Below, in pieces: positions 1 to 60,443 of a stretch of 60,443 nt of DNA; the stretch's first letter is position 1, and every line of letters begins with the position of its first letter. The position numbers were made by a program, and so were the translations under genes. The notes below the pieces were generated by a model. The model saw only the letters and a program-made list of their open reading frames with translations. It had not been told where the DNA came from and did not search any database. The stretch lies in contig JAZOCL010000089.1 of assembly GCA_045596485.1 (NCBI GenBank), forward strand, positions 1 to 60,443. Direction: 5' to 3'. This stretch comes from Clostridia bacterium. GTDB taxonomy: Bacteria; Bacillota; Clostridia; Monoglobales; Monoglobaceae.

Positions 1-830
1 GATGTGGTATTTTTGATTCAACGGCATTTTACAGAAATTCAAATGATTATTTGGAGAATGGGATATGGTATGTTGATAACTGTATTTTAGATGCAGGAAG
101 CGGACTTGCTGCGGCTTCAATAAAGCCCGGCACGAGAGTCATTGCAAAATATGCCTTTGCGGGCTGTGCAGAGATGACCGAAGTTATGATTCCGTCAGGT
201 GTTACCCATATTGGAGAAAGTGCTTTTGACAGCACCGCTATTACATATATTGCTGTTCCTGACAGCGTTGTGTATCTGGGTGAAGCTGCCTTCAGCTATT
301 GTGAAAACCTGAGGAGAGTCTCTCTCGGTGACGGAATTTCGGTGATTGGAGATTCTGTGTTTAGCGATTGCTATGCCCTGACTGAAATTATCATTCCTGA
401 AGGTGTTACCTTGATTGATAAATATGCTTTTTTGTATTGCGATGCGCTTGAAAGTGTTTATTATCGCGGAACAGAGGAACAATGGCTTGAAATTGAAATA
501 CTGAATTATAACGATGGTCTTGACTATGCGGAAATATATACAGAGTGTGTACCTGCTGTGGTAGAAACATCGCTGGAATCAGGCGTTGAAGAGGGTGAGT
601 ATATAATTGCTGCTGAAACTCAATATATTCCTCAAAATGCCGTGATTTTTGTGGCGGGCTATGATGGAAATGGCGTTTTGAAGTGGGTTAAGTCTTTGCA
701 GATAGATGAGGATAACACTTTGCGTTCGGAGTTCAGCATTGACGGTCTCGCAACAGTTAGGCTTTTTGTGTGGAAGGATGATGCTATTACTCCCATGACG
801 GAAAGCATTCCGTTTTCGTTTATTAATTAA
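1..830 (+). CDS. BspA-type leucine-rich-repeat surface protein, 5'-partial (continues upstream of the window)
   Basis: The frame is open from nt 3 with no upstream stop, so the TTG at 51 in the ORF track is probably internal. Repeated ~23-aa units (I-P-x-x-V-x-x-I-G-x-x-A-F-x-x-C-x-x-L) are typical of LRR_5/BspA repeats. Stop at 828-830. Confidence 0.7.
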   Translation, partial: CGIFDSTAFYRNSNDYLENGIWYVDNCILDAGSGLAAASIKPGTRVIAKYAFAGCAEMTEVMIPSGVTHIGESAFDSTAITYIAVPDSVVYLGEAAFSYCENLRRVSLGDGISVIGDSVFSDCYALTEIIIPEGVTLIDKYAFLYCDALESVYYRGTEEQWLEIEILNYNDGLDYAEIYTECVPAVVETSLESGVEEGEYIIAAETQYIPQNAVIFVAGYDGNGVLKWVKSLQIDEDNTLRSEFSIDGLATVRLFVWKDDAITPMTESIPFSFIN

Positions 831-837
831 AAAATAC

Positions 838-866
838 TTGACATTTGACAAAAAGTGTACTATAAT
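838..866 (+). promoter_or_regulatory. sigma-70 type promoter of the rpsF-ssb-rpsR operon
   Basis: TTGACA (838-843), 17-nt spacer, TATAAT (861-866), about 70 nt upstream of the rpsF start. Confidence 0.6.
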
Positions 867-934
867 TACTTGGTTAGAAAAATCCTTACTTTCGGTATGC
901 CCGAAAGTCAAAGTCCACAAGGAGGTGAAAAGAA

Positions 935-1234
935 ATGGTTGAGGTTATTAACAAGTACGAAACTTTGTTCGTTGTTGACGCATCTAAAGGCGAAGAAGAA
1001 ACAGCAGCATTGGTTGATAAGTTCAAATCATTGATTGAGGCTAACGGTACAATTGAAAGCGTTGACGAATGGGGACGCAGAAGATTGGCTTATCCTATCA
1101 ATGACATGGCTGAAGGCTATTATGTTTTGGTTAACTTCTCTGCAAAGGCTGATTTCCCGGCTGAGCTTGAACGTGTGTTCGGTATCACAGACGGAGTTCT
1201 CAGAAACATTGTCATCAAAAAAGACGAGAAATAA
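935..1234 (+). CDS. rpsF: 30S ribosomal protein S6
   Basis: The 99-aa translation (YETLFVV...WGRRRLAYPI...GYYVL) is recognisable as S6. GGAGG RBS upstream and conserved rpsF-ssb-rpsR order. Confidence 0.95.
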   Translation: MVEVINKYETLFVVDASKGEEETAALVDKFKSLIEANGTIESVDEWGRRRLAYPINDMAEGYYVLVNFSAKADFPAELERVFGITDGVLRNIVIKKDEK

Positions 1235-1272
1235 TTGTGTGATTTTTTTGCACACAGAAAGCGAGATTGCTT

Positions 1273-1710
1273 ATGATTAACAAAGCGATTTTGATGGGCA
1301 GACTTACCCGTGACCCGGAACTGAGACACACGGGCTCAGGAACTCCCGTTTGCAGCTTTTCAATTGCTATTGATAACGGCTACGGCGAGAACAGGCAGAC
1401 AGATTTTATTAATTGTGTTGCCTGGAACAAAACTGCTGAATTTGTTGAAAAGTATTTCACAAAGGGCAGAATGATTATCGTTGTGGGCAGAATATCCACA
1501 CGTACGTGGGAAGGTCAGGACGGAAAGAAAAACTATGTTACAGAGGTTGTAGCAAATGAGGTTTCTTTCGGTGAATCCAAGAAGAATGCTGAAGAAGGCG
1601 GATATACTGCTCCTTCACGTGCGGCAGCTGCTGATTCTGTTCCTTCGATGCCCGAACAGGAAGAGGAAGCTTTTGTTCCTCTGGAAACTAATGATGATTT
1701 GCCGTTTTAA
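1273..1710 (+). CDS. ssb: single-stranded DNA-binding protein
   Basis: MINKAILMGRLTRDPELR N-terminal OB fold and acidic C-terminal tail ending DDLPF. The ATG at 1273 is preferred over the TTG at 1267 in the ORF track. Confidence 0.93.
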   Translation: MINKAILMGRLTRDPELRHTGSGTPVCSFSIAIDNGYGENRQTDFINCVAWNKTAEFVEKYFTKGRMIIVVGRISTRTWEGQDGKKNYVTEVVANEVSFGESKKNAEEGGYTAPSRAAAADSVPSMPEQEEEAFVPLETNDDLPF

Positions 1711-1751
1711 TGCGGCTAACCCTTTAAACTGAAAGATAGGAGGAAAGACCA

Positions 1752-2000
1752 ATGCCTGAAAAGGAAAGAAACGATAAGGCAAGAGCAAGACGCCCCAAGA
1801 GAAAGGCTTGTGCTTTTTGCGTTGATAAAGTAGAATTTATCGATTATAAGGACGTTGCAAAGCTCAGACGTTATATCACAGAAAGAGCTAAGATTCTTCC
1901 CAGAAGAATCAGCGGATGCTGCGCAAAGCATCAGAGAGAACTGACTGTTTCTATCAAGAGAGCAAGATATATGGCACTTCTGCCTTATACTGCTGACTAA
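1752..2000 (+). CDS. rpsR: 30S ribosomal protein S18
   Basis: 82 aa with the S18 pattern (CxFC...IDYKD...[18 protein letters not shown]). AGGAGG RBS. Confidence 0.95.
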
Positions 2001-2024
2001 GCCGAAACAGATATGTTGTTTCAG

Positions 2025-2057
2025 GAACCACCCTGGTCAGGGTGGTTCTTTCTTTTT
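2025..2057 (+). terminator. intrinsic terminator after rpsR
   Basis: GAACCACCCTG / CAGGGTGGTTC stem followed by TTTCTTTTT. Confidence 0.8.
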
Positions 2058-2148
2058 GAGATAAAATATGGGCAGGGTGTTTTGGGTCGGCAGACCGTCG
2101 GGAACGCCGATCCTACAAATTGATGTTGTTTGAGGTGTGTATTTTGGA

Positions 2149-2175
2149 AGTCTCGAAATTGGTCGAGGCTTTTTT
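2149..2175 (+). terminator. second intrinsic-terminator-like hairpin at the left edge of the phage-like cluster
   Basis: AGTCTCGA / TCGAGGCT stem (one G-U), 6-nt loop, then TTTTTT. No coding ORF lies between this hairpin and the first terminator. Confidence 0.5.
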
Positions 2176-2185
2176 CTGTACTAAC

Positions 2186-2578
2186 TTATTTTTTTTCATA
2201 GCTCAACAGCTCAAGAATTTTTTTGTATAAATCCTTGGGGAGCTCGTGGCAGATTGCGTGCGTTTTGCCGTGACATATAATAAGGTTTTCGGTGATGCCG
2301 CATTTGAAAAAGCTGTTTATGAAGTCTATATATTCTGATGTGATAGGCGTTTCTACCGTTTTGAAGCAGAAAGTGGAGGAGGAATCGTAGCAGTCTATTA
2401 TGTCAAGGGGAGAAACACGAAGCGCGTGAGCAAGAAGCTTGATTTTGTCGCTACGCATATTTTTTATGTAGCCGCTTTCCCACTTTTTTACAGTGCTTTT
2501 GCTGACGCCTACCAGCTTTCCTACTTCTTCAAGGGTAAGTCCCAGTTCTTTTCGTCTTTGCTTTATGTCAAAAAACAT
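2186..2578 (-). CDS. XRE-family HTH repressor (cI-like)
   Basis: N-terminal HTH_3 signature (RRKELGLTLEEVGKLVGVSKSTVKKWESG). Divergent from the cro-like gene. Confidence 0.8.
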   Translation of the reverse strand: MFFDIKQRRKELGLTLEEVGKLVGVSKSTVKKWESGYIKNMRSDKIKLLAHALRVSPLDIIDCYDSSSTFCFKTVETPITSEYIDFINSFFKCGITENLIICHGKTHAICHELPKDLYKKILELLSYEKK

Positions 2579-2644
2579 AATGATTTATCCTTCCTTTTTA
2601 GTATTATCTCTTTTGTCTTTCTACTAATTTTACTAAAATTATCG

Positions 2645-2738
2645 CCCTAGAAAACGGCGTAACACCGTTTTTCGCAGAATGACTTCTGCGACTTTCAAAC
2701 TTTTTGTTTGAAGGCTGCGCTTGATTTTCATTATAACA
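2645..2738 (+). repeat. half copy (domain I, three hairpins) of the multi-hairpin repeat family
   Basis: AAACGGCG-taa-CACCGTTT, CGCAGAA-tgac-TTCTGCG and CTTTCAAAC-tttt-TGTTTGAAGG occur in the same order and spacing as hairpins H1-H3 of the 6561 copy, with changed but still pairing stems. The copy ends in ATTATAAC. Confidence 0.6.
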
Positions 2739-2797
2739 CAAGAAATTTGTAAATGCAACTTGTTTTTACAAAAAAGTAAAAATATGTTAGTTATCTA

Positions 2798-2826
2798 TTG
2801 ACAAGACTGTAAAAAAATGGTAATAT
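2798..2826 (+). promoter_or_regulatory. early rightward promoter of the phage-like cluster
   Basis: TTGACA (2798-2803), 17 nt, TAATAT (2821-2826). TATTGACA occurs twice (2796 and 2823), and an 8-bp inverted repeat TTTGTAAA/TTTACAAA (2746-2772) lies just upstream as a candidate operator. Confidence 0.55.
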
Positions 2827-2856
2827 TGACAGTGCGAAAAACAGGAGGTGAGTCAT

Positions 2857-3060
2857 ATGGATGCTGAAAAGCTGAAAATGAAAATAAAGAAAAAAGGATT
2901 TTCGGCAAAAAAGCTTGCGGAAAAAGCGGGAATTGAAAGAAACGCCCTTGAAAGAAAGCTGACAGGGACAGAAGACTTTTTGCTTTGGGAAATTATAAAA
3001 ATTTCAAAGCTGCTTTCGCTGGAAAACAAAGAAATGCTGAATATTTTTTTTGACGGATAA
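2857..3060 (+). CDS. small HTH protein (cro/antirepressor-like)
   Basis: The AGGAGG RBS at 2844-2849 favours the ATG at 2857 (the ORF track starts at GTG 2848). The GFSAKKLAEKAGIERNALERKL segment is HTH-like. Position is divergent from the repressor. Confidence 0.6.
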   Translation: MDAEKLKMKIKKKGFSAKKLAEKAGIERNALERKLTGTEDFLLWEIIKISKLLSLENKEMLNIFFDG

Positions 3061-3090
3061 GTTTCCTAAAGGAAACAAAATTTTTGGCAG

Positions 3091-3285
3091 GTGGTGAAGA
3101 TGGGAATAGAGCATTCTGAAATTTGGGAGACTGAAAGATTTGGAGGTGCGACAAAGGACAGCGAGGTTTTTTGTTTTTGCTGTGGACTTGTTTTGGAAGA
3201 GAAAGAAGTCCTGAGTGACAGATTTGGACGTTGCTTTTGCGGCATCAGGTGCAAAAAGATTTTTTACGAAGGAGAAGGTTTATGA
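3091..3285 (+). CDS. small cysteine-rich hypothetical protein (possible zinc ribbon)
   Basis: 64 aa with CFCC...CFCGIRC cysteine clusters. The stop overlaps the next gene's start. No family recognised. Confidence 0.4.
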   Translation: MVKMGIEHSEIWETERFGGATKDSEVFCFCCGLVLEEKEVLSDRFGRCFCGIRCKKIFYEGEGL

Positions 3286-3650
3286 CAAAAAAGGAGCTTA
3301 TGCAATGCTTTTATCTTAATCGGGAGATTATGAGTGACACAGAGGAATTGGTTAATCTGAAAATCATAGCCAGAGACGGAAATGGGTTTGAATTTCACGA
3401 CGAAGAGGAGATAAAAAGACGAGAGAAAAGAATTGTTGAAAAAATCAGACGGTGCACAGAGCTCAAAGACAGAATTGAAAAATTTATAAATTCCATCGAT
3501 GACAGTCTCACCAGACAGATTTTTTATTACAGGTTTGTGAAATGTATGCCCTGGAAGAAGGTCAGCTATATGACAGGGGGATATAACAGCGATGAGGGTG
3601 TAAGAAAAATTGCTGAAAGGTACCTGAAGTCAATTGAGAAGAATAAATAA
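3282..3650 (+). CDS. phage sigma-70 region-4-like transcriptional regulator (late-gene activator, DUF1492/RinA-like)
   Basis: ATG at 3282 follows GGAGAAGG. The C-terminal part (LTRQIFYYRFVKCMPWKKVSYMTGGYNSDEGVRKIAERYL) resembles sigma region-4 HTH proteins placed just before terminase genes in Firmicutes phages. Confidence 0.55.
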   Translation: MTKKELMQCFYLNREIMSDTEELVNLKIIARDGNGFEFHDEEEIKRREKRIVEKIRRCTELKDRIEKFINSIDDSLTRQIFYYRFVKCMPWKKVSYMTGGYNSDEGVRKIAERYLKSIEKNK

Positions 3651-3699
3651 AGCTTGTCCGATTTGTACGCAAATTGCTGATATAATTTAATTAAGATGA

Positions 3700-3981
3700 G
3701 TGAGACAGATTGGAGGGAGAGGCGTGGAAGAAAAAAACATACAGAATTGTGAGGACAGCCTCATTACGGATTATATCCGCAAGAGAAAAAAGGATGTGTG
3801 CAGGCTGATTGACCGATTGATGATTGAAATTGCAAATCCTGACAGAATTGCGGCTGCGCCTCTCAATCAGCTGTCATCCGTTATGGGAACCCTTATTGAC
3901 AAGTTTGGGGCAGGAGAAAAGGACAGTGCTTTGGAGGGAACTCTTTCTACACTTTTTGATGACTTTGAGGATGTGAGCTAA
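3700..3981 (+). CDS. hypothetical protein in the small-terminase position (possible truncated TerS)
   Basis: Lies immediately upstream of TerL with a 2-nt gap. It is 85-93 aa depending on start (GTG 3700, or GTG 3724 after GGAGGGA). No HTH-like segment is seen. The assignment is positional only. Confidence 0.35.
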   Translation: MRQIGGRGVEEKNIQNCEDSLITDYIRKRKKDVCRLIDRLMIEIANPDRIAAAPLNQLSSVMGTLIDKFGAGEKDSALEGTLSTLFDDFEDVS

Positions 3982-3983
3982 GC

Positions 3984-5186
3984 GTGAGATACTACAAAAA
4001 TCTTACCCGAAAGCAAAATCTGCTGATGCAGCGTGCAAAGGGCGGGCTCAAAAGAATAAACATTCTTCACGGAAGTGTCAGGTCGGGAAAGACCTGGATA
4101 AGTCTTGTGCTCTGGTGCGTGTGGATACGCAATATGCCAAAAGACAGGTGCTATCTTATGACCGCAAAGACCCTGACAACCCTGAAACGCAACTGCCTTG
4201 ACCTTTTGGAGATTCTTGCCGGACGGAACAATTTTAAATATTCAATATCAAAAAAAGAGGGGGTTCTTTACGGAAGAAAAATTTATCTTGAGGGAGTTAA
4301 CGATGCGGGAGCAGAGAGCAAAATCAGGGGAATGACCCTTCAGGGGGCATACTGCGATGAGGTTACACTTTTTAACGAGGAGTTTTTCAGTATGCTGCTG
4401 TCACGACTTTCGGAGCCGGGGGCAAAGCTTTTTGGAACAACTAATCCCGATAATCCAAATCATTGGTTCAAGGTGAAGTATATTGACCGCAAGGACGAGC
4501 TGGATTTCTTTTTGATGGAGTTCTTGATAGATGACAACACCTTTCTTGACCCCCATTATGTTGAGGAGCTGAAAAAGGAGTATACAGGAGTCTTTTATCG
4601 AAGGTTTATTCTTGGGGAATGGTGCAGCGCTGAGGGGCTTGTTTATCCTATGTTTGATAAAGAGCTGCACACCCTTGACGAGATTCCGCAGCCTGTTGGG
4701 ATGGCAGAGTATTATATTTCGGTGGACTATGGAACGCTGAATCCTTGCAGTATGGGGCTTTGGCGTCTGGACGACAGATGTGCGGTGAGGCTTAGGGAAA
4801 GCTATTATTCGGGCAAGCAGCAAAAAAAGCTGCTTACCGATGAGGAATATTATGAGAGGCTGGTAGCTCTAGCGGAGGGCTTTGACATTAAATGCGTAGT
4901 TATAGACCCCTCTGCTGCCAGCTTTATTGCAACAATCAGGAGGCATGGAGAGTTCAGCGTGAGAAAGGCAGACAACAATGTTCTCAACGGAATCAGGATT
5001 ACGGGAAGTCTTTTAAAAAGCGGAAAGCTTTTGGTGCACAGCTCCTGTGAGGATGCAATCCGTGAGTTCGGTACTTATTCCTGGGATGAGGAGTCGGAGG
5101 AGGACAGGGTTGTTAAAGAGTTTGACCACGCTATGGATGACATCAGATATTTTTGTGCCACGGTGGCCGAAAAGCGGCTGCTATGA
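3984..5186 (+). CDS. terminase large subunit (PBSX-type)
   Basis: Walker A GSVRSGKT, Walker B-like YCDE, and a C-terminal nuclease-like region (VIDPSAASF...DHAMDDIRY). 400 aa. Confidence 0.9.
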   Translation: MRYYKNLTRKQNLLMQRAKGGLKRINILHGSVRSGKTWISLVLWCVWIRNMPKDRCYLMTAKTLTTLKRNCLDLLEILAGRNNFKYSISKKEGVLYGRKIYLEGVNDAGAESKIRGMTLQGAYCDEVTLFNEEFFSMLLSRLSEPGAKLFGTTNPDNPNHWFKVKYIDRKDELDFFLMEFLIDDNTFLDPHYVEELKKEYTGVFYRRFILGEWCSAEGLVYPMFDKELHTLDEIPQPVGMAEYYISVDYGTLNPCSMGLWRLDDRCAVRLRESYYSGKQQKKLLTDEEYYERLVALAEGFDIKCVVIDPSAASFIATIRRHGEFSVRKADNNVLNGIRITGSLLKSGKLLVHSSCEDAIREFGTYSWDEESEEDRVVKEFDHAMDDIRYFCATVAEKRLL

Positions 5187-5232
5187 AGCTGGTGCGGAAT
5201 ATATATGTAAGTTTTGACGGGAGGCAGGAAAG

Positions 5233-6582
5233 GTGTTTGAGAACATCAGAGAATTTTTTGGAAGGGTGAGAAAAAGTATGTTTGACAAAACGGTGATTGG
5301 TTCGGCAATTTCTTCGGAGATTGCTGTGTCGGACGAAATGAGCGGAGCAATCAGGCTCTGGAAGACAATGTATGAGGAACAGAGCGGACTTCATCTGCCT
5401 GCGGCAATTGCCTTTGAGATGGCGAGGCTGATTACGCTGGAAATGGAGTCGAAGCTTTCGGGGAGCGCACGAGGAGAGTTTCTTGATGAAAGCTACAGGG
5501 CTGTGATTGAGAATATAAGAGTTCCCGTTGAATACGGCTGTGCAAAGGGTGGACTTGTTATGAAGCCTTATGTTTCAGAGGGCAGGATTTTGGTTGATTT
5601 TATTCAGGCTGATAAGTTCTTTCCTACCGAGTTTGACGAAAACGGCAAAATCAGAGGTGCGGTTTTTGTTCAGACCAGAGCCAAGGATGGGAAATTTTAT
5701 ACCAGACTTGAAAAACATCGGTTTGTGGGAAAAACCTATGAGATTTCTAACAGAGCTTTTTGCAGCACAAACCGTGATTACCTTGGCAGAGAGATTTCCC
5801 TTGGTGAGGTTGAGGAATGGAAGAATCTTTCGGAGAGTCTTTCGATTTGCAATGTGAAGGCACCCTTGTTCGGGTATTTCAGACCTTCGATAGCCAATAC
5901 TGTTGACCCGTCTTCACCTCTTGGAGTGTCGGTTTATGCCAATGCGGTGAATCTTATTGAGGATGCGGACAGACAGTATGAACGCTTTTTGTGGGAGTTT
6001 GAAAGCGGTGAGCGTGCCCTCATTGCAAACAGTATGGCATTCAAGCGTGACAGAGACGGAAGACCAAGGCTTCCTGACAGAAAGCTTTATCGCACTATGG
6101 ATGTGGAAGATATGGACTTTTTTAAGGAATGGTCGCCGCAAATTCGGGAGGATGAGTTTTCAAAGGGACTTAACAGAATTTTCAGGCAGATTGAGTTCAA
6201 CTGCGGCTTTGCTTACGGAACTCTTTCGGAGGTCAGCGACTCGGAAAAAACCGCCGAGGAAATCCGTGCATCCAAGCAGAGAAGCTATGCAACCGTTTCG
6301 GACAACCAGAAGGCACTAAAGAATGCTCTCAAGGAGCTTGTTTATGCAATGGATGTTTGGTGTACTCTTTATAATCTGGCACCAATGGGCGAATACAGTC
6401 TGTCCTTTGACTTTGATGACAGCATTGCGGCAGACAGAAGAGCTCAGTTTGAAGAAAAGCAGGCCTTGGTGAACAACAAAATTATGGCACCCTGGGAGTT
6501 CAGAATGTGGTACTTCGGTGAGGACGAAGAAACAGCGAAGAAAAATATTGCTGATATAATCATTGACGTGGAAACGGCGTAA
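5233..6582 (+). CDS. portal protein
   Basis: 449 aa, directly after TerL and before scaffold/MCP, with size and position typical of SPP1-type portals. The last 7 codons and the stop lie inside the repeat element. Confidence 0.8.
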   Translation: MFENIREFFGRVRKSMFDKTVIGSAISSEIAVSDEMSGAIRLWKTMYEEQSGLHLPAAIAFEMARLITLEMESKLSGSARGEFLDESYRAVIENIRVPVEYGCAKGGLVMKPYVSEGRILVDFIQADKFFPTEFDENGKIRGAVFVQTRAKDGKFYTRLEKHRFVGKTYEISNRAFCSTNRDYLGREISLGEVEEWKNLSESLSICNVKAPLFGYFRPSIANTVDPSSPLGVSVYANAVNLIEDADRQYERFLWEFESGERALIANSMAFKRDRDGRPRLPDRKLYRTMDVEDMDFFKEWSPQIREDEFSKGLNRIFRQIEFNCGFAYGTLSEVSDSEKTAEEIRASKQRSYATVSDNQKALKNALKELVYAMDVWCTLYNLAPMGEYSLSFDFDDSIAADRRAQFEEKQALVNNKIMAPWEFRMWYFGEDEETAKKNIADIIIDVETA

Positions 6583-6735
6583 CGCCGTTTTAGCGGAATT
6601 TCATTCCGCAACTTTCAAACTAAAGGTTTGAAAGCCACGAATGATTGCAATAAAGTCGGCTTGTGAAAACACAGTTTTCACAATGGTTTGCTAAATTTAG
6701 CAAACTGAAATATTAAAATATTTCACCGACGTATA
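6561..6735 (+). repeat. multi-hairpin repeat, copy 1 (two cloverleaf-like domains, six hairpins); candidate MITE or structured ncRNA
   Basis: Domain I is closed by CATT..CGTGG / CCACG..AATG and holds H1 6571-6591, H2 6593-6609 and H3 6612-6634. Domain II is closed by GTCGG 6655-6659 / CCGAC 6726-6730 and holds H4 6661-6683, H5 6686-6705 and H6 6706-6725. There are 2 mismatches over the first ~170 nt against the reverse complement of 9331-9505. Confidence 0.85.
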
Positions 6736-6843
6736 TTATACTGCAGTAACTTTGTTAAATTGTCCGGGATGACGATAAACTAACAATCCTTTGCAGAAAG
6801 AAACTGCGTTAAAAAACTGAAAATAAGGAAGGAGTTCATAGCT

Positions 6844-7404
6844 ATGACAAGAGACGAGTTGAGAGGAATTATTGAGGGAATATCTGACGAACAGCTAAAG
6901 AAAATTCTTGATATTAATTCCGCAGACATCGGAAGGGTTAAGCTTGGCACTGAAAAAATAAAGGCTGAGCTTGACGGGGCAAATCTGAAGATTTCGGATA
7001 TGGAAAAGGAAATGGAGTCTTTAAGACAAGGTCAATGTGAGGCAGAAGAAATGAAAGTAAAGGTTGAAGAGCTGCAAAAAGTCATTGACCAAAGAAGACT
7101 TGAAGACGAGGCTCGGGCAAAGGAGGCTGCCTTTGAGGAAAGATTTTCGGCAGCGGCAGGTGAGGCTAAATTTTTGAACGACTATACCAGACAGGGAATT
7201 TTTGCTTTGTTTCAGGAGGCTCTTGAGGCAGAGGAAAATCAGGGCATGTCGGACAGCGAGATTTTTGCAAGTCTCACAAGGGACGCAGTCAATATTTTTG
7301 AAGCCGAAAAGGATGTTCCCTCGGTGGTTGCTTCGACATCGGGCTTCGGCGGGGATTTGAGCCGCGGCGATGTTCGGGAGATTATGGGTTTGTCACGTGA
7401 ATGA
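6844..7404 (+). CDS. phage scaffolding protein (GP20-like)
   Basis: Coiled-coil, acidic 186-aa protein between portal and MCP. The N-terminal LKKILDINSADIG region resembles the Phage_GP20 family. Confidence 0.7.
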   Translation: MTRDELRGIIEGISDEQLKKILDINSADIGRVKLGTEKIKAELDGANLKISDMEKEMESLRQGQCEAEEMKVKVEELQKVIDQRRLEDEARAKEAAFEERFSAAAGEAKFLNDYTRQGIFALFQEALEAEENQGMSDSEIFASLTRDAVNIFEAEKDVPSVVASTSGFGGDLSRGDVREIMGLSRE

Positions 7405-7446
7405 GGAGAGTAAAACTCTTCAATATTAATTTTCGGAGGAAAAATT

Positions 7447-8319
7447 ATGGCTAATGCAATTGAAAAATTCAAGAAGTATATTGACACTCTTGACGAGGTG
7501 TATAAGGTGGCATCCGTTACCTCGGTGCTTGACGGCAACAACCGTTTGGTGAAGATGGGTGCAAATGCAAATGAAATTATTATTCCTAAAATGTCAATGG
7601 ATGGTCTTGCTGATTACAGCCGTGAGAACGGTTACGTGGGCGGAGATGTTACGCTCACAAATGAAACTGTCACCTTCAATTATGAACGCGGACGTTCATT
7701 CACCATTGACGCAATGGACAACGAAGAAACAGCAGGTGTTGCCTTTGGTCAGCTTTCGGGAGAGTTTATCCGCACAAAGGCGGCTCCCGAGATTGATGCC
7801 TTTCGTTTTGCACAGTATGCAGGCACAGAGGGTATTGCCAAGGTTGCGGCAAATCTTTCGGAGGCTGATGCCACACTTGCGGCGCTTATTGCAGCCCAAA
7901 ATGCAATGGATGAGGCTGAGGTTTCAATGGAAAGCAGAATTCTTTTCATTACACCCACGCTTTATAACGGTGTTATGAACATTGACACCACAAAGTCAAA
8001 GGCAGTTCTGGATTCCTTCAGCCAGATTGTGAAGGTTCCCCAGAGCAGATTCTATACCGCTATCAATCTTTTTGACGGTTCAACAGGCGGTGAGGAAGCA
8101 GGTCACTTTGTTAAGGCTGATGAAGGAAAGAACATCAACTTTATGATTATCGAAAAGTCTGCGGCAATTCAGTATCAGAAGCATTGCGTGAGCAAGGTTG
8201 TTACACCCGAGGAAAACCAGTCTTCGGATGCGTGGAAGTTCTTCTACCGTGCTTACGGTATTGCAGATGTTTATGAAAACAAGGTGTGCGGAGTTTATCT
8301 CCACCACGCTGAAATCTAA
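7447..8319 (+). CDS. major capsid protein
   Basis: 290 aa immediately after the scaffold gene with a strong RBS (GGAGGA). Composition and position are typical of SPP1 gp13-like MCPs. Confidence 0.8.
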   Translation: MANAIEKFKKYIDTLDEVYKVASVTSVLDGNNRLVKMGANANEIIIPKMSMDGLADYSRENGYVGGDVTLTNETVTFNYERGRSFTIDAMDNEETAGVAFGQLSGEFIRTKAAPEIDAFRFAQYAGTEGIAKVAANLSEADATLAALIAAQNAMDEAEVSMESRILFITPTLYNGVMNIDTTKSKAVLDSFSQIVKVPQSRFYTAINLFDGSTGGEEAGHFVKADEGKNINFMIIEKSAAIQYQKHCVSKVVTPEENQSSDAWKFFYRAYGIADVYENKVCGVYLHHAEI

Positions 8320-8349
8320 TTGACCGATACAGGTTTTGGGAGGATTATT

Positions 8350-8463
8350 GTGCGATTTGTAGGACTTGTGAAGGCAGCAGCCAAAGAGAAAGCTGCCGCA
8401 AAAACTGCGAAAAAGCCAAAGACCACGAATAAAGAAAGCGGTGATAATGGTGCAAAGGCTTGA
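8350..8463 (+). CDS. possible 37-aa lysine/alanine-rich small protein (not in the ORF track)
   Basis: A GTG at 8350 follows GGGAGGA. The translation is VRFVGLVKAAAKEKAAAKTAKKPKTTNKESGDNGAKA. Support is read-through only. Confidence 0.3.
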   Translation: MRFVGLVKAAAKEKAAAKTAKKPKTTNKESGDNGAKA

Positions 8464-8800
8464 TGTGAGCTATGAATACTACTTCAATATTTATAACTGC
8501 GGACATCAGGGTGACCTGAGCCGACAGGACTTTGAACGCTATATTTGCCGTGCGGAAAGAGAGCTTGAGGGGTATTTTGTCCTTGAAAGAGCTACGGACT
8601 CGCAAAAGGAGTCGGTTTGGCTTTGTGCCTGCGAGATTGCAGAGGTGCTGCATAGGTTTGACTCTCTTGATTCGGTGAAGAGCGAGACTATTGACGGGTA
8701 TTCGGTTACATATTCCGACAGAGGCAGCCTTGTTACAAAAATCCGCAGAATTGTTCTCAGACGGCTGGGAGGTACCGGACTTTTGTTTGCGGGGGTGTAA
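8441..8800 (+). CDS. head-tail connector / DNA-packaging adaptor protein
   Basis: 119 aa in the position after MCP, with a size typical of gp6/gp15-like connectors. Confidence 0.5.
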   Translation: MIMVQRLDVSYEYYFNIYNCGHQGDLSRQDFERYICRAERELEGYFVLERATDSQKESVWLCACEIAEVLHRFDSLDSVKSETIDGYSVTYSDRGSLVTKIRRIVLRRLGGTGLLFAGV

Positions 8801-8802
8801 GT

Positions 8803-9126
8803 ATGCTGAAAAACGGTGTTGCCACAATTTTTACGCTTGACCCAAAGGGCGAGAGGTTTGTCAAAAAGGGCGTTTTTGATGCGTGGATTTACCACCAAAA
8901 AAGGCTCCGGACAAATGAAAACGGTGTTTATTGCAGGGATAGCTTTGACGTGAGAATTGCTCTTTGTCTTGTTGATGAAATCCTTGAGGGAGACCTGATT
9001 TATTTTGGAGGGCTGGACGAGGCGGATTTTGCTGTGGCGAAATGCAGAAGAGTTGCAGTTGTGGGAAAGAACTGCCACGGAGCTAATCCCCATTGGCATT
9101 TACAGGCGGAATATGACTACAGATAA
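8803..9126 (+). CDS. head closure / head-tail adaptor protein
   Basis: 107 aa, tightly packed after the connector gene. Positional assignment. Confidence 0.45.
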   Translation: MLKNGVATIFTLDPKGERFVKKGVFDAWIYHQKRLRTNENGVYCRDSFDVRIALCLVDEILEGDLIYFGGLDEADFAVAKCRRVAVVGKNCHGANPHWHLQAEYDYR

Positions 9127-9325
9127 TGAAGGTATCTTAGGGAAAAACGTTAAAAACGTTTTTCCTCGTCAAAATAACATTTTGACGAGGAAATTGCAAT
9201 GCAATTTCCCGATACTTCATTGCAACGAGGTTCTCGAAAATTGTTCTTTAAACAATTTTCCAAGTAGCAAATGCCTTGCTACACTGAAACAGCGTTATCA
9301 CGCTGTTTCGCTAGAGAACACTCGT
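9125..9325. repeat. dense nest of at least 7 consecutive hairpins in a 200-bp non-coding gap, including a large palindromic element at 9125-9221
   Basis: An outer stem AATGAAGGTATCTTAGGGA (9125-9143) / TCCCGATACTTCATT (9207-9221) encloses hairpins at 9143-9163, 9164-9190 and 9190-9208. Further hairpins lie at 9237-9260, 9264-9282 and 9287-9309. Confidence 0.75.
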
Positions 9326-9330
9326 TATAA

Positions 9331-9505
9331 TAATTGTCGGTGAAATATTTTAATATTTCAGTTTGCTAAATTTAGCAAACCATTGTGAAAACTATGTTTT
9401 CACAAGCCGACTTTATTGCAATCATTCGTGGCTTTCAAACCTTTAGTTTGAAAGTTGCGGAATAAAATTCCGCTAAAACGGCGTTACGCCGTTTCCACGT
9501 CAATG
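9331..9505 (-). repeat. multi-hairpin repeat, copy 2 (inverted relative to copy 1)
   Basis: Its reverse complement equals 6561-6730 except for two loop substitutions (H2 loop C/T, H4 loop C/T). It is flanked by a perfect 7-bp direct repeat GTTATAA (9324-9330 and 9506-9512). Confidence 0.88.
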
Positions 9506-9952
9506 GTTATAAGGAAGAAAGGTGAAGAGATTTTGATTGATGAGATGGTGAAGTATCTTTCCGGGTGTCCTTACCTGGACAAGGTCGGAATAAAAATTAA
9601 TTATCTTGAGGGCAAGCCCCTTGCCTTTTCCCTTAAAATGCTGCCCACAGAGCCTGTTATGAAGCGGTATGCGGACGGCGGTGCGGTCTGTGAGGCTCGG
9701 TTTGCATTGTGTTTCAGGCAGGAATACAGCCGTGCCGAAGCCGAAAACCGTGCGGCGGCTGAGCTTTGTGAAAATGTTGAAGCCTGGATTTGTGACCAGA
9801 ACAACAAAGGAGAGCTGCCTGATTTGGGAGATGGAGTGAAGCCTCTTTCACTTGCGGTGGCAGAGAGCTTTGGGATTACCCCTACGGGCAGCATTGACGC
9901 AAGGTTTGAGGCGGAGCTGCGGTTGGTTTATTTTGTTCAATACGTGGGTTAA
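9503..9952 (+). CDS. neck / tail-completion protein (start uncertain)
   Basis: The ORF track starts at 9455, inside the repeat. ATG 9503 (also within the repeat end), TTG 9533 and ATG 9545 are alternatives after AAGGAAG/AAAGGTGA. Its position before the major tail protein supports the call. Confidence 0.45.
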   Translation: MVIRKKGEEILIDEMVKYLSGCPYLDKVGIKINYLEGKPLAFSLKMLPTEPVMKRYADGGAVCEARFALCFRQEYSRAEAENRAAAELCENVEAWICDQNNKGELPDLGDGVKPLSLAVAESFGITPTGSIDARFEAELRLVYFVQYVG

Positions 9953-10021
9953 TTTTTGTGCAGAGGGTGCGGCAAGTGGTGTCTGCACTCTCTGCCTGTG
10001 TTTTCAGAAGGAGGAAATTTT

Positions 10022-10513
10022 ATGTCAGAAATTATTAAGAGATACAAAAAGCTGGCGTTTTTTGGAGTTCCCGAAACGGGCAATGACGATTCGGCGAGCT
10101 ATGTTTTTTACCGTATGAAGGGCTTTGATGAGATTTCGACCTCAAAGAATCCCAGAGAATATTCAAGGCAGTATGTTGACGAGGAGTTTGAACAGACCGA
10201 TGTGGTGGGCTATAACCCGTCAATTACCTTCGGGTTTGACAGATTCAGCGGTGACCCTGTTCATAATGATGTTATTGAGATTTTCAATAAGGAAAAGGTC
10301 GGTTCCGATGCGGTGAGACCCATCATTATGGTGGATATGGCAAGTGATGAGAAGTCGGCTATCAAAAGAGACTTTGCGGTTATCGCCGAAAATGAGGGAG
10401 ACGGTCTGGATGCATATAAATACAGCGGAACTCTGAGAGTTAAGGGCGAAAAGGTCTTTGGTACTGCTCAGAGCGACGATGACTGGCAGACCTGCACCTT
10501 TGTGGAGGAATAA
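10022..10513 (+). CDS. major tail protein
   Basis: ATG at 10022 after AAGGAGGA. 163 aa, directly before two chaperone-position genes and the tape measure. Confidence 0.6.
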   Translation: MSEIIKRYKKLAFFGVPETGNDDSASYVFYRMKGFDEISTSKNPREYSRQYVDEEFEQTDVVGYNPSITFGFDRFSGDPVHNDVIEIFNKEKVGSDAVRPIIMVDMASDEKSAIKRDFAVIAENEGDGLDAYKYSGTLRVKGEKVFGTAQSDDDWQTCTFVEE

Positions 10514-10516
10514 TTT

Positions 10517-10855
10517 ATGAAAAAGGAATCGGAATTCAAGAAAAAGACGGTGATTTGTGAGCTTCTTGGACACAAAGCTGAAATTGCTGTAAGCAGCAAA
10601 ACTTCTGTGCTGTGCGAGAAAATAAAAAACGAAGCGCGGGCTTTGCTGAAGGAGCTTGAGGAAGAGCCTCAGGGTGACTGTGAGAATGCGAGGATTGCCA
10701 AATTTTTTAAAAAAAGCATTAAAGCTCTTGGGGGAGAAAAACTGTTTTTTGAGGCATTTGCAGAGAAGGAGGCTTCTGTGGCAGAGCTTTCAGGAGTCTT
10801 ATGCTGTATAATCTCAGCTCTGGGAGAAGCTCTTGCTGAGGATACGGAGGCGTAG
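10517..10855 (+). CDS. tail assembly chaperone (gpG position)
   Basis: 112-aa acidic, helical protein between the major tail and TMP genes. Confidence 0.5.
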   Translation: MKKESEFKKKTVICELLGHKAEIAVSSKTSVLCEKIKNEARALLKELEEEPQGDCENARIAKFFKKSIKALGGEKLFFEAFAEKEASVAELSGVLCCIISALGEALAEDTEA

Positions 10856-10861
10856 GCAAAG

Positions 10862-11431
10862 GTGAAAAACAGATTTTTGACTTATGCCGAAAAGGTTGAA
10901 ATTGGTGGAAAAGAATATGACATCAATACCGATTTTTCGGTGTGGATTGAAATTGAGCAGCTGCTGATATATTCTGACGGCGATTATGGCAGCAGGCTTG
11001 CAAAGGTTCTCTCGCTTGCCTATGCTGTTTTGCCTGAGGACCCCAAAGGAGCGGTGGAGAAGGTTTTATGGTTTTATGCTTTGGGTAGAGAGCCTGAGAA
11101 TTCGGGTTACGATTTGCCCCCGGCTCCCGTTTTTGATTTAATGGAGGATTTTGAATATATTCGTGCAGGTTTTTTAAGTGAGTTTGGCATTGATTTGCTG
11201 GAGACAAATATGCATTGGTGGCAGTTCAGAAAGCTTCTTTCGTGTCTTGGTGAGGACTCAAAGTTCTCAAAGATTGTGGCATACCGCACGACAGATACGG
11301 CAAAAATCAAAAATCGTGAGGCCAGGTTGTTTTTTGAGAGAATGAAGAAAAAATACAAACTCAAAGACAGGCGCAGCCCTGAGGAACGCGAGACAGAAAC
11401 CGCCTTGAAGCTCGAAACGCTTTTTTCTTGA
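10862..11431 (+). CDS. phage Gp15-family protein (second chaperone position)
   Basis: The N-terminus (FLTYAEKVEIGGKEYDINTDFSVWIEIEQLL) resembles the bacteriophage Gp15 family that lies before TMP in Firmicutes siphoviruses. Confidence 0.55.
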   Translation: MKNRFLTYAEKVEIGGKEYDINTDFSVWIEIEQLLIYSDGDYGSRLAKVLSLAYAVLPEDPKGAVEKVLWFYALGREPENSGYDLPPAPVFDLMEDFEYIRAGFLSEFGIDLLETNMHWWQFRKLLSCLGEDSKFSKIVAYRTTDTAKIKNREARLFFERMKKKYKLKDRRSPEERETETALKLETLFS

Positions 11432-11510
11432 GTACGGTTCTTTTGAGGAATTGCAGAGACAGACGAGGTGTTTGTCTCTGCAGAAAATCTGATTTAAAGG
11501 AAGGACTAAT

Positions 11511-12710
11511 ATGTCATTTGATTTTCAGAAATACATAGAAAATCTGGAAGCAGAGGCTGCAAAAAATGATATAGGCAAAATGCTTGCATCAGGAATCGGT
11601 GTTGGAATCAGCCAAAATTCTTATCTGGCAATTACTGCTATGGAGAATGTGTATGTTGAGCTGGAAACACTGACAAAAAATGCAGAAAAGCTTGATAAGA
11701 AACGCCGTGAGCGTGAAGTGGACAACCTTAAAAACTGTCTTGAGCTGGAGCTGATTTCGGAGCAGGAATATTATGAAAAGCTGAAGCAATACCGTGATGA
11801 GAACCTGAGACAGGGCTCTGACGAATGGTATAAATATACAGAAGAGATCATCGGCTACAACAAGCGTCTTATGGAAGAAGCAGCAGAGCAGCAGATTAAG
11901 GCAGTTAAAAAAATTCAGTCGCTTCAGCAGGAGCTGAAAGAGCATCTCATTGGCAAGGATGAGGATTGGTATTCTTCATATAAAGTTACTTTTTTGGGAA
12001 TCAATCCTAATGGTAGTGACGCTGTTTTTCATAAAAAAACACTGGAGGATTTTGAAGAAGAAATCAGACTTCTTGAAAGATACCGTGATGCCATTCTGAA
12101 GCTGAAGGCGTTGGGAAATATTCCTGACGGAGTTTTTACGGCTTTCGGCAAAATGGATGTTTTGGAGGCAGTTGAGACTGCTGAAATGCTGCTTTCGGTT
12201 GATGAGAAAACCCGAAGCAGATTTGTTGACGGGTATAACACCCGCAATGCTCTTGCTGAGACTATTGCAGGTCAGCTGAACGGAATTGTTAATAAGGAAG
12301 AGCTGGAGGCAGCAGGAATTTCTTCTGCTGAAAGCTTTAACAAAGGTTTTTTTCAGGCAGACGGTGATGAAAAAACACAGTTTGTAAAGAAGCTTGAAGA
12401 AAGCTTTGAAAGCGTTCCCGAAAGCTATTACAGCCTTGGGGAGGAGTCGGGAAGCGCCTTTGGAAAGGGTTTTCACGGTCAGGTTTCGGGTGTTGTGGAG
12501 CAGGCAAAGGGGTTTATGCTTTCAGCAATGAATGAGATTACGGCTGAACTTGCGGCTATTGCTGCAGACTTTGCAAGGTTGGTGAAGACGGGAGACTCGA
12601 ATATTTATAACACCACATATACCTTCAATTCGTCAAGAGACACAACTACTGCACAAATTGCGGCGGCAAAAAATGCAAGTGCAATGGACAGAGTGAGGGG
12701 GATAAGATAA
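11511..12710 (+). CDS. tape measure protein (short, 399 aa)
   Basis: Long coiled-coil N-terminal half, positioned between the chaperones and the distal tail protein. Confidence 0.6.
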   Translation: MSFDFQKYIENLEAEAAKNDIGKMLASGIGVGISQNSYLAITAMENVYVELETLTKNAEKLDKKRREREVDNLKNCLELELISEQEYYEKLKQYRDENLRQGSDEWYKYTEEIIGYNKRLMEEAAEQQIKAVKKIQSLQQELKEHLIGKDEDWYSSYKVTFLGINPNGSDAVFHKKTLEDFEEEIRLLERYRDAILKLKALGNIPDGVFTAFGKMDVLEAVETAEMLLSVDEKTRSRFVDGYNTRNALAETIAGQLNGIVNKEELEAAGISSAESFNKGFFQADGDEKTQFVKKLEESFESVPESYYSLGEESGSAFGKGFHGQVSGVVEQAKGFMLSAMNEITAELAAIAADFARLVKTGDSNIYNTTYTFNSSRDTTTAQIAAAKNASAMDRVRGIR

Positions 12711-13567
12711 TGAGCCTTACAATTACATACAAAAACGAGCTGGGAATGGTGACAATGCAGGGCGGGGGCGATGCTTCTTCGTTTCGGATAACTGCAATCG
12801 AAGGGCTGGGGCTTGTCAGCAGAGAGTATAGCACAGCGGTTTATTCGGGGTATGACGGTCAGGAAACTCTGAGCTCAAGAGCCGAAGCCCGAACCATTAC
12901 AATCGGTCTTGAGGTTATGGATAAGGATGTGACAAAGGCTGTGCGCTCCGCTCTTCAGGTGCTTGGCCGTGAAGGAACGCTATATATAAAAAGTGAGAAC
13001 ACAGACAGGCGGATAAGGTGTAGTCAGGTATATGCTCCTGATATTACCAGAGTTCTTCGGGGCGAGATTGCCACCTTTGCTCTGCAGCTTGTCTGTGACA
13101 GCCCGTACTTTGAGGACGGCACAGACACGGTTGTTCCCCTTTATCAGAGAACAAAGCTCCTTGAAACGCCCTTCACCCTTCCTGCGGTGTTTGGCAACAT
13201 TGTTGTTGGAGCAACCGTAAGGATTTTGGGTACGATTTCGGTTGAGCCGATAATCACTCTGTATTATCCTTCGGCTTTGGAAGGAATTGAGAGCATTGTC
13301 ATAAGAAACGAGACCACAGGTGCGTCAATTCAGCTTGATTATGCGCCGCAGGCCGATGATACGGTTACTATTGACATCAAGAACCGCAGAATTTCAAGCT
13401 CGGTAAGCGGAAACCTCATAAACTATCTGTCGGAGGATACCTTTTTGGGAGATTTTGTTCTGGTTTACGGTGTAAATATTCTGTCGGTGGATTTGGGAGA
13501 TGTGACCTCGGGCTTTACAATTGAATGCCGATACAACAATCTTTACAATGAGGCGGTGATTGTGTGA
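12710..13567 (+). CDS. distal tail protein (Dit, Sipho_tail-like)
   Basis: 285 aa, start overlapping the TMP stop. The N-terminal pattern (ITYKNELG...FRITAIEGLG) is typical of phage tail family proteins. Confidence 0.65.
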   Translation: MSLTITYKNELGMVTMQGGGDASSFRITAIEGLGLVSREYSTAVYSGYDGQETLSSRAEARTITIGLEVMDKDVTKAVRSALQVLGREGTLYIKSENTDRRIRCSQVYAPDITRVLRGEIATFALQLVCDSPYFEDGTDTVVPLYQRTKLLETPFTLPAVFGNIVVGATVRILGTISVEPIITLYYPSALEGIESIVIRNETTGASIQLDYAPQADDTVTIDIKNRRISSSVSGNLINYLSEDTFLGDFVLVYGVNILSVDLGDVTSGFTIECRYNNLYNEAVIV

Positions 13568-14694
13568 GGGATGTTCTTTTTTATGACTTCGACTTTAACG
13601 TTCTCGCAGATTATCCACGATTTATTTCGCTGAACATTGACAGGAATTATTGCGGCTTTGGTACGGCGGAACTGCATTTTTCTTTGAAGGATTCAGAGAT
13701 TATAGAACTGCTCGAAGCTAATCCCTATTTGTTCTTTGTGGCAGGTGAAAATGCGGCAATCGTGACCGGGTGGAGAATTGAAGAGGATATTGCCATATTC
13801 GGCAGAACCCCTGAATGGCTTTTGACAAAGCGCGGACTTGAGCCTTTTTCGCAAACGGGAAAAACTCCTGAGGTGATTGCCAGAGCTGCTGTGACCTCTG
13901 CTGCAGGCGACTTTTTGACACTTGGAGAGCTTTCAGGAGTGGGAGATGCACAGGATTATTCCACGGACAAGGTTAGAGTTCTTCACGATGTGGTCTGTGA
14001 GGTTCTGAAGGATCAAAATCTTGGGTTTAAGGTTGTTGCAGATGTCAAGACGAAGCAGTTTATCTTTTCGGTATTTTCAGGAACCGAAAAGCAGGTTTTG
14101 CTCTCGCCTTCAAACAGAACGGCTTATGATATGCAGTATACAGTTGAGAAACAGGATGCAGTCTCCAATTCGGGCTGGTTTTTGAGAAAGCTGGTTGATA
14201 TGGGCGAATGGAGCGCATCGGCGAACTCGCCTAAGCTTACGAACGGTGTTGCGAGTAATGCTTTCACCTATTACAAAATAACAACGGCAAGCAGCTCACG
14301 CTTTGGGCTTTCTTGTGTTAAGGGTGAATATCTTTATTGTGACAGCCGTGACGGTGTTTGGAAGACAAGTGCCGAAAAGCCTGCGGATGCCTGGGATTAT
14401 ATTGAAAATTGCGAATTGACAGGTGCAAAGAAATGGGAAGCGGTTTTAAGCGGAACAAAAACAGAGACTGAAGCAGCTATGGAGCTTGCTCAGCGGACAA
14501 AAAAAGAGTCATCGGCAGCTCAAACCAAGGGCGTGGTGTATGGCGAGGATTATCTTCTTGGAGACATTGTCAGGGTTCAGGTTGAATTTGGTGACTTCAG
14601 GAAGGCAGAGAAAAAACGCATAACCTCGGTGAGTATCTATTATGACGTAGATAAATCGGGTGTTGTGCCGATTTTTAACAGTTTGGAGGAATGA
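13564..14694 (+). CDS. Siphovirus Gp37-like tail/baseplate protein
   Basis: The N-terminus (LFYDFDFNVLADYPRFISLNIDRNYCGFGTAELHF) resembles the ReqiPepy6 Gp37-like family. It overlaps the Dit stop. Confidence 0.55.
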   Translation: MRDVLFYDFDFNVLADYPRFISLNIDRNYCGFGTAELHFSLKDSEIIELLEANPYLFFVAGENAAIVTGWRIEEDIAIFGRTPEWLLTKRGLEPFSQTGKTPEVIARAAVTSAAGDFLTLGELSGVGDAQDYSTDKVRVLHDVVCEVLKDQNLGFKVVADVKTKQFIFSVFSGTEKQVLLSPSNRTAYDMQYTVEKQDAVSNSGWFLRKLVDMGEWSASANSPKLTNGVASNAFTYYKITTASSSRFGLSCVKGEYLYCDSRDGVWKTSAEKPADAWDYIENCELTGAKKWEAVLSGTKTETEAAMELAQRTKKESSAAQTKGVVYGEDYLLGDIVRVQVEFGDFRKAEKKRITSVSIYYDVDKSGVVPIFNSLEE

Positions 14695-14697
14695 TAA

Positions 14698-15588
14698 ATG
14701 GCAATTACATACAGCTTTGTTGACGGAGCTTCATACGGACCCGAGGATATTAACAGTATAACGAGCAGCCTGGTTGGGGCAGGCGTTGCGCCCTTTCTCA
14801 CAAAGGACAGCTATAATGTGTCAGACCTGAATGTGCTCACCGAAGCTCTTGTTGAAGAGGGGGTGCAGCTTGAGGGCTGCAAGTGTGCTGTTTCAAATGT
14901 GGGGGCACAGAATATGTCTGTTTCTGTGGGTCAGGGTATTGTTTTTTTTGCAAGCGGCGCACGGCTTGAGGTGGATAGTGACGGTTATACCGTTGCGGTG
15001 ACACCGAATACGGCAGGGTATATCTATGCATATTTTAACTCTGCACTTCAAACGGCGGATATACTGTTTGCAGAGGAGCTTCCCACAGATGGCGAATCGG
15101 TAGTGCTTGCTCAGCTCACGGTGGATGGAGTTTTGAAGGATAAAAGAGTTTTTGCCCGTTCAAAGATTGGAACAATGGGAACGAATATTGCGCTTACTGT
15201 TGGTTTTACCCCTCTTGATGAGCCTGTTCTTTATTGGGAGGCAGGGTCTTTAGTCTCGTATATATTGTCAAGAGTTGAAGATGTGAATTTGAGCAAGTTC
15301 AACTTTGCTCAGGTATGCACAGACGGGGTGCTGGGAGGAAGTAATACTTCTAACATTTTGGGGTTTGGTGAATGGACAGCATTCTTTGATATAAATGATG
15401 GGACAATAAAATATGGTTTGCACGACGGAAACGTGTGGGCTGCAAACTGTCTTTATTATACTTCGTCTACAACCAGATATGAGCTAGAAATCATTGAAGG
15501 AAAGCTGTGCCTTTATGTACGTTGCTATAAAAGTGATGCAAACAGTGCCGTCAAAAGGTTGAGAGATTGCACGGCAACATTTATGTAA
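14698..15588 (+). CDS. tail structural protein (fibre or baseplate component)
   Basis: 296 aa within the tail-tip module. No family recognised. Confidence 0.4.
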   Translation: MAITYSFVDGASYGPEDINSITSSLVGAGVAPFLTKDSYNVSDLNVLTEALVEEGVQLEGCKCAVSNVGAQNMSVSVGQGIVFFASGARLEVDSDGYTVAVTPNTAGYIYAYFNSALQTADILFAEELPTDGESVVLAQLTVDGVLKDKRVFARSKIGTMGTNIALTVGFTPLDEPVLYWEAGSLVSYILSRVEDVNLSKFNFAQVCTDGVLGGSNTSNILGFGEWTAFFDINDGTIKYGLHDGNVWAANCLYYTSSTTRYELEIIEGKLCLYVRCYKSDANSAVKRLRDCTATFM

Positions 15589-15602
15589 AGGGGGGATATT
15601 TT

Positions 15603-16451
15603 GTGCTTGAATTTGAGGTTAAAAATCAAACGATAAAAAGGACAGATACTTTTAACGCAGTTGCCGACAGCCGCAACTATCTGAGGGCTAAATTCAGTCT
15701 TTCGGAGGAATGGCAGGGGGATGTTGTTGCGGTGTTCGGTTACGGCGGCAGCTTTTTTCAGCTCTTGCTTGATGAAGCCGAAAGCTGCATAGTCCCTTTT
15801 GAGGTAATAAAGGCACCGGGGTTCACGGTTTCGCTGTTTTGCGGTGAGGAACGGCTGGTGACCGCAAATGTACTTTGGGTTGGCGTGGAAAAATCGGGGC
15901 TTGAAGATGGAGAGGTTCCTCAGACGCCCACGCCTACTGTTTGGCAGCAGTATATGAAAGAAATGCAGGAACTTATAGACAACGGACTTCCATACATTGG
16001 TGACGACGGCAATTGGTGGCTGTATAACACAGAGCTGAAAAGCTATGAGGACACAGGCATTACCGCAAATGGCTACACTCCACAACGGAGCGTTGACTAT
16101 TGGACTGAAGAGGATAAGGCGGAGATAAAAAGTGATGTTGCTCCGTTTGTTGTAAATATTGCTGTTGCGGGTGACGGAAGCATCACAGTAGACAAAACCT
16201 TTGAGGAAATAACGGCAGCACATAATGATGGCAGGGTTGTGCTGGGAATTCACGGCATAAGTGTTTTGACCCTGATTACTCTTTCGGCTTCGGTAGTTGG
16301 TTTTTTGCAAATTATCAATGAAGGTTTCTGTATTTTTTTCTGTAATTCCTCGGATGTTTGGTCAACATCTGTAGTTAATATAGCAAGAAAAGAGTATGTT
16401 GACGAGTCAATCCAATCTGCAATTCTTGAAAGCTGGGGGACGGCGATATGA
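15603..16451 (+). CDS. tail fibre-like protein
   Basis: GTG at 15603 after AAAGGGGGGA. It contains an IGDDGNWW motif common in Firmicutes prophage fibre proteins. Confidence 0.4.
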   Translation: MLEFEVKNQTIKRTDTFNAVADSRNYLRAKFSLSEEWQGDVVAVFGYGGSFFQLLLDEAESCIVPFEVIKAPGFTVSLFCGEERLVTANVLWVGVEKSGLEDGEVPQTPTPTVWQQYMKEMQELIDNGLPYIGDDGNWWLYNTELKSYEDTGITANGYTPQRSVDYWTEEDKAEIKSDVAPFVVNIAVAGDGSITVDKTFEEITAAHNDGRVVLGIHGISVLTLITLSASVVGFLQIINEGFCIFFCNSSDVWSTSVVNIARKEYVDESIQSAILESWGTAI

Positions 16452-17215
16452 GTACACAACAGGAAAAATTCAAGGCAATAGCCGATAAAATCAGGGGACA
16501 TCTTGGAACAGATGAACCCATTGCTCCCGATGACTTTGTGACAAAGGTTGACGAGGTTTATGAAGCAGGAAAACAGGCACAGTATGACGAGTTCTGGGAC
16601 ACTTATCAGGCACCTATGCTTGACGGTAAAAATGTGCCGTATATGTTTGCGGGTAGTTGCTGGAACGGTGACACATTTTATCCAAAGTATGACATAAAGC
16701 CTCACTATGGTATGGGTTTGTTCAATTATTTTTCGTGGGATGTAGTGCCGTGGATTGACCTTGCTCAAAGACTGGAAGAATGCGGCGTAATCCTTGACAC
16801 ATCGGAAACGCTTACTTCTTTGATGTTTAGTCAATGCTTTGTTACAAGAATCCCGAAGATAGATGCAACCTATACAAATTCATTGGACAGAACCTTCAGA
16901 AGCACAACAGCATCAATAATTGATGAGCTTGTCTTGAAGGCTGATGGAACAAATACGTTTTCGGATACTTTTCGGGGATGTTCTTATCTTGAAGAAATCA
17001 GGATAACGGGAATAATCGGACAAAACGGGTTTAGTGTGTCAGACAGTACGAGGCTCTCATACGACAGCCTTATGAGTATAGTAAATGCACTTAAGGATTA
17101 TTCAGCAGACACAAGCGGAGCATCTTGGGTGGTGACCCTTGGTGCGACAAACCTTGCAAAGCTTACCAATGAAGAAAAGGCAATTGCGACACAGAAAGGA
17201 TGGAGTTTGGCGTAA
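16448..17215 (+). CDS. tail-tip protein with LRR-like C-terminal half (candidate receptor-binding protein)
   Basis: 255 aa, overlapping the preceding stop. FSQCF...RIP, FRGCSYLEEIRITG resemble BspA-type LRR units. Confidence 0.4.
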   Translation: MSTQQEKFKAIADKIRGHLGTDEPIAPDDFVTKVDEVYEAGKQAQYDEFWDTYQAPMLDGKNVPYMFAGSCWNGDTFYPKYDIKPHYGMGLFNYFSWDVVPWIDLAQRLEECGVILDTSETLTSLMFSQCFVTRIPKIDATYTNSLDRTFRSTTASIIDELVLKADGTNTFSDTFRGCSYLEEIRITGIIGQNGFSVSDSTRLSYDSLMSIVNALKDYSADTSGASWVVTLGATNLAKLTNEEKAIATQKGWSLA

Positions 17216-17400
17216 TGAAAAAAACAATAATTGAATTGACAAGGCTTACGGCATCAGAGGGAATGGTTCTCACAAACGGCGAGGCTTTCGGAAAAGAGAT
17301 TTATCTTGGCTGTAATGACAGCCCCGACAATTGGAGAGAGATAACCGAGGCGGAGTATGATGAAATACGAAAGTCAGTTGAGGAGGAAGCTTTATTATGA
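17215..17400 (+). CDS. small hypothetical phage protein (XkdX position)
   Basis: 61 aa between the fibre genes and the holin. ATG at 17215 overlaps the preceding stop. Confidence 0.35.
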   Translation: MKKTIIELTRLTASEGMVLTNGEAFGKEIYLGCNDSPDNWREITEAEYDEIRKSVEEEALL

Positions 17401-17837
17401 CAAATGTAAAAGCGATAATTTGCACAGTATTCGGCGTAATCGGCGGAATGATTGCAAAGCTGTTTGGAGGATGGACAGAGGATATGGTAACCTTGCTTGT
17501 GCTTATGACCGTTGACTTTGTTATGGGTCTGATTATAGCAGGGGTGTTTCATAACAGCAACAAGTCGGCATCGGGAAATCTGGATAGCCGTGCAGGGTGG
17601 AAGGGACTTTGCAAAAAGGGTGTGACTCTGTTGTTTGTGCTGATAGCACACAGGCTTGACATAGCCCTGCAGACCGAATACATAAAGACGGCAACAATCA
17701 TAGGTTTTATTTTAAATGAGTTAATTTCAATAGTTGAAAATGCCGGGCTGATGGGGGTGCCGCTTCCTGATGTTATTATCGGCGCTATTGATATTTTAAA
17801 GCACAAAAAGGAGAGAGGCTGGATTGAAGATAAATGA
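17397..17837 (+). CDS. holin (phage_holin_4_1 / toxin-secretion holin family)
   Basis: 146 aa with three or more hydrophobic segments. The WKGLCKKGVTLL...IVENAGLMGVPLP motif is typical of this holin family. It lies immediately before the endolysin. Confidence 0.8.
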   Translation: MTNVKAIICTVFGVIGGMIAKLFGGWTEDMVTLLVLMTVDFVMGLIIAGVFHNSNKSASGNLDSRAGWKGLCKKGVTLLFVLIAHRLDIALQTEYIKTATIIGFILNELISIVENAGLMGVPLPDVIIGAIDILKHKKERGWIEDK

Positions 17838-18393
17838 TGTGAAGTATGCCTGGAAGGGGAATCTTTCAAAGCGAAGCACCACCAAGTTTATAATTCTTCA
17901 TCACCGTGCAGGCACAGGTGATGCGCTCAGCATACATAACGGTCATCTTGCCAACGGATGGAGCGGTATAGGTTATCATTTTTATGTGCGAAGTGATGGC
18001 AGCGTATTTCGCGGAAGACCAATTGCCACGGTGGGTGCTCACTGTACGGGATATAATGCTGAAAGCATAGGTGTTTGCTTTGAAGGAAATTTTGAGACAG
18101 AAAAAATAATGCCGCAGGCACAGCTTCGGGCAGGTAAGGAGCTGGTTACTTATCTTTTGAGTCTTTATCCAAAAGCAGAAGTGAAAAAACACGGAGACTT
18201 TGGAGCTACAGCCTGTCCGGGCCGAAGCTTTCCATTTGAGGAAATAAAGAAAGGAGAGCTTGAAATGACTGTTGACGAAGCTGTTGAAATTGTTCAGGCA
18301 AAGGCAGGACTTGAGGACGGAACAATTGAGTTTTTGCTGTGCTATAAGTATGGCGAGGAGCTTGTGCTGAAATTGGCAGAGGCTATGGTTTAG
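17824..18393 (+). CDS. N-acetylmuramoyl-L-alanine amidase endolysin (Amidase_2/PGRP)
   Basis: IILHHRAG...GYHFYV...GAHCTGYNAESIGVCFEGNF...ACPG zinc-amidase signature. Confidence 0.9.
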   Translation: MKINDVKYAWKGNLSKRSTTKFIILHHRAGTGDALSIHNGHLANGWSGIGYHFYVRSDGSVFRGRPIATVGAHCTGYNAESIGVCFEGNFETEKIMPQAQLRAGKELVTYLLSLYPKAEVKKHGDFGATACPGRSFPFEEIKKGELEMTVDEAVEIVQAKAGLEDGTIEFLLCYKYGEELVLKLAEAMV

Positions 18394-18427
18394 GGGAAAA
18401 TAAAGCAGAAAAATCCACCTGTGTTCA

Positions 18428-18456
18428 TTGACATAAATCTACATATACAGTATAAT
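18428..18456 (+). promoter_or_regulatory. consensus sigma-70 promoter upstream of recD2
   Basis: TTGACA (18428-18433), 17 nt, TATAAT (18451-18456). Confidence 0.65.
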
Positions 18457-18488
18457 TGTTTTAATGCTTATTTCGGAGGTGAACACAG

Positions 18489-20681
18489 GTGGAGAAGCTT
18501 GAAGGCGTTGTTGAAGACGTGATTTATGAGAATTCCGCAAACGGATATACCGTTTGTGATATATCATCACAGGGGCAGCTGGTTACTCTTACCGGTTATA
18601 TGCCTGGACTTTCGGAGGGGGAGCGTATTCTGGCAGAGGGTGAGTGGAAAAACCATCTCGAATACGGTGAGCAATTTTGCGTCAGCAGCTTTGAGCGGCT
18701 TATGCCTGAATCTGAAAGTGAGATTGAGCTTTATCTTGGGTCGGGAATTCTTCCGCATGTGGGAAAGACCACCGCAAGACGGATTGTTGAAGCCTTCGGA
18801 AAGAATGCTCTGGAGATTATTGAAAATGAGCCCGAAAGGCTTGTCAGCATTAAAGGGCTGACCCTTGCCAAGGCTCAGGATATACACGTGAAGTTTGTTG
18901 AGCAGGTGGGGCTCAAAAATATTGTTGTTTTTTTTCAAAGGTTTGGCGTTTCGCCAAATCTTGCAGTGAAGGCTTATCGTACCTATGGCGAGAATGTTGT
19001 CAATCTGGCGGCTGACAATCCTTTTATTCTCAGCACCATTGACGGATTTACCTTTATGGTTTGCGACAAAATCCGTGAGCATATGAAGCTGCCGAAAAAT
19101 TTTATGCCCAGAGTGTGCTCGGGAGTTGTCAGCACGCTGCTTAACGCAGGCTATCTCAGCGGTCACACATACCTTCCCAAAGGAACTCTTCTGGCACAGA
19201 CAAAGGCTGTTCTTGATGTGGATTCGTGTGAGGTTGAGGACGCAATTTCTCAGCTATGCCTCAAAGGGGAGCTTGTTGTTGAAGCTCGTGAAGAATTTGA
19301 TGCGGTATATCTTGATACCTTTCATAAGGCGGAATGCGGAGTAGCAAAGCGGCTAAAGGAAATGAGCGGTATTATTTTTGAGATTGACCGAAGAGAAACC
19401 CAAAGGCTTATTTCGATTGCAGAAGAGGAAAGCGGAATTTTGCTTGCTGATGCTCAGCGTGATGCGGTTGTTGCAGCCTTTGAGAATTCTGCAATGGTTA
19501 TCACCGGGGGCCCCGGAACAGGAAAAACTACAATAATTAATATGATTATCAGAATAATGGAGAGTCAGGGCAAGAAGCTTGCACTGGCTGCCCCCACGGG
19601 CAGGGCGGCAAAGCGAATGTCGGAGGTCTGCGGTATGGAGGCAAAGACCATTCACAGGCTTCTTGAAAATATGCCATCCGAGGTTGGCGGCGTTTATTTT
19701 TGCAAAAATGAGCAGAACAAGCTTGACTGTGACGTTTTGATTGTTGATGAGATGTCTATGGTGGACATTTTGCTTATGCACAATCTCTTGCTGGCACTCA
19801 AGAAAAACGCTCGGCTGATTATGGTGGGAGACTGCGACCAGCTCCCTGCTGTTGGAGCGGGAAATGTTTTGAAAGATATAATAGACAGTGAGTCTTTGGA
19901 GTGTGTAAAGCTGACCGAAATTTTCAGACAGGCAAAGGAAAGTATGATTGTTGTCAATGCTCACAGAATAAATCACGGCGATATGCCCTTTTGCAACGAC
20001 CCGGACAATGACTTTTTTATGGTGAAGTGTCATCAGCCTGAGTTACTTTGCGAGACTATTGCAGACCTTTGTGAAAGGCGGATACCCCGAAAATACGGTG
20101 TTGACAGTATAAAACAAATTCAGGTACTTACACCTACCCGAAAAACTCTTATTGGAGTGCAAAGCCTCAACGAAATTCTGCAAAGAAGGCTGAACCCCAA
20201 AATGAAGAGAATTTCTGAAAAGGTGGTGGGCAGCTATACCTTCAGAATCGGTGACAAGGTTATGCAGAACAAAAATAATTATAACCTTGAGTGGACCAGA
20301 CTTTCTGACGGTGAAGAAGGTCAAGGGGTATTCAACGGTGACGTGGGCTTTGTTACGGATATAAATGTTCCGAAGCAAACCCTGACGGTGCTCTTTGACG
20401 ATAAAAAGGTGGTATATGACTTTATGGGTCTTGATGAGCTGGAGCTTGCCTATGCGGTGACCGTTCACAAAAGTCAGGGCAGCGAGTTTGATGTGGTGAT
20501 TATGCCCGTATTCGACACCCATCGGCTTTTGATGACCCGAAACCTTTTATACACCGCAATAACCCGTGCGAAAAAACTGGTGATTCTGGTAGGAAAGGAA
20601 GAATGCCTTAAGCAGTTTGTGGAAAATAACAATATTCTCAGGAGATTTTCGGGACTTAAAGAAAAGCTTGTTATAAGATAA
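18489..20681 (+). CDS. recD2: RecD2-type ATP-dependent DNA helicase
   Basis: 730 aa with an N-terminal HhH/SH3-like region, Walker A GGPGTGKT, DEMSMVD, and C-terminal TVHKSQGSEF / ITRAKK motifs. Confidence 0.9.
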   Translation: MEKLEGVVEDVIYENSANGYTVCDISSQGQLVTLTGYMPGLSEGERILAEGEWKNHLEYGEQFCVSSFERLMPESESEIELYLGSGILPHVGKTTARRIVEAFGKNALEIIENEPERLVSIKGLTLAKAQDIHVKFVEQVGLKNIVVFFQRFGVSPNLAVKAYRTYGENVVNLAADNPFILSTIDGFTFMVCDKIREHMKLPKNFMPRVCSGVVSTLLNAGYLSGHTYLPKGTLLAQTKAVLDVDSCEVEDAISQLCLKGELVVEAREEFDAVYLDTFHKAECGVAKRLKEMSGIIFEIDRRETQRLISIAEEESGILLADAQRDAVVAAFENSAMVITGGPGTGKTTIINMIIRIMESQGKKLALAAPTGRAAKRMSEVCGMEAKTIHRLLENMPSEVGGVYFCKNEQNKLDCDVLIVDEMSMVDILLMHNLLLALKKNARLIMVGDCDQLPAVGAGNVLKDIIDSESLECVKLTEIFRQAKESMIVVNAHRINHGDMPFCNDPDNDFFMVKCHQPELLCETIADLCERRIPRKYGVDSIKQIQVLTPTRKTLIGVQSLNEILQRRLNPKMKRISEKVVGSYTFRIGDKVMQNKNNYNLEWTRLSDGEEGQGVFNGDVGFVTDINVPKQTLTVLFDDKKVVYDFMGLDELELAYAVTVHKSQGSEFDVVIMPVFDTHRLLMTRNLLYTAITRAKKLVILVGKEECLKQFVENNNILRRFSGLKEKLVIR

Positions 20682-20716
20682 AAAAAGGGACTTATGAAAC
20701 TCATAAGTCCCTTTGT
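20681..20716. terminator. bidirectional intrinsic terminator
   Basis: GGGACTTATGA-aac-TCATAAGTCCC flanked by A6 on the left and TTTGTG on the right, between convergent genes. Confidence 0.75.
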
Positions 20717-20719
20717 GTA

Positions 20720-21154
20720 TCAGAGAAAGCATCTGATGTCCGCCGCCAGGTCGTCCTCAAGCTTGATGAGACGCTTGGCGATTGTTTTTGCCTCTTCGGA
20801 GGCGGATTCATATTCGTTTAGATATTTGTTGAGAGATTTTGTTCCCATATCGCAGCCGTCTGTAATGAGGTCGGCAACGGTTTTGTCGGTGCTCTCCATT
20901 GCCAGCATCACGTTGGTTTTCAGCCATGACATACCCTTTGCCATTGGGTTGGGCTCTTTGCCGCACTCGTCGCAGGCGTTCAGAAGCTCGTGGGTCTCGC
21001 TGCCCAGAGCCTGGTGGGCTTCTTTGGAGCTGATGAGAATTTTCTTCAGCTTTTGGTCCTTTACCTTGTCAAGAACCTCGTCAATGGAGTTTACACCCAT
21101 TTTGATTCCTGCATTACATTCCTTTAAAAGTTCAACAGTATCGTGGTTTATCAT
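20720..21154 (-). CDS. hypothetical all-helical protein (four-helix-bundle-like)
   Basis: ATG at 21154 after AAAGGAAGAAG (the ORF track extends to 21220). The helical, charged composition is preferred over the S/L-rich antisense ORF 20694-21248. Confidence 0.55.
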   Translation of the reverse strand: MINHDTVELLKECNAGIKMGVNSIDEVLDKVKDQKLKKILISSKEAHQALGSETHELLNACDECGKEPNPMAKGMSWLKTNVMLAMESTDKTVADLITDGCDMGTKSLNKYLNEYESASEEAKTIAKRLIKLEDDLAADIRCFL

Positions 21155-21241
21155 AATCTTCTTCCTTTCTTTTTTCAATAGTTTATCCGCAAACGAAATA
21201 AAAATACAAAAGTCGGACACAATATGTAAAAAAGGAGGTAA

Positions 21242-22561
<1,320 letters not shown>

Positions 22562-22571
22562 TAAATTGAAG

Positions 22572-22602
22572 AAGAACCTCGAAATAAAGAGGTTCTTTTT
22601 TT
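22572..22602 (+). terminator. intrinsic terminator after eno
   Basis: AAGAACCTC / GAGGTTCTT stem followed by T7. Confidence 0.8.
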
Positions 22603-22704
22603 GTGTAATCAAAATAAGAGTAGTTCTTTCGACAATTCTCTTTGGGACAAGCCTGTAAAATTAAGGAAATACCAAAATATGGAAATTGCAAAGGAGAAAA
22701 GATA

Positions 22705-25050
22705 ATGGCTGAATTGGGATATTCAACGCAAAATATGCCGCATAAAAATAAGCCGCATAAGCCAAAAGACTTCACGAGAAATGACTGGATTTTGAGAATT
22801 ATCGGTTTTTTTATTTCAATGGCGATGCCCTACGGGAGTATGGCCCCCTTCGGACTCTCGTTTCTTGCTCAGGAGCGAAAAATATCCTTTGGGGCGGTAG
22901 TGTCTTTTGCTGCGGTGACTTTCGGAGCCTGCGTTGTTTGTGACAGGCTTGGCGCGGCAAAATACATAAGTGCGGGAGTTATTTATCTTTCGGTGCTCTT
23001 TGTTCTTGAAAAGGATGTGAGATTTAACGATTTCACCGCAGGACTTGTTGCGGGAGGCTGTGTGTTTTTAACAGGACTTGTGACACTTTTTTGGCAGGGA
23101 TTTTATTTTTCACAGTTTTTGCTTTTGCTTTGCGAGACGGTGGCGGTTGTTGCAGGAGCAATGGTTCTTGAAAAGAGCAGCAAGCTGCTGAAGAGAGGAA
23201 AATTCATTCCCGAAGAGCTGGGGAGCGAAGAAAAGCTGAGTCTTGGGGCGCTGACGGCAATTGCAGTGCTGAGTCTAAAGGAGATTTACATTGGGTCTGA
23301 GTTTTCGGTTATGAATACTGCGGCATCGGTGGCGCTGCTTGTGGTTGCCGCAGGCTGCGGAGCAGGCTATTCCACAGGGGCAGGAGTAATCCTGGGGCTT
23401 GTTTGCGGCATTGGTTCGGATAACTTTTTGCCCATTCTTGGAGCATTCAGCTTTTGCGGCTTTGTTGCAGGGGTATTTGCCAGATTCGGCAAAAGCGGTG
23501 TTATTGCGGGGGTTGTGCTTGCCAATGCGACCCTGATTGCTTACACAAACGGGGCAATGGAATCAATGCTTTCGCTTTATGAAATAATGGTTGCGGCAAT
23601 CGTATTCTGCTTTGTAAAGCCCAAAGTTATTGGAATTGTGGGAGAAATTATCTGCCTTGACCAGAAAGACAGAGCAAGCATTCTGAAGCTGAAGGAGCAG
23701 CTCAGGTCAAGGCTTCAGGCGGTTGCAGATTCCTTTGAGGCAATGGCAAGAACTCTGGAAAGACTTTCAGAAAAGAACCGTGAGGACAATACTGCTGACC
23801 TTGCGACCTTTTTTGATTTGGCTGCAGACAGGGTGTGCAAAAAGTGCAAAAAGTCATCGGTTTGCTGGAACAAGGATTTTGACTTTACCTACAAGTCTCT
23901 CTTTGAGCTTATGCAGGCAATGGACGAGAAGGGCATAGTTGACCCATCAGACGCAAGCGAAGAATTTCGGGCAAGGTGTGTGGAGCTGACCCATCTTGTG
24001 GCGGAGCTAAATCATCAGCTGGATATTCATCAGGTGAGATGTGTGTGGCGAAGCCGGCTGAAGGAAAGCAGAATGCTGGTCGGTGAGCAGCTTTCGGGTG
24101 TGTCGGGAATTATCAGCGGAATTTCGGCGGAGATTGCCAGTGATATTTCCTTTGAGCGTATTTCTGAAGCTGATGTCAGGGAAAAATTTGAAGAAAAGGG
24201 TATTCCCGTTCGTGAGCTTGAGGTCATTCAGGAAAAGAACGGCAGATACAGAATTGAAATAGGGCTTCGCCGCAGCTATTGGACTGAGGAGTTGCAAAAG
24301 GAAGTCGAAAAGATGATGAAGGGAGTTTTCAGGAACGACATATCTATGAAAACAGAGCCCTCAGAAAACGGAAGATTTGTGAAGGTTGAAATTTTTGATG
24401 CAGAGAAGTTTTGTGTTGAAACAAGCTTTGCCCAGCGTGCGGCATCAGAAGAAAGTGGAGATAACTATAGGTTCTCGCACATAAGTGGAGGAAAGTATGT
24501 TATTGCCCTCAGCGACGGTATGGGAACGGGAATTCAGGCGGCACGTGAGAGCGAGGCAATGCTTGAGCTTCTTGACAGCTTTCTGAGAGCGGGCTTTGAC
24601 AGTCGTATGGCGGTTAAGTTTATAAATTCAATAATGCTCCTAAAGTCAAATGAAGAAGCATTTGTGACAATTGATGTCTGTATAATTGACCTTTATACAG
24701 GGGAGACGGAGTTTATAAAAACAGGCGCCGAGCCCAGCTTCATTATGAAGAAGCACGGGGTCGACACCGTGAAGGCTGCTTCTCTTCCCGTGGGGGTTAT
24801 CGCCGATATGGAGGCTGAAATTGCCTCAAAAACCATGGTCGACGGCGATGTTATTGTGATGATTACAGACGGAGTTGAATCAAGAGAAAGCGGAAGTATG
24901 TGGATTGGTGAATTTATTGAAAAAGCTGCTGTTGACAGCCCTGAAACTGGACTCGCTCACAAAATTCTGTCTCACGCAATTGAGAGGAACAAGGGTGAAG
25001 TTAATGATGATATGACGGTGCTGTCGGTGAGACTGAAAAAAGTGAGCTAG
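22705..25050 (+). CDS. spoIIE: stage II sporulation protein E (membrane PP2C phosphatase)
   Basis: ATG at 22705 after AAAGGAGAAAAG. Roughly 10 N-terminal TM segments, a central regulatory region and a C-terminal PP2C domain (ALSDGMGTG...DDMTVL). Confidence 0.85.
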   Translation: MAELGYSTQNMPHKNKPHKPKDFTRNDWILRIIGFFISMAMPYGSMAPFGLSFLAQERKISFGAVVSFAAVTFGACVVCDRLGAAKYISAGVIYLSVLFVLEKDVRFNDFTAGLVAGGCVFLTGLVTLFWQGFYFSQFLLLLCETVAVVAGAMVLEKSSKLLKRGKFIPEELGSEEKLSLGALTAIAVLSLKEIYIGSEFSVMNTAASVALLVVAAGCGAGYSTGAGVILGLVCGIGSDNFLPILGAFSFCGFVAGVFARFGKSGVIAGVVLANATLIAYTNGAMESMLSLYEIMVAAIVFCFVKPKVIGIVGEIICLDQKDRASILKLKEQLRSRLQAVADSFEAMARTLERLSEKNREDNTADLATFFDLAADRVCKKCKKSSVCWNKDFDFTYKSLFELMQAMDEKGIVDPSDASEEFRARCVELTHLVAELNHQLDIHQVRCVWRSRLKESRMLVGEQLSGVSGIISGISAEIASDISFERISEADVREKFEEKGIPVRELEVIQEKNGRYRIEIGLRRSYWTEELQKEVEKMMKGVFRNDISMKTEPSENGRFVKVEIFDAEKFCVETSFAQRAASEESGDNYRFSHISGGKYVIALSDGMGTGIQAARESEAMLELLDSFLRAGFDSRMAVKFINSIMLLKSNEEAFVTIDVCIIDLYTGETEFIKTGAEPSFIMKKHGVDTVKAASLPVGVIADMEAEIASKTMVDGDVIVMITDGVESRESGSMWIGEFIEKAAVDSPETGLAHKILSHAIERNKGEVNDDMTVLSVRLKKVS

Positions 25051-25640
25051 CACTTTTCCATAAGCTCCATACGAATAAAGTAGCCTCTGGCGTGGCTGCA
25101 TACGGGGCATATGGGCGGAGCTTCCTTGCCCTGGTGAACATAGCCGCAGTTGAGACACGTCCAGGTGATTGAAATGTCTGAAACAAATAGCTTGTCTTCT
25201 TCTAAGAGCTCTGCCAGACGCTTGAAGCGGTCGCCGTGAACCTTTTCGATTTCGGCAATATGTTTAAAGATGCCTGCAATCTGAATAAAGCCCTCTTCTT
25301 CGGCAACTTTTGCAAATTCCTTGTACACGTCGTCGTGTTCTTCGTATTCGTTGTGCTGCGCTGCTCTCAAAAGGGCGGCAACAGAATCGGAGATGTCCAC
25401 GGGGTATGCACCTTCAATTTCAATATTTTCCCCGGCAAGACTTTTGAGCTGGTTATAAAAAACCTCGGCGTGCTCTTTTTCCTGACCTGCCGTGAAGGCA
25501 AAGGCTGCCTCTACCACGTGCAGGTTTTGTTTTTTTGCTTCGCCTGCGGCAAAGGTGTAGCGGTTTCGTGCCTGACTCTCGCCTGCAAAGGCTCGCATAA
25601 GGTTTGTTTTTGTCTGACTGGTTGAAAATTCTACCGGCAT
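25047..25640 (-). CDS. rbr: rubrerythrin
   Basis: Diiron ferritin-like domain (ESQARNRY...EKEHAE...E..H) plus a C-terminal rubredoxin-like CxxC...CPVC. Confidence 0.92.
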   Translation of the reverse strand: MPVEFSTSQTKTNLMRAFAGESQARNRYTFAAGEAKKQNLHVVEAAFAFTAGQEKEHAEVFYNQLKSLAGENIEIEGAYPVDISDSVAALLRAAQHNEYEEHDDVYKEFAKVAEEEGFIQIAGIFKHIAEIEKVHGDRFKRLAELLEEDKLFVSDISITWTCLNCGYVHQGKEAPPICPVCSHARGYFIRMELMEKC

Positions 25641-25786
25641 AATTATTCCTCCTGATTTGATAATTGAAATTTTTTACAATTTTAGTATTGCTTGTTTTAT
25701 AAAATAATATACAGCACGGCATCTTGATAAACTGTGTGAAATGTGATAAAATATGTAGTGTAAATATGATGAAGGGGAGATAATTT

Positions 25787-26635
25787 GTGCCAAAGAAAAA
25801 CCGATTTGATGCAAGAGTCTATAAGGAGCATATAAGGAAAAACAAGCTTACCTTTGCGGTGTATCTTTTGCTCCGCATTATTGTTATTGGAGCTATGGCT
25901 GTGTCATGCGTCAGAGGCAATTATGAAAATCTATTCTTTTGTGCTCTGGCATTGGTGTTGTTTTTGGTGCCTGCATTTCTTGAAAAGAATTTTGATATTG
26001 ACCTTCCTAACACTCTGGAAATTGTGATTTTACTGTTTATTTTTGCTTCACTCATTATGGGTGAAATGGGCAATTATTACACAAAGGTCCCCTTTTGGGA
26101 CACAGCTCTTCACACAGTGAACGGTTTTTTGTGTGCGGCGGTGGGGTTTGGACTGGTCGACATTCTCAACCGAAACGAGAAAATCAAGTTTCAGCTGTCT
26201 CCTGTGTTTTTAGCGCTGGTTGCTTTTTGCTTTTCTATGACAATCGGCGTGCTCTGGGAGTTTTATGAGTTTGGCTGCGATTATCTTTTTGGAACGGATA
26301 TGCAGAAGGATTCGGTGGTAAGCTCGGTGACCTCCACGTTTCTCAGCGGAAACACAAAGGAGCCGTCGGTGCTTGAGAATATTTCATCCCTTGTTGTTGA
26401 CGGCAGAGAGCTCGGAGTTGGAGGATACCTTGACATTGGGCTTTATGATACAATGAAGGATTTGCTTGTGAACTTTATCGGTGCTGCGGTGTTCAGCATA
26501 ATGGGCTTTGTGTATGTGAAATACCGTGGAAGAAGTAAAATTGCGAAATATTTTATTCCTCAGGTTGCCAAAACCGAAAAAGAAGGCTTAAATGAAGGAG
26601 AAAGTGATGAAAAATCAGAAGCTTCGGGAAATTAA
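25787..26635 (+). CDS. integral membrane protein, function unknown
   Basis: 282 aa with about 6 hydrophobic segments and an acidic C-terminal tail. GTG start after GGGGAGA. Confidence 0.55.
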   Translation: MPKKNRFDARVYKEHIRKNKLTFAVYLLLRIIVIGAMAVSCVRGNYENLFFCALALVLFLVPAFLEKNFDIDLPNTLEIVILLFIFASLIMGEMGNYYTKVPFWDTALHTVNGFLCAAVGFGLVDILNRNEKIKFQLSPVFLALVAFCFSMTIGVLWEFYEFGCDYLFGTDMQKDSVVSSVTSTFLSGNTKEPSVLENISSLVVDGRELGVGGYLDIGLYDTMKDLLVNFIGAAVFSIMGFVYVKYRGRSKIAKYFIPQVAKTEKEGLNEGESDEKSEASGN

Positions 26636-27140
26636 TCGAATTGCAGTTTCTGCGGCGATTATGGCGGTTTGCTCGTGGATTAGCATTCCTGCGCCAGTTC
26701 CCTTTACCCTTCAGACCTTTGGCGTGTTTTTGACGTCGGGACTTTTTGGCAGAAAAAAGGGAAGTCTTGCGGTGCTTGTTTACATTCTTTTGGGCGCAAT
26801 CGGAATTCCTGTCTTTTCGGGAGGAAGAGGCGGCCCCGGCGTGCTTTTTGGCGAGACCGGCGGATACATAATAGGATTTTTGGCTGCGGCGCTTCTGTGT
26901 GGCGGTATTTGCGAGAGGAAAGAAAAAAGCATACCCCGATTGATTGGGGCTATGCTCTCAGGGCTTGCGGTGTGCTATGCCTTGGGAGTTCTATGGGCTT
27001 ATTTTGTATATCTGCGTGCAGAGGGAGCAGGGCTTGTGCTTGCTTTGGTGAAGCACGTTGCGGTGTTTATAGTTCCCGATTTGGTGAAGATTCTTGCTGC
27101 GGCATTTGCCGTCAAGGCTCTTTGCAGACATATAAAATGA
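26607..27140 (+). CDS. bioY: biotin transporter BioY
   Basis: ATG at 26607 after GAAGGAGAAAG. PFTLQTFGVFL...GPTGGY-like (GETGGYIIGF) BioY pattern. Confidence 0.85.
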   Translation: MKNQKLREINRIAVSAAIMAVCSWISIPAPVPFTLQTFGVFLTSGLFGRKKGSLAVLVYILLGAIGIPVFSGGRGGPGVLFGETGGYIIGFLAAALLCGGICERKEKSIPRLIGAMLSGLAVCYALGVLWAYFVYLRAEGAGLVLALVKHVAVFIVPDLVKILAAAFAVKALCRHIK

Positions 27141-27173
27141 AAACGGTTTCTCGCAAATGAGAAACCGTTTTTG
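27140..27173. terminator. bidirectional intrinsic terminator
   Basis: AAACGGTTTCTC-gcaaat-GAGAAACCGTTT with flanking A/T runs, between convergent bioY and tatD. Confidence 0.8.
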
Positions 27174-27174
27174 C

Positions 27175-27945
27175 TTATTGGTTTATTCCAAAAAAATTCA
27201 TTCCGTTTTCACGGGTTATGCGGATTACGTCTTCGACGTGAAGTTCCTTGATTTCGGCAATTTTTTCTGCTACTCGGTATACCAGACTGCTGTCATTGCG
27301 CTGACCCCTGAAGGGCTCGGGAGCCATATATGGGCAGTCGGTTTCGATAAACATACGTTCAAGAGGGATGGCTCTGACCGCTTCGATTGCACGGCGTGCG
27401 TTTTTGAAGGTAAGAACTCCCGTGAAGGAAATGTAAAGACCCATTTTCACCAGCTCTCTTGCAGTTTCGGCGCTGCCCGAAAAGCAATGTACAACACCCT
27501 TTGAGATTTTTTTCTCTTTGAGAATGGCAATACATTCGCCCTTTGAGTCACGGTCGTGAATTACAACAGGCAGGTCAATCTCCTTTGCAAGGTCAAGCTG
27601 AGCCCTGAACCAGAATTTTTGAACGTCGGGGTCGGCATCGTCATAGTGGTAGTCAAGACCAATTTCGCCGATTGCAACAACCTTGGGATGCTTCGAAAGC
27701 TTGCGGAGCTCCTCGATATCTTGGTCGGTCATTGAAAGCACATCGCTGGGGTGAACCCCCACGGTGGCATATATGAAGTCATATTTTTCTGCCAGAGCAA
27801 TTGAGGCGTGTGATGACTCAATATCTGCCGCAATGTTGTTGACCAGACCTACATCTGAGTTTTTAATTTTTTCGATTATCTGCTCACGGTCGCCGTCAAA
27901 CATAGAGTCGTCAAGGTGTGCGTGGGTGTCGTATAAAAAATTCAT
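27175..27945 (-). CDS. tatD: TatD-family metal-dependent DNase/hydrolase
   Basis: DTHAHLD start motif, GEIGLDY, and VIHDRD/VVHCFSG motifs. Confidence 0.9.
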   Translation of the reverse strand: MNFLYDTHAHLDDSMFDGDREQIIEKIKNSDVGLVNNIAADIESSHASIALAEKYDFIYATVGVHPSDVLSMTDQDIEELRKLSKHPKVVAIGEIGLDYHYDDADPDVQKFWFRAQLDLAKEIDLPVVIHDRDSKGECIAILKEKKISKGVVHCFSGSAETARELVKMGLYISFTGVLTFKNARRAIEAVRAIPLERMFIETDCPYMAPEPFRGQRNDSSLVYRVAEKIAEIKELHVEDVIRITRENGMNFFGINQ

Positions 27946-27990
27946 TTTTTCTCCAAATTTCAGGGCAGCCCACAGGCTGCCCGATTTGTT

Positions 27991-29163
27991 TTATCTTATC
28001 TTTTTTACAAACGCTTCAATTCTCTCAAGGGCTTCGTTAATGTTCTCGAGAGAGTAGGCATAGGAGCATCTAACGTGTCCTTCGCCGCAGTCGCCAAAGG
28101 CGGTGCCGGGGATTACCGCAACCTTCATATCGCAGAGAAGCTTTTCGCAGAAGTCGTTTGATGAAAGACCTGTGGACTTGATTGAAGGGAAGGCATAAAA
28201 TGCGCCCTCGGGCTCAAAGCAGTCAAGCCCCATATTGTTGAAGCCGCTCACAATAATTTTTCGGCGGTCATTGTATTCCTCGCGCATAACCTCAATGTCG
28301 CTGTCGCCGTTGCGCAGGGCTTCGATTGCCGCATACTGGGCGGTGGTGGGAGCTGACATAATGGCATACTGGTGAACCTTTGTCATTTGAGCAATTATGT
28401 CAGGATGTCCGCAGGCGTAGCCAAGCCGCCAGCCTGTCATGGCGTAAGCCTTTGAGAAGCCGCTGACAACCATTGTGCGCTCATACATTCCGTCGATTTC
28501 GGCAATGGATACATGCTGACGTCCGTAGGTCAGCTCGGCATAAATTTCGTCGCTTAAAATCATAATATTATGCTGCCTGATTACATCCGCAATTTCCTCA
28601 AGGTCCTCACGGGTCATAATTCCGCCTGTGGGATTGTTGGGATAAGGCAGAACAAGCACCTTGGTTTTGTCGGTGATTGCGGCAGACAGCGCATCTGCCG
28701 TCAGCTTGAAGCTGTGCTCAGCGGTTGTGAGAACGGGCACTGGAGTTCCGCCGCACAGCTGTGTTATAGGCTTGTAGCAAACAAAGCTGGGTTCAGGAAT
28801 GAGAACCTCGTCACCGGGCTCGATTACCGAACGTAAAAATATGTCAATGGCTTCGCTGCCGCCCACGGTGACAATGGTTTGGGTCATTGCGTCATAGGTC
28901 AGGCTGAAGCGACGCTTCATATATTTTGAAATTTCACAGCACAGCTCGGAGAGACCGCGGTTTGGGGTATAGTGGGTATGTCCCTTTTCGAGAGAATAAA
29001 CACCTTCGTTCCTGATGTGCCAGGGAGTTACGAAGTCGGGCTCACCCACGCCCAAAGAGATTACGTCATCCATCTCGGCAGCAATGTCAAAGAACCTCCT
29101 GATTCCCGACGGGGGAATATTCTTTACCGTGTTGCTCAAGAAACAGTTCGAGTTAAATATCAT
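27991..29163 (-). CDS. PLP-dependent class I/II aminotransferase
   Basis: 390 aa with LGVGEPDF, NPTG and SGFSKAYAMTGWRLGY (PLP lysine) motifs. It overlaps the upstream AsnC-family gene. Confidence 0.9.
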   Translation of the reverse strand: MIFNSNCFLSNTVKNIPPSGIRRFFDIAAEMDDVISLGVGEPDFVTPWHIRNEGVYSLEKGHTHYTPNRGLSELCCEISKYMKRRFSLTYDAMTQTIVTVGGSEAIDIFLRSVIEPGDEVLIPEPSFVCYKPITQLCGGTPVPVLTTAEHSFKLTADALSAAITDKTKVLVLPYPNNPTGGIMTREDLEEIADVIRQHNIMILSDEIYAELTYGRQHVSIAEIDGMYERTMVVSGFSKAYAMTGWRLGYACGHPDIIAQMTKVHQYAIMSAPTTAQYAAIEALRNGDSDIEVMREEYNDRRKIIVSGFNNMGLDCFEPEGAFYAFPSIKSTGLSSNDFCEKLLCDMKVAVIPGTAFGDCGEGHVRCSYAYSLENINEALERIEAFVKKIR

Positions 29164-29660
29164 AAAGAGAGAACCTCCCTGTCATCATCGGTTTGTGTGT
29201 CAAAAATCACGCCGTCACTCTTGTATCTTTTGAGAACAAAGTGAGTTGAAGTGTCGAGAACAGACTCCATCGGTGCAAGACGTTCGGACACAAACATTGC
29301 AATTTCCTGAATGTTTGAAGCCTCAACGGTTATTCCAAAGTCGTAACGACCGCTCATAAGGTTGAGAGATTTAACCTCGGGATATTGATAAATGCGTTCT
29401 GCAAGGCGGTTGAAGCCTTTGTTGCGCTGGGGAGCAACCTGCATCTCAATGTATGCTGTAACGGTTTTGGTGCCCTGAATTTTGTCCCAGTTGATAACTG
29501 CACCGTAGCCTAAGATTGTACCGTTCGCCTCAAGGGCGTCAATGGCGGCGGCAGCCTCGGGAACTGTCATTTCTGCCATTGTGGCAATCTGTTCCAGTGA
29601 AAGTTTGCAGTTTTTGTGAAGAATTTCAACGAGTTTTTCTGCATTTTTGATTTCGTTCAT
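29160..29660 (-). CDS. Lrp/AsnC-family transcriptional regulator
   Basis: HTH_AsnC N-terminus and RAM domain. ATG at 29660 after GGAGG is preferred over 29675. Confidence 0.85.
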   Translation of the reverse strand: MNEIKNAEKLVEILHKNCKLSLEQIATMAEMTVPEAAAAIDALEANGTILGYGAVINWDKIQGTKTVTAYIEMQVAPQRNKGFNRLAERIYQYPEVKSLNLMSGRYDFGITVEASNIQEIAMFVSERLAPMESVLDTSTHFVLKRYKSDGVIFDTQTDDDREVLSL

Positions 29661-29899
29661 AGCATTAGCCTCCATAGTTTTGCGGAAATTATTTCCGCAG
29701 TTTTTGTTCTTGAAACTCTAGTATATCATTTTTTTTGGATATAGTCAACAAATGTGAAAAAAATACATTGAATAAATAATCAACACCGCAGGGAATGACA
29801 AAAACCCCTTGATTTTTTCGGTGAAATAAGGTAAAATTAAATAGATTGTAACAAAATTTTTACAATTGCTTTAAACCACGTTAAAAAACTTGTGATAGA

Positions 29900-31465
29900 A
29901 TGAGAAAATTGATAAGGAGAGGTGGTTTTTTGAGTTTCAAAAATGAGACCGAAGGACGGATAGGTACCTTTGGTTCAGAAAAGAAATCGGAAATTAAAAA
30001 AACAGCAAAATCGACATTTTTGAGATTTTGTGAAAATATTGGTGAAATGATTCTCACAATTGGAAAAAAGAGACCTTCTGTAGCTCATAAAAAAGAAAGC
30101 GGCTACAAGGGCAGCGTCAGAAAAATGTGGCGGGAGTTCAGGGGTCAGATTGTCAGCGGCTTTGTGTCGGCGATGGTTGTGATTGCTCTTTGCGGAGCGG
30201 TGAACCTTTTGGACTGGAGCCTTGGTTATGAGGTTATTGTTGACGGTGAAAACATCGGTATGGTTACCGACCGCAGCCTGGTTTATGACGCAATTGCTGA
30301 GGTTCGCGATGAGGTGAAGCTGTATCTGGGAGATGAGGCAAAATACGAAAAGGAGCCTGTTTTTGTCCGCAGAGTTGTGGCAGAAAGAGAGCTTTTGGAT
30401 TTGGACGGAATAAAGACTGCGCTTTTGTCCAATGTTGACACTATGGTTGAAGGGTATGTTATCTATGTTGACGGCGAGGCGGTTCTCGGTGTTTCAAGCG
30501 AGGAGGCTGCCGATTGGGTGCTGGCTCATTACAAGCAGAGATTTGCAGGCGAGAAAATCTCGGAGGATATGTCGGTTGATTTTTGTGAGCCTGTTGCAGT
30601 AAAAAGGGAGTTTTTGCATATTGCTCTTCTTGAGACGCCCGAAGATGCTATTGAGGTTCTGGCAGGCAACAAAAGCGAGCTTGGAACCTATACGGTGGAA
30701 AAAGACGATACCCTTTGGGATATTGCAGACAAATTCGGTACAACAGTTGAGCATATTCTTGCGCTCAACGAGGCAATTTCGGAAAACATCCGTGAGGGTA
30801 TGGAGCTGAAGGTTGAAAAGCCTGTTCCGCTGCTTTCGGTATGTACCGTTCAGACAGTTTCGTTGACCGAAGCTGTTCCCTATGAGACCGAGGAGATTGA
30901 TGACGGCTCGATTTATGAAGGCAGAACCGTTGTTGCAAGGGAAGGTCAGGATGGGTCGGCAAAGGTTCTGGCACGTGTCACAAAGGTGAATGGTGTCGAG
31001 ACAAAAAAGGATGTTCTCGAAAGCGAGACTCTCGCTGAGCCTGTGAGCCGTATTGTTAAGGTGGGAACAAAGGAAAGACCGCCCACAACGGGCTCGGGAA
31101 CCTTTATAAAGCCCACCTACGGAACACTTTCGTCACGTTACGGTGCGCGTTGGAACAGAAAGCACAACGGCATTGATATTGCAGGAAGCTATAACAGCGA
31201 CATAAAGGCGGCTGACGGCGGAATTGTCACATATGCCGATTGGATGTCGGGGTATGGAAATTATATTATAATAGACCACGAAAATGGTTATACAACCGCC
31301 TACGGACACTGTGCATCGCTTACAGTCAGCGTGGGTGACCGTGTTGCAAAAGGTGACGTTATTGCAAAAATGGGCAACACAGGAAGAAGCACGGGAACAC
31401 ATCTTCATTTTGAGGTGAAGAAAAACGGAGCTTTTGTGAACCCCTTGGAATATGTAGGCTATTAG
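29900..31465 (+). CDS. secreted peptidoglycan hydrolase with LysM, G5 and M23 peptidase domains (start uncertain; TTG 29930 possible)
   Basis: LysM (YTVEKDDTLWDIADKFG), G5-like (VAREGQDGSAKV...VKVGTKE), and M23 (HNGIDIAG...GHCAS...GNTGRSTGTHLHFEV). Confidence 0.85.
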   Translation: MRKLIRRGGFLSFKNETEGRIGTFGSEKKSEIKKTAKSTFLRFCENIGEMILTIGKKRPSVAHKKESGYKGSVRKMWREFRGQIVSGFVSAMVVIALCGAVNLLDWSLGYEVIVDGENIGMVTDRSLVYDAIAEVRDEVKLYLGDEAKYEKEPVFVRRVVAERELLDLDGIKTALLSNVDTMVEGYVIYVDGEAVLGVSSEEAADWVLAHYKQRFAGEKISEDMSVDFCEPVAVKREFLHIALLETPEDAIEVLAGNKSELGTYTVEKDDTLWDIADKFGTTVEHILALNEAISENIREGMELKVEKPVPLLSVCTVQTVSLTEAVPYETEEIDDGSIYEGRTVVAREGQDGSAKVLARVTKVNGVETKKDVLESETLAEPVSRIVKVGTKERPPTTGSGTFIKPTYGTLSSRYGARWNRKHNGIDIAGSYNSDIKAADGGIVTYADWMSGYGNYIIIDHENGYTTAYGHCASLTVSVGDRVAKGDVIAKMGNTGRSTGTHLHFEVKKNGAFVNPLEYVGY

Positions 31466-31535
31466 CTTTTGCAAGGCTTTTACCTTAAATACATCGGAGA
31501 GAAAATTTATTGCCACCATACAGGAGGTGCGAAAA

Positions 31536-32231
31536 ATGGATAAAAAAATACTTGTTGTTGACGATGAAAGACCAATTGTAGAAATACTTAAAATTAATCT
31601 TCAGAAGGAAGGCTACACTGTTTTTGAGGCTTTTGACGGCGAGGATGCTGTGAACAAGGCTATGTCGGTTGAGCCCAATCTGATTTTGCTTGATGTTATG
31701 CTGCCAAAGCTGGACGGATTTTCGGTGCTGAAAAAAATCCGCGAAAAGTCTTCGGTTCCCATTCTTATGCTGACAGCACGTGAAGAAGAATTTGACAAGG
31801 TTCTGGGTCTTGAGTTGGGGGCTGACGACTATATAACAAAGCCCTTCAGCATTCGTGAGCTGATGGCGCGTGTTAAGGCGCATATGAGAAGAACCGAAAC
31901 AGACTTCAGTGATCGTCAGGAAAAGGCGGAGGATCGTCTTGAGATCGGCTGCTTTGTTCTTGATTTTAACAGATATGAGCTTTATAAAAACGGAAAGCTT
32001 CTTGAAATCACCATCAGGGAGTTTGATTTGGTGAAATTCCTGGCAAGCCAGCCCAATAAGGTTTTTTCACGGCAGAGCCTTTTGGAATGTGTCTGGGGAT
32101 ATGAATACTGCGGCGACGACCGCACTGTTGATGTTACGGTGAGACGTCTTCGCGAAAAGGTGGAGGATGACCCCTCAGAGCCTCGCTACATAATGACAAA
32201 GCGCGGTGTGGGTTATTATTTTCAGCCCTGA
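31536..32231 (+). CDS. OmpR/WalR-family response regulator (no adjacent kinase)
   Basis: ATG at 31536 after AGGAGG. Receiver domain (VVDDE...LLDVMLPKLDG...MLTA) and winged-helix output (TVDVTVRRLREK...RGVGY). Confidence 0.9.
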   Translation: MDKKILVVDDERPIVEILKINLQKEGYTVFEAFDGEDAVNKAMSVEPNLILLDVMLPKLDGFSVLKKIREKSSVPILMLTAREEEFDKVLGLELGADDYITKPFSIRELMARVKAHMRRTETDFSDRQEKAEDRLEIGCFVLDFNRYELYKNGKLLEITIREFDLVKFLASQPNKVFSRQSLLECVWGYEYCGDDRTVDVTVRRLREKVEDDPSEPRYIMTKRGVGYYFQP

Positions 32232-32713
32232 TGCTTGGTGTGACTGTTGTTGCTGTGGGCAAAATCAAGGAAAAGTTTTTTACTTCTGCCATTGACGAAT
32301 ATGCCAAAAGGCTTTCGGCGTACTGCAGATTTGAGGTGGTTGAGGTGAAGGACGAAAAAACACCCGAAAACCCCTCAGAAAACGAGAAGAATGTTGTTCT
32401 TGAGCGTGAGGCAGAGCGGATACTTCAAAAAATCCCAAAGGGTGCAAAAATTGTATCTCTCTGTGTAGAGGGAAAGCAAATGACCTCTGAGAGCTTTGCA
32501 GAATTGATTTCACGCTGCTCGGTTGAGGGCGTGAGCAGGATTGTTTTTATTATAGGTGGTTCGATGGGACTTTCGGAAAAGGTGAAAAGTTTGTCAGACC
32601 TGAGACTTAGTTTTTCGGAGATGACCTTTCCTCATATGCTGATGCGTGTGATTTTGGCAGAACAGATTTACAGAGGCTTCACCATTATAAAGGGAAAAAC
32701 CTACCATAAATAA
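32231..32713 (+). CDS. rlmH: 23S rRNA (pseudouridine1915-N3)-methyltransferase RlmH
   Basis: 160-aa SPOUT protein with the VGKIKE...EYAKRL...FIIGGSMGL...LSFSEMTFPHMLMRVILAEQIYR pattern. Confidence 0.9.
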   Translation: MLGVTVVAVGKIKEKFFTSAIDEYAKRLSAYCRFEVVEVKDEKTPENPSENEKNVVLEREAERILQKIPKGAKIVSLCVEGKQMTSESFAELISRCSVEGVSRIVFIIGGSMGLSEKVKSLSDLRLSFSEMTFPHMLMRVILAEQIYRGFTIIKGKTYHK

Positions 32714-32744
32714 AAAAGACCGCCGTATTTTCGGTGGTCTTTTG
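32712..32744. terminator. bidirectional intrinsic terminator
   Basis: AGACCGCCG-tatttt-CGGTGGTCT flanked by A6 and TTT, between convergent genes. Confidence 0.7.
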
Positions 32745-32752
32745 ATATTAAT

Positions 32753-33835
32753 TTATTTCAAAATGTAAACCTTCATCTGACGTCGTCCGAACTGGATTGC
32801 TTCGGCTCTTGTGTTGTAACAAAGGTCAATACGGTTGCCCTTGATTGCGCCGCCTGTGTCGGCTGCAATGGCTGTTCCGTAAACGTATGAACCGTCGGCA
32901 CTTTCGATGTAGAGCTTGGTTCCCAAAGGAATAATGCTTGGGTCAACGGCAACGATTCCATAGCCTGCACGTCTGCCTGTGGCTGTGATGCCGTATGCAG
33001 GGTGCGAAGGAGCTTTTCCGCAGCTTGACGCATCATAGGCTGTCGCATTTGCGGTGATTACCTTGCTGTATGCAAGGCTGCCGCTACGTGATGTCTGAAC
33101 CGTTCCTGCCGATGCAATTTTGTAGCTGTCAATGGTCTTTCTGGGACCAACCTCGGTAATCTGAGCGATTGCTTCGGTTATAACCTCTTCGACCATGGTC
33201 TCTCGTGAAACCTCAACGCCGTCTTCAAAGTGGATTTTGTAAGAAACGATCTTTTCACCGGGAGCACCCTTCTGAATAACCTTGCGTCTGCCTGTGGCAA
33301 GAGCCTTGTTCTCACGCTCGGTGCTTTCGTAAGGGATTTCTTCAGTAACCTTGATAACCTTTTCGGCTGTGCGGATGAGAGTTATCTCATCAAACTCCGA
33401 AACCTTTGCGGTGTATGCGGGAGTTGTTTTGTCGGTTTTCTTGGCGTTGTAGCCAAGCTCGGTTAAGATTTCACCAACCGTACGGCGTGTTGCAATGTGG
33501 TCGGTGGTGATTCCCTTTTCGGTAACACTAACGTGAAAAGCTCTGTATATTTCAATTTTCATGTTGTCCTTGAGCTTGTCATCCTTGGCAATGCTGAGCT
33601 TGTCGTTGCTGCCGAGAGTGATGCCCTGAGCATCAAGAACTTCTTCAACATATCGATTAAAAGTAATAACTTGTTTCGCGGAACCGTCTCCGTCAACAAT
33701 GGTTATCTGCTTGCAGCAGACTGAAACCGTGCATACCATAACCAATGCAATGGCTGTGAAAATTGTTGACAACAGGATGTTCCGTTTGGCTGATGAGGAT
33801 ATGTTAAGCATTCTATCCTTCAGTCCATTCAGCAT
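32753..33835 (-). CDS. DUF348-G5-3D domain cell-wall protein (YabE/RpfB-like architecture)
   Basis: ATG at 33835 after AGAGGTGA lies downstream of the mapped promoter, whereas the ORF-track start at 33922 lies within it. TM anchor, G5 (VIQKGAPGEKIV...) and a C-terminal 3D domain (GIVAVDPSIIPLGTKLYIE...AADTGGAIKGNRIDL). Confidence 0.8.
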   Translation of the reverse strand: MLNGLKDRMLNISSSAKRNILLSTIFTAIALVMVCTVSVCCKQITIVDGDGSAKQVITFNRYVEEVLDAQGITLGSNDKLSIAKDDKLKDNMKIEIYRAFHVSVTEKGITTDHIATRRTVGEILTELGYNAKKTDKTTPAYTAKVSEFDEITLIRTAEKVIKVTEEIPYESTERENKALATGRRKVIQKGAPGEKIVSYKIHFEDGVEVSRETMVEEVITEAIAQITEVGPRKTIDSYKIASAGTVQTSRSGSLAYSKVITANATAYDASSCGKAPSHPAYGITATGRRAGYGIVAVDPSIIPLGTKLYIESADGSYVYGTAIAADTGGAIKGNRIDLCYNTRAEAIQFGRRQMKVYILK

Positions 33836-33892
33836 CCAATCACCTCTGATTAAATTAAATTTTGTGACCCCTTTGGGGGTCGAACAGTCCCT

Positions 33893-33922
33893 ATTATACC
33901 CGAATTTTCTTCCAAAAGTCAA
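33893..33922 (-). promoter_or_regulatory. sigma-70 promoter of the DUF348-G5-3D gene
   Basis: On the minus strand: TTGACT (33922-33917), 18 nt, TATAAT (33898-33893). A short leader carries the hairpin CGACCCCCAAAGGGGTCA. Confidence 0.6.
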
Positions 33923-34121
33923 ACTGGATTATTCGGAATTAGCCCAATTTAAACCTTTTAATTTTGAAAAACGGGACCTCAAAAGGTGGCAAGGTTTAAA
34001 ATACGCCCGTTTTCTCCTGTTTCCTCTCGTTTTCTCCGAATTTATAGGGAGTTTGGAAAATTATGGGTAAAGAGGAAAGGTATGCAAGAAGAGGTAAGTA
34101 TTGGTTAAAAATTTTATTAGC

Positions 34122-34162
34122 AATGAAGTATCGGGAAAGTTTTTCCCTAAGATACCTTCATT
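34122..34162. repeat. miniature copy of the 9125-9221 palindromic element (closing stem only, inner hairpins absent)
   Basis: AATGAAGTATCGGGA-aagttttt-CCCTAAGATACCTTCATT is the reverse complement of the two arms at 9125-9143 and 9207-9221, without the 9143-9206 insert. Confidence 0.75.
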
Positions 34163-34167
34163 ATAAT

Positions 34168-34342
34168 CAATGTCGTAGAAAACGGCGATACGCCGTTTTT
34201 TGCAGAATTTATTCTGCGACTTTCAAGCTTCGGCTTGAAAGCTACGCTTGATTGCAATAAAGTCGGCTTGTGAAAACATAGTTTTCACAAAGGTTTGCTA
34301 AATTTAGCAAACTGAAATATTAAAATATTTCACCGACAATTA
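34168..34342 (+). repeat. multi-hairpin repeat, copy 3 (outside the phage-like cluster)
   Basis: Domain II is identical to copy 2 except for one linker base. Domain I differs by paired, stem-preserving substitutions in H2, H3 and the closing stem. It is flanked by a perfect 7-bp direct repeat TTATAAT (34161-34167 and 34343-34349). Confidence 0.88.
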
Positions 34343-34400
34343 TTATAATCTAAAACAAATAAAAATATACACGAAAAATATCACCCAAAGGAAAAAACTT

Positions 34401-35165
34401 ATGAGAGATGTGAAAATTTATACCTATGAACGGATTGACGACCTTCAGACAAAAAGCAATTTGCGACTGATTCAGAATCCCGATTGGTTCTGCTTTGGTG
34501 TTGACGCTGTGCTTCTTGCGGATTTTGCGGCAAAAACTGTCAAGCTACGTGCAAAGGTTCTGGATTTGTGCACAGGAAACGGCATTGTGCCGCTGCTTCT
34601 TACTGAAAAGTCGGCGGCAGAGAATATAACAGGGCTTGAAATTCAGGAATGTGTTGCCGAAATGGCGGGTCGCAGCGTTTTGCTTAATAATATAGAAGAA
34701 AAAGTTCAGATAAAGACGGGAGACCTGAAAAATGCCGTTGAAATCTTTGGTGCAGAAAGCTTTGACAACATAACCTGTAATCCCCCTTATAAGGAAGGTC
34801 ACGGCGGTCTTAAAAACGCCACAGATGTGGTGACTGTTGCACGGCACGAGATTTTTTGTACCCTTGAGGATATAATCTCGGTAGGCGCAAAATGTCTGAA
34901 GCCTTACGGAAAGCTGTGTATGATTCACAGACCCGAGCGTCTGGCGGATATTATCTGTCTTATGAGGCAGTACAGGCTTGAGCCCAAGCGACTGCGGTTT
35001 GTGCATCCGTCACCGTCCAAAACCGCAAATATGATTTTGATTGAAGGGGCAAAGTACGGAAATCCCAAGCTGTTTTTGGAGCCGCCCCTTTATGTATATA
35101 ATAATGGAGGAAGATATTCTGACGATATAAACGAGATTTACGGAAGGGAGGCGAGTCCCCGATGA
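34401..35165 (+). CDS. SAM-dependent N6-adenine methyltransferase (tRNA1(Val) m6A37 TrmN6/YfiC-like)
   Basis: SAM-binding VLDLCTGNG and the catalytic NPPY motif (ITCNPPYK). Confidence 0.8.
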   Translation: MRDVKIYTYERIDDLQTKSNLRLIQNPDWFCFGVDAVLLADFAAKTVKLRAKVLDLCTGNGIVPLLLTEKSAAENITGLEIQECVAEMAGRSVLLNNIEEKVQIKTGDLKNAVEIFGAESFDNITCNPPYKEGHGGLKNATDVVTVARHEIFCTLEDIISVGAKCLKPYGKLCMIHRPERLADIICLMRQYRLEPKRLRFVHPSPSKTANMILIEGAKYGNPKLFLEPPLYVYNNGGRYSDDINEIYGREASPR

Positions 35166-36013
35166 GCGGAACACTTTATTTATGTCCTACTCCCATAGGG
35201 AACCTGAAGGACATTACTCTTCGCACCCTTGAAGTGCTGAGGGCGGTTGATTTGATTGCAGCAGAGGACACCCGAAACACCCTGAAGCTGCTGAATCATT
35301 TCGAAATCAGCGTTCCCCTGACAAGCTACTATGAGCACAACAAGGCTCAAAAGGGCGGTGTGATTCTTGAAAAGCTGAAGGAGGGACAGTCGGTGGCGCT
35401 TGTTTCGGATGCGGGTATGCCTGCAATTTCGGACCCCGGTGAGGACCTTGTCAGGCTTTGTATAAGTGAAGGAATTGAGGTTGTTCCTCTTCCGGGAGCG
35501 TCGGCGTTTACCTGTGCCTTGGTTGCATCGGGAATGCCCACGGGAAGGTTCTCATTTGAGGGCTTTCTCACAACCAACAAGCGTAACCGAAAAATTCATC
35601 TTGAAGAGGTGAAAAACGATACACGGACGCTGATTTTTTATGAAGCACCCCACAAGCTTTTGTCCACTCTTCGGGATATGCTGGAGTTTTTCGGCGACCG
35701 TGAAATTGTTCTGGCACGCGAGCTGACAAAAAAGTTCGAGGAATTCTTACGTACCACTCTTTCGGAGGCAATAAGGCATTATGAAGAAACACCGCCGAAG
35801 GGTGAGTTTGTACTTATTATAAAAGGAAAGAGTTCCCAGGAGCTGAAGGAAGAAGAACGACTCGCAAAGCCTGAGCCGATGGCACTTCTGGCGGAATATG
35901 CAGCGTCTGGGCTTCGGGGCAAGGAGCTTGTGAACAAGGTTGCAGAGGAGCTGGAGCTTCCGAAGCGTGAGGTTTATGAGATGCATCTTCAAATGAAAAA
36001 CGGCAAAAAATAA
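35162..36013 (+). CDS. rsmI: 16S rRNA (cytidine1402-2'-O)-methyltransferase RsmI
   Basis: LYLCPTPIGNLKDITLR...AEDTR...SDAGMPAISDPG tetrapyrrole-methylase-fold signature. Confidence 0.9.
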   Translation: MSGTLYLCPTPIGNLKDITLRTLEVLRAVDLIAAEDTRNTLKLLNHFEISVPLTSYYEHNKAQKGGVILEKLKEGQSVALVSDAGMPAISDPGEDLVRLCISEGIEVVPLPGASAFTCALVASGMPTGRFSFEGFLTTNKRNRKIHLEEVKNDTRTLIFYEAPHKLLSTLRDMLEFFGDREIVLARELTKKFEEFLRTTLSEAIRHYEETPPKGEFVLIIKGKSSQELKEEERLAKPEPMALLAEYAASGLRGKELVNKVAEELELPKREVYEMHLQMKNGKK

Positions 36014-36029
36014 GGTTAAGGAGCTTGTT

Positions 36030-36737
36030 ATGAGTAAATTGGTTTTTATTGTGGAGGACGAAAAAAACATTTGTGAGCTGATACGTCTTTATGTTGAGAA
36101 GGAGGGCTATGAAACCTGCACGGCATATGACGGCGAGACGGCAGTTCAGGTGTTTAAGGAAAAAAAACCTGATATTGTGATTCTTGACATAATGCTTCCC
36201 AAAAAAGACGGCTGGCAGGTTTGCCGTGAAATCAGGGCTGTTGCCAATACGCCCATAATTATGCTTACGGCAAAGGGTGAGCTTTTCGACAAGGTTCTGG
36301 GTCTTGAACTGGGGGCTGATGACTATATGGTGAAGCCCTTCGAGCCCAAAGAGCTGGTTGCAAGAATTAAGGCAGTACTGCGCCGGGGAGCATCTTCGGC
36401 TGAGGCTGCTGCGGAGAACGGCTCTCAAATTCTGAAGTTTGATGGGCTGGTTATCAACCGCGATACCTATGAGGTATATCTTGAGGAGCAGCTTCTTGAT
36501 ATGCCGCCCAAGGAGTTTGAGCTCCTTTACTTTCTGGCAAGCAATCCCAACAAGGTGTTCAGCCGTGACCAGATTCTTGATGAGGTCTGGGGCTATGAAT
36601 ACTATGTAGGCTCAAGAACAATTGATGTTCACATAAAGCGAATTCGTGAAAAAATTGAGCCTGTTGAAAGAGAAAATCCACCCTGGCTTCTCCGAACAAT
36701 CTGGAGCGTGGGTTATAAATTTGAAGTGAAAGCGTAA
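36030..36737 (+). CDS. OmpR/WalR-family response regulator
   Basis: Receiver domain (VEDE...ILDIMLPKKDG...MLTAKG) plus winged helix (IDVHIKRIREK...VGYKF). Followed by a histidine kinase. Confidence 0.9.
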   Translation: MSKLVFIVEDEKNICELIRLYVEKEGYETCTAYDGETAVQVFKEKKPDIVILDIMLPKKDGWQVCREIRAVANTPIIMLTAKGELFDKVLGLELGADDYMVKPFEPKELVARIKAVLRRGASSAEAAAENGSQILKFDGLVINRDTYEVYLEEQLLDMPPKEFELLYFLASNPNKVFSRDQILDEVWGYEYYVGSRTIDVHIKRIREKIEPVERENPPWLLRTIWSVGYKFEVKA

Positions 36738-36764
36738 GTGTTTGGGTTAAATCGGTGACTTAAT

Positions 36765-38189
36765 ATGAAAAAGACTGTATTTTCAAAAATATTTCTGAAC
36801 AATATAATAATTATTACCGTAAGTATGCTGATACTAATGGTGTCGGGATATTTTATGATTTCGAGAACCGTATATAATTCACGTGTTGATACATTGAAGG
36901 ACAATGCAAATGCGATTTCGGGCTTTCTCAGCAGCGGCGTTCCCCCCGAAAGATTGGAAAATTTTCTGTATGGCTTCTCGCACAGCGCAAAGAAAAATAT
37001 CCTTATTATAAACAAGGATGGACGAATTTTGATGGAGTCCACCATTGATAATTCCTACAACAGCAATATGGGACTTGTTGAAAAAAAATACTGCGAAACG
37101 GTTCTTTCGGGACGAGAGCATATTGAAACGGGAACCATGGGGGGAATTTATGAAAATGAAATGTTCACTCTTCAGATTCCTGTGATTCAAAGACGTTCAG
37201 AAGAGGTGGTTGGCGCTGTGTTTATCAGCGCACCTGCACCCGAAATGATTAAGCTTCAGGGAGGGCTCTGGAAGACAATGAGCATTGCTGTTGTGATTGT
37301 ACTTCTTATGTCTCTTGCACTTTCATATGCTTTATCAAAGCGTATTTCAAAGCCCATAAAGGGGATAGGCGCTGCAGTAAATAAGTTTGCCAAGGGCGAT
37401 TTTTCGAGCCGTGTGGAGCTTGAAGAAAAGAAGCCCAATATTACTGAAATTGAGGAGCTTGCAGTAGCCTTCAATGATATGGCGTTTCATCTGGAGAAGG
37501 CCGAGGACATTAGAAACAACTTTATTTCGGACGTTTCCCACGAGCTGCGAACTCCTATGACAACCATCGGGGGTTTTGTGGACGGAATTCTCGACGGAAC
37601 GATTCCGAGTGACAGGCAGAGCGACTATCTGATGATTGTCAAGGATGAAATCACAAGACTTTCGGCTTTGGTGAATTCCTTCCTTGATGTTACCCGAAGT
37701 GCTTCGGGCAAGCAGTCGCTTGAAATGGAGAATTTTGATTTAAACGAAACAATCAGGAGAACCCTTTTCAACTTTGAGCCGAGAATATGCGAAAAAAATC
37801 TGGAGGTTGACGTTGTTTTTGATGCTGAAAGCTGTATTGTTAACGCAAATCGGGACGCAATAACCAGAGTGCTCACCAATCTTATTGAAAATGCTATAAA
37901 GTTCACCAATGAGAGCGGCACGCTAAAAATTTCAACGGAAATCCGTCAGCAGGAGGTTTTTGTTTCGGTATACAATACCGGCTGCGGAATTGCCGAAGAG
38001 GACCGCAAGCTTATTTTTGAGCGTTTCTATAAGGCTGACAAATCCCGTTCACTCAATCGTGAAGGCACGGGAATCGGGCTGTTTATTGTCAAGGAGATTA
38101 TCAATCGACACGGAAAGAGCATTTCAGTGAAAAGCGTTGAAGGCGAGTATGCAGAATTTATGTTTACACTTGACAGAGGAAAAATCTAA
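36765..38189 (+). CDS. sensor histidine kinase (HAMP-HisKA-HATPase)
   Basis: Two TM segments, a HAMP domain, H-box SHELRTPMT, N-box LIENAIKF, and G-boxes (GTGIGL). Confidence 0.9.
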   Translation: MKKTVFSKIFLNNIIIITVSMLILMVSGYFMISRTVYNSRVDTLKDNANAISGFLSSGVPPERLENFLYGFSHSAKKNILIINKDGRILMESTIDNSYNSNMGLVEKKYCETVLSGREHIETGTMGGIYENEMFTLQIPVIQRRSEEVVGAVFISAPAPEMIKLQGGLWKTMSIAVVIVLLMSLALSYALSKRISKPIKGIGAAVNKFAKGDFSSRVELEEKKPNITEIEELAVAFNDMAFHLEKAEDIRNNFISDVSHELRTPMTTIGGFVDGILDGTIPSDRQSDYLMIVKDEITRLSALVNSFLDVTRSASGKQSLEMENFDLNETIRRTLFNFEPRICEKNLEVDVVFDAESCIVNANRDAITRVLTNLIENAIKFTNESGTLKISTEIRQQEVFVSVYNTGCGIAEEDRKLIFERFYKADKSRSLNREGTGIGLFIVKEIINRHGKSISVKSVEGEYAEFMFTLDRGKI

Positions 38190-38321
38190 TGTTTTTTGAT
38201 TTTTTATAGATTATTAATATTTATGTAACAAATAGGTGGTATACTTGCTAATGTATGGTGGTTTAAGAAAACCAAGCCTTGAATTTTCAGAAAAGCATTA
38301 TATAGAAAGGAAGTTGCTTCT

Positions 38322-39689
38322 ATGAATGAATTTGAAAAAGATCGTTTTAAAGACGAAGAAAAAATTGAGATTATGTCAGAAGAAACGGCTGCTGCCGAAG
38401 GTGAAGTGATTGAAGCTGAGCCTGCAGATAAGGCTGTATCTGATGAAACACCTGTTTTTGTGCCCGAAACAAGGGCAGAAAAAATTTATGAGGATAGAGA
38501 GTTCGAAAGGGCTTCAAAGAAGCCCTTTAACGAAACCGTAAAAAAGAGTGGCTTCAAGAAATATGTTGCTATTGCAGTAGCTGCAGCAATTGTGAATATG
38601 GCAGCCCTGGGCGGACTGTTTGCAGCAGGCTATAGCCTTGGAGCAGGGAAAATCGGTTCAGGAAGCAAGGCTAATGTTCTTTCGAACCTGAATCAGCAAA
38701 ACACAGCTCCCTCAAACGATGGTGCAGCCGCTACCGCTAAAAAGGGTGCAGAGCTTACAACAGTTGAAATTTCGAAGAAGGTTGGTCCCGCTGTTGTGGG
38801 AATTACCAGCACAATTAAAAGCACTATGAGCTTTTTTAATACCGCTATGGTTTCAGAGGGAACCGGCTCGGGCATTATCATCAGCTCAGACGGATATATT
38901 GTCACAAACAACCACGTTATCGAAGGCGCATCGTCGGTTTCGGTTACTCTCAATACCGGCTCGGAATATGATGCAAAGCTCATAGGTACCGACTCGAAAA
39001 CAGACCTTGCAGTTATCAAGATTACTCCCAACGAGGAGCTGACAGTTGCAGAGCTGGGTGATTCGTCGGCAATCGAGGTCGGCGAGAGAGCGGTTGCAAT
39101 CGGTAACCCATTGGGTATGGAATTCTTTGGAAGCACAACTCAGGGTATTATCAGTGCAATCAACAGAACCATCACCGTTGACAATCGCACAATGAGCGTT
39201 ATTCAGACAGACGCTGCCATCAACGAGGGCAACTCGGGCGGTGCGCTGGTGAATGCATACGGTCAGGTTATTGGTATCAATGCGGTGAAGATTTCGTCAT
39301 CAACTGTGGAGGGTATGGGTTTTGCCATTCCCATTTCAGAAGCAAAGCCTGTCATTGAGGATCTCATAAAATACGGTTACGTTAAGGGCAGACCTGTTAT
39401 CGGAATTTCGAGCCGTGACGTGACAGAATATATGGCAAACCGTCAGGGCTGGCCTATGGGTGTTCAGGTTATGGCAACACAAATAGGCAGCGGTGCAGAG
39501 CTTGCAGGGCTGCAGCAGGGCGACATCATAACCAAGGCTGACGGCAAGGCTGTTACTTCAACTGACGAGCTGAATGAAATCAAGGATTCTCACAAGCCCG
39601 GTGAGGTAATCAAGCTTGAAGTTTATAAGTATGACACAGGTCTTACAACAACAGTTTCGGTGAAGCTTACCGAAGAAAGACCTGATTGA
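38322..39689 (+). CDS. htrA: HtrA/DegP-family serine protease with PDZ domain
   Basis: TM anchor, catalytic TNNHV...DLAVIK...GNSGGAL triad context, and a C-terminal PDZ domain (GSGAELAGLQQGDIITKADG). Confidence 0.9.
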   Translation: MNEFEKDRFKDEEKIEIMSEETAAAEGEVIEAEPADKAVSDETPVFVPETRAEKIYEDREFERASKKPFNETVKKSGFKKYVAIAVAAAIVNMAALGGLFAAGYSLGAGKIGSGSKANVLSNLNQQNTAPSNDGAAATAKKGAELTTVEISKKVGPAVVGITSTIKSTMSFFNTAMVSEGTGSGIIISSDGYIVTNNHVIEGASSVSVTLNTGSEYDAKLIGTDSKTDLAVIKITPNEELTVAELGDSSAIEVGERAVAIGNPLGMEFFGSTTQGIISAINRTITVDNRTMSVIQTDAAINEGNSGGALVNAYGQVIGINAVKISSSTVEGMGFAIPISEAKPVIEDLIKYGYVKGRPVIGISSRDVTEYMANRQGWPMGVQVMATQIGSGAELAGLQQGDIITKADGKAVTSTDELNEIKDSHKPGEVIKLEVYKYDTGLTTTVSVKLTEERPD

Positions 39690-39704
39690 TTTAATTTTCT
39701 CTCC

Positions 39705-39794
39705 AAAAGAAAGAAAGCCAAAGCTTGATATGCACCCCAAAAGTTAGACACTTTTGGAGGTGCATATCAGCTTTTGGCTTTCTTTCTTTTTTTT
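39705..39794 (+). terminator. unusually long (~40 bp stem) palindromic hairpin with T-run after htrA
   Basis: The 5' arm AAAAGAAAGAAAGCCAAAGCTTGATATGCACCCCAAAAGT pairs with ACTTTTGGaGGTGCATATCAGCTTtTGGCTTTCTTTCTTTT. The loop is TAGAC and the hairpin is followed by T-rich sequence. Confidence 0.65.
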
Positions 39795-39861
39795 CAAAAC
39801 TATGGCTTTTTTCGGAAATTTGTGGTAAAATAAACTATCTGTGTGTTGAGAGGCGAATGAT

Positions 39862-41667
39862 ATGAAAATTTTTATTGAAAAGCTAAATATATTTTTCAGG
39901 GAGCACAAGGTGAGCTTTAAAATTTTTGAACTCGCTGTGATGAATGCTTTTCTTATTTATTACTGCCTTGAGCTGGGCAACAAAAATCCCTTTTTAAACG
40001 GCATTTTATATACGGTGATTAACGTTTTGACGGTGTTTGTTGTGATGAGCGGAGCTTTCTTTTTTGTTCAGCGCTGGTGGATTTCGTCATTGATTGTTTC
40101 TGTTCCTGCCCTATGTTTGAGCATTGCAAATTATTATACCCTGCTTTATCGTAACTCGCCCATTTCCACTCAGGATATTCACAATGCAGGAACGGCTCTT
40201 TCGGTTATGGGGAATTATTCCTTCCCACTCAGCTTTTTTGTAATTGCGGTGGTTTTGGTTTTTGCCCTTTCGGTTTATGTAACAATCCGTCTCCGACGCC
40301 TCGAAAAAGAAAGAAAGCTGAGCTTTAGAAGGGTTATCGCAAAAAACCTCTGTCTTGCGGCATTTGGCGGAATCTTTGTTTACGGGGTTTATCTTGCAGA
40401 AAAGCCCATAAAGCCCCGAACAACCTTTGTGTGGTCCTGGGAGGATTCCTATTATAAATACGGCTACATTGCAAGCTCAGTTGAGGTGCTTCAAAATTCT
40501 CTCAATATGGTGAATATGCCAAAGGATTACAGCGAGGAAACTCTTGACGCACGGGTAAGCGAAAAAATTGGTGAAGATACCTTTCAGAATACCCCTGATG
40601 TAATTTTTATTCTCAACGAGACCTTTTATGATTTGAGAGACCTTATTGACCTTCAGGGTGAAGAGACGGCTATGCCCTTTATTGACAGCCTTCCCGACAG
40701 CCAAAAAGGAAGGGCAGTTGTGGCAGGCACAGGGGGCGGAACCAACAAGAGCGAATACGAATTTTTGACAAGTAACTCCATTCAGCTTATGCCGGGAATA
40801 ACTCCCTTCAACTATCTGGAATTTGAAAATTCAAACAGCATTGTAAGCCATCTGGAGTCTCAGGGTTACGCAACCTGGGGTGCACATCCTGCAGACTCTC
40901 TCAATTATTCAAGAGGGATTGTTTATCCAAAGCTTGGCTTTGACAGTGTGCTTTTCAGCAAGGAATTTGGTGAAATTGAAAAATACGGTCAAAGAAGCTA
41001 TGCTACAGACAGGTTCTGCTATAAAAAAATGCTTGAGGATTATGAAAAAATGGGTGACAATCCCAGATTTATGTATCTCTTAACCATTCAGAATCACGGC
41101 AACTGGGACTTGAATCCCGAAGGGGAGGATATAATAAAAATATCAAAGAATTTCGGGAACTATACAGACGATATTTCGGAGTTTCAGTCCTGCATAAGTC
41201 TTTCGGATAAGGCTTTTCGTGAGCTTACAGAATACTTTGAAAATTCCGACAGAGATGTTATAATCTGTATGGTGGGTGACCATGCACCGTCCTTTGCAAC
41301 CGAACTTCTTGACGAGATTGATATGGAAGAAACCTTTGCTCTGCGTTCAACGCCTTATGTTATATGGGCGAACTTTGATATGAAGGCAGACTTCCCAAAG
41401 ACGGTTTCAATGCCGTTTCTTGCTCCAATGACCATAGAGGCGGCAGGAATAGCTCAGTCGCCTTTTTACAGATATATGAATGCTTTAAAAAAGGATACCC
41501 CTGTTGTTACGGCGTTTAACCTTTATAAAAACAGCGAAGGCAAAATTTTCAGCTATGAAGCCGAAACCGATTACGAGGCTGACATTGAAACATATTTTGA
41601 TATGGTTTATAACAATGCGAGCCCTGACGCAAACAGAATCCAAAAACTTTTTGAGGTGGAAAAATGA
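39862..41667 (+). CDS. LTA-synthase-family (sulfatase-domain) membrane protein
   Basis: 601 aa with about 5 N-terminal TM segments and an extracellular sulfatase-like domain (FILNETFYD...GTGGGTNKSEYEFLT...GDHAP). Confidence 0.75.
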   Translation: MKIFIEKLNIFFREHKVSFKIFELAVMNAFLIYYCLELGNKNPFLNGILYTVINVLTVFVVMSGAFFFVQRWWISSLIVSVPALCLSIANYYTLLYRNSPISTQDIHNAGTALSVMGNYSFPLSFFVIAVVLVFALSVYVTIRLRRLEKERKLSFRRVIAKNLCLAAFGGIFVYGVYLAEKPIKPRTTFVWSWEDSYYKYGYIASSVEVLQNSLNMVNMPKDYSEETLDARVSEKIGEDTFQNTPDVIFILNETFYDLRDLIDLQGEETAMPFIDSLPDSQKGRAVVAGTGGGTNKSEYEFLTSNSIQLMPGITPFNYLEFENSNSIVSHLESQGYATWGAHPADSLNYSRGIVYPKLGFDSVLFSKEFGEIEKYGQRSYATDRFCYKKMLEDYEKMGDNPRFMYLLTIQNHGNWDLNPEGEDIIKISKNFGNYTDDISEFQSCISLSDKAFRELTEYFENSDRDVIICMVGDHAPSFATELLDEIDMEETFALRSTPYVIWANFDMKADFPKTVSMPFLAPMTIEAAGIAQSPFYRYMNALKKDTPVVTAFNLYKNSEGKIFSYEAETDYEADIETYFDMVYNNASPDANRIQKLFEVEK

Positions 41668-43097
41668 TAAATTTAAGCTATGACGAAAAAATAAAAGAAT
41701 GGATTGAGAAAAACCGTGACACCATAATCCGTGACTGGATTAATATTTCAAAAATTCCTGCCATAAAGGGGGAGGCACAGGAGAACGCACCCTTTGGAAG
41801 GGAGTGCGCCGAGGCACTGGAGGCCTGTGCAATGCTTTTTGCCAATCACGGTTTCGATGCTGAAGTTTATACAGAATCGGGCTATGCACTGGTGAATATG
41901 GGAGAGGGCGATAAGACAATCGGACTTTTCGGGCACAGCGATGTTGTTCCCGTCGGTGATGATTGGATTTATACAAAGCCCTTTGAGCCTGTGGTGATTG
42001 ACGGAACCCTTATTGGCAGAGGGGTTGAGGATAACAAGTCGGGAATTATGGCATCCCTTTGTGCTATGGAGATTATCCGCGACCTGAAAATTCCCGTGAA
42101 AAGCCATATTCAGGCGTTTATTGGCTCTGAGGAAGAAACGGGAATGACCGATATAGAGAATTTTGCCAAGGAACAGCCTATGCCTGCGGCTTCGCTTATC
42201 CTTGATGCGGACTTTCCTTGCAGCATAGGTGAAAAAAGCATATGTCATTTTTGGGCAAGCTGCAAAAGTTCGGCAGAGAATATACTGGATTTCAGGGGCG
42301 GCGAAGCCTTCAATGTGGTTCTGGACAAGGCAACCGTTTTGCTGAAGGGCTCGGCAGAGCTTTCGGCAGAGCTTGAAGAAAGGATAAAGGACAGAGCGGA
42401 ATTCACTCTTTGCGAAAAGGACGGAAATCTGGAGCTCGCCGCAAAGGGACTTGCAAAGCACGCTTGCGAGCCCGAGGGCTCGGTTAACGGGGCAAAGCTG
42501 ATTGCAGAGCTTCTTTGTGACCTTTCGGCACTCAGCGACGCTGACAGAGAAATTATGGCGCAGATTTCTAAGATTCTTGGCTGTCATTACGGCACAACTA
42601 TGGGCGTTGCTCACGATGACATTAGATTTGGCAGGCTCACATTTGTTAACGGTATGGTGAAAATGAAGGACGGAAGGGTTGCTCTCAGCTTTGACACACG
42701 TTACGGCTCAACTCTGGAGCCTGAAGTCCTTGAAGCAAAAATAGAGAAAAATTTTGAAAATATGGGTTGGAATGTAAAAATTGAGAGCAATATGAAGGGC
42801 TTTTCAATTGCTGATGACAGTCCCATTCCTGACCGCCTTGTTGAGATTTATAATAAGGTGACAGGCTTTGAGCTTAAGGCGCTTCGTCTCGGCGGCGGCA
42901 CATATGCACGAAAAATCGAAAATGCTTTTTCGGTGGGAACAAAAACCTCCAGAGCCGACAGAACAAAACCCTTTATGGAGATGCCTGCAGGACATGGCGG
43001 TGTTCATCAGAGTGATGAGATGATAGACATAGAAGCCTTTTTTGATGCGGTGCGAATTATCACCCACTATGTTATAAATATTGATGAGTGTCTGTAA
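41664..43097 (+). CDS. M20-family dipeptidase (PepV/Sapep-like)
   Basis: GHSDVVP, GRGVEDNKSG and SEEETGM metal-ligand motifs. 477 aa. Confidence 0.8.
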   Translation: MINLSYDEKIKEWIEKNRDTIIRDWINISKIPAIKGEAQENAPFGRECAEALEACAMLFANHGFDAEVYTESGYALVNMGEGDKTIGLFGHSDVVPVGDDWIYTKPFEPVVIDGTLIGRGVEDNKSGIMASLCAMEIIRDLKIPVKSHIQAFIGSEEETGMTDIENFAKEQPMPAASLILDADFPCSIGEKSICHFWASCKSSAENILDFRGGEAFNVVLDKATVLLKGSAELSAELEERIKDRAEFTLCEKDGNLELAAKGLAKHACEPEGSVNGAKLIAELLCDLSALSDADREIMAQISKILGCHYGTTMGVAHDDIRFGRLTFVNGMVKMKDGRVALSFDTRYGSTLEPEVLEAKIEKNFENMGWNVKIESNMKGFSIADDSPIPDRLVEIYNKVTGFELKALRLGGGTYARKIENAFSVGTKTSRADRTKPFMEMPAGHGGVHQSDEMIDIEAFFDAVRIITHYVINIDECL

Positions 43098-43111
43098 AGA
43101 ACTATTAAATG

Positions 43112-43147
43112 AGCCTGAAACGCTTTGGTGTTTCAGGCTTGTTTTTT
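43112..43147 (+). terminator. intrinsic terminator
   Basis: AGCCTGAAAC / GTTTCAGGCT stem followed by TGTTTTTT. Confidence 0.8.
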
Positions 43148-43261
43148 ATCTTTTAGGAAATTATAACAGAATGTTATATTTCCTAAATTACAAATAAAGT
43201 GTACCTTAATCCCCTCAAGAGTGAGGGGCAGGGGGGTTGATGTGTTTAATCAAACACTTTT

Positions 43262-45187
43262 TTATTCCAGCTCGCCCCATTCGGCATAATATTCTTCAAG
43301 GCTTTGGCGCAGAGAGTCTGCCTCGGCGCATTTTTCGTTCATAAGCTTGTAGTCCGAAAAAACCTCTTGCCTTGTCATCTCCTCTTCAAGCTCAGAAAGT
43401 CTTGTTTCAGCATTTTCAATAAGGGCTTCAAGCTCACGGATACGGTTTTTGCGCTGTGCTTCAAGCCTGCGCTGCTCCTTCGAACGGTAGCCGCCTGTGC
43501 TTTGATTTTTTATGCTTTCAGCAGCCCTTTCGGCAGCAAGCTGTGCCTGACGCTCGGCCTCCATTGCGGCTTCGCGCTCCTGAACCTGACAGTAATAATC
43601 GTAATTTCCCTGATAAACCCTGAGCCCGTTTTCGCTGATTTCAACAATTTTTTGAGGAACCTTGTTGAGAAGATAACGGTCGTGAGAAACAAAAATAAGT
43701 GTTCCACCGTATTTTGACAAAGCTTCTTCCAGAACCTCTTTTGAAGCTAAATCAAGGTGGTTTGTGGGCTCATCTAGAATTATCACATTGGATTTTTCAA
43801 GCATAATTATGCAGAAAGCAAGCTTTGCTCTTTCGCCGCCGCTAATAATTTTTACAGGCTTATATACATCGTCCTTGGTGAGCAGAACATTTCCAAGCAC
43901 ACGTCTGATTTCGGCTTCGGGAATGTCAGGAAATCGGTCCCACAGCTCGTCAAGTGCAATTTTATCCTGACCGAGATTTAGATTTTCCTGTTCGTAGTAG
44001 CTCAGGCTCACGTTTTTGCCCCATTCTATGGCGCCGTTGTAGTGTGGAATAATTCCCTGAATGATTTTGAGAAAGGAGGACTTTCCGATTCCGTTGGCAC
44101 CAATAATGGCAATTTTTTCTTTCTTCTTAACTTCAAGATTTATGTTGCGGCACAGAACCTTTTGCTCATCTCCCACAACCACATCAAGCCCTGAAACCGA
44201 GAGAACGTCCTTGTAGGGCTCCTTGGTGTGTTCAAAGCGGAGCTTCATTGCTTTCAGGTCGCCGTCGGGTTTCTCAAGAATTTCCATATTTTCAAGGACT
44301 TTGAGCCTTGATTTTGCGCTGGCAGAGGTAGAGGCTCGGGCAATGTTTTTGTCAACATAGGTCTGTAGCTGTGCAATCTGTATTTGCTGCATTTCGTATT
44401 CTTTTTCTTCTCTGGCTTTGCGTTCAGCCTTTTGAACAAGATACTTTGAATAGTTTCCCGCATAGGAGAAAACCTTTCCACGTTCAACCTCATAAATGTG
44501 CGACACAATTTTGTCGAGAAAATAACGGTCGTGTGAAACCGTAAGAATTGCTCCGTTGTAGTTTACCAGATATTCTTCAAGCCACCGAAGCGTTTTGAAG
44601 TCAAGGTGATTTGTGGGCTCGTCAAGAATGAGCAGCTCGGGTTCCTCCAGAAGAAGTCTTGCAATGGCAAGACGGGTTTTTTCGCCGCCCGAAAGAGTTG
44701 AAATTACGGTGTCCATATCACGGTCGCCAAAGCCCATACCCTGAAGAATGGTTTTGATTTTCACGTCGATATTGTAGCCGTCACGGCTGTCAAAATAGTT
44801 CTGGGCACGGGTGTATTCGGAAGAAATGCGACGGTATTCGTCGGAGGTGCTGTCTGAGATTTCAGCCATTTGGAGCTCAAGACGGCGCATAGTGTCTTCT
44901 GCCTCAAAAACGTCATCAAAGACCTTGCGCATTTCGACCATAATTGAGCTGTCACGTTCAAGACCGTTGTTTTGTTCAAGATAGCCGATTTTCAGCCCCG
45001 GTTTTTTAACAACCTCGCCTTCGTCATAGCTCAGAGTGCCCATAATAATTTTAAGAAGTGTTGACTTTCCTGCACCGTTAACGCCGATAAGGCCGTAACG
45101 GCATTTTTCGTTTACGGTCAGCTTTACGTTTTTCAAGATTTCTTCCTGTCCAAAGCTTTTGCTAAGGCTGTCAAGGGTTATAAGCAT
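43262..45187 (-). CDS. ABC-F family ATPase (two ABC domains, no TM domain, C-terminal coiled coil)
   Basis: Two Walker A motifs (GVNGAGKST, GANGIGKSS), two LSGGE signatures, and a linker typical of ABC-F translation factors. Confidence 0.9.
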   Translation of the reverse strand: MLITLDSLSKSFGQEEILKNVKLTVNEKCRYGLIGVNGAGKSTLLKIIMGTLSYDEGEVVKKPGLKIGYLEQNNGLERDSSIMVEMRKVFDDVFEAEDTMRRLELQMAEISDSTSDEYRRISSEYTRAQNYFDSRDGYNIDVKIKTILQGMGFGDRDMDTVISTLSGGEKTRLAIARLLLEEPELLILDEPTNHLDFKTLRWLEEYLVNYNGAILTVSHDRYFLDKIVSHIYEVERGKVFSYAGNYSKYLVQKAERKAREEKEYEMQQIQIAQLQTYVDKNIARASTSASAKSRLKVLENMEILEKPDGDLKAMKLRFEHTKEPYKDVLSVSGLDVVVGDEQKVLCRNINLEVKKKEKIAIIGANGIGKSSFLKIIQGIIPHYNGAIEWGKNVSLSYYEQENLNLGQDKIALDELWDRFPDIPEAEIRRVLGNVLLTKDDVYKPVKIISGGERAKLAFCIIMLEKSNVIILDEPTNHLDLASKEVLEEALSKYGGTLIFVSHDRYLLNKVPQKIVEISENGLRVYQGNYDYYCQVQEREAAMEAERQAQLAAERAAESIKNQSTGGYRSKEQRRLEAQRKNRIRELEALIENAETRLSELEEEMTRQEVFSDYKLMNEKCAEADSLRQSLEEYYAEWGELE

Positions 45188-45190
45188 TTG

Positions 45191-45580
45191 TCAGTCCTCG
45201 ATTTTTTCAATTGTTATTTCAATGTTTTTTGTGAAGAACAGTCGAAGTGCGCATATCCCGAGAACAAGACCGAGGATTGCTCCCAAAAAGGCTGCCCAGT
45301 CGCCCCCCAGAATTCCGCCAATAACGCCGCCCAGAATAAGAAGGGCGGTGAGGCTCAGATACCCTGTGGCAGAGTGACCCAGAACCTTTTTGTCGTCGGA
45401 GATAAGTCGCACCTTGTCACCCACCCTGAGCCCCTGCGTGTTTTTGAGGGTAACCCTCATTTCACGACTGTTGGAGCAAAGTCCGCAAGCGGCGCAGCTT
45501 TCACCGCAGGCAGAGTCACGGGTAACAGACACTTCAATATATTCACCTTTGGTTTTGATTACTGTACCTGATTTTTCCAT
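45191..45580 (-). CDS. RseC/MucC-family (SoxR-reducing system) membrane protein
   Basis: 129 aa with an N-terminal Cys cluster (CGESCAACGLC) and two C-terminal TM segments. Confidence 0.75.
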   Translation of the reverse strand: MEKSGTVIKTKGEYIEVSVTRDSACGESCAACGLCSNSREMRVTLKNTQGLRVGDKVRLISDDKKVLGHSATGYLSLTALLILGGVIGGILGGDWAAFLGAILGLVLGICALRLFFTKNIEITIEKIED

Positions 45581-45586
45581 AATAAT

Positions 45587-47281
45587 TTAAAATTCCTTTT
45601 TCGATTTGGCAAGCTCCAGCATCTCAAGAGCACTTTGGCGGGTCAGGTCTGTGACAGTCACACCGCCGATAATTCTTGCAAGCTCCTCAACACGTCCGTC
45701 TTTTTCGAGAAGGGTCACGGAGGTGGCGGTGCTTTGGTCTGTTGAGGTCTTTTTTATCAGGTAGTGGTTGTCTGCCATACCTGCAATCTGCGCCAGATGA
45801 GTGATTGAAAAGACCTGCTTTGTTTTTGCAAGACGGCTCAGCTTTTCGGCAATCTTTTGGGCTGCCCGACCGCTGACGCCTGTGTCTATTTCGTCAAAAA
45901 TCATTGTGTCGATGTCTTCAGAGTTTGAAAGCACAGATTTTATTGCAAGCATAATTCGTGAAAGCTCACCGCCTGAAGCAATTTTTGACATAGGCTTGAG
46001 CGCCTCTCCCGGATTGGTGGAAAGAAGAAATTCCACTCTGTCTTTGCCTGTTTCGGTGAACAAAATTTCACCGTCCTCAAAACGGTCAGAAAGCTCAATT
46101 GAAAATCTTACCTTCGGCATATCAAGGTCAGAGAGCTCTGTCGCAATTTTTTGTTCAAGGTCATTTGCGGAATCAGCTCGTTTTTGGGTGAGCTTTTCGG
46201 CAAGGCTCGTCAGAACATTTTGAGCTTCTTCAAGCTCTGCACGGAGAAGGCTCAGGGTTTCGTCGCTTTGTTCAATTCCCGATGCCTCTGCTTGGGCAGA
46301 TTTTGCATATTCAAGGATTTTCTCAATGGAATTTCCGTATTTGCGTTTCAAGTTTCCTATCAGGTCAAGGCGCTCTTCAATTTGGTCAAGCTCCGCCATA
46401 CTGAATTCGGTGGAGTTGAGACAGGCGCTTATGTCAGATGCAATATCCTCGGTTTCGGCAATGATGCCGCCAAGACGTTCATAGCTTTCGTTGAGCTTGG
46501 GAAGATAACGGCTGATGTCGGAGAGGGCGCGCTCTGCCTGACGCAGAAGGTCATACGCCGAAAATTCCTCGCCGCCGTAAAGTGCGCCGTATGCCGTGCC
46601 TGCGCCCGACACAATGCTTTCCATATTGCAAAGATAGTCACGTCTTGCTTCAAGCTCTTCGTCCTCGCCGGGCTTCAGCTTTGCACCGTTTATTTCTTCG
46701 AGCTGAAAGTTCAGAAGCTCAAGCCGCCGTTCTCTTTCATCAAGAGAGGCGGAGAGAGTTCTGATTTTTTTGGTTATTTCACGCATCTTCTTGTAGGATG
46801 CCGTATATTCGGTCAAGGTATCCTCACAATTTCCGAAGCCGTCAAGAAATTCAAGGTGGCTGTGAGGGTCAAGAAGCATTCGGTTGTCGTTTTGTCCGTG
46901 AATATCAATAAGCATTGATGTGACATCACGCACCAACGAAAGGGGCATTGTTACGCCGTTTATGCGGCAGGTGGACTTTCCTTCATCGGTGAGCTGACGG
47001 CTTATTGCAACAATTCCGTCTTCGGCTTCGATTCCAAGGTCTGAAAGCTGCTCAAGAACCTTTTTGTCTGTTACCTCAAAGCAGGCGTTGACAGTTGCTT
47101 TGTCGCAGCCTGTGCGAATCAGGTCGTGGCTCACACGCTTGCCCAGAGCCATATTTATTGAGTCAATGAGAATGGATTTTCCTGCGCCTGTTTCGCCTGT
47201 GAGAACATTGAAGCCCTCAGAAAACTCAATATGAACCTCGTCGATTACGGCAATGTTTTTGATATGTAATTCCTTGAGCAA
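45587..47281 (-). CDS. recN: DNA repair protein RecN
   Basis: LKELHIKNIAVID...LTGETGAGKSI N-terminus, long coiled coil, and C-terminal SGGELSRIMLA / FDEIDTGVSG. Confidence 0.95.
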   Translation of the reverse strand: MLKELHIKNIAVIDEVHIEFSEGFNVLTGETGAGKSILIDSINMALGKRVSHDLIRTGCDKATVNACFEVTDKKVLEQLSDLGIEAEDGIVAISRQLTDEGKSTCRINGVTMPLSLVRDVTSMLIDIHGQNDNRMLLDPHSHLEFLDGFGNCEDTLTEYTASYKKMREITKKIRTLSASLDERERRLELLNFQLEEINGAKLKPGEDEELEARRDYLCNMESIVSGAGTAYGALYGGEEFSAYDLLRQAERALSDISRYLPKLNESYERLGGIIAETEDIASDISACLNSTEFSMAELDQIEERLDLIGNLKRKYGNSIEKILEYAKSAQAEASGIEQSDETLSLLRAELEEAQNVLTSLAEKLTQKRADSANDLEQKIATELSDLDMPKVRFSIELSDRFEDGEILFTETGKDRVEFLLSTNPGEALKPMSKIASGGELSRIMLAIKSVLSNSEDIDTMIFDEIDTGVSGRAAQKIAEKLSRLAKTKQVFSITHLAQIAGMADNHYLIKKTSTDQSTATSVTLLEKDGRVEELARIIGGVTVTDLTRQSALEMLELAKSKKEF

Positions 47282-47298
47282 GTCCTCACATCCTTTCT

Positions 47299-48147
47299 TT
47301 AGTCAGAGAGCTTTTCACGGATAACGTCAAAGTATCCTCTGGAGTTTACGTTTATCATTGGAACACGTTTTTGGCTGCGAACAATTTCGACATATTCGTC
47401 AGCTCCCGGGTGCTTAACCGAAATTCCGTCAAGCTTCAGGTCAATCTCGCTGCAGTATGACGCATCAAAGCGTACGGCAATGCAGGCTTCGGGGGGAATG
47501 ACCATACATCGTGATTTCATTGTGTGCGGACAGACGGGAGTCATAATCATACAATCAAGATCCTTGTGGACTATGGGCCCACCGCAGGAGAGGGAATATG
47601 CTGTTGAACCTGTTGAGGTGGCGATAATAATTCCGTCAGCAAGATATTTGCCTGCAACGGTTCCGTCAACCTCTGCCGTGAGGGAAATCATTTTTGATGA
47701 GTCGCCGCGGATTATTATGTCATTGAGGGCGGTGTAGGTTTTTGTGGGTTTTCCGCCTGAAATGATTCTTGCTTCAAGCATCATACGGTGTTCAACCGAA
47801 AAATCGCCTTCCAGAATTTTTGTAAGATTTGAAAGGTCATCACGCTCTGCCTGAGTAAGAAAGCCTAAGTGCCCTAAGTTTATGCCTGCAACAGGAACGC
47901 CGAAGTCTGCTGCCTGATTAACGATTTTTAATATGGTTCCGTCGCCGCCCAGCGCCAGAACTGCATCACAGCATTCAAAAATACCGTCACCCTGCGCATA
48001 CAAAAGGTCGGGAAGGTCTATCTCGTTTTTGAGTGATACGTCAAGATAAATTGTTTTGTTATATTTTTTCAGAAGAGAAATAACCTCTTTCGTTGCCGAG
48101 AGGCTGGTGTCACGGTCTCTGTTGACAAAAAGTGCAATGTTTTGCAT
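47299..48147 (-). CDS. nadK: NAD kinase
   Basis: GGDGT motif (LALGGDGTILK), NLGHLGFLT and STAYSLSCGGPIV. Confidence 0.92.
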   Translation of the reverse strand: MQNIALFVNRDRDTSLSATKEVISLLKKYNKTIYLDVSLKNEIDLPDLLYAQGDGIFECCDAVLALGGDGTILKIVNQAADFGVPVAGINLGHLGFLTQAERDDLSNLTKILEGDFSVEHRMMLEARIISGGKPTKTYTALNDIIIRGDSSKMISLTAEVDGTVAGKYLADGIIIATSTGSTAYSLSCGGPIVHKDLDCMIMTPVCPHTMKSRCMVIPPEACIAVRFDASYCSEIDLKLDGISVKHPGADEYVEIVRSQKRVPMINVNSRGYFDVIREKLSD

Positions 48148-48181
48148 AAAAATCCCCCCTTTATATTGTGTGGATTACATT

Positions 48182-48997
48182 TTATTTGGTGTTTAATTCG
48201 TGTGATTTCTCCACAAGTGCAGGAATGTCAAATTCCTCGGATTCGGAGCCGTCCTTTTTGATGTACATAAGATATTCAATGTTGCCCTCGGGACCCTTTA
48301 TGGGCGAGAAATCAAGACCTTTTACAGAAAAGCCGATTTCTTTGGTAAAGGCAAGAACTGTTTCGATAACCTCGATATGTGTGGTTTTTTCTCTTACAAC
48401 GCCTTTTTTGCCCACCTTTTCGCGGCCTGCTTCGAACTGAGGCTTTATGAGACAAACTCCTGTTCCACCCTCGCTCAAAAGGTCATATGCTACGGGCAAA
48501 ACAGGCTTTAGTGAAATGAACGAGACATCAACCGAGAAAAAATCCAGGGGCTCGGTGATGAGCTCCTTGTCGATGTAGCGGATGTTGGTGCGTTCCATAT
48601 TCACAACTCTTTCGTCCTGACGGAGCTTCCAGGCAAGCTGACCGTAGCCCACATCAACGGAATAAACCTTCACAGCACCGTTTTGGAGCATACAGTCGGT
48701 AAAACCTCCTGTGGATGCACCAATATCCATACATACCTTGCCGTCGGGTGTTATGGGAAAGACCTTCATTGCCTTTTCCAGCTTCAGCCCTCCGCGGCTG
48801 ACGTAGGAGGGACCCTTGCTGCGGATCTCGATATTTTCTGTACCTTTTACGGTTTCGCCTGCTTTCATTGCCTTTTGGTTGTCGATGTAAACATCCCCTG
48901 CCATAATCATTGCCTGGGCAGCACTTCGGCTGGAAGCCATATTCTGTTCAACCATAAAAACGTCAAGTCTGATTTTAGCCAAGGTCATCACCTTCAA
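48182..48997 (-). CDS. tlyA: TlyA-family rRNA 2'-O-methyltransferase (S4 + FtsJ domains)
   Basis: RLDVFMVE...SRSAAQAMI S4 domain and DIGASTGGFTDCMLQNGA SAM motif. The start may be 48988. Confidence 0.88.
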   Translation of the reverse strand: MKVMTLAKIRLDVFMVEQNMASSRSAAQAMIMAGDVYIDNQKAMKAGETVKGTENIEIRSKGPSYVSRGGLKLEKAMKVFPITPDGKVCMDIGASTGGFTDCMLQNGAVKVYSVDVGYGQLAWKLRQDERVVNMERTNIRYIDKELITEPLDFFSVDVSFISLKPVLPVAYDLLSEGGTGVCLIKPQFEAGREKVGKKGVVREKTTHIEVIETVLAFTKEIGFSVKGLDFSPIKGPEGNIEYLMYIKKDGSESEEFDIPALVEKSHELNTK

Positions 48998-50837
48998 GTG
49001 TTTTGATTATTTTTTCTGCAATGTGCTCTGCATCGAGTCCTGCATCAAACTTCTGCTCCTTGATGCTGCCCTGAGCAAGCGGACTGTCGGGAAATGCAAA
49101 CTCAATTATGGGAGCTTTGGAATATCTGCGGACAGTATCTGAGAGACCGCCGATTTTTACGTTATCTTCAACAGATGCCACAAGCCTTTTGCCTTTTGAA
49201 CATTCAATAAAAAGTGCTTCGTCAAAGGGCTTTAAAAATCTTGCGTTCATTACGGCGGTTGAGATGCCCTTTGCTTCAAGCAGTTCGGCTGCGTGTACAG
49301 CTTCTGTTACCTGTGAGCCGAGTGCAACTATAAGAACATCATTTCCTGATTTTTCGATAAGCCCCTTCCCCATTGAAATGGGAGAAAAAGTGTTTTCGGT
49401 TTTTGGACTGCTGCTCTTTGGGTATCTGATTGCAACAGGTCCTGTGCATTCATTCACCGCAAAGTCCAGCATCGCTGCAAGCTCCTGATTTGATGAGGGA
49501 GCAAGAACGGTCATATTCGGTATGTGGGAGAGATATGAAAGGTCATAAATTCCTTGATGTGTTTCGCCGTCATTGCCTGCTGCACCTGCACGGTCAATGG
49601 CAAAAATCACGTGAAGGTTCTGGAGTGCAACGTCATGAATTATCTGGTCATAGCCTCTCTGAAGAAAGGTGGAGTATACTGCAAAAATAGGAATAAAGCC
49701 CTGCTTTGCCATTGCGGCGGAGAAGGTTACGGCATGTTCTTCGGCGATTCCCACATCAAAGAACCGTTGTGGAAATTCTTTTGCAAACTCTGTGAGCCCT
49801 GTTCCCAAAGGCATTGCGGCGGTAACTGCCACAATTTTTGAATTGGTTTTTGCCAGCCTTGTTATTTCTGAGCCGAAGACGTAAGAATAGGTTTGGCAAT
49901 ATTCTTCACCTGTTTCGCCCGTTTCGGGATTGAAGCTGCCCACTCCGTGGAAAAGGGAGGGGTTTTGCTCCGAGGGAGCGTAGCCCTTGCCTTTTTTTGT
50001 TACGGCGTGAACGATGACAGGTCTGTTGAGGCTTTTTGCGTAGTTGATGACAGTTATAAGCTCCTTCAGGTCGTGACCGTCGATTGGCCCCAAATATTCA
50101 AGACCCATATTTTCAAAAAGCTGTTTCTGCAAGATGAATTTTTTAAGGAATCTTTTTGCTATATGAATAAATCTGATAAAGGGCTCACCTAAAAGAGGAA
50201 GATTCTTGAGAAATTTTGTCACAGCTGTTTTTATGTCGATATACTTTGAGTGACTGCGAATTTTTCGCATATACTGAGAAAGCCCTCCAACGTTTTCAGA
50301 AATTGACATTCCATTGTCGTTAAGAATCACGATAAGGGGCGATTTGCTGCTGCCTGCGTGATTGAGGGCTTCGTATGCCATACCCCCAGTGAGGGCGCCG
50401 TCACCGATTACGGCAACAGCTCTTGAGGTGCTGCCATCAAGCTCAAAGGACTTTGCAAAGCCCAGAGCTGCTGATATTGAAGTTGATGAGTGCCCTGTAT
50501 TGAAGGCGTCGGATTCACTTTCTTCGGTTTTGGGAAAGCCGCTGATTCCGTCTTTTTGGCGGAGAGTCAGGAACTGTGATTTGCGGCCTGTGATAATTTT
50601 GTGGGTATAGCTCTGGTGACCTACGTCCCAGACAATTTTGTCGGAAGAAAAGTCAAAAACCTTGTGCAGGGCAAGCGTAAGCTCCACCGTGCCAAGGTTT
50701 GAGGACAGATGTCCCCCGTGCTTTGAGATGACGTCAACCAGAAACTCGCGGATTTCTTCCGCAAGAATTTTAAGCTCAGGGATATTCAGTTTTTTTACAT
50801 CAGCCGATGAATTGACTTCATCCAAAAACTTTTTCAT
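48975..50837 (-). CDS. dxs: 1-deoxy-D-xylulose-5-phosphate synthase
   Basis: ATG at 50837 (MKKFLDEVNS...) is preferred over the ORF-track start. GHLSSNLG, GDGALTGGMAYEALN and other TPP-binding motifs. Confidence 0.95.
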   Translation of the reverse strand: MKKFLDEVNSSADVKKLNIPELKILAEEIREFLVDVISKHGGHLSSNLGTVELTLALHKVFDFSSDKIVWDVGHQSYTHKIITGRKSQFLTLRQKDGISGFPKTEESESDAFNTGHSSTSISAALGFAKSFELDGSTSRAVAVIGDGALTGGMAYEALNHAGSSKSPLIVILNDNGMSISENVGGLSQYMRKIRSHSKYIDIKTAVTKFLKNLPLLGEPFIRFIHIAKRFLKKFILQKQLFENMGLEYLGPIDGHDLKELITVINYAKSLNRPVIVHAVTKKGKGYAPSEQNPSLFHGVGSFNPETGETGEEYCQTYSYVFGSEITRLAKTNSKIVAVTAAMPLGTGLTEFAKEFPQRFFDVGIAEEHAVTFSAAMAKQGFIPIFAVYSTFLQRGYDQIIHDVALQNLHVIFAIDRAGAAGNDGETHQGIYDLSYLSHIPNMTVLAPSSNQELAAMLDFAVNECTGPVAIRYPKSSSPKTENTFSPISMGKGLIEKSGNDVLIVALGSQVTEAVHAAELLEAKGISTAVMNARFLKPFDEALFIECSKGKRLVASVEDNVKIGGLSDTVRRYSKAPIIEFAFPDSPLAQGSIKEQKFDAGLDAEHIAEKIIKTLEGDDLG

Positions 50838-50847
50838 AAATGTACCT

Positions 50848-51432
50848 TTATTTGCTTCTGAACCGAAGGATTGAAATGGTTCTTGCTGCAAAATACACAA
50901 TTGAGTTGCTGTATCTGATAGCAAGAGTTTTGCCCATAGCCTTGCCGCCGACGGTTAGTGCCGCAACTGTTGCGGTGACAACCAGACTCATCAGAAAGTT
51001 GCTGAGATTTGGGGCAGACTGAATTATATATGCAACCACTGCCGCCGAGGCAGAGCCGCTGACAATTCCGCAGATGTCGCCGACCACGTCGTTGCAGAAG
51101 TTTGAAACCTTATCCTTTGATTTAACCAGACTGATAGCGGTGTTTGCATGCTTCACGCGTTTTGCCGCCATTGAATGAAAGGGTGCTTCGTCGGCGGTTG
51201 TTACAGCCATTCCGACTATGTCAAACACAATTCCGCAAAGAATGATGAGAAGCAGAATGAAAATCGCCACGAATATGTTGACCATATTCATTATGCCGTT
51301 TGACAGAATGTTGAACACACCTGACATAGTGAAGGTGATTATGATTGTTTTGATAATCCATCCCACATCAGCCTTGGCTGAGGTTGAGGGTTTAAAGGTT
51401 ACCTTCTGGTTTCGGGGTACGTCGTCCTTCAA
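50848..51432 (-). CDS. oapA: small four-TM membrane protein in the OapA (OLE-associated protein A) position
   Basis: 194 aa with about 4 hydrophobic helices and a TTG start after GGAGA. It lies between the ~600-nt non-coding unit and dxs, as oapA does in described OLE loci. Confidence 0.6.
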   Translation of the reverse strand: MKDDVPRNQKVTFKPSTSAKADVGWIIKTIIITFTMSGVFNILSNGIMNMVNIFVAIFILLLIILCGIVFDIVGMAVTTADEAPFHSMAAKRVKHANTAISLVKSKDKVSNFCNDVVGDICGIVSGSASAAVVAYIIQSAPNLSNFLMSLVVTATVAALTVGGKAMGKTLAIRYSNSIVYFAARTISILRFRSK

Positions 51433-51474
51433 GAAAAATCATCTCCGTAAAATTTTAAAAAATAAAAAGGGTAG

Positions 51475-52091
51475 CACATACAGTAAATTTTGTGTCTTAG
51501 GTCAGGTCGGATTTCCCGTCAGACTTCCCGATTGTCGCCAAAGGGGATGTTTCCGTTTAAAGTCTGCCACGCTTCGTTGCCGGCTGAACGAAAAAATCGT
51601 TCAAGCGTTACCTGATTGCCACTCAGTACACACTACAATCCTGCATATGCACCGGATACATTCCGAGACCGGTCTAGGAGTTTTCCTCAACAGTCACCAT
51701 CGTTTCTTAGCCTCTTTTGCAAATATGGTTTCAAAAAGCAATAACAGTTGTTCCATGGCCGTGAAACAACGGTCTGAACAATTATTCACCATATCCACTC
51801 AAGGCAGGCTACACTGCCCACAGCACCAAAATGGTACCGCAACGCAGGTTTTAACCTGATACGTATAACGGCGGGATGTCCCATCCATTACACGGTCACA
51901 GGCCTCCGCGGAAAAGGGGTCAACGCCCACATGCCGTTGTGGATCGCCCCTAAACCTTAACTCCCAGCACACACCCACGACTGGGCGTCGCAAGCACGCA
52001 CAAGGAACTTCATCGATATGCCCTTCGGCGAATTTTTAGGCCCGCCCTGGGAAACGAGATAACTGACTAGAATACCGTTACCCTAAATTCT
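51475..52091 (-). ncRNA. ole: candidate OLE (ornate, large, extremophilic) RNA, ends approximate
   Basis: About 615 nt without a credible ORF (the plus-strand ORF 51218-51859 is antisense and low quality). The region is GC-richer than neighbouring intergenic DNA and rich in complementary segments. A perfect promoter lies immediately upstream, and the synteny ole-oapA-dxs-tlyA-nadK-recN matches published OLE loci. Confidence 0.65.
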
Positions 52092-52097
52092 CATTAT

Positions 52098-52126
52098 AAT
52101 TATATATTATTTGACGGTTAATGTCA
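52098..52126 (-). promoter_or_regulatory. consensus sigma-70 promoter driving the OLE-like RNA
   Basis: On the minus strand: TTGACA (52126-52121), 17 nt, TATAAT (52103-52098). Confidence 0.7.
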
Positions 52127-52245
52127 AGAACCCGGACCGCTGATTTTTGACGAAAATCGACGAATATGGGCGGAAATAAAAGGTTAGCCCTGTTTGCAAT
52201 GGAGGGGCTCATTTCTTCGAAGGTTTTGAGGGCAGATGAATGTGC

Positions 52246-52281
52246 AAAAACAAAAATCGGTGCGCATTTAGCACACCGATT
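52246..52281 (-). terminator. intrinsic terminator after the MFS transporter gene
   Basis: On the minus strand: ATCGGTGTGC-taaat-GCGCACCGAT followed by TTTTGTTTTT. Confidence 0.75.
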
Positions 52282-52292
52282 TGCTGAAAAAT

Positions 52293-53495
52293 CTAAATAT
52301 TAATTTCGGGATGTTTTTTCACACGCTTCATCAACAGAGAAACTCCGCCCACCAAAAGAATGGGGAAGACACAGGAAATCAGAAGCCCTGTGCGAAGGTC
52401 GCCGCCGAAGGCTGATGAAACCATACCAACAGTAGTGGGACCGAGAGTGCAGCCCAAATCACCCGCAAGGGCAAAAAGCCCGAACATTGCGGCGCCGCCT
52501 GTGGGATAGGTTTTTGCAGCCAGCGAAATTGTTCCGGGCCACATAATTCCTGCGGTAAAGCCGCAGAGACCGCAAGCTGTAATCGCTGCAAATCTGAAGG
52601 GGAGAACCGCTGCGAATATGTATAGAAAAACAGTTGCAATTCCGCAGAATAGAAGGTATTTTGCAAGATTTATTCTGTTTGCCAGCTTTGAGTAGAGAAC
52701 TCTTGAAAAAGCCAGCATAAGCGCAAAGATGCAGGGACCCAAAATGTCACCCAGCGCCTTTGAGATGCCAAGAGAGCTTTCGGCAAAGGCAGAAGCCCAT
52801 TGACTCATTGCAATTTCGGTTGCACCGCTGCAGAACATAATGAGAAAGAAGATAAGAAAGCTCTTTCGCTTGATGAGCTTGTGCATAGGCATTCTTTCGT
52901 TGTTTTCCACCACCTTGTTGATTGGAACAAAAAAGAAATACAGGGCGTTAAGAAGAGGAATAACCGCCCAGATGATTGCGATTTGGTACCAGTTTTCTTT
53001 TCCAAAGACAAAAAGCAGAACATTTGTAATGATTATAACCGCCACGCATCCGAAGCCGTACATTGAGTGCAAAAAGCTCATTGATGCCGCCTTGTTGTCC
53101 GAAGGGCAGGCCTCCATAATAGGGCTGATAAGAACCTCGAAAATTCCGCCGCCTGCCGAAAACAGCAGAACCGAAAAGATGATTGCGGCATATATATGCT
53201 CTGCATTTGGAACAATCAGACCCAGAACCAAGAAGCCCGCCCCTGCCAGAAGATGAGCGGTAATGATTGTTGTGCGGTAGCTCACCCTGTCAATGAAAAA
53301 CAGAGATACAAAATCCATAGTGAACTGCATAACAAAATTCACCGTAGCAAGAAGGGTCACAAGATACAGAGCAATTTTGTAGTCCTGATTGAATATAACA
53401 AAGAGAAGGGGCATAAAGTTGCAGACAATTGCCTGAGAAAATGAGCCAATATAGCAGGCAAGCTTTGTGTGCCTGAAATTGAGATTTCTTTCCAT
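52293..53495 (-). CDS. MFS transporter
   Basis: 400 aa with about 12 TM segments in a 6+6 arrangement and a basic central loop. Confidence 0.85.
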   Translation of the reverse strand: MERNLNFRHTKLACYIGSFSQAIVCNFMPLLFVIFNQDYKIALYLVTLLATVNFVMQFTMDFVSLFFIDRVSYRTTIITAHLLAGAGFLVLGLIVPNAEHIYAAIIFSVLLFSAGGGIFEVLISPIMEACPSDNKAASMSFLHSMYGFGCVAVIIITNVLLFVFGKENWYQIAIIWAVIPLLNALYFFFVPINKVVENNERMPMHKLIKRKSFLIFFLIMFCSGATEIAMSQWASAFAESSLGISKALGDILGPCIFALMLAFSRVLYSKLANRINLAKYLLFCGIATVFLYIFAAVLPFRFAAITACGLCGFTAGIMWPGTISLAAKTYPTGGAAMFGLFALAGDLGCTLGPTTVGMVSSAFGGDLRTGLLISCVFPILLVGGVSLLMKRVKKHPEINI

Positions 53496-53608
53496 TTTGT
53501 CACCTGTGAATAAAGATTTCTTTATTTAAATTCCGAAAAAACGGTGCGTCGAAAACCGCCGCACCCTGCGTATTCACTTGCAGAGAATGTCATTTTGCAT
53601 TCTGTTTT

Positions 53609-54811
53609 TCAGACTATTTTTTTTGCTTCAAGATAGAAGCGCTTTTCGTTTGCTTCGCCCATAGAGAAGGTCTTTCTGGGGAGGGCGCCGTCAAGAATTA
53701 CCGTTTCAAAAAGCTCCGACTTTTTGGGGCATGGAAGAATGAAACCAACCGCATCACTGCGGTCAGAGAGCTTTCGCACCACATCATCGCCGTGGATGTA
53801 GTCAAGGTCATAGCCCTTGTCGTCAAGAAACTTTTGAAGTGTTCCCACCGTGAGGTTTGACGAGGGATTGAGAACCTGAACGGTTTCGGTTCTTTTGCCC
53901 GACACCAGAACCAACTCCTGAGAAATTCCCGAAACATATTCTGAGGTTTCGTAGTATTCACCAAGGTCGGCAAGCATTTGGTCAAGGCTTACGCCAAAGA
54001 CTACTCTGTGAATGGGTTCAAACTCAAGAGCCTTGTCGTGGATGTTTTCAATTTCTACAAGACAGAAGCGTGCAGGATGATTTTTCTGCTCTTCTTCCGA
54101 TAGAGTCTTTTTGAGGTTTTCCCAACAGGTTTTTGCGGTTGCCAGAGAATGGTTCCCGTCGCCCACGGCAAAAACCAGATTATCGGGAGCGGTTTTTGAA
54201 AACTTTTCGATTCTGCCTAAGATTGCATCGGCGTCGTCACCTGAAATATGCCAGCCTGCAATGTGACCACCGCCTTCCATCAGGTCAAAGTCATAAAGAG
54301 GCTTTGTTTTTTCAATTCTGCCGATGATATAGTCGTTCTCGTCATTGAAGAGAAGAAGTACGTGCGGAAGCTCCAGGGGTGCGTTCTCGCGGATTTTCAC
54401 CCTGGGGGGGATTCTCTCGATAATGGTACCCTCGGTTGCTCTGATTGCACTTTTTGAACCCTTTGAAAAATCGTATTCCTCAAGGTCGACAGCACCAACC
54501 ACGCCACGGCGGATTTTTCCGCTGTTCATTGTTCTTTCGACGTAAATGAGACTGCTTTTCAGGGGTGAAAAGATGTTTTTTGAAAGATAGTCCTTCATTG
54601 CGTTGTTGATTTTTTCAATACGAGCATCGCCTTCTGAAAGAAAGGCTTCGGGATACACAAGGTTGAGAGTTGAGGGACTGTCGCCCACAAACTCTGCAAC
54701 GCCGTTCCAATATTCGGGCTGCGCTGTGTATTGGTCACAGGCAACAACACTCCATTTTTCCATATTGACACACTCAGGCAGAAGTATATCTGTCTTGTTG
54801 AAAATACTCAT
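53609..54811 (-). CDS. DUF1015-family protein
   Basis: ATG at 54811 after GGAGGA. The N-terminal LLPECVNMEKWSVVACDQYT and later GNHSLATAK motifs are characteristic of DUF1015. Confidence 0.8.
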   Translation of the reverse strand: MSIFNKTDILLPECVNMEKWSVVACDQYTAQPEYWNGVAEFVGDSPSTLNLVYPEAFLSEGDARIEKINNAMKDYLSKNIFSPLKSSLIYVERTMNSGKIRRGVVGAVDLEEYDFSKGSKSAIRATEGTIIERIPPRVKIRENAPLELPHVLLLFNDENDYIIGRIEKTKPLYDFDLMEGGGHIAGWHISGDDADAILGRIEKFSKTAPDNLVFAVGDGNHSLATAKTCWENLKKTLSEEEQKNHPARFCLVEIENIHDKALEFEPIHRVVFGVSLDQMLADLGEYYETSEYVSGISQELVLVSGKRTETVQVLNPSSNLTVGTLQKFLDDKGYDLDYIHGDDVVRKLSDRSDAVGFILPCPKKSELFETVILDGALPRKTFSMGEANEKRFYLEAKKIV

Positions 54812-54858
54812 AATGTCCTCCATAAATACTAAATCGTCTTGCACACTTTTTGTGCCGT

Positions 54859-56787
54859 TTAAACTATCTGTGCTCCGCTTTGAATAGCCTTGTCAACTGT
54901 GATAACATTCAGGCTGTCTTTGTATTCTGCGCTGAGAATCATTCCGTTTGACTCCAGACCCATCATTTTTCTGGGCGGAAAGTTTGCAACAAACAGAACG
55001 TTTTTGCCAATCATTTCTTCGGGCTTACAGAACTTTGCAACGCCCGAAAGAATCTGACGGGTCTCGCTGCCTGTTTCGATTGTAAATCTCAGAAGCTTTG
55101 ATGATTTTGGAACAGGCTCACATTCAAGAACCTTTCCCACGCGGATGTCAAGGTCAAGAAACCTTTCAAAGTCAATGTCTGCCTTGAAGGGCTCAATTTC
55201 AATTTGGGGAGCAGTGTTTGCTGCGTTTTCTTCTTCGATTTCGGCAAGCTTTTTCTCCGTATCAATTCTTGCAAAGAGCATTGCAGCCTCACCAACTTTT
55301 TGACCTGCCTTTGCTGTGCCGAAGCTCACAAGCTCCTCAAGGGTGTATGGGTCTGTGCCAAGAGCTGCGATAAGCTTCTCTGCAGTTTCGGGCATAAAGG
55401 GAGCAAGAAGTGAGCCAATCCAACGGAGAGCTTCAACCAGGTTATACATAACGGTTTTGAGAGTTCCGATTTGTGACTCGTCCTTGGCAAGAGCCCAGGG
55501 CATTGTTTCGTCAATATATTTGTTTGCACGGTTTGCAATTGACCAGAGAGCCTCAAGTGCATCTGCTGTGCGGAATTCGTCCATAAGTGCCACAACATCG
55601 GCTTTTGCCTTTTCGGCAACGGCTGCCAGGTCTGCATCGAAGTCGGTTGCAGCATCCTTCTCGGGAACAATTCCGCCGAAGTATTTATTCACCATTGCAA
55701 CAGTTCTGTTTGCAAGGTTGCCGAGAACGTTTGCAAGGTCTGTGTTATATGAGCTTACAATTTTTTCATATGTGATTGTGCCGTCCTGTGCATAGGGCAT
55801 TTCACGGAGCAGATAATATCTGATTGCGTCTGTTCCGAAGTGACGTACCAGGTCATCGGCATAGATAACGTTGCCAAGAGATTTACTCATTTTGTCCTCG
55901 CCGCTGAGAAGCCAGGGATGACCGAAAACCTTCTTTGGCAGAGGCTCACCAAGAGCCATAAGAAATATAGGCCAGTAGATTGTGTGAAATCTCAAAATGT
56001 CCTTGCCGATAATATGCACATCAGCGGGCCAGTATTTGTTGTAGAGCTCGTCCTTTGAGTCGGGAGTGTAGCCAAGTGCGTTGATGTAGTTTGTGAGGGC
56101 ATCCAGCCAGACATAAATGGTGTGCTTTTCGTCAAAGGTAACGGGGATTCCCCACTTGATGCTTGTTCTTGAAACGCACAAATCCTGGATTCCGGGCTTA
56201 ATGAAGTTGTTAATCATTTCCTTCTTGCGTGATTCGGGCTGAATGAAGTCAGGGTTTTCTTCGATGTGCTTTTCGAGAGCTGCCTGATACTTGCTCATTT
56301 TGAAGAAGTATGCTTCTTCGTTACCCTTGTGAACCTCACGTCCACAGTCGGGGCACTTTCCGTCAGCCAGCTGGGTGTCTGTCCAGAAGGATTCACAGGG
56401 GGTGCAGTACCAGCCTGTGTAAGAATCCTTGTAGATGTCGCCCTGTTCATAGAGCTTTTTGAAAATCTGCTGAACGCTTGCCACGTGATAATCGTCGGTT
56501 GTTCTGATGAACTTGTCGTAGGATGAATTCATCAAATCCCAGATTGAACGGATTTCGCCTGCAACGCCGTCAACATATTCCTGAGGAGAGATGCCACTTT
56601 CGTTTGCGAGCTGTTCGATTTTTTGACCGTGCTCGTCTGTACCTGTCAGAAAGAACACATCATAGCCTTCAAAACGCTTAAATCTGGCAATTGCATCCGA
56701 AAGCACAACCTCATAGGTGTTGCCGATGTGGGGCTTTCTTGAGGTATATGCAATGGCTGTAGTCAGATAGAATTTTTTCTTTTCCAT
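54859..56787 (-). CDS. metG: methionine--tRNA ligase (with C-terminal tRNA-binding domain)
   Basis: HIGN (PHIGNTYE) and KMSKS motifs, a CPxC...CPDC zinc knuckle, and a C-terminal EMAP/Trbp111-like domain. Confidence 0.95.
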   Translation of the reverse strand: MEKKKFYLTTAIAYTSRKPHIGNTYEVVLSDAIARFKRFEGYDVFFLTGTDEHGQKIEQLANESGISPQEYVDGVAGEIRSIWDLMNSSYDKFIRTTDDYHVASVQQIFKKLYEQGDIYKDSYTGWYCTPCESFWTDTQLADGKCPDCGREVHKGNEEAYFFKMSKYQAALEKHIEENPDFIQPESRKKEMINNFIKPGIQDLCVSRTSIKWGIPVTFDEKHTIYVWLDALTNYINALGYTPDSKDELYNKYWPADVHIIGKDILRFHTIYWPIFLMALGEPLPKKVFGHPWLLSGEDKMSKSLGNVIYADDLVRHFGTDAIRYYLLREMPYAQDGTITYEKIVSSYNTDLANVLGNLANRTVAMVNKYFGGIVPEKDAATDFDADLAAVAEKAKADVVALMDEFRTADALEALWSIANRANKYIDETMPWALAKDESQIGTLKTVMYNLVEALRWIGSLLAPFMPETAEKLIAALGTDPYTLEELVSFGTAKAGQKVGEAAMLFARIDTEKKLAEIEEENAANTAPQIEIEPFKADIDFERFLDLDIRVGKVLECEPVPKSSKLLRFTIETGSETRQILSGVAKFCKPEEMIGKNVLFVANFPPRKMMGLESNGMILSAEYKDSLNVITVDKAIQSGAQIV

Positions 56788-56811
56788 ATTATATCAAATC
56801 CTTTCAGTAGG

Positions 56812-57840
56812 TTATTTTTCGTCGGTTTCTCCGCCGCTGAAGGGGAGATTAAAATGCTCATAAGCAAGTCTTGTCACCATTCTGCCTCTGGGGGTGCGGT
56901 TGATAAAGCCAATCTGCATAAGATAGGGCTCATAAACATCTTCAATGGTTGAGCTTTCTTCGCCTACCGTTGCGGCAATGGTGTCAAGACCCACAGGACC
57001 GCCGTCATAGAACCTGATAATCGTTTCAATCATTGTCTTGTCGATTGCGTCGAGCCCAAGATTGTCAACTTCAAGCTTTTTCAGGGCAAAATCTGCGACC
57101 TGATCTGTTATAACACCATTCGATTCAACCTCGGCAAAGTCACGGACACGCTTCAGCAGTCGGTTTGCAACTCTCGGGGTTCCCCGTGAGCGTGATGCAA
57201 TTTCTGCTGCTCCGCCGTTAGTAATTTCAATGCCCAAAATGCCTGCGCTGCGTGCAATAATCATCTGAAGGTCCTCTTTGGTATACATTTCAAGGCGGCT
57301 GATAACTCCAAAACGGTCACGAAGGGGCGCTGTGAGTGCACCTGCCTTGGTGGTTGCGCCGATAAGAGTGAATTTTGGAAGGTCAAGACGGATTGAACGG
57401 GCAGAGGGACCCTTTCCTATAATTATGTCCAATGCACCGTCTTCCATTGCAGGATAAAGAATTTCTTCGACGCTGCGATTGAGACGGTGAATTTCGTCAA
57501 TGAACAAAATATCGTTTTCTGAAAGATTGGTGAGAAGTGCCGCAAGGTCGCCCTGCTTTTCGATTGCGGGACCGGATGTGATGCGGATATTCACACCCAT
57601 TTCGTTGGCGATTATTCCTGCAAGGGTGGTTTTGCCAAGTCCCGGAGGACCGTAAAGCAGAACGTGGTCAAGGGGCTCGCCGCGCTTTTTTGCCGCATCC
57701 ATAAAAACCCTTAGGTTTTCCTTTGCCTTTTTCTGACCGATGTAATCCTTCAAAAGCTTTGGTCTGAGACTGTATTCAATTTCGCTGTCTCCGTTAATTT
57801 CGCCGGAGGTTATAATTCTGTTTTCGTTTTCAAAATCCAT
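56812..57840 (-). CDS. ruvB: Holliday junction branch migration ATPase RuvB
   Basis: GPPGLGKTT Walker A, FIDEIHRL, and RTPRG motifs. Confidence 0.97.
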
Positions 57841-57846
57841 AAGGCG

Positions 57847-58452
57847 CTAACCTTTCATCAGTTTTTTAAGGGCTTCCTTCACAATTTCTTCAACAGAGCC
57901 CTTTGTGCCGCTTACAGCACGCTTGGCCTCCTGTGCAGAATAGCCTAAGACCATAAGAGCGCTGACAGCCTCGTCGGCTTCGGAGTCGCCGCCGTGGTAT
58001 ACATCAACAACCTCGCCGGCAGAAATGTCGCCAATGTCCACACCCTTGAATTTGTCCTTTAGCTCAAGAACAATGCGCTCGGCGCCCTTTGCACCAAGCC
58101 CCGGGGTTTTGCTTGCAATGTACTTATAGTCGTTTGTTACAACGCACAAAGCAAACTTTGAGGGCGAAATGTTTGAAAGAAGAGCGATTGCTGTTTTTGC
58201 GCCCACACGAGAGACCCCGATAATCATTTCAAAAAGGTTCAGTTCTTCGGTTGTGGCAAAGCCGTAAATGTCGAATATGTCGGCGGAAGCCTTGAAGTTT
58301 GCATAGGTATAAAGCATAGCCTGCGAGCCTACCTCGCCCAGAGCTTCAAGAGTCGTGGTGCTTGCATAAAGCTTATAGCCCACACCGCTTGCATCAATAA
58401 CTGCAAAGCTGTCGGTTTTCAGGGTAAGTGTGCCCGATATATAATAAAACAT
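57847..58452 (-). CDS. ruvA: Holliday junction DNA helicase RuvA
   Basis: MFYYISG...GVGYKL N-terminal OB fold, HhH motifs (GVSRVGAKTA, TPGLGAKGAERI) and a C-terminal domain III. Confidence 0.93.
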   Translation of the reverse strand: MFYYISGTLTLKTDSFAVIDASGVGYKLYASTTTLEALGEVGSQAMLYTYANFKASADIFDIYGFATTEELNLFEMIIGVSRVGAKTAIALLSNISPSKFALCVVTNDYKYIASKTPGLGAKGAERIVLELKDKFKGVDIGDISAGEVVDVYHGGDSEADEAVSALMVLGYSAQEAKRAVSGTKGSVEEIVKEALKKLMKG

Positions 58453-58568
58453 AAGCCTTTTTGCCTTTCCTGCGGCGAAAGGGATAAATCCCTTCCCTAC
58501 ATATATTAATACATCATAATATTATATCATTATTTTCTATAAAAAACAAGACCGAAAATAACATTATT

Positions 58569-59051
58569 TTACCATCTGGATGCTCTGTATGAATGTGCGT
58601 GGCATATTGCAATGGCAAGAGCGTCGGCTGTGTCGTCGGGCTTTGGAACGCTTTCTAAGTTGAGAATTGCCTTTGTCATTTGCTGAACCTGCTTCTTTTC
58701 GGCACGTCCGTATCCCACAACCGCCTGCTTTACCTGAAGGGGAGTGTATTCAAAAATCGGGACGCCGCAGTTTTTTGCCGCAAGCACAAGAACACCTCGT
58801 GCCTGAGCCACATTTATGGCGGTTTTCTGGTTGCTGTTGAAGAACAGCTCTTCAATAGCCATAGCCTCGGGCTTCACTCTTTCGATAACCTCAACAAGGT
58901 CATCGTAAATCTTTTTCAGGCGGTCGAACATATTCTCGCCTGCCTCGGTGGTGATGGCACCGTATTCCACAACTGTAAAGTGATTACCTTCAAAGTCAAC
59001 AACCCCAACGCCCACAATTGCATAGCCCGGGTCAATCCCTAAAATCCTCAT
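58569..59051 (-). CDS. ruvC: crossover junction endodeoxyribonuclease RuvC
   Basis: MRILGIDPG...EELFF...[12 protein letters not shown] catalytic acidic residues pattern. Confidence 0.93.
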
Positions 59052-59074
59052 TTTTTTTACCTTCCATTCAAAAA

Positions 59075-59135
59075 TGCATATAAAAATCCAATTGATGCAT
59101 AAAAATTCATTATTTTTGCATAAAGTTGCATAAAA
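59075..59135. promoter_or_regulatory. cluster of ARG-box-like operators (ArgR/AhrC sites) upstream of argG
   Basis: TGCATAAAAATTCA (59096-59109) matches the ARG box core TGAATwwwwATTCA at 13 of 14 positions. Related TGCATA(T)AAAA motifs occur at 59075, 59118 and 59127. Confidence 0.5.
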
Positions 59136-59149
59136 GTTGAAAAAAACTA

Positions 59150-59178
59150 TTGCAATTTTCCACAGGTTACATTATAAT
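59150..59178 (+). promoter_or_regulatory. sigma-70 promoter of argG
   Basis: TTGCAA (59150-59155), 17 nt, TATAAT (59173-59178). Confidence 0.55.
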
Positions 59179-59242
59179 ATATTTCGTGAAATAAAACAAG
59201 TATTTTTTGACCTATGGTCAGATATAAACGGAGGTTTTTGAA

Positions 59243-60443
59243 ATGGCAAAAGATAAGGTTGTACTGGCGTACTCAGGCGGACTTGACACATCAATTATCA
59301 TTCAGTGGCTCAAAGAGAACTATGACTATGATGTTGTCTGCGTTTGCGGTGACGTTGGTCAGGGCAAGGAAACAGACGGACTCGAAGAACGAGCAATCCG
59401 TTCGGGTGCACTTAAGTGCTACATAGAAGATTTGAGAGATGAATATGTTAAGGATTACATATTCCCCACACTCAAGTCTGGCGCAATGTATGAAGGCAAG
59501 TACCTTCTCGGTACATCACACGCAAGACCCATTATTGCAAAGAGACTGGTTGAAATTGCGCAGAAGGAAGGAGCAGTTGCAATCTGCCACGGTGCAACAG
59601 GCAAGGGTAACGACCAAGTACGTTTTGAGCTGGGTATCAAGGCTCTTGACCCCTCACTCAAGATTATTGCTCCCTGGAGAATCTGGGACATCAAGTCCAG
59701 AGAAGATGCAGTTGACTATGCAAACTCTCACGGAATTGAAATCCCTGTTACAAAAAAGGATCTTTATTCACGTGACAGAAACATCTGGCACATCAGCCAC
59801 GAGGGTATGGATTTGGAAGACCCCTGGAACGAGCCTCAGCTTGACAGCCTTTTGAAGCTGGGCGTTTCACCCGAGCAGGCTCCAGACGAGCCCACATATG
59901 TTGAAATTGAGTTTGTTGCAGGTGAGCCCGTTGCAGTAAACGGCGAAAAAATGGCTCCCGTTGCATTGGTTGAAAAGCTCAACGAGCTTGGCGGCGCAAA
60001 CGGCGTTGGTATTGCAGACATCGTTGAAGACCGTCTTGTTGGTATGAAGTCAAGAGGCGTTTATGAAACTCCCGGCGGCACAATTCTTTATACTGCTATT
60101 CAGGAGCTTGAATACCTCTGTCTTGACCGTGATACTCAGGCGTTCAAGAGAATGAGCCAGACACAGTTCTCACAGCTGGTTTATGACGGAAAGTGGTTCA
60201 CACCTCTCCGTGAAGCTATGTCAGCTATGTATGACGAAATGGATAAATATGTGACAGGTACAGTAAGACTCAAGCTCTACAAGGGCAGCTGCACACCTGC
60301 AGGCGCAAAGTCTGAGTATTCACTTTATAACGAAGACATCGCATCATTCGGCGACAGTAAGGAGCTCTACAGCCACAAGGACAGCGAAGGCTTTATCAAC
60401 CTTTATGGTCTGCCCCTGAAGGTTAGAGCAATGATGAAAGCTA
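59243..60443 (+). CDS. argG: argininosuccinate synthase, 3'-partial (runs off the window)
   Basis: Not in the ORF track because no stop is reached. ATG at 59243 after [22 protein letters not shown]...[14 protein letters not shown] signature. Confidence 0.95.

Follow-up and report, generated by a model that had tools for sequence, protein, structure and literature searches.

Gene Organization of the Locus

Positions 2186–18393 of the window (the whole 60,443-nucleotide stretch that was analysed) hold a 16-kb cluster of phage head, tail, and lysis genes together with a regulatory switch. The cluster comprises a repressor/Cro switch, a Cys4 protein, a sigma-like activator, a TerS-like protein, TerL, portal, scaffold, capsid, connectors, a siphovirus tail, holin, and amidase (Table 1). 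Searches with Pfam, PHROGs, and NCBIfam bear out the gene content given in a preliminary description of the locus, and no ORF of the cluster matches an integrase, excisionase, replication, or recombination family, as had been claimed there. The junctions (1991–2200 and 18381–18500) have no word of 8 or more bases in common and therefore carry no att-like repeats, in agreement with the same description. The ORF at 9005–9343 was rejected as spurious.

Housekeeping genes make up both flanks: rpsF-ssb-rpsR lies to the left, and recD2, a 184-aa ORF, enolase, spoIIE, and others lie to the right. To the right of recD2, no integrase or replication gene is present among the 22 ORFs scanned from 35 non-overlapping ORFs of at least 90 aa (all those up to 43 kb and one at 52–53 kb, the other 13 lying between 43 and 60 kb). 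The gene tables of four family loci likewise list no integrase family within 10 kb of the Gp15 gene on either side.

Table 1. Features of the cluster and its right-hand neighbour (window coordinates)
Feature	Position	Strand	Evidence
Xre/CI-type repressor, 130 aa	2186..2578	-	PF01381 HTH_3 (E=3e-14); phrog_8/phrog_4
Candidate early rightward promoter, TTGACA-17-TAATAT with TG, divergent control region	2798..2826	+	consensus scan, pattern match only
Cro-like HTH protein, 70 aa	2848..3060	+	PF13443 HTH_26; phrog_1728/phrog_3
Cys4 protein, 64 aa, CxxC...DRFGRxFCxxxC	3091..3285	+	tblastn
Late-gene activator, sigma-70 region-4-like C-terminus	~3282-3650	+	phrog_36 transcriptional regulator (E=3e-12); weak TIGR02937
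Small-terminase-like (TerS-like) protein, 93 aa	3700..3981	+	slot immediately 5' of TerL
Large terminase TerL, PBSX family	3984..5186	+	TIGR01547; PF03237/PF04466; phrog_2
Portal, SPP1/A118 type	5233..6582	+	phrog_533 (E=9e-124); PF05133
182-bp MITE-like repeat, portal/scaffold gap	6554..6737	.	related-strain contigs (runs X1 and X3) skip exactly 182 bases
Head scaffolding protein	6844..7404	+	PF06810; phrog_194
Major capsid protein	7447..8319	+	phrog_422 (E=1e-76)
Head-tail adaptor	8441-8800	+	phrog_541
DUF6751 connector	8803-9126	+	PF20536
Second, inverted 182-bp repeat copy	9323..9506	.	contigs in runs X1 and X2 skip 182 bases
Tail completion protein	9455-9952	+	phrog_3266, phrog_3099, phrog_820, and NF047353 below its curated cutoff (jointly with tube)
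Tail tube protein	9956-10513	+	phrog_3266, phrog_3099, phrog_820, and NF047353 below its curated cutoff (jointly with completion)
112-aa protein, tail-assembly-chaperone position	10517-10855	+	position
Gp15-family protein, tail-assembly-chaperone position	10862-11431	+	PF06854 (E=9e-34)
Tape measure, short, 399 aa	11511..12710	+	position
Distal tail protein Dit	12710-13567	+	PF22768; phrog_33
Gp37-like tail-associated protein (Tal)	13564-14694	+	PF14594; phrog_538
Three distal tail/receptor-binding candidates, 296, 294, 255 aa	14698..17215	+	position
Lysis cassette, conserved 66-aa protein first	17200..18393	+	PF05105 and PF01510 (holin and amidase, below)
Holin	17397-17837	+	PF05105 (E=3e-33)
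N-acetylmuramoyl-L-alanine amidase (Amidase_2)	17824-18393	+	PF01510 (E=9e-20)
recD2 (YrrC-type helicase), host gene	18489..20681	+	Pfam OB_YrrC, HHH_RecD2, AAA_30, SH3_13

The repressor (dN/dS 0.10–0.24) is composed of the HTH only, without an S24 peptidase domain; its orthologues have 99–132 aa, or 217–219 aa with Peptidase_S24 in loci L004 and L034. The candidate early promoter scores 10 of 12 consensus positions, and the Cro-like protein is kept in 12 loci. At the equivalent position, tblastn finds the Cys4 gene in 18 related loci, which come from 16 distinct assemblies, and its Cys motif is retained there. Its product, which has no Pfam match, probably binds zinc and is possibly a partner of the late activator. 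The latter probably starts near 3282 (about 122 aa) rather than at the TTG at 3231; its orthologues begin with MTKKELMQ..., and its dN/dS is 0.04–0.10.

The TerS-like protein, assigned from its position and two homologues, has 24 orthologues of 77–95 aa. It aligns to residues 52–112 of a 130-aa homologue in the related cluster L060, the HTH of which spans residues 9–42, and the homologue in L051 also retains an HTH motif. The protein thus matches the C-terminal part of HTH-bearing homologues and lacks their N-terminal DNA-binding HTH, which agrees with the earlier remark that the small terminase has no obvious HTH. The weak AF2 model (pLDDT 62) is all-helical and matches neither a fold nor a PDB entry. 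TerL scores 158 bits against TIGR01547 (cutoff 105) and is 74–88% identical across the family (dN/dS 0.03–0.07). The closest phage portals are those of the C. difficile phiCD38-2 group (41–45% identity), and the portal relatives belong to 34–41-kb phages. The capsid, 81–89% identical across the family (dN/dS 0.01–0.04), is 70% identical to that of the 30.9-kb Eggerthella phage PMBT5. Because of this 70% identity to the capsid of a 31-kb phage, the head capacity could exceed the 16-kb cluster if the T number is unchanged, which would be a misfit with a strict GTA definition.

In the tail module, the completion protein probably starts later than 9455, and the 112-aa and Gp15-family pair is kept in all family loci. 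The family tape measures have 383–423 aa, except for one truncated 245-aa call, and over 76 related loci the length is bimodal (about 320–503 aa versus 658–1830 aa). The distal tail candidates, for which the sole profile match is phrog_19695, a family of unknown function, are the most variable part of the cluster, with lengths of 179 to 500 aa and dN/dS up to 0.38; in locus L007 they are replaced by an 818-aa GDSL-lipase protein. The lysis cassette has dN/dS of 0.04–0.18.

The 182-bp repeat in the portal/scaffold gap is an insertion and did not belong to the ancestral cluster. Both MITE-like insertions are located inside the cluster, between genes.

Conservation, Inheritance, and Selection

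The preliminary description had proposed, as checks, the conservation of the cluster at its locus and the dN/dS of the structural genes; the results of both favour a domesticated element. At least 29 further species-representative MAGs, all from uncultured gut Clostridia, carry the cluster gene for gene and in synteny, with protein identities of 62–89% for portal, TerL, and capsid. recD2 comes next after the amidase in 15 of the 17 loci with a visible right end, and the downstream linkage of recD2, the 184-aa ORF, and enolase is conserved. With its own promoter (a perfect TTGACA-17-TATAAT pattern at 18428–18456), recD2 is a host gene and a conserved neighbour, and it is not assigned to the element. 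The left neighbour is most often upp (10 loci), which is the ancestral one, and rpsR occurs in this position in this genome only. The earlier placement of the cluster as fixed between rpsR and recD2 is therefore right for the recD2 side but not for the rpsR side. Further compact integrase-less clusters are seen at other fixed loci of Clostridia, for example beside thiT.

The core of the cluster is inherited vertically and co-diverges with the host recD2: the identities of the head and tail-core genes follow those of recD2 (r 0.79–0.97), the core and recD2 trees agree in every supported clade, and the dS of the cluster genes is about equal to that of recD2. The distal tail genes, on the other hand, have been exchanged between lineages, and the Dit/Tal phylogeny conflicts with the host gene tree. 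Purifying selection acts on each of the 23 genes (dN/dS 0.01–0.63, median 0.12, 143 gene pairs), and the constraint on capsid and TerL equals that on recD2. The orthologues are intact and of near-constant length in 29 other genomes, so that the earlier claim of intact reading frames can be retained.

Comparison with Known Systems

Phages of the phiCD38-2 and A118 groups and PMBT5 share homologous portals and capsids and a Gp15-family protein with the cluster, and their genes between terminase and lysis are arranged in the same order. They have 31–41-kb genomes, a minor head protein, tape measures of 798–1716 aa, a full-length TerS (235 aa in phiCD38-2), and replication genes, phiCD38-2 also having recombinases; in the cluster these features are absent or shortened.

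The RcGTA-type agents of Alphaproteobacteria are similar in being about 15-kb head-tail clusters that are vertically inherited under purifying selection. They differ by their independent origin, the nearest relatives found for the present cluster being Firmicute siphoviruses. Moreover, lysis and regulatory genes lie inside the locus here, while those of RcGTA sit elsewhere and host regulators run RcGTA. The TerS of RcGTA is described as having no DNA-binding domain (Sherlock et al. 2019, as cited in PMC12946183).

PBSX of Bacillus subtilis, a defective prophage fixed in the chromosome of a Firmicute, shares the Xre-type repressor, a TerL of the PBSX family (TIGR01547), holin/amidase lysis, and the lack of an integrase. 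However, it is about 28 kb long, its tail is contractile, and it packages 13-kb fragments and kills cells without DNA transfer (PMC7667829), whereas the cluster has half this length and its tail is non-contractile.

FpGTA of Faecalibacterium (PMC12946183, Nat Commun 2026), compared here through its published description, is also phage-derived, integrase-less, and conserved across the species of a gut Clostridia lineage. It likewise encodes TerL, portal, scaffold, capsid, and lysis proteins, and its TerS shows no obvious DNA-binding domain. Its particles, which have been shown experimentally, have 40-nm heads with about 8.5–9 kb DNA (PMC12946183). It differs in being divided between two operons, of 10.5 kb and 5.5 kb, that are separated by about 125 kb, and in being podovirus-like (PMC12946183), whereas the present cluster, for which particles are predicted, occupies one 16-kb locus that includes a siphovirus tail module and a repressor/Cro switch of its own. 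No published description of the cluster was found in the literature, FpGTA being the closest published case (PMC12946183). The earlier statement that no such element was known to be described for this lineage thus holds for the cluster itself, but GTA-like elements are known in gut Clostridia.

Main Reading and Alternatives

Given its vertical inheritance and the strong purifying selection on it in at least 29 other species, and with no means to integrate or replicate, the cluster is most probably a gene-transfer-agent-like particle machine that belongs to the host, rather than a prophage. Against the GTA reading stands the phage-type repressor/Cro switch, which is retained as in PBSX.

The Xre-type repressor, together with the PBSX-family TerL, would fit a PBSX-like killer particle (a headed phage-like bacteriocin) that packages host DNA incidentally and is selected for killing relatives without matching immunity or with a matching receptor. 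The exchange of the variable distal tail (receptor-binding) module against the host tree would be expected in such a case, since target specificity would be under diversifying selection. The tail is nevertheless of siphovirus type (tape measure, Dit, Tal, and no sheath), while the PBSX tail is contractile, and the cluster has no evident immunity or toxin gene. PBSX does package DNA without transferring it (PMC7667829), but the very strong constraint on TerL, portal, and capsid and the selective loss of the TerS DNA-binding domain suggest that DNA packaging is under selection, although a pure killer would have no need of it. We consider this alternative unlikely, although it deserves real weight.

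Less probable still is a site-initiated, lateral-transduction-like headful packaging that starts in or near the fixed element and preferentially mobilises the downstream chromosome, from recD2 and enolase onward. A headful-type terminase, the lack of excision machinery, homologous phage heads holding 31–41 kb, and the conserved downstream linkage are in line with such a scheme. However, the HTH by which a pac site is normally read is missing from the TerS-like protein, nothing resembling a pac site was identified, and L028 and L035 do not share the conserved right flank.

We regard as very improbable that the cluster is a still-mobile small temperate phage that uses host recombinases and host replication and repeatedly targets one site. 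Small siphovirus genomes do exist, the switch is kept, and distal tail genes move across lineages; but the congruent core and recD2 trees with similar dS, the junctions free of att repeats, and a left flank that varies by host rearrangement while the cluster stays put all speak against it, as does the phage collection, which has no whole-cluster relative and gives mosaic matches of at most 45% (portal) and 71% (capsid). Finally, an inert prophage remnant in neutral decay, to which the missing integrase and replication genes and the two MITE-like insertions might point, is hardly credible, being contradicted by the 23 of 23 genes intact in 29 species-level genomes, the identities and dN/dS values given above, with capsid and TerL constrained like recD2, and the location of the insertions between genes.

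Proposed Origin and Function

Of the preliminary suggestion of a GTA-like or domesticated element, domestication is well supported by synteny, co-divergence, and purifying selection, while DNA transfer, as in a GTA, would more probably be its function than PBSX-like killing. The cluster would go back to a siphovirus akin to the A118 and phiCD38-2 groups. Its integration, excision, replication, and accessory genes were presumably lost in the ancestor of one uncultured clade of gut Clostridia, the cluster then being kept by the host.

In the proposed mechanism, the Xre-type repressor would keep the early promoter off, and de-repression would lead to the Cro-like, Cys4, and sigma-like activator proteins. 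The LexA-like S24 domain in the repressor of some relatives suggests an SOS trigger. The activator would then switch on a single late operon, from the TerS-like gene to the amidase, and the PBSX-family headful-type terminase would fill the proheads. As the TerS-like subunit has lost the DNA-binding HTH, packaging would be expected to begin on chromosomal DNA with little sequence preference. A short tail of roughly 60 nm would be attached to the head, and holin and amidase would lyse the producer cell.

Experiments have revealed GTA-like packaging in Oscillospiraceae, Ruminococcaceae, and Christensenellaceae of the gut, with the encoding loci mostly unidentified (PMC12946183). For the present family, we think it somewhat more probable than not that the cluster is a vertically inherited, domesticated siphovirus descendant, a particle operon kept by the host, the particles of which would carry host DNA into related cells in a GTA-like manner.

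Architecture and Borders of the Cluster

The ORF listing, together with Pfam, PHROGs, and NCBIfam family scans of the cluster proteins, shows that the late genes form a single tightly packed rightward block, which extends from the TerS-like gene through Amidase_2 and follows the four leading genes listed in the table. In order, the block encodes the 93-aa protein of the small-terminase slot, TerL, an SPP1-type portal, a scaffold, and a phrog_422 capsid protein, followed by an adaptor, a DUF6751 protein, a tail completion protein, and a tube protein. Two chaperone-position proteins, one of which belongs to the Gp15 family, precede the 399-aa tape measure, Dit, and a Gp37-like Tal, and the block ends with three distal tail proteins without family assignment, a 66-aa protein, a holin, and the Amidase_2 protein. 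TerL is assigned to the PBSX family TIGR01547 with 158 bits, against a cutoff of 105 (NCBIfam). Sheath and baseplate families are absent from the cluster, the tube, tape measure, Dit, and Tal being of the siphovirus type. The 64-aa Cys4 protein, which matches no Pfam family, is conserved in 18 related loci, where its position is unchanged.

No cluster ORF has a match to integrase, excisionase, replication, or recombination families in the three databases. Integrase families are likewise absent from the gene tables around four related loci, and the recombinases of phage phiCD38-2, used as two queries in a limited tblastn search, gave no match in the family loci. The left and right junction regions have no word of 8 or more bases in common, so no att-like repeats are present, and the 60,443-nt window contains no tRNA genes. 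Both flanks consist of housekeeping genes, namely rpsF-ssb-rpsR on the left and recD2, a 184-aa ORF, enolase, spoIIE, rubrerythrin, bioY, tatD, and others on the right. Among the 35 non-overlapping ORFs of at least 90 aa to the right of recD2, 22 were scanned (every ORF to 43 kb and one at 52-53 kb), and these include no integrase or replication genes. The G+C content of the cluster (0.42-0.47) is the same as that of the flanks. These results agree with the preliminary description, which had reported this gene content, the short tape measure, and the absence of integrase, excisionase, replication, and recombinase genes and of att-like repeats at the junctions.

Features of the window and of related loci (L handles) in other genomes
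Feature	Sequence	Position	Strand	Remark
BspA-type leucine-rich-repeat protein fragment	window	3-830		upstream of rpsF, at the left window end
13-nt motif, two copies	window	2013-2025; 2123-2135		left junction
Xre-type repressor	window	2186-2578	leftward	HTH_3 (Pfam); 130 aa
Cro-like HTH protein	window	2848-3060	rightward
64-aa Cys4 protein	window	3091-3285	rightward	CxxC...DRFGRxFCxxxC; overlaps the late activator's annotated start
Late activator	window	~3282-3650	rightward	phrog_36 regulator with weak sigma-70 match
TerS-like protein	window	3700-3981	rightward	93 aa
182-bp structured repeat, two copies	window	6554-6737; 9323-9506	opposite orientations	head-module intergenic gaps
Dit, Tal, and the tail genes after them	window	12710-17215
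recD2	window	18489-20681		adjoins the cluster on the right
Repressor with LexA-like Peptidase_S24 domain	L004	1839-2498
Repressor with LexA-like Peptidase_S24 domain	L034	1730-2383
Repressor with LexA-like Peptidase_S24 domain	L051	2240-2986
topA and dprA	L008/L035	17264-20554	opposite	replace recD2 after the cluster
Distant compact cluster	L038	~4-16 kb		left: aminotransferase and pyrG
Distant compact cluster	L041	~4-16 kb		left: CLC channel and ThiF; right: DUF1015 and Mur ligase
Distant compact cluster	L051	~4-16 kb		left: pyk and S24 repressor; right: pyrC and carA
Distant compact cluster	L052	~4-16 kb		left: AraC regulator
Second compact family	L043	3572-17590		directly after thiT
Second compact family	L045	3650-17085		directly after thiT; right: rho
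Second compact family	L061	3526-17611		directly after thiT; right: radical SAM gene

Conservation, Chromosomal Site, and Inheritance

Homologues of the Gp15-family protein led to contigs with a gene-for-gene identical cluster layout. A scan with the Gp15 alignment over one genome per GTDB species gave 80 loci, which fall into sharply separate groups in tblastn with every window protein. The syntenic cluster is carried by 29 species-representative MAGs (L010-L037 and L055), all of which keep the gene order as far as their contigs reach. Labeled Clostridia, Oscillospiraceae, or Monoglobaceae bacterium, these uncultured bacteria originate mostly from the guts of ruminants and other animals. They are 74-88% identical to the window in TerL, 81-89% in the capsid, and 62-79% in the portal, and in the loci outside this group the identity drops to 25-60%, with a mosaic pattern. 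The gene lengths are nearly constant over the 29 genomes (TerL 399-409 aa, capsid 289-291 aa, Dit 282-286 aa), which confirms the intact reading frames noted in the preliminary description; this had also named conservation across related species and dN/dS of the structural genes as the comparisons to make.

That description had placed the cluster as fixed between rpsR and recD2, which holds for the right side only. In 15 of the 17 loci with a visible right end the amidase gene is followed by recD2, and several continue with the same 184-aa ORF and enolase, whereas the left neighbor is upp in 10 loci, a PPIase gene in 4, ribF in 1, and rpsR in this window only. From these counts, the ancestral site is therefore upp / cluster / recD2, and the rpsR junction is a later rearrangement. 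We have also considered recD2 as a member of the element; however, it has its own consensus promoter and is missing from the right flank in L028 and L035, and it is here treated as a linked host gene. The dprA gene next to the cluster in L008/L035 encodes a DNA-uptake protein, an adjacency that may be coincidental.

A 13-nt motif, ATGTTGTTT[C/G]AGG, occurs twice at the left junction. As a candidate att site it was rejected, being restricted to this window's left junction, with no copy at the right junction and none in the related loci; it probably arose as a side effect when the rearrangement placed rpsR beside the cluster. The two copies of the 182-bp repeat are recent, recently mobile MITE-like insertions, because contigs of ~95%-identical strains from other gut metagenomes skip exactly these 182 bases. 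In one contig of the gut metagenome run X1, position 9462 is joined back to 6554, possibly because of the way in which the repeat was assembled. At the read level, viewed through the assembled contigs of four gut metagenomes, no excision joint is seen, and in the ~95%-identical strains the depth of the cluster, which is only roughly informative, is similar to that of recD2 (13.7 and 13.1, respectively, for the X1 contigs). The capsid gene was found in no RNA run.

The pairwise identities of the head and tail-core genes track those of recD2, with Pearson r of 0.79-0.97 over the 11 genomes that have both, and no supported clade differs between the maximum-likelihood tree of recD2 and that of seven concatenated core proteins. 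For seven close pairs, the dS values of the cluster genes are similar to those of recD2; for the pair L018-L023, for example, most cluster genes have dS of 0.17-0.88, compared to 0.36 for recD2, with two outliers at 1.3-1.4. The dN/dS values over 143 gene pairs range from 0.01 to 0.63 with a median of 0.12, indicating purifying selection. They are 0.01-0.04 for the capsid, 0.03-0.07 for TerL, 0.05-0.10 for the portal, 0.06-0.14 for the tape measure, and 0.05-0.13 for the holin, compared to 0.03-0.07 for recD2, such that the capsid and the terminase are under a constraint equal to that of the host gene. Because the trees are congruent, dS is like that of recD2, and dN/dS is low, the data are hard to reconcile either with a remnant in decay or with a phage that integrates repeatedly. 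We consider it very probable, with strong support, that the cluster has been domesticated, i.e., that it is fixed, vertically inherited, and selectively maintained.

Packaging Functions and Head Capacity

The 93-aa TerS-like protein has 24 orthologues of 77-95 aa, which have in common an acidic tail and the conserved core APLNQLSSVMGTLIDKFG. In L060, a related cluster that is of ordinary size and has a minor head protein and a tape measure of 1358 aa, a gene upstream of TerL codes for a 130-aa protein, residues 52-112 of which align with the TerS-like protein (E = 3e-11). Residues 9-42 of the L060 protein form an HTH (HTH_28, 25.0 bits, at the gathering score), and the L051 homologue has the same N-terminal motif by eye, Pfam making no call. 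The window-type family starts where the L060-type HTH stops, in line with the earlier remark that the small terminase lacks this domain. The AlphaFold model of the protein is weak (pLDDT 62), and neither Foldseek against the PDB with this model nor a profile search of PDB sequences gave a meaningful fold match. The protein is thus a putative TerS, an assignment based on its position and its homology to the two proteins.

A TerS without a DNA-binding domain is reported for RcGTA and FpGTA in PMC12946183, and the present protein parallels both in this respect. The loss of the HTH is the main sequence-level argument for packaging free of a pac site and the only hint, an indirect one, at random packaging of host DNA.

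The best portal matches, at 41-45%, are to the C. difficile phiCD38-2 group (~41 kb) and the Faecalibacterium phage FP_Lugh (34 kb), while the best capsid match in a phage, at 70%, is to Eggerthella phage PMBT5 (30.9 kb). Besides a helicase, ParA, and recombinases, phiCD38-2 encodes a TerS of 235 aa, a tape measure of 1716 aa, a minor head protein, and large fibres, and the cluster is a stripped, shortened version of such a phage. As homologous capsids enclose 31-41 kb, the head capacity may exceed the 16-kb cluster, and the GTA criterion of holding too little DNA to encode itself should not be assumed. MT835795, an 18-kb "Bacteriophage sp." entry with a 71% capsid match, was considered as a small complete relative and rejected, because this partial contig is a mosaic in which both the terminase and the portal are different.

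Variable Distal Tail and Repressor

The correlation with recD2 is poor (r of 0.44-0.55) for Dit, Tal, and the protein after them. The tree of these proteins contradicts that of the host gene at strongly supported nodes, the window sitting apart from its recD2 relatives and L034 and L036 being nested in another clade, and the phylogeny of this tail region is also at odds with the rest of the cluster. The two tail genes that follow range in length from 179 to 500 aa; in L007/L015 their place is taken by an 818-aa protein containing a GDSL-lipase domain. Exchange between lineages has thus taken place at the receptor-binding end, with vertical descent for the rest of the cluster.

The repressors also differ within the family. 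Those of L004, L034, and L051 (217-248 aa) carry a LexA-like Peptidase_S24 domain, whereas those of the window and most relatives consist of the HTH only. The family has evidently changed its induction route.

Nature of the Particle

The cluster shares with GTAs the presence of phage-like structural genes on the chromosome without replication, integration, or excision functions (in the window and four related loci), as well as vertical inheritance and purifying selection on these genes. GTA-like transfer of host DNA is, among the functions that can be proposed from these comparisons, the best reading and a reasonably probable one. The main rival, ahead of site-initiated packaging as a lesser one, is a killer particle of the PBSX type, whose behavior is summarized in PMC7667829; the PBSX-family TerL and the Xre-type repressor point in this direction, but PBSX has a sheathed contractile tail, and the genes for such a tail are lacking here. 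An F-type tailocin, consisting of tail genes only, does not account for TerL, portal, scaffold, and capsid genes that are present and strongly constrained, and a functional temperate prophage is at odds with the lack of an integrase or recombinase, att repeats, and a replication module within the region scanned.

FpGTA of Faecalibacterium has two operons and podovirus-like short-tail genes (PMC12946183), whereas the genes of the present cluster lie at one locus and include those for a tape measure, Dit, and Tal. Relative to RcGTA, the cluster appears to be of independent origin, judging from Firmicute phages being its closest relatives found.

Similar compact clusters are present elsewhere. 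Over 76 loci the tape measure length is bimodal (~320-503 vs 658-1830 aa). L038, L041, L051, and L052 are more distant compact clusters, with TerL 44-48% identical to that of the window, housekeeping genes at their borders, and no integrase among the flanking ORFs scanned. In three species, a second family of compact head-tail-lysis clusters (L043, L045, and L061) has a tape measure of 383-387 aa and a TerL that differs from the window's, with no repressor and no integrase. At ≥80% identity, the capsid family in public data counts at least 120 distinct sequence clusters formed at 90% identity. From the distant compact loci, the thiT family, and the breadth of the capsid family, particle operons of phage origin that are compact and fixed thus appear to be common among gut Clostridia.

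GTA-like packaging of 4.6-8.9-kb fragments has been described for Ruminococcaceae, Oscillospiraceae, and Christensenellaceae; it is common in gut Clostridia, with a gene cluster assigned only in Faecalibacterium and the loci of the other taxa not found (PMC12946183, 2026). Our literature search returned no published description of the present cluster. Tentatively, and with the odds somewhat against it, the cluster could be one of several old, independently fixed, compact (~12-16 kb), integrase-less siphovirus-type particle operons in gut Clostridia, others lying by thiT, pyrG, and pyk, which jointly would be the genetic source of the GTA-like packaging, known from the sequencing of gut VLPs, of short pieces of host DNA. 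If so, the inter-species exchange of receptor-binding modules would be a trace of the gene flow that the operons mediate.

To our knowledge, GTAs are well characterized almost only in Alphaproteobacteria. The cluster provides a concrete, sequence-defined candidate GTA locus with comparative evidence of host ownership, including the constraint on capsid and terminase at the level of recD2 and the lost DNA-binding domain of the putative TerS. Its carriers form a widespread clade of uncultured gut bacteria, mainly of ruminants and other animals, with sister families at other fixed loci. This opens the questions of siphovirus-type GTAs as drivers of gene flow in anaerobic gut communities, of how the host re-uses a phage-type repressor switch, and of why the receptor-binding module alone moves between species.

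Follow-up and report, generated by a model that had tools for sequence, protein, structure and literature searches.

An undescribed family of small non-coding repeats inserted at TATA sites in Clostridia, with a folded strand as the probable substrate of its mobilising enzyme

The window analysed here, i.e., the whole stretch of 60,443 nucleotides from a Clostridia bacterium (contig JAZOCL010000089.1), contains several copies of a small non-coding unit that folds into two multi-branch domains, and the question raised by this locus is what kind of element the unit represents, how it moves from one site to another and what part the fold plays in its mobility. An initial annotation made from the sequence alone distinguished three full copies and one shortened copy, all of which are recovered at their assigned positions by inspection of the sequence. 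A second subfamily (B), which adjoins copy 2, was not mentioned there. With both subfamilies taken together, the window comprises four intact and two partial copies (Table 1), and the GC content of the unit is 34-37%.

Table 1. Copies of the repeat in the window, with their flanking tetranucleotides (R1, model built on subfamily A only; R2, model of subfamily B).
Feature	Positions	Strand	Subfamily and length	Model score	Left flank	Right flank
E1 (copy 1)	6559..6736	+	A, 178 nt	R1, 227 bits	TATA 6555-6558	TATA 6737-6740
E2 (copy 2)	9330..9507	-	A, 178 nt	R1, 227.7 bits	TATA 9508-9511	TATA 9326-9329
E4	9126..9325	-	B, 200 nt	R1, 49.6 bits	TATA 9326-9329, common with E2	TATC 9122-9125
E3 (copy 3)	34166..34343	+	A, 178 nt		TATA 34162-34165	TATA 34344-34347
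Right-arm remnant	34120..34161	+	B, 19 + 24 nt identical to E4	R2, 29.8 bits (match at 34095-34176)		TATA common with E3
Internally deleted copy	2634..2736	+	A	R1, 45.8 bits (arm I alone aligned)		

E1 and E2 are inverted copies sharing 97-98% identity, the latter lying antisense to the head-gene operon around it, whereas E3 matches E1 by 95% in the right arm and by 74% only in the left arm. The shortened copy, formerly described as consisting of domain I only, does possess arm I (78% identity with the same arm of E3), but corresponds in reality to an internally deleted element, located between divergent cI-like and cro-like genes, in which the left arm with hairpins H1-H3 is fused to a right-terminus-like TTCATTATAA. 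Similarly, the remnant of subfamily B has lost the three internal hairpins, which leaves the centre GCAATGAAGTATCGGG fused to CCCTAAGATACCTTCAT, the closing strand plus terminus. The elements decay by internal deletion. Both arrays, E2 with E4 and the remnant with E3, are organized head-to-tail. As regards coding capacity, stop codons break every frame of the subfamily A copies; in E4, one reverse frame is open, with a start located inside the upstream gene, and the same frame is closed after 14 codons in the relative L021.

The minimum-energy RNA fold of positions 6561-6735 consists of two closed three-hairpin junctions exactly as described in the initial annotation, with an energy of -67.2 kcal/mol versus -31.9 +/- 3.8 in shuffled sequences (z = -9.4). 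The opposite strand of the same segment also folds (z = -8.5), and E4 reaches -90.9 kcal/mol (z = -11.6), the z-scores ranging from -9.4 to -11.6 across the elements. In E1, the left arm forms a four-way junction made of the closing stems and H1-H3 and extends to about 6647, the central palindrome ATTGCAAT occupies positions 6644-6651, and the right arm, which contains H4-H6, runs from GTCGG (6655-6659) to CCGAC (6726-6730). The anatomy of the family reads 5'-AY, left arm, centre (A/G)TTGCAAT(A/G)AAGT, right arm and AT-3', each arm being a closed four-way junction with three hairpins, the closing stems of which are formed between the termini and the centre.

E4, the intact representative of subfamily B in the window, displays the same double four-way-junction architecture as subfamily A with other stem sequences. 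The two subfamilies share about 30-37% sequence identity only; the A-only model R1 detects E4, and the B model R2 detects the A copies in return. The pairing-preserving covariation of the stems, first noticed between the three full copies, holds and extends to both subfamilies: 15 of the 67 pairs of subfamily A are changed on both sides (versus 6.0 +/- 1.7 in shuffled and 0-3 in slid controls), and 8/75 in subfamily B (E4 versus L020B; 0 in the slid control), where 100% of the cells are paired in a sequence-only MAFFT alignment. The sole two differences between copies 1 and 2 within 6561-6730 fall, as previously stated, in hairpin loops, namely those of H2 and H4. Covariation across A and B was counted by script on a hand alignment, because MAFFT misaligned A and B together, and since this alignment was adjusted to the structure and A4 was aligned by the model, both are biased towards the structure; A and B were also tested separately, and the copy sample amounts to five intact and four partial copies overall.

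The substitutions also distinguish between the two strands, an asymmetry that was not mentioned in the initial annotation. G·T occupies 15 cells (about 12 events) versus 2 for A·C, in 4/5 intact copies the fold of the top strand has a greater stability than that of the bottom strand, and the head-to-tail order of both arrays points in the same direction. The excess of G·T over A·C (12 versus 2 events) indicates that one named strand, the top strand, folds. H4, H5 and H6 are near-perfect palindromes, as would be expected from arrays of double-stranded palindromic protein-binding sites, i.e., operators; this explanation is extremely improbable, however, since between subfamilies only the pairing is conserved and not the stem sequence, G·T pairs break the dyad symmetry in duplex DNA, and the closing stems connect distant segments.

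Mobility of the unit, already suspected from its flanks, is documented by a precise empty site. Excising the 182 nt at 6559-6740 gives a gapless match of 241/244 identities to L022, a relative with a 96% identical portal, which possesses a single TATA at the empty site where the window has TATA on both sides of the insert. The insertion of E1 changed the C-terminus of the portal, the ORF of which now stops within the element at 6582. E3 is absent from the orthologous site in L019, L020 and L076, the last of which has a single TTATAAT; relatives have just 23-49 nt between the two genes that flank the E2+E4 region (9126-9507), and the cI-cro gap measures 270 nt here versus 170-199 nt in relatives. 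Altogether, E3, E2+E4, the copy at 2634 and E5 are missing at orthologous places in relatives. The jumps into TATA sites of the chromosome and of the phage-like gene cluster are recent.

The flanking repeats of 7 bp initially assigned to the element are perfect as sequences in copies 2 and 3, but the true duplication, as read from the empty site of copy 1, is limited to the 4 bp TATA. The additional bases of the apparent repeat belong to the element itself, as its first two (AY) and its last (T), and the repeat bases on the right side of copy 2 are the start of the adjoining E4. TATA is found 5' of every copy and every copy ends in TATA; E1, E2, E3 and E5 are flanked by TATA on both sides, and E4 by TATA/TATC. 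The target sites have no common sequence beyond TATA. Integration takes place at TATA, which is afterwards present on both flanks, and the landing spots are AT-rich and non-coding, e.g., a -10 box, a stop-codon region or the end of another copy, the latter giving rise to the head-to-tail arrays. E3 is inserted inside a -10-like TTATAAT box, upstream of a trmN6-like methyltransferase gene (34401-35165).

The occurrence of TATA at every junction, and of a single common TATA between tandem elements, would also fit a conservative site-specific recombination, in which a circular or excised form recombines via a 4-bp TATA core with a target TATA. An analogous mechanism has been proposed for the bcr1 repeat of Bacillus cereus and its TTTAT motif, BCR mobility being described as 'possible site-specific recombination-like' and linked to TTTAT (PMC6542083). 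Such a mechanism is distinctly unlikely here, no recombinase being linked to any copy and the targets being alike in TATA alone.

A more serious competitor is suggested by the traits that the unit has in common with MITEs: small size (less than about 500 bp), multiple copies, no coding capacity, presence/absence polymorphism and a short target-site duplication. As a classical MITE, the element would derive by internal deletion from an insertion sequence with a DDE transposase, e.g., an IS5-, IS701- or IS1380-type parent making 4-bp duplications, moved as double-stranded DNA via terminal inverted repeats; its hairpins would be incidental, maintained by template switching or weakly selected at the transcript level. 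Template-switch mutation can indeed make compensated hairpins without selection. The inverted ends initially reported are present and imperfect, with 16/20 matches in subfamily A (TATAAT-CATTGACGTGGAAA and TATAAT-AATTGTCGGTGAAA) and 13/21 in subfamily B, TATA being counted in, and TATAAY.A.TG is the only end motif common to all four ends of A and B. These ends belong to a pseudo-dyad symmetry of the whole element around the central ATTGCAAT, the model matching its own reverse complement with E about 1e-11. Together with the 4-bp TATA found on both sides of the insert and once in the empty site, this symmetry and these ends are classical hallmarks of a double-strand DDE transposon and count against a single-strand view. 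MITEs are, in addition, typically AT-rich, clustered in AT-rich intergenic DNA and able to give stable stem-loop transcripts (PMC10969869), which also suits the present family. The classical MITE reading nevertheless leaves unexplained the persistence of all eight helices at about 30-37% identity between A and B, as well as the greater number of G·T than of A·C events (12:2), and no parent insertion sequence is known; on balance, this reading is possible but rather unlikely.

The unit was also proposed to act as a portable terminator/promoter cassette, with H1 as an intrinsic terminator. H1 fits the terminator consensus in copy 3, not in copies 1 and 2, and a promoter consensus scan detects an outward promoter-like TTAAAA-18-TATAAT (10/12) at the right end of E3 (34320-34349); the proposal is based on these consensus matches, which are conserved neither in subfamily B nor in copies 1 and 2. 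Cassette activity is not what maintains the fold and would be, at best, a side effect. The outward promoter-like site and the H1 terminator of copy 3, as well as the strand-specific fold with its G·U pairs, would agree with a structured RNA serving the host or the phage-like cluster (sRNA, cis-acting stabiliser, terminator or promoter cassette), selected for its action at each locus and secondarily duplicated. Such a role is very unlikely, taking into account that the copies occur in both orientations with respect to neighbouring genes and in unrelated contexts, that close relatives are devoid of copies at the same loci, that no Rfam family matches and that the promoter and terminator matches vary from copy to copy as indicated above.

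The initial annotation recognised no named family in the unit, and database searches give no match to a catalogued family either, whether in Rfam, in phage and plasmid records or in IMG/VR. For the copies, Rfam gives nothing near threshold, permissive scans included; the sole Rfam hit of the window is OLE, located elsewhere. Two further Clostridia MAGs also contain copies, located at different sites, namely at L063:8294-8480 (164.9 bits), in L001 (81.8 bits) and at a contig end in L020; the relatives' loci L065 and L070-L075 contain no further copies. A 20-mer of H5 retrieves one true relative (L001) and chance terminators from the GTDB genomes, and chance matches only from the JGI metagenomes, including a CRISPR spacer in L004. 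In IMG/VR, exact-pattern scans of H5, H4 and H1 return nothing, a gapped pattern of the centre plus the right end gives 38 hits with 0 recognised by the model, and the conserved-centre and combined H1+centre patterns yield one chance match in a GC-rich phage gene and nothing else. A recurring 94-nt match among the 38 hits lies in coding sequence. Neither a blastn search of phage and plasmid records with both subfamilies, nor a chimeric six-frame peptide query (spurious ORFs over other copies) against a set of 5.8 billion proteins, produces any match, and no transposase, TnpA included, is found among the ORFs scanned in the 60-kb window.

Several other types of structured elements were considered and dropped: a tRNA-like element, as ARAGORN finds no tRNA; self-cleaving ribozyme three-way junctions, the junctions being nearly nucleotide-free and devoid of an Rfam hit; an IS110-type bridge RNA, the targets being alike only in TATA; a CRESS-type nonanucleotide origin, the motif lying outside any hairpin loop; and a retron or group II intron fragment, for which there is neither a reverse transcriptase nor a match.

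By analogy, the element can be regarded as an undescribed and unusually structured relative in kind of the small bacterial mobile repeats (MITEs, bcr1), with bcr1 of B. cereus as the closest analogue, a precedent that the initial annotation did not mention. According to summaries of the original work (Okstad 2004; Klevan 2007; Kristoffersen 2011), bcr1, which belongs to group A of the Bacillus cereus repeats, is a non-coding interspersed repeat of ~155 bp, not conserved in distribution among close strains and with no known transposase, which possesses a 5-bp TTTAT direct repeat and a predicted two-domain 'cruciform-like' fold with compensatory changes (PMC3184786, PMC6542083). Both are small non-coding repeats of Firmicutes with a patchy, mobile-element-like distribution, short AT-only flanks (TTTAT there, TATA here) and a two-domain fold with compensatory changes, a resemblance in working and not in membership. 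A blastn search of PLSDB, which includes B. cereus plasmids reported to contain bcr1, reveals no sequence similarity. In addition, bcr1 is restricted to the B. cereus group and the host here is Oscillospiraceae-like, each of the bcr1 domains is a single stem-loop instead of a closed four-way junction with three hairpins, and the central ATTGCAAT palindrome and the two subfamilies are particular to the Clostridia element.

Other small repeats resemble the family more partially. The ends of the Correia or NEMIS elements, a Neisseria MITE, read TATA…. These elements of 100-160 bp duplicate a TA-containing target, carry outward sigma-70-like promoters and insert beside genes and into one another (PMC10969869). 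In spite of the likeness in size, TATA ends, outward promoters and insertion beside genes or into copies, Correia elements form one long hairpin via 26-bp inverted repeats and contain an IHF site; they lack cloverleaves within the arms, and strand-specific covariation is not reported for them. RUP, BOX and SPRITE from Streptococcus pneumoniae are also small modular non-coding Firmicute repeats, for which RNA structures are predicted and which affect neighbouring genes (PMC3184786), but they are built from other modules (boxA-B-C; plain inverted ends and a TA target for RUP) and give no sequence or model match. With respect to strand asymmetry, structured hairpins and a short AT-rich target motif, the IS200/IS605 and REP systems come close. 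IS200/IS605 ends, their ORF-less derivatives (PATEs) and REP/REPIN sequences depend for mobility on one-strand hairpins, which are strand-specific and conserved in structure above sequence, and they insert beside a short specific AT-rich motif, seemingly repeated at the other end; for PATEs in particular, insertion would be 3' of a fixed motif of 4-5 nt and would make no true duplication. The strand asymmetry, the TATA 5' of every copy and the TATA at every copy end speak for such a derivative, the inverted ends and the pseudo-dyad symmetry against it. The IS200/IS605 and REP systems have, however, one imperfect hairpin per end, without inverted ends or pseudo-dyad symmetry, no TnpA(Y1) or RAYT gene is seen in the 60-kb window, and REP sequences are GC-rich palindromes of 20-40 nt, frequently paired in inverse orientation, in contrast to the 178-200 nt, 34-37% GC and multi-branch fold encountered here.

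Taken as a whole, these data probably reflect an undescribed non-autonomous mobile family, the folded top strand of which would serve as the substrate of an enzyme. Because the element encodes nothing, this enzyme would have to act in trans. The folded top strand, most likely as single-stranded DNA, would itself be recognised, as in the case of IS200/IS605 ends, REP and attC, since two subfamilies with hardly any stem sequence in common retain the eight-helix architecture and since the mismatches are G·T on one strand and not A·C. On this view the fold would be more than a by-product. The occurrence of copies in both orientations relative to transcription counts against this explanation, and no transposase or recombinase with related ends is found in the window. 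Transposition depending on a single-strand fold is favoured, with the classical DDE-type MITE as the main rival. That the family might even represent a new class of structure-guided transposition, in which the architecture and not the sequence is inherited between subfamilies, is a tentative and on balance doubtful proposal; the two four-way junctions of the top strand would place both TATA-adjacent termini at the central ATTGCAAT, and the enzyme would cut and join the folded single strand, be it DNA or, less obviously, an intermediate made of RNA.

No mechanism is known for small structured repeats such as bcr1, and the present family offers a tractable mechanistic case: its two subfamilies fold into the same eight helices, one empty site is precisely defined, the target measures 4 bp and the active strand can be named. 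In genome annotation, the element lengthens intergenic regions, interrupts assemblies (the contig of L020 terminates within a copy), gives rise to spurious ORFs (9005-9343) and modifies genuine ones. Side effects proposed for the host include the altered portal C-terminus, a rebuilt promoter before trmN6 and strong hairpins within operons. As its TATA target occurs in -10 boxes, the element inserts into promoters, one of which it reconstitutes at its right end, and it may thereby rewire gene expression in gut or rumen Clostridia.

The main interpretation of the initial annotation is upheld: the element is a mobile repeat, structured and non-autonomous, of a previously undescribed family. All three full copies and the shorter copy reported there are present in the sequence (see the table). 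According to a repeat finder, 6555-6740 and 9326-9511 are 186-nt inverted copies with 97% complementarity, and the right halves of E1, E2 and E3 are mutually 92-96% alike; within 6561-6730, E1 and E2 differ solely in the loops of hairpins H2 (left arm) and H4 (right arm), as had been read. The shorter copy, previously described as domain I only, does contain the left arm of these copies, but this arm is fused to TTCATTATAA, the right-terminus motif.

Copies of the element and other features (loci with an L prefix belong to other genomes or phages)
Feature	Position	Strand	Setting or score	Left flank	Right flank
Phage-like head-tail-lysis cluster	2186-18393		16 kb		
Short copy (relative of A unit)	~2645-2738	+	between cI and cro		
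E1 (A unit 6561-6735)	6559-6736	+	portal gene 3' end	TATA	TATA
E4 (B)	9325-9126	-	continuing from E2	TATA	TATC
E2 (A unit 9331-9505)	9330-9507	-	between DUF6751 gene and next head gene	TATA	TATA
B remnant	34120-34161		42 nt before E3		
E3 (A unit 34168-34342)	34166-34343	+	outside phage-like cluster, upstream of trmN6	TATA	TATA
E5 (intact A)	L063:8294-8480		MAG JAZNCI01; 164.9 bits; different site of same phage-like cluster	TATA	TATA
L001A (decayed A)	L001:775-955		MAG JAZNCI01; 81.8 bits		TATA
L020B (B)	L020:10690-10848		MAG JAZPQZ01; ends a contig	contig end	TATA
Three-hairpin run	L019:763-875	-	between thiD and rubrerythrin; 19.5 bits		
ORF	9005-9343	+	112 codons		
Inverted repeat	39705-39790		just 3' of trypsin-like protease gene		
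dxs	48975-50924				
CNNM-like membrane ORF	50848-51432				
OLE RNA	51452-52099	-	471.6 bits		

Beside the known type, named subfamily A (E1, E2, E3), a second type, subfamily B, is represented by E4, which comprises two more closed three-hairpin junctions with stem sequences unrelated to A and a fold energy of -90.9 kcal/mol (z = -11.6). The covariance model R1, built from E1-E3 only, detects E4 at 49.6 bits with an arm-to-arm, H1-to-H1 and centre-to-centre alignment, and R2, built from B only, reciprocally detects the A copies (E ~1e-8 to 1e-11). The identity between A and B is only ~30-37%, the common sequence being limited to the left end (TATAAY), H1 (AAAC(G/A)GCG…CGC(C/T)GTTT), the centre ((A/G)TTGCAAT(A/G)AAGT..CGG) and the right end (ATTAT(A)). 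The element also decays by internal deletion, e.g., the remnant preceding E3, which corresponds to a B right arm minus its three hairpins. Further copies were sought in relatives reached via protein homologues and three were found; the element is present in at least three genomes and as two subfamilies or more, and no copy occurred in ~90 kb of other relatives' DNA. Contig breaks inside repeats, as at L020B, are typical of multi-copy repeats. Three consecutive strong hairpins in L019, flanked by TTTATAA and AATTAT and weakly matched by R1, may represent an isolated arm from a third subfamily or simply a set of terminators. An ORF stays open across the entire reverse strand of E4; it is spurious and created by the insertion, since its ATG (9113) falls within the DUF6751 gene, in the 3' end, and the same frame closes after 14 codons in L021, the homologous locus of a relative.

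The claim of mobility, for which a check for empty sites had been proposed, is borne out by a Logan contig (L022) with a portal 96% identical to that of the window. Its site reads …ATTGCCGATATACTGCAGTAA… and the window at E1 reads …ATTGCTGATATA[ATCATTG…GTATATTATA]CTGCAGTAA…; with 6559-6740 (182 nt) removed, the window matches L022 without gaps at 241 of 244 positions, and L022 is thus a precise empty site for E1. A single TATA is present at the empty site, and the insert is bordered by one at each end. The 7-bp flanking repeats of the initial annotation accordingly give way to a 4-bp duplication, TATA, as the 7-bp reading would need one mutation in each copy. The element proper extends from AY… to …AT, and perfect 7-mers surround E2 and E3 because the element begins with AY and the base following the right TATA belongs to the start of E4 (E2) or to a host AT (E3). 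The E3 insert is absent in three relatives (L019, L020 and L076); in L076, whose methyltransferase is 89% identical, a lone TTATAAT stands 60 nt ahead of the start codon, so the target of E3 was a -10-like box. At the E2+E4 site, 23-49 nt separate the flanking genes in relatives versus 404 nt in the window, and in L021 (4089-4115; portal 90% identical) only CCATTGACGT plus TTATTAT is found; these are both tips of an A copy that has lost its interior, left behind by deletion or as the footprint of an excision. The cI-cro gap is ~100 nt longer in the window than in relatives. Both arrays, E2-E4 and B remnant-E3, are head-to-tail with one TATA in common, which makes the element ends themselves targets. 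Conservative recombination via a TATA core fits these junctions too, a similar mechanism having been suggested for bcr1 and TTTAT (PMC6542083). The element is a non-coding repeat inserting at TATA.

Folded as RNA, 6561-6735 forms exactly the two closed junctions of three hairpins each that had been described, with an energy of -67.2 kcal/mol against -31.9 +/- 3.8 in dinucleotide shuffles (z = -9.4); the reverse strand folds too (z = -8.5), and E3 reaches z = -9.6. The covariation noted earlier likewise stood, both-side changes lying above slid and shuffled controls in A and above slid controls in B. For A, in a model-made alignment of five sequences (A4), itself fitted to the structure of the model, 94.8% of cells are standard pairs and both-side changes affect 15/67 pairs versus 6.0 +/- 1.7 in shuffles (0/500 reach 15) and 0-3 with partners slid. 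For B, a plain MAFFT alignment of E4 and L020B (A5) has 126/126 cells paired and both-side changes in 8 pairs, versus 0 in every slid control. A hand alignment of A and B, of which A4 and A5 are independent, has 96.7% of 398 cells paired and compensatory types in 47/80 pairs versus 4-9 slid, values that overstate covariation owing to its fitting to the structure. Its non-Watson-Crick cells are 15 G·T (~12 independent events) versus 2 A·C; because a G·T cell reads as A·C in the complementary strand, it is the 'top' strand whose ability to fold has been preserved (binomial p ~0.006 on events). Four of the five intact copies are more stable as the top than as the bottom strand, the margin reaching 10 kcal/mol in E5. 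One strand of the element retains a fold of eight helices. ARAGORN found no tRNA, OLE RNA alone among Rfam families reached gathering score in the window, and permissive Rfam scans across the copies gave nothing near threshold; with no match in IMG/VR, phage or plasmid records either, the initial impression that it matches no named family holds across these collections.

R1 also matches the reverse complement of every A copy (E ~1e-11), and the reversed right arm aligns to the left arm about a central palindrome, ATTGCAAT. Inverted end repeats, already regarded as imperfect, agree at 16/20 positions in A and 13/21 in B. The left half of the centre is paired with the left terminus in the closing stem of the left arm, and its right half with the right terminus in subfamily B, so that the fold brings both ends to the centre. 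Arm II of E1 and E3 is 95% identical and arm I 74%, and the short copy at 2634 most resembles the E3 left arm, a pattern suggesting that arms have been exchanged between copies at the conserved centre.

E1, E2 and the short copy lie within the phage-like cluster, which encodes cI-/cro-like HTH proteins, terminase, SPP1-type portal, scaffold, Gp15, Dit, a Gp37-like protein and amidase, and is embedded in a Firmicutes chromosome (rpsF, ssb, recD2, enolase, spoIIE, dxs, OLE, metG and ruvB nearby). Since E3 lies outside, beside a TrmN6 homologue whose best matches are MAGs named Ruminococcaceae or Clostridia, the element is a chromosomal repeat that also invaded the cluster and not a phage feature. 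The cluster is flanked by rpsF-ssb and recD2 in the window and adjoins upp/ribF/truB in two relatives and PPIase/SLH genes in another (L062, L063, L065); no integrase or replication genes are in view in its 16 kb, and it may represent either something akin to a gene-transfer agent or a defective prophage widespread in Oscillospiraceae-like Clostridia. Short direct repeats of GTCCGTTTT type, upstream of the small ORF preceding terminase in several relatives of the cluster (L062:5580-5620, L063:8240-8275, L065:8385-8440), may be a packaging or regulatory site. Structured inserts seem to accumulate in the portal-scaffold gap: its counterpart in a related IMG/VR phage (L010:7330-7500) contains three tandem ~55-nt units, each a covarying hairpin (e.g., TCGTTTAAAAGC…GCTTTTGAACGA) followed by AAGAGGTGGRGCAGCGG, unrelated in sequence to the element. 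Elsewhere, a full-length OLE (ornate large extremophilic) RNA, a known family marking the contig as Firmicutes chromosome, adjoins the CNNM-like ORF and dxs, and the inverted repeat following the protease gene, whose 38-nt arms show 87% complementarity across a 10-nt gap, is probably a long terminator hairpin.

As a local side effect on neighbouring genes, the portal C-terminus now reads …DIIIDVETA*, ending inside E1, instead of …DILQ*. Consensus matches relevant to the proposed terminator/promoter cassette, at best a further side effect, are seen at E3: its right end bears an outward promoter-like TTAAAA-18-TATAAT before trmN6 (consensus score 10/12), and its H1 agrees with the terminator consensus, from which H1 departs in E1 and E2.

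Among known elements, the Bacillus cereus group repeat bcr1 comes closest, a transcribed repeat of ~155 bp with 5-bp AT-only direct repeats, a 'cruciform-like' two-stem-loop fold maintained by compensatory changes, a distribution not conserved between strains and an unknown mechanism (PMC3184786, PMC6542083). The element resembles bcr1 in how it works without belonging to that family, differing in host, flanks and a much more elaborate fold; blastn of the element against plasmid records, in which B. cereus plasmids are reported to carry bcr1, detected no sequence match. End promoters (PMC10969869) and TATA-type ends are likewise present in Correia elements, which instead fold into one long hairpin. 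The words 'Clostrid' and 'Firmicutes' are absent from the text of one 2024 review of prokaryotic MITEs.

The element is presumably mobilised in trans. A classical DDE MITE fits equally well, considering the inverted ends, the dyad symmetry and the 4-bp duplication. Recognition of the folded top strand by the mobilising enzyme, most likely as single-stranded DNA, is nevertheless favoured here, because selection on a selfish, recently inserted element would act chiefly via its ability to move, the fold outlives a near-complete sequence turnover, and G·T is tolerated while A·C is not. The ends of IS200/IS605, REPs and attC sites are recognised as folded single strands. The element offers an uncommonly clear setting in which to ask how small repeats that depend on their structure move.
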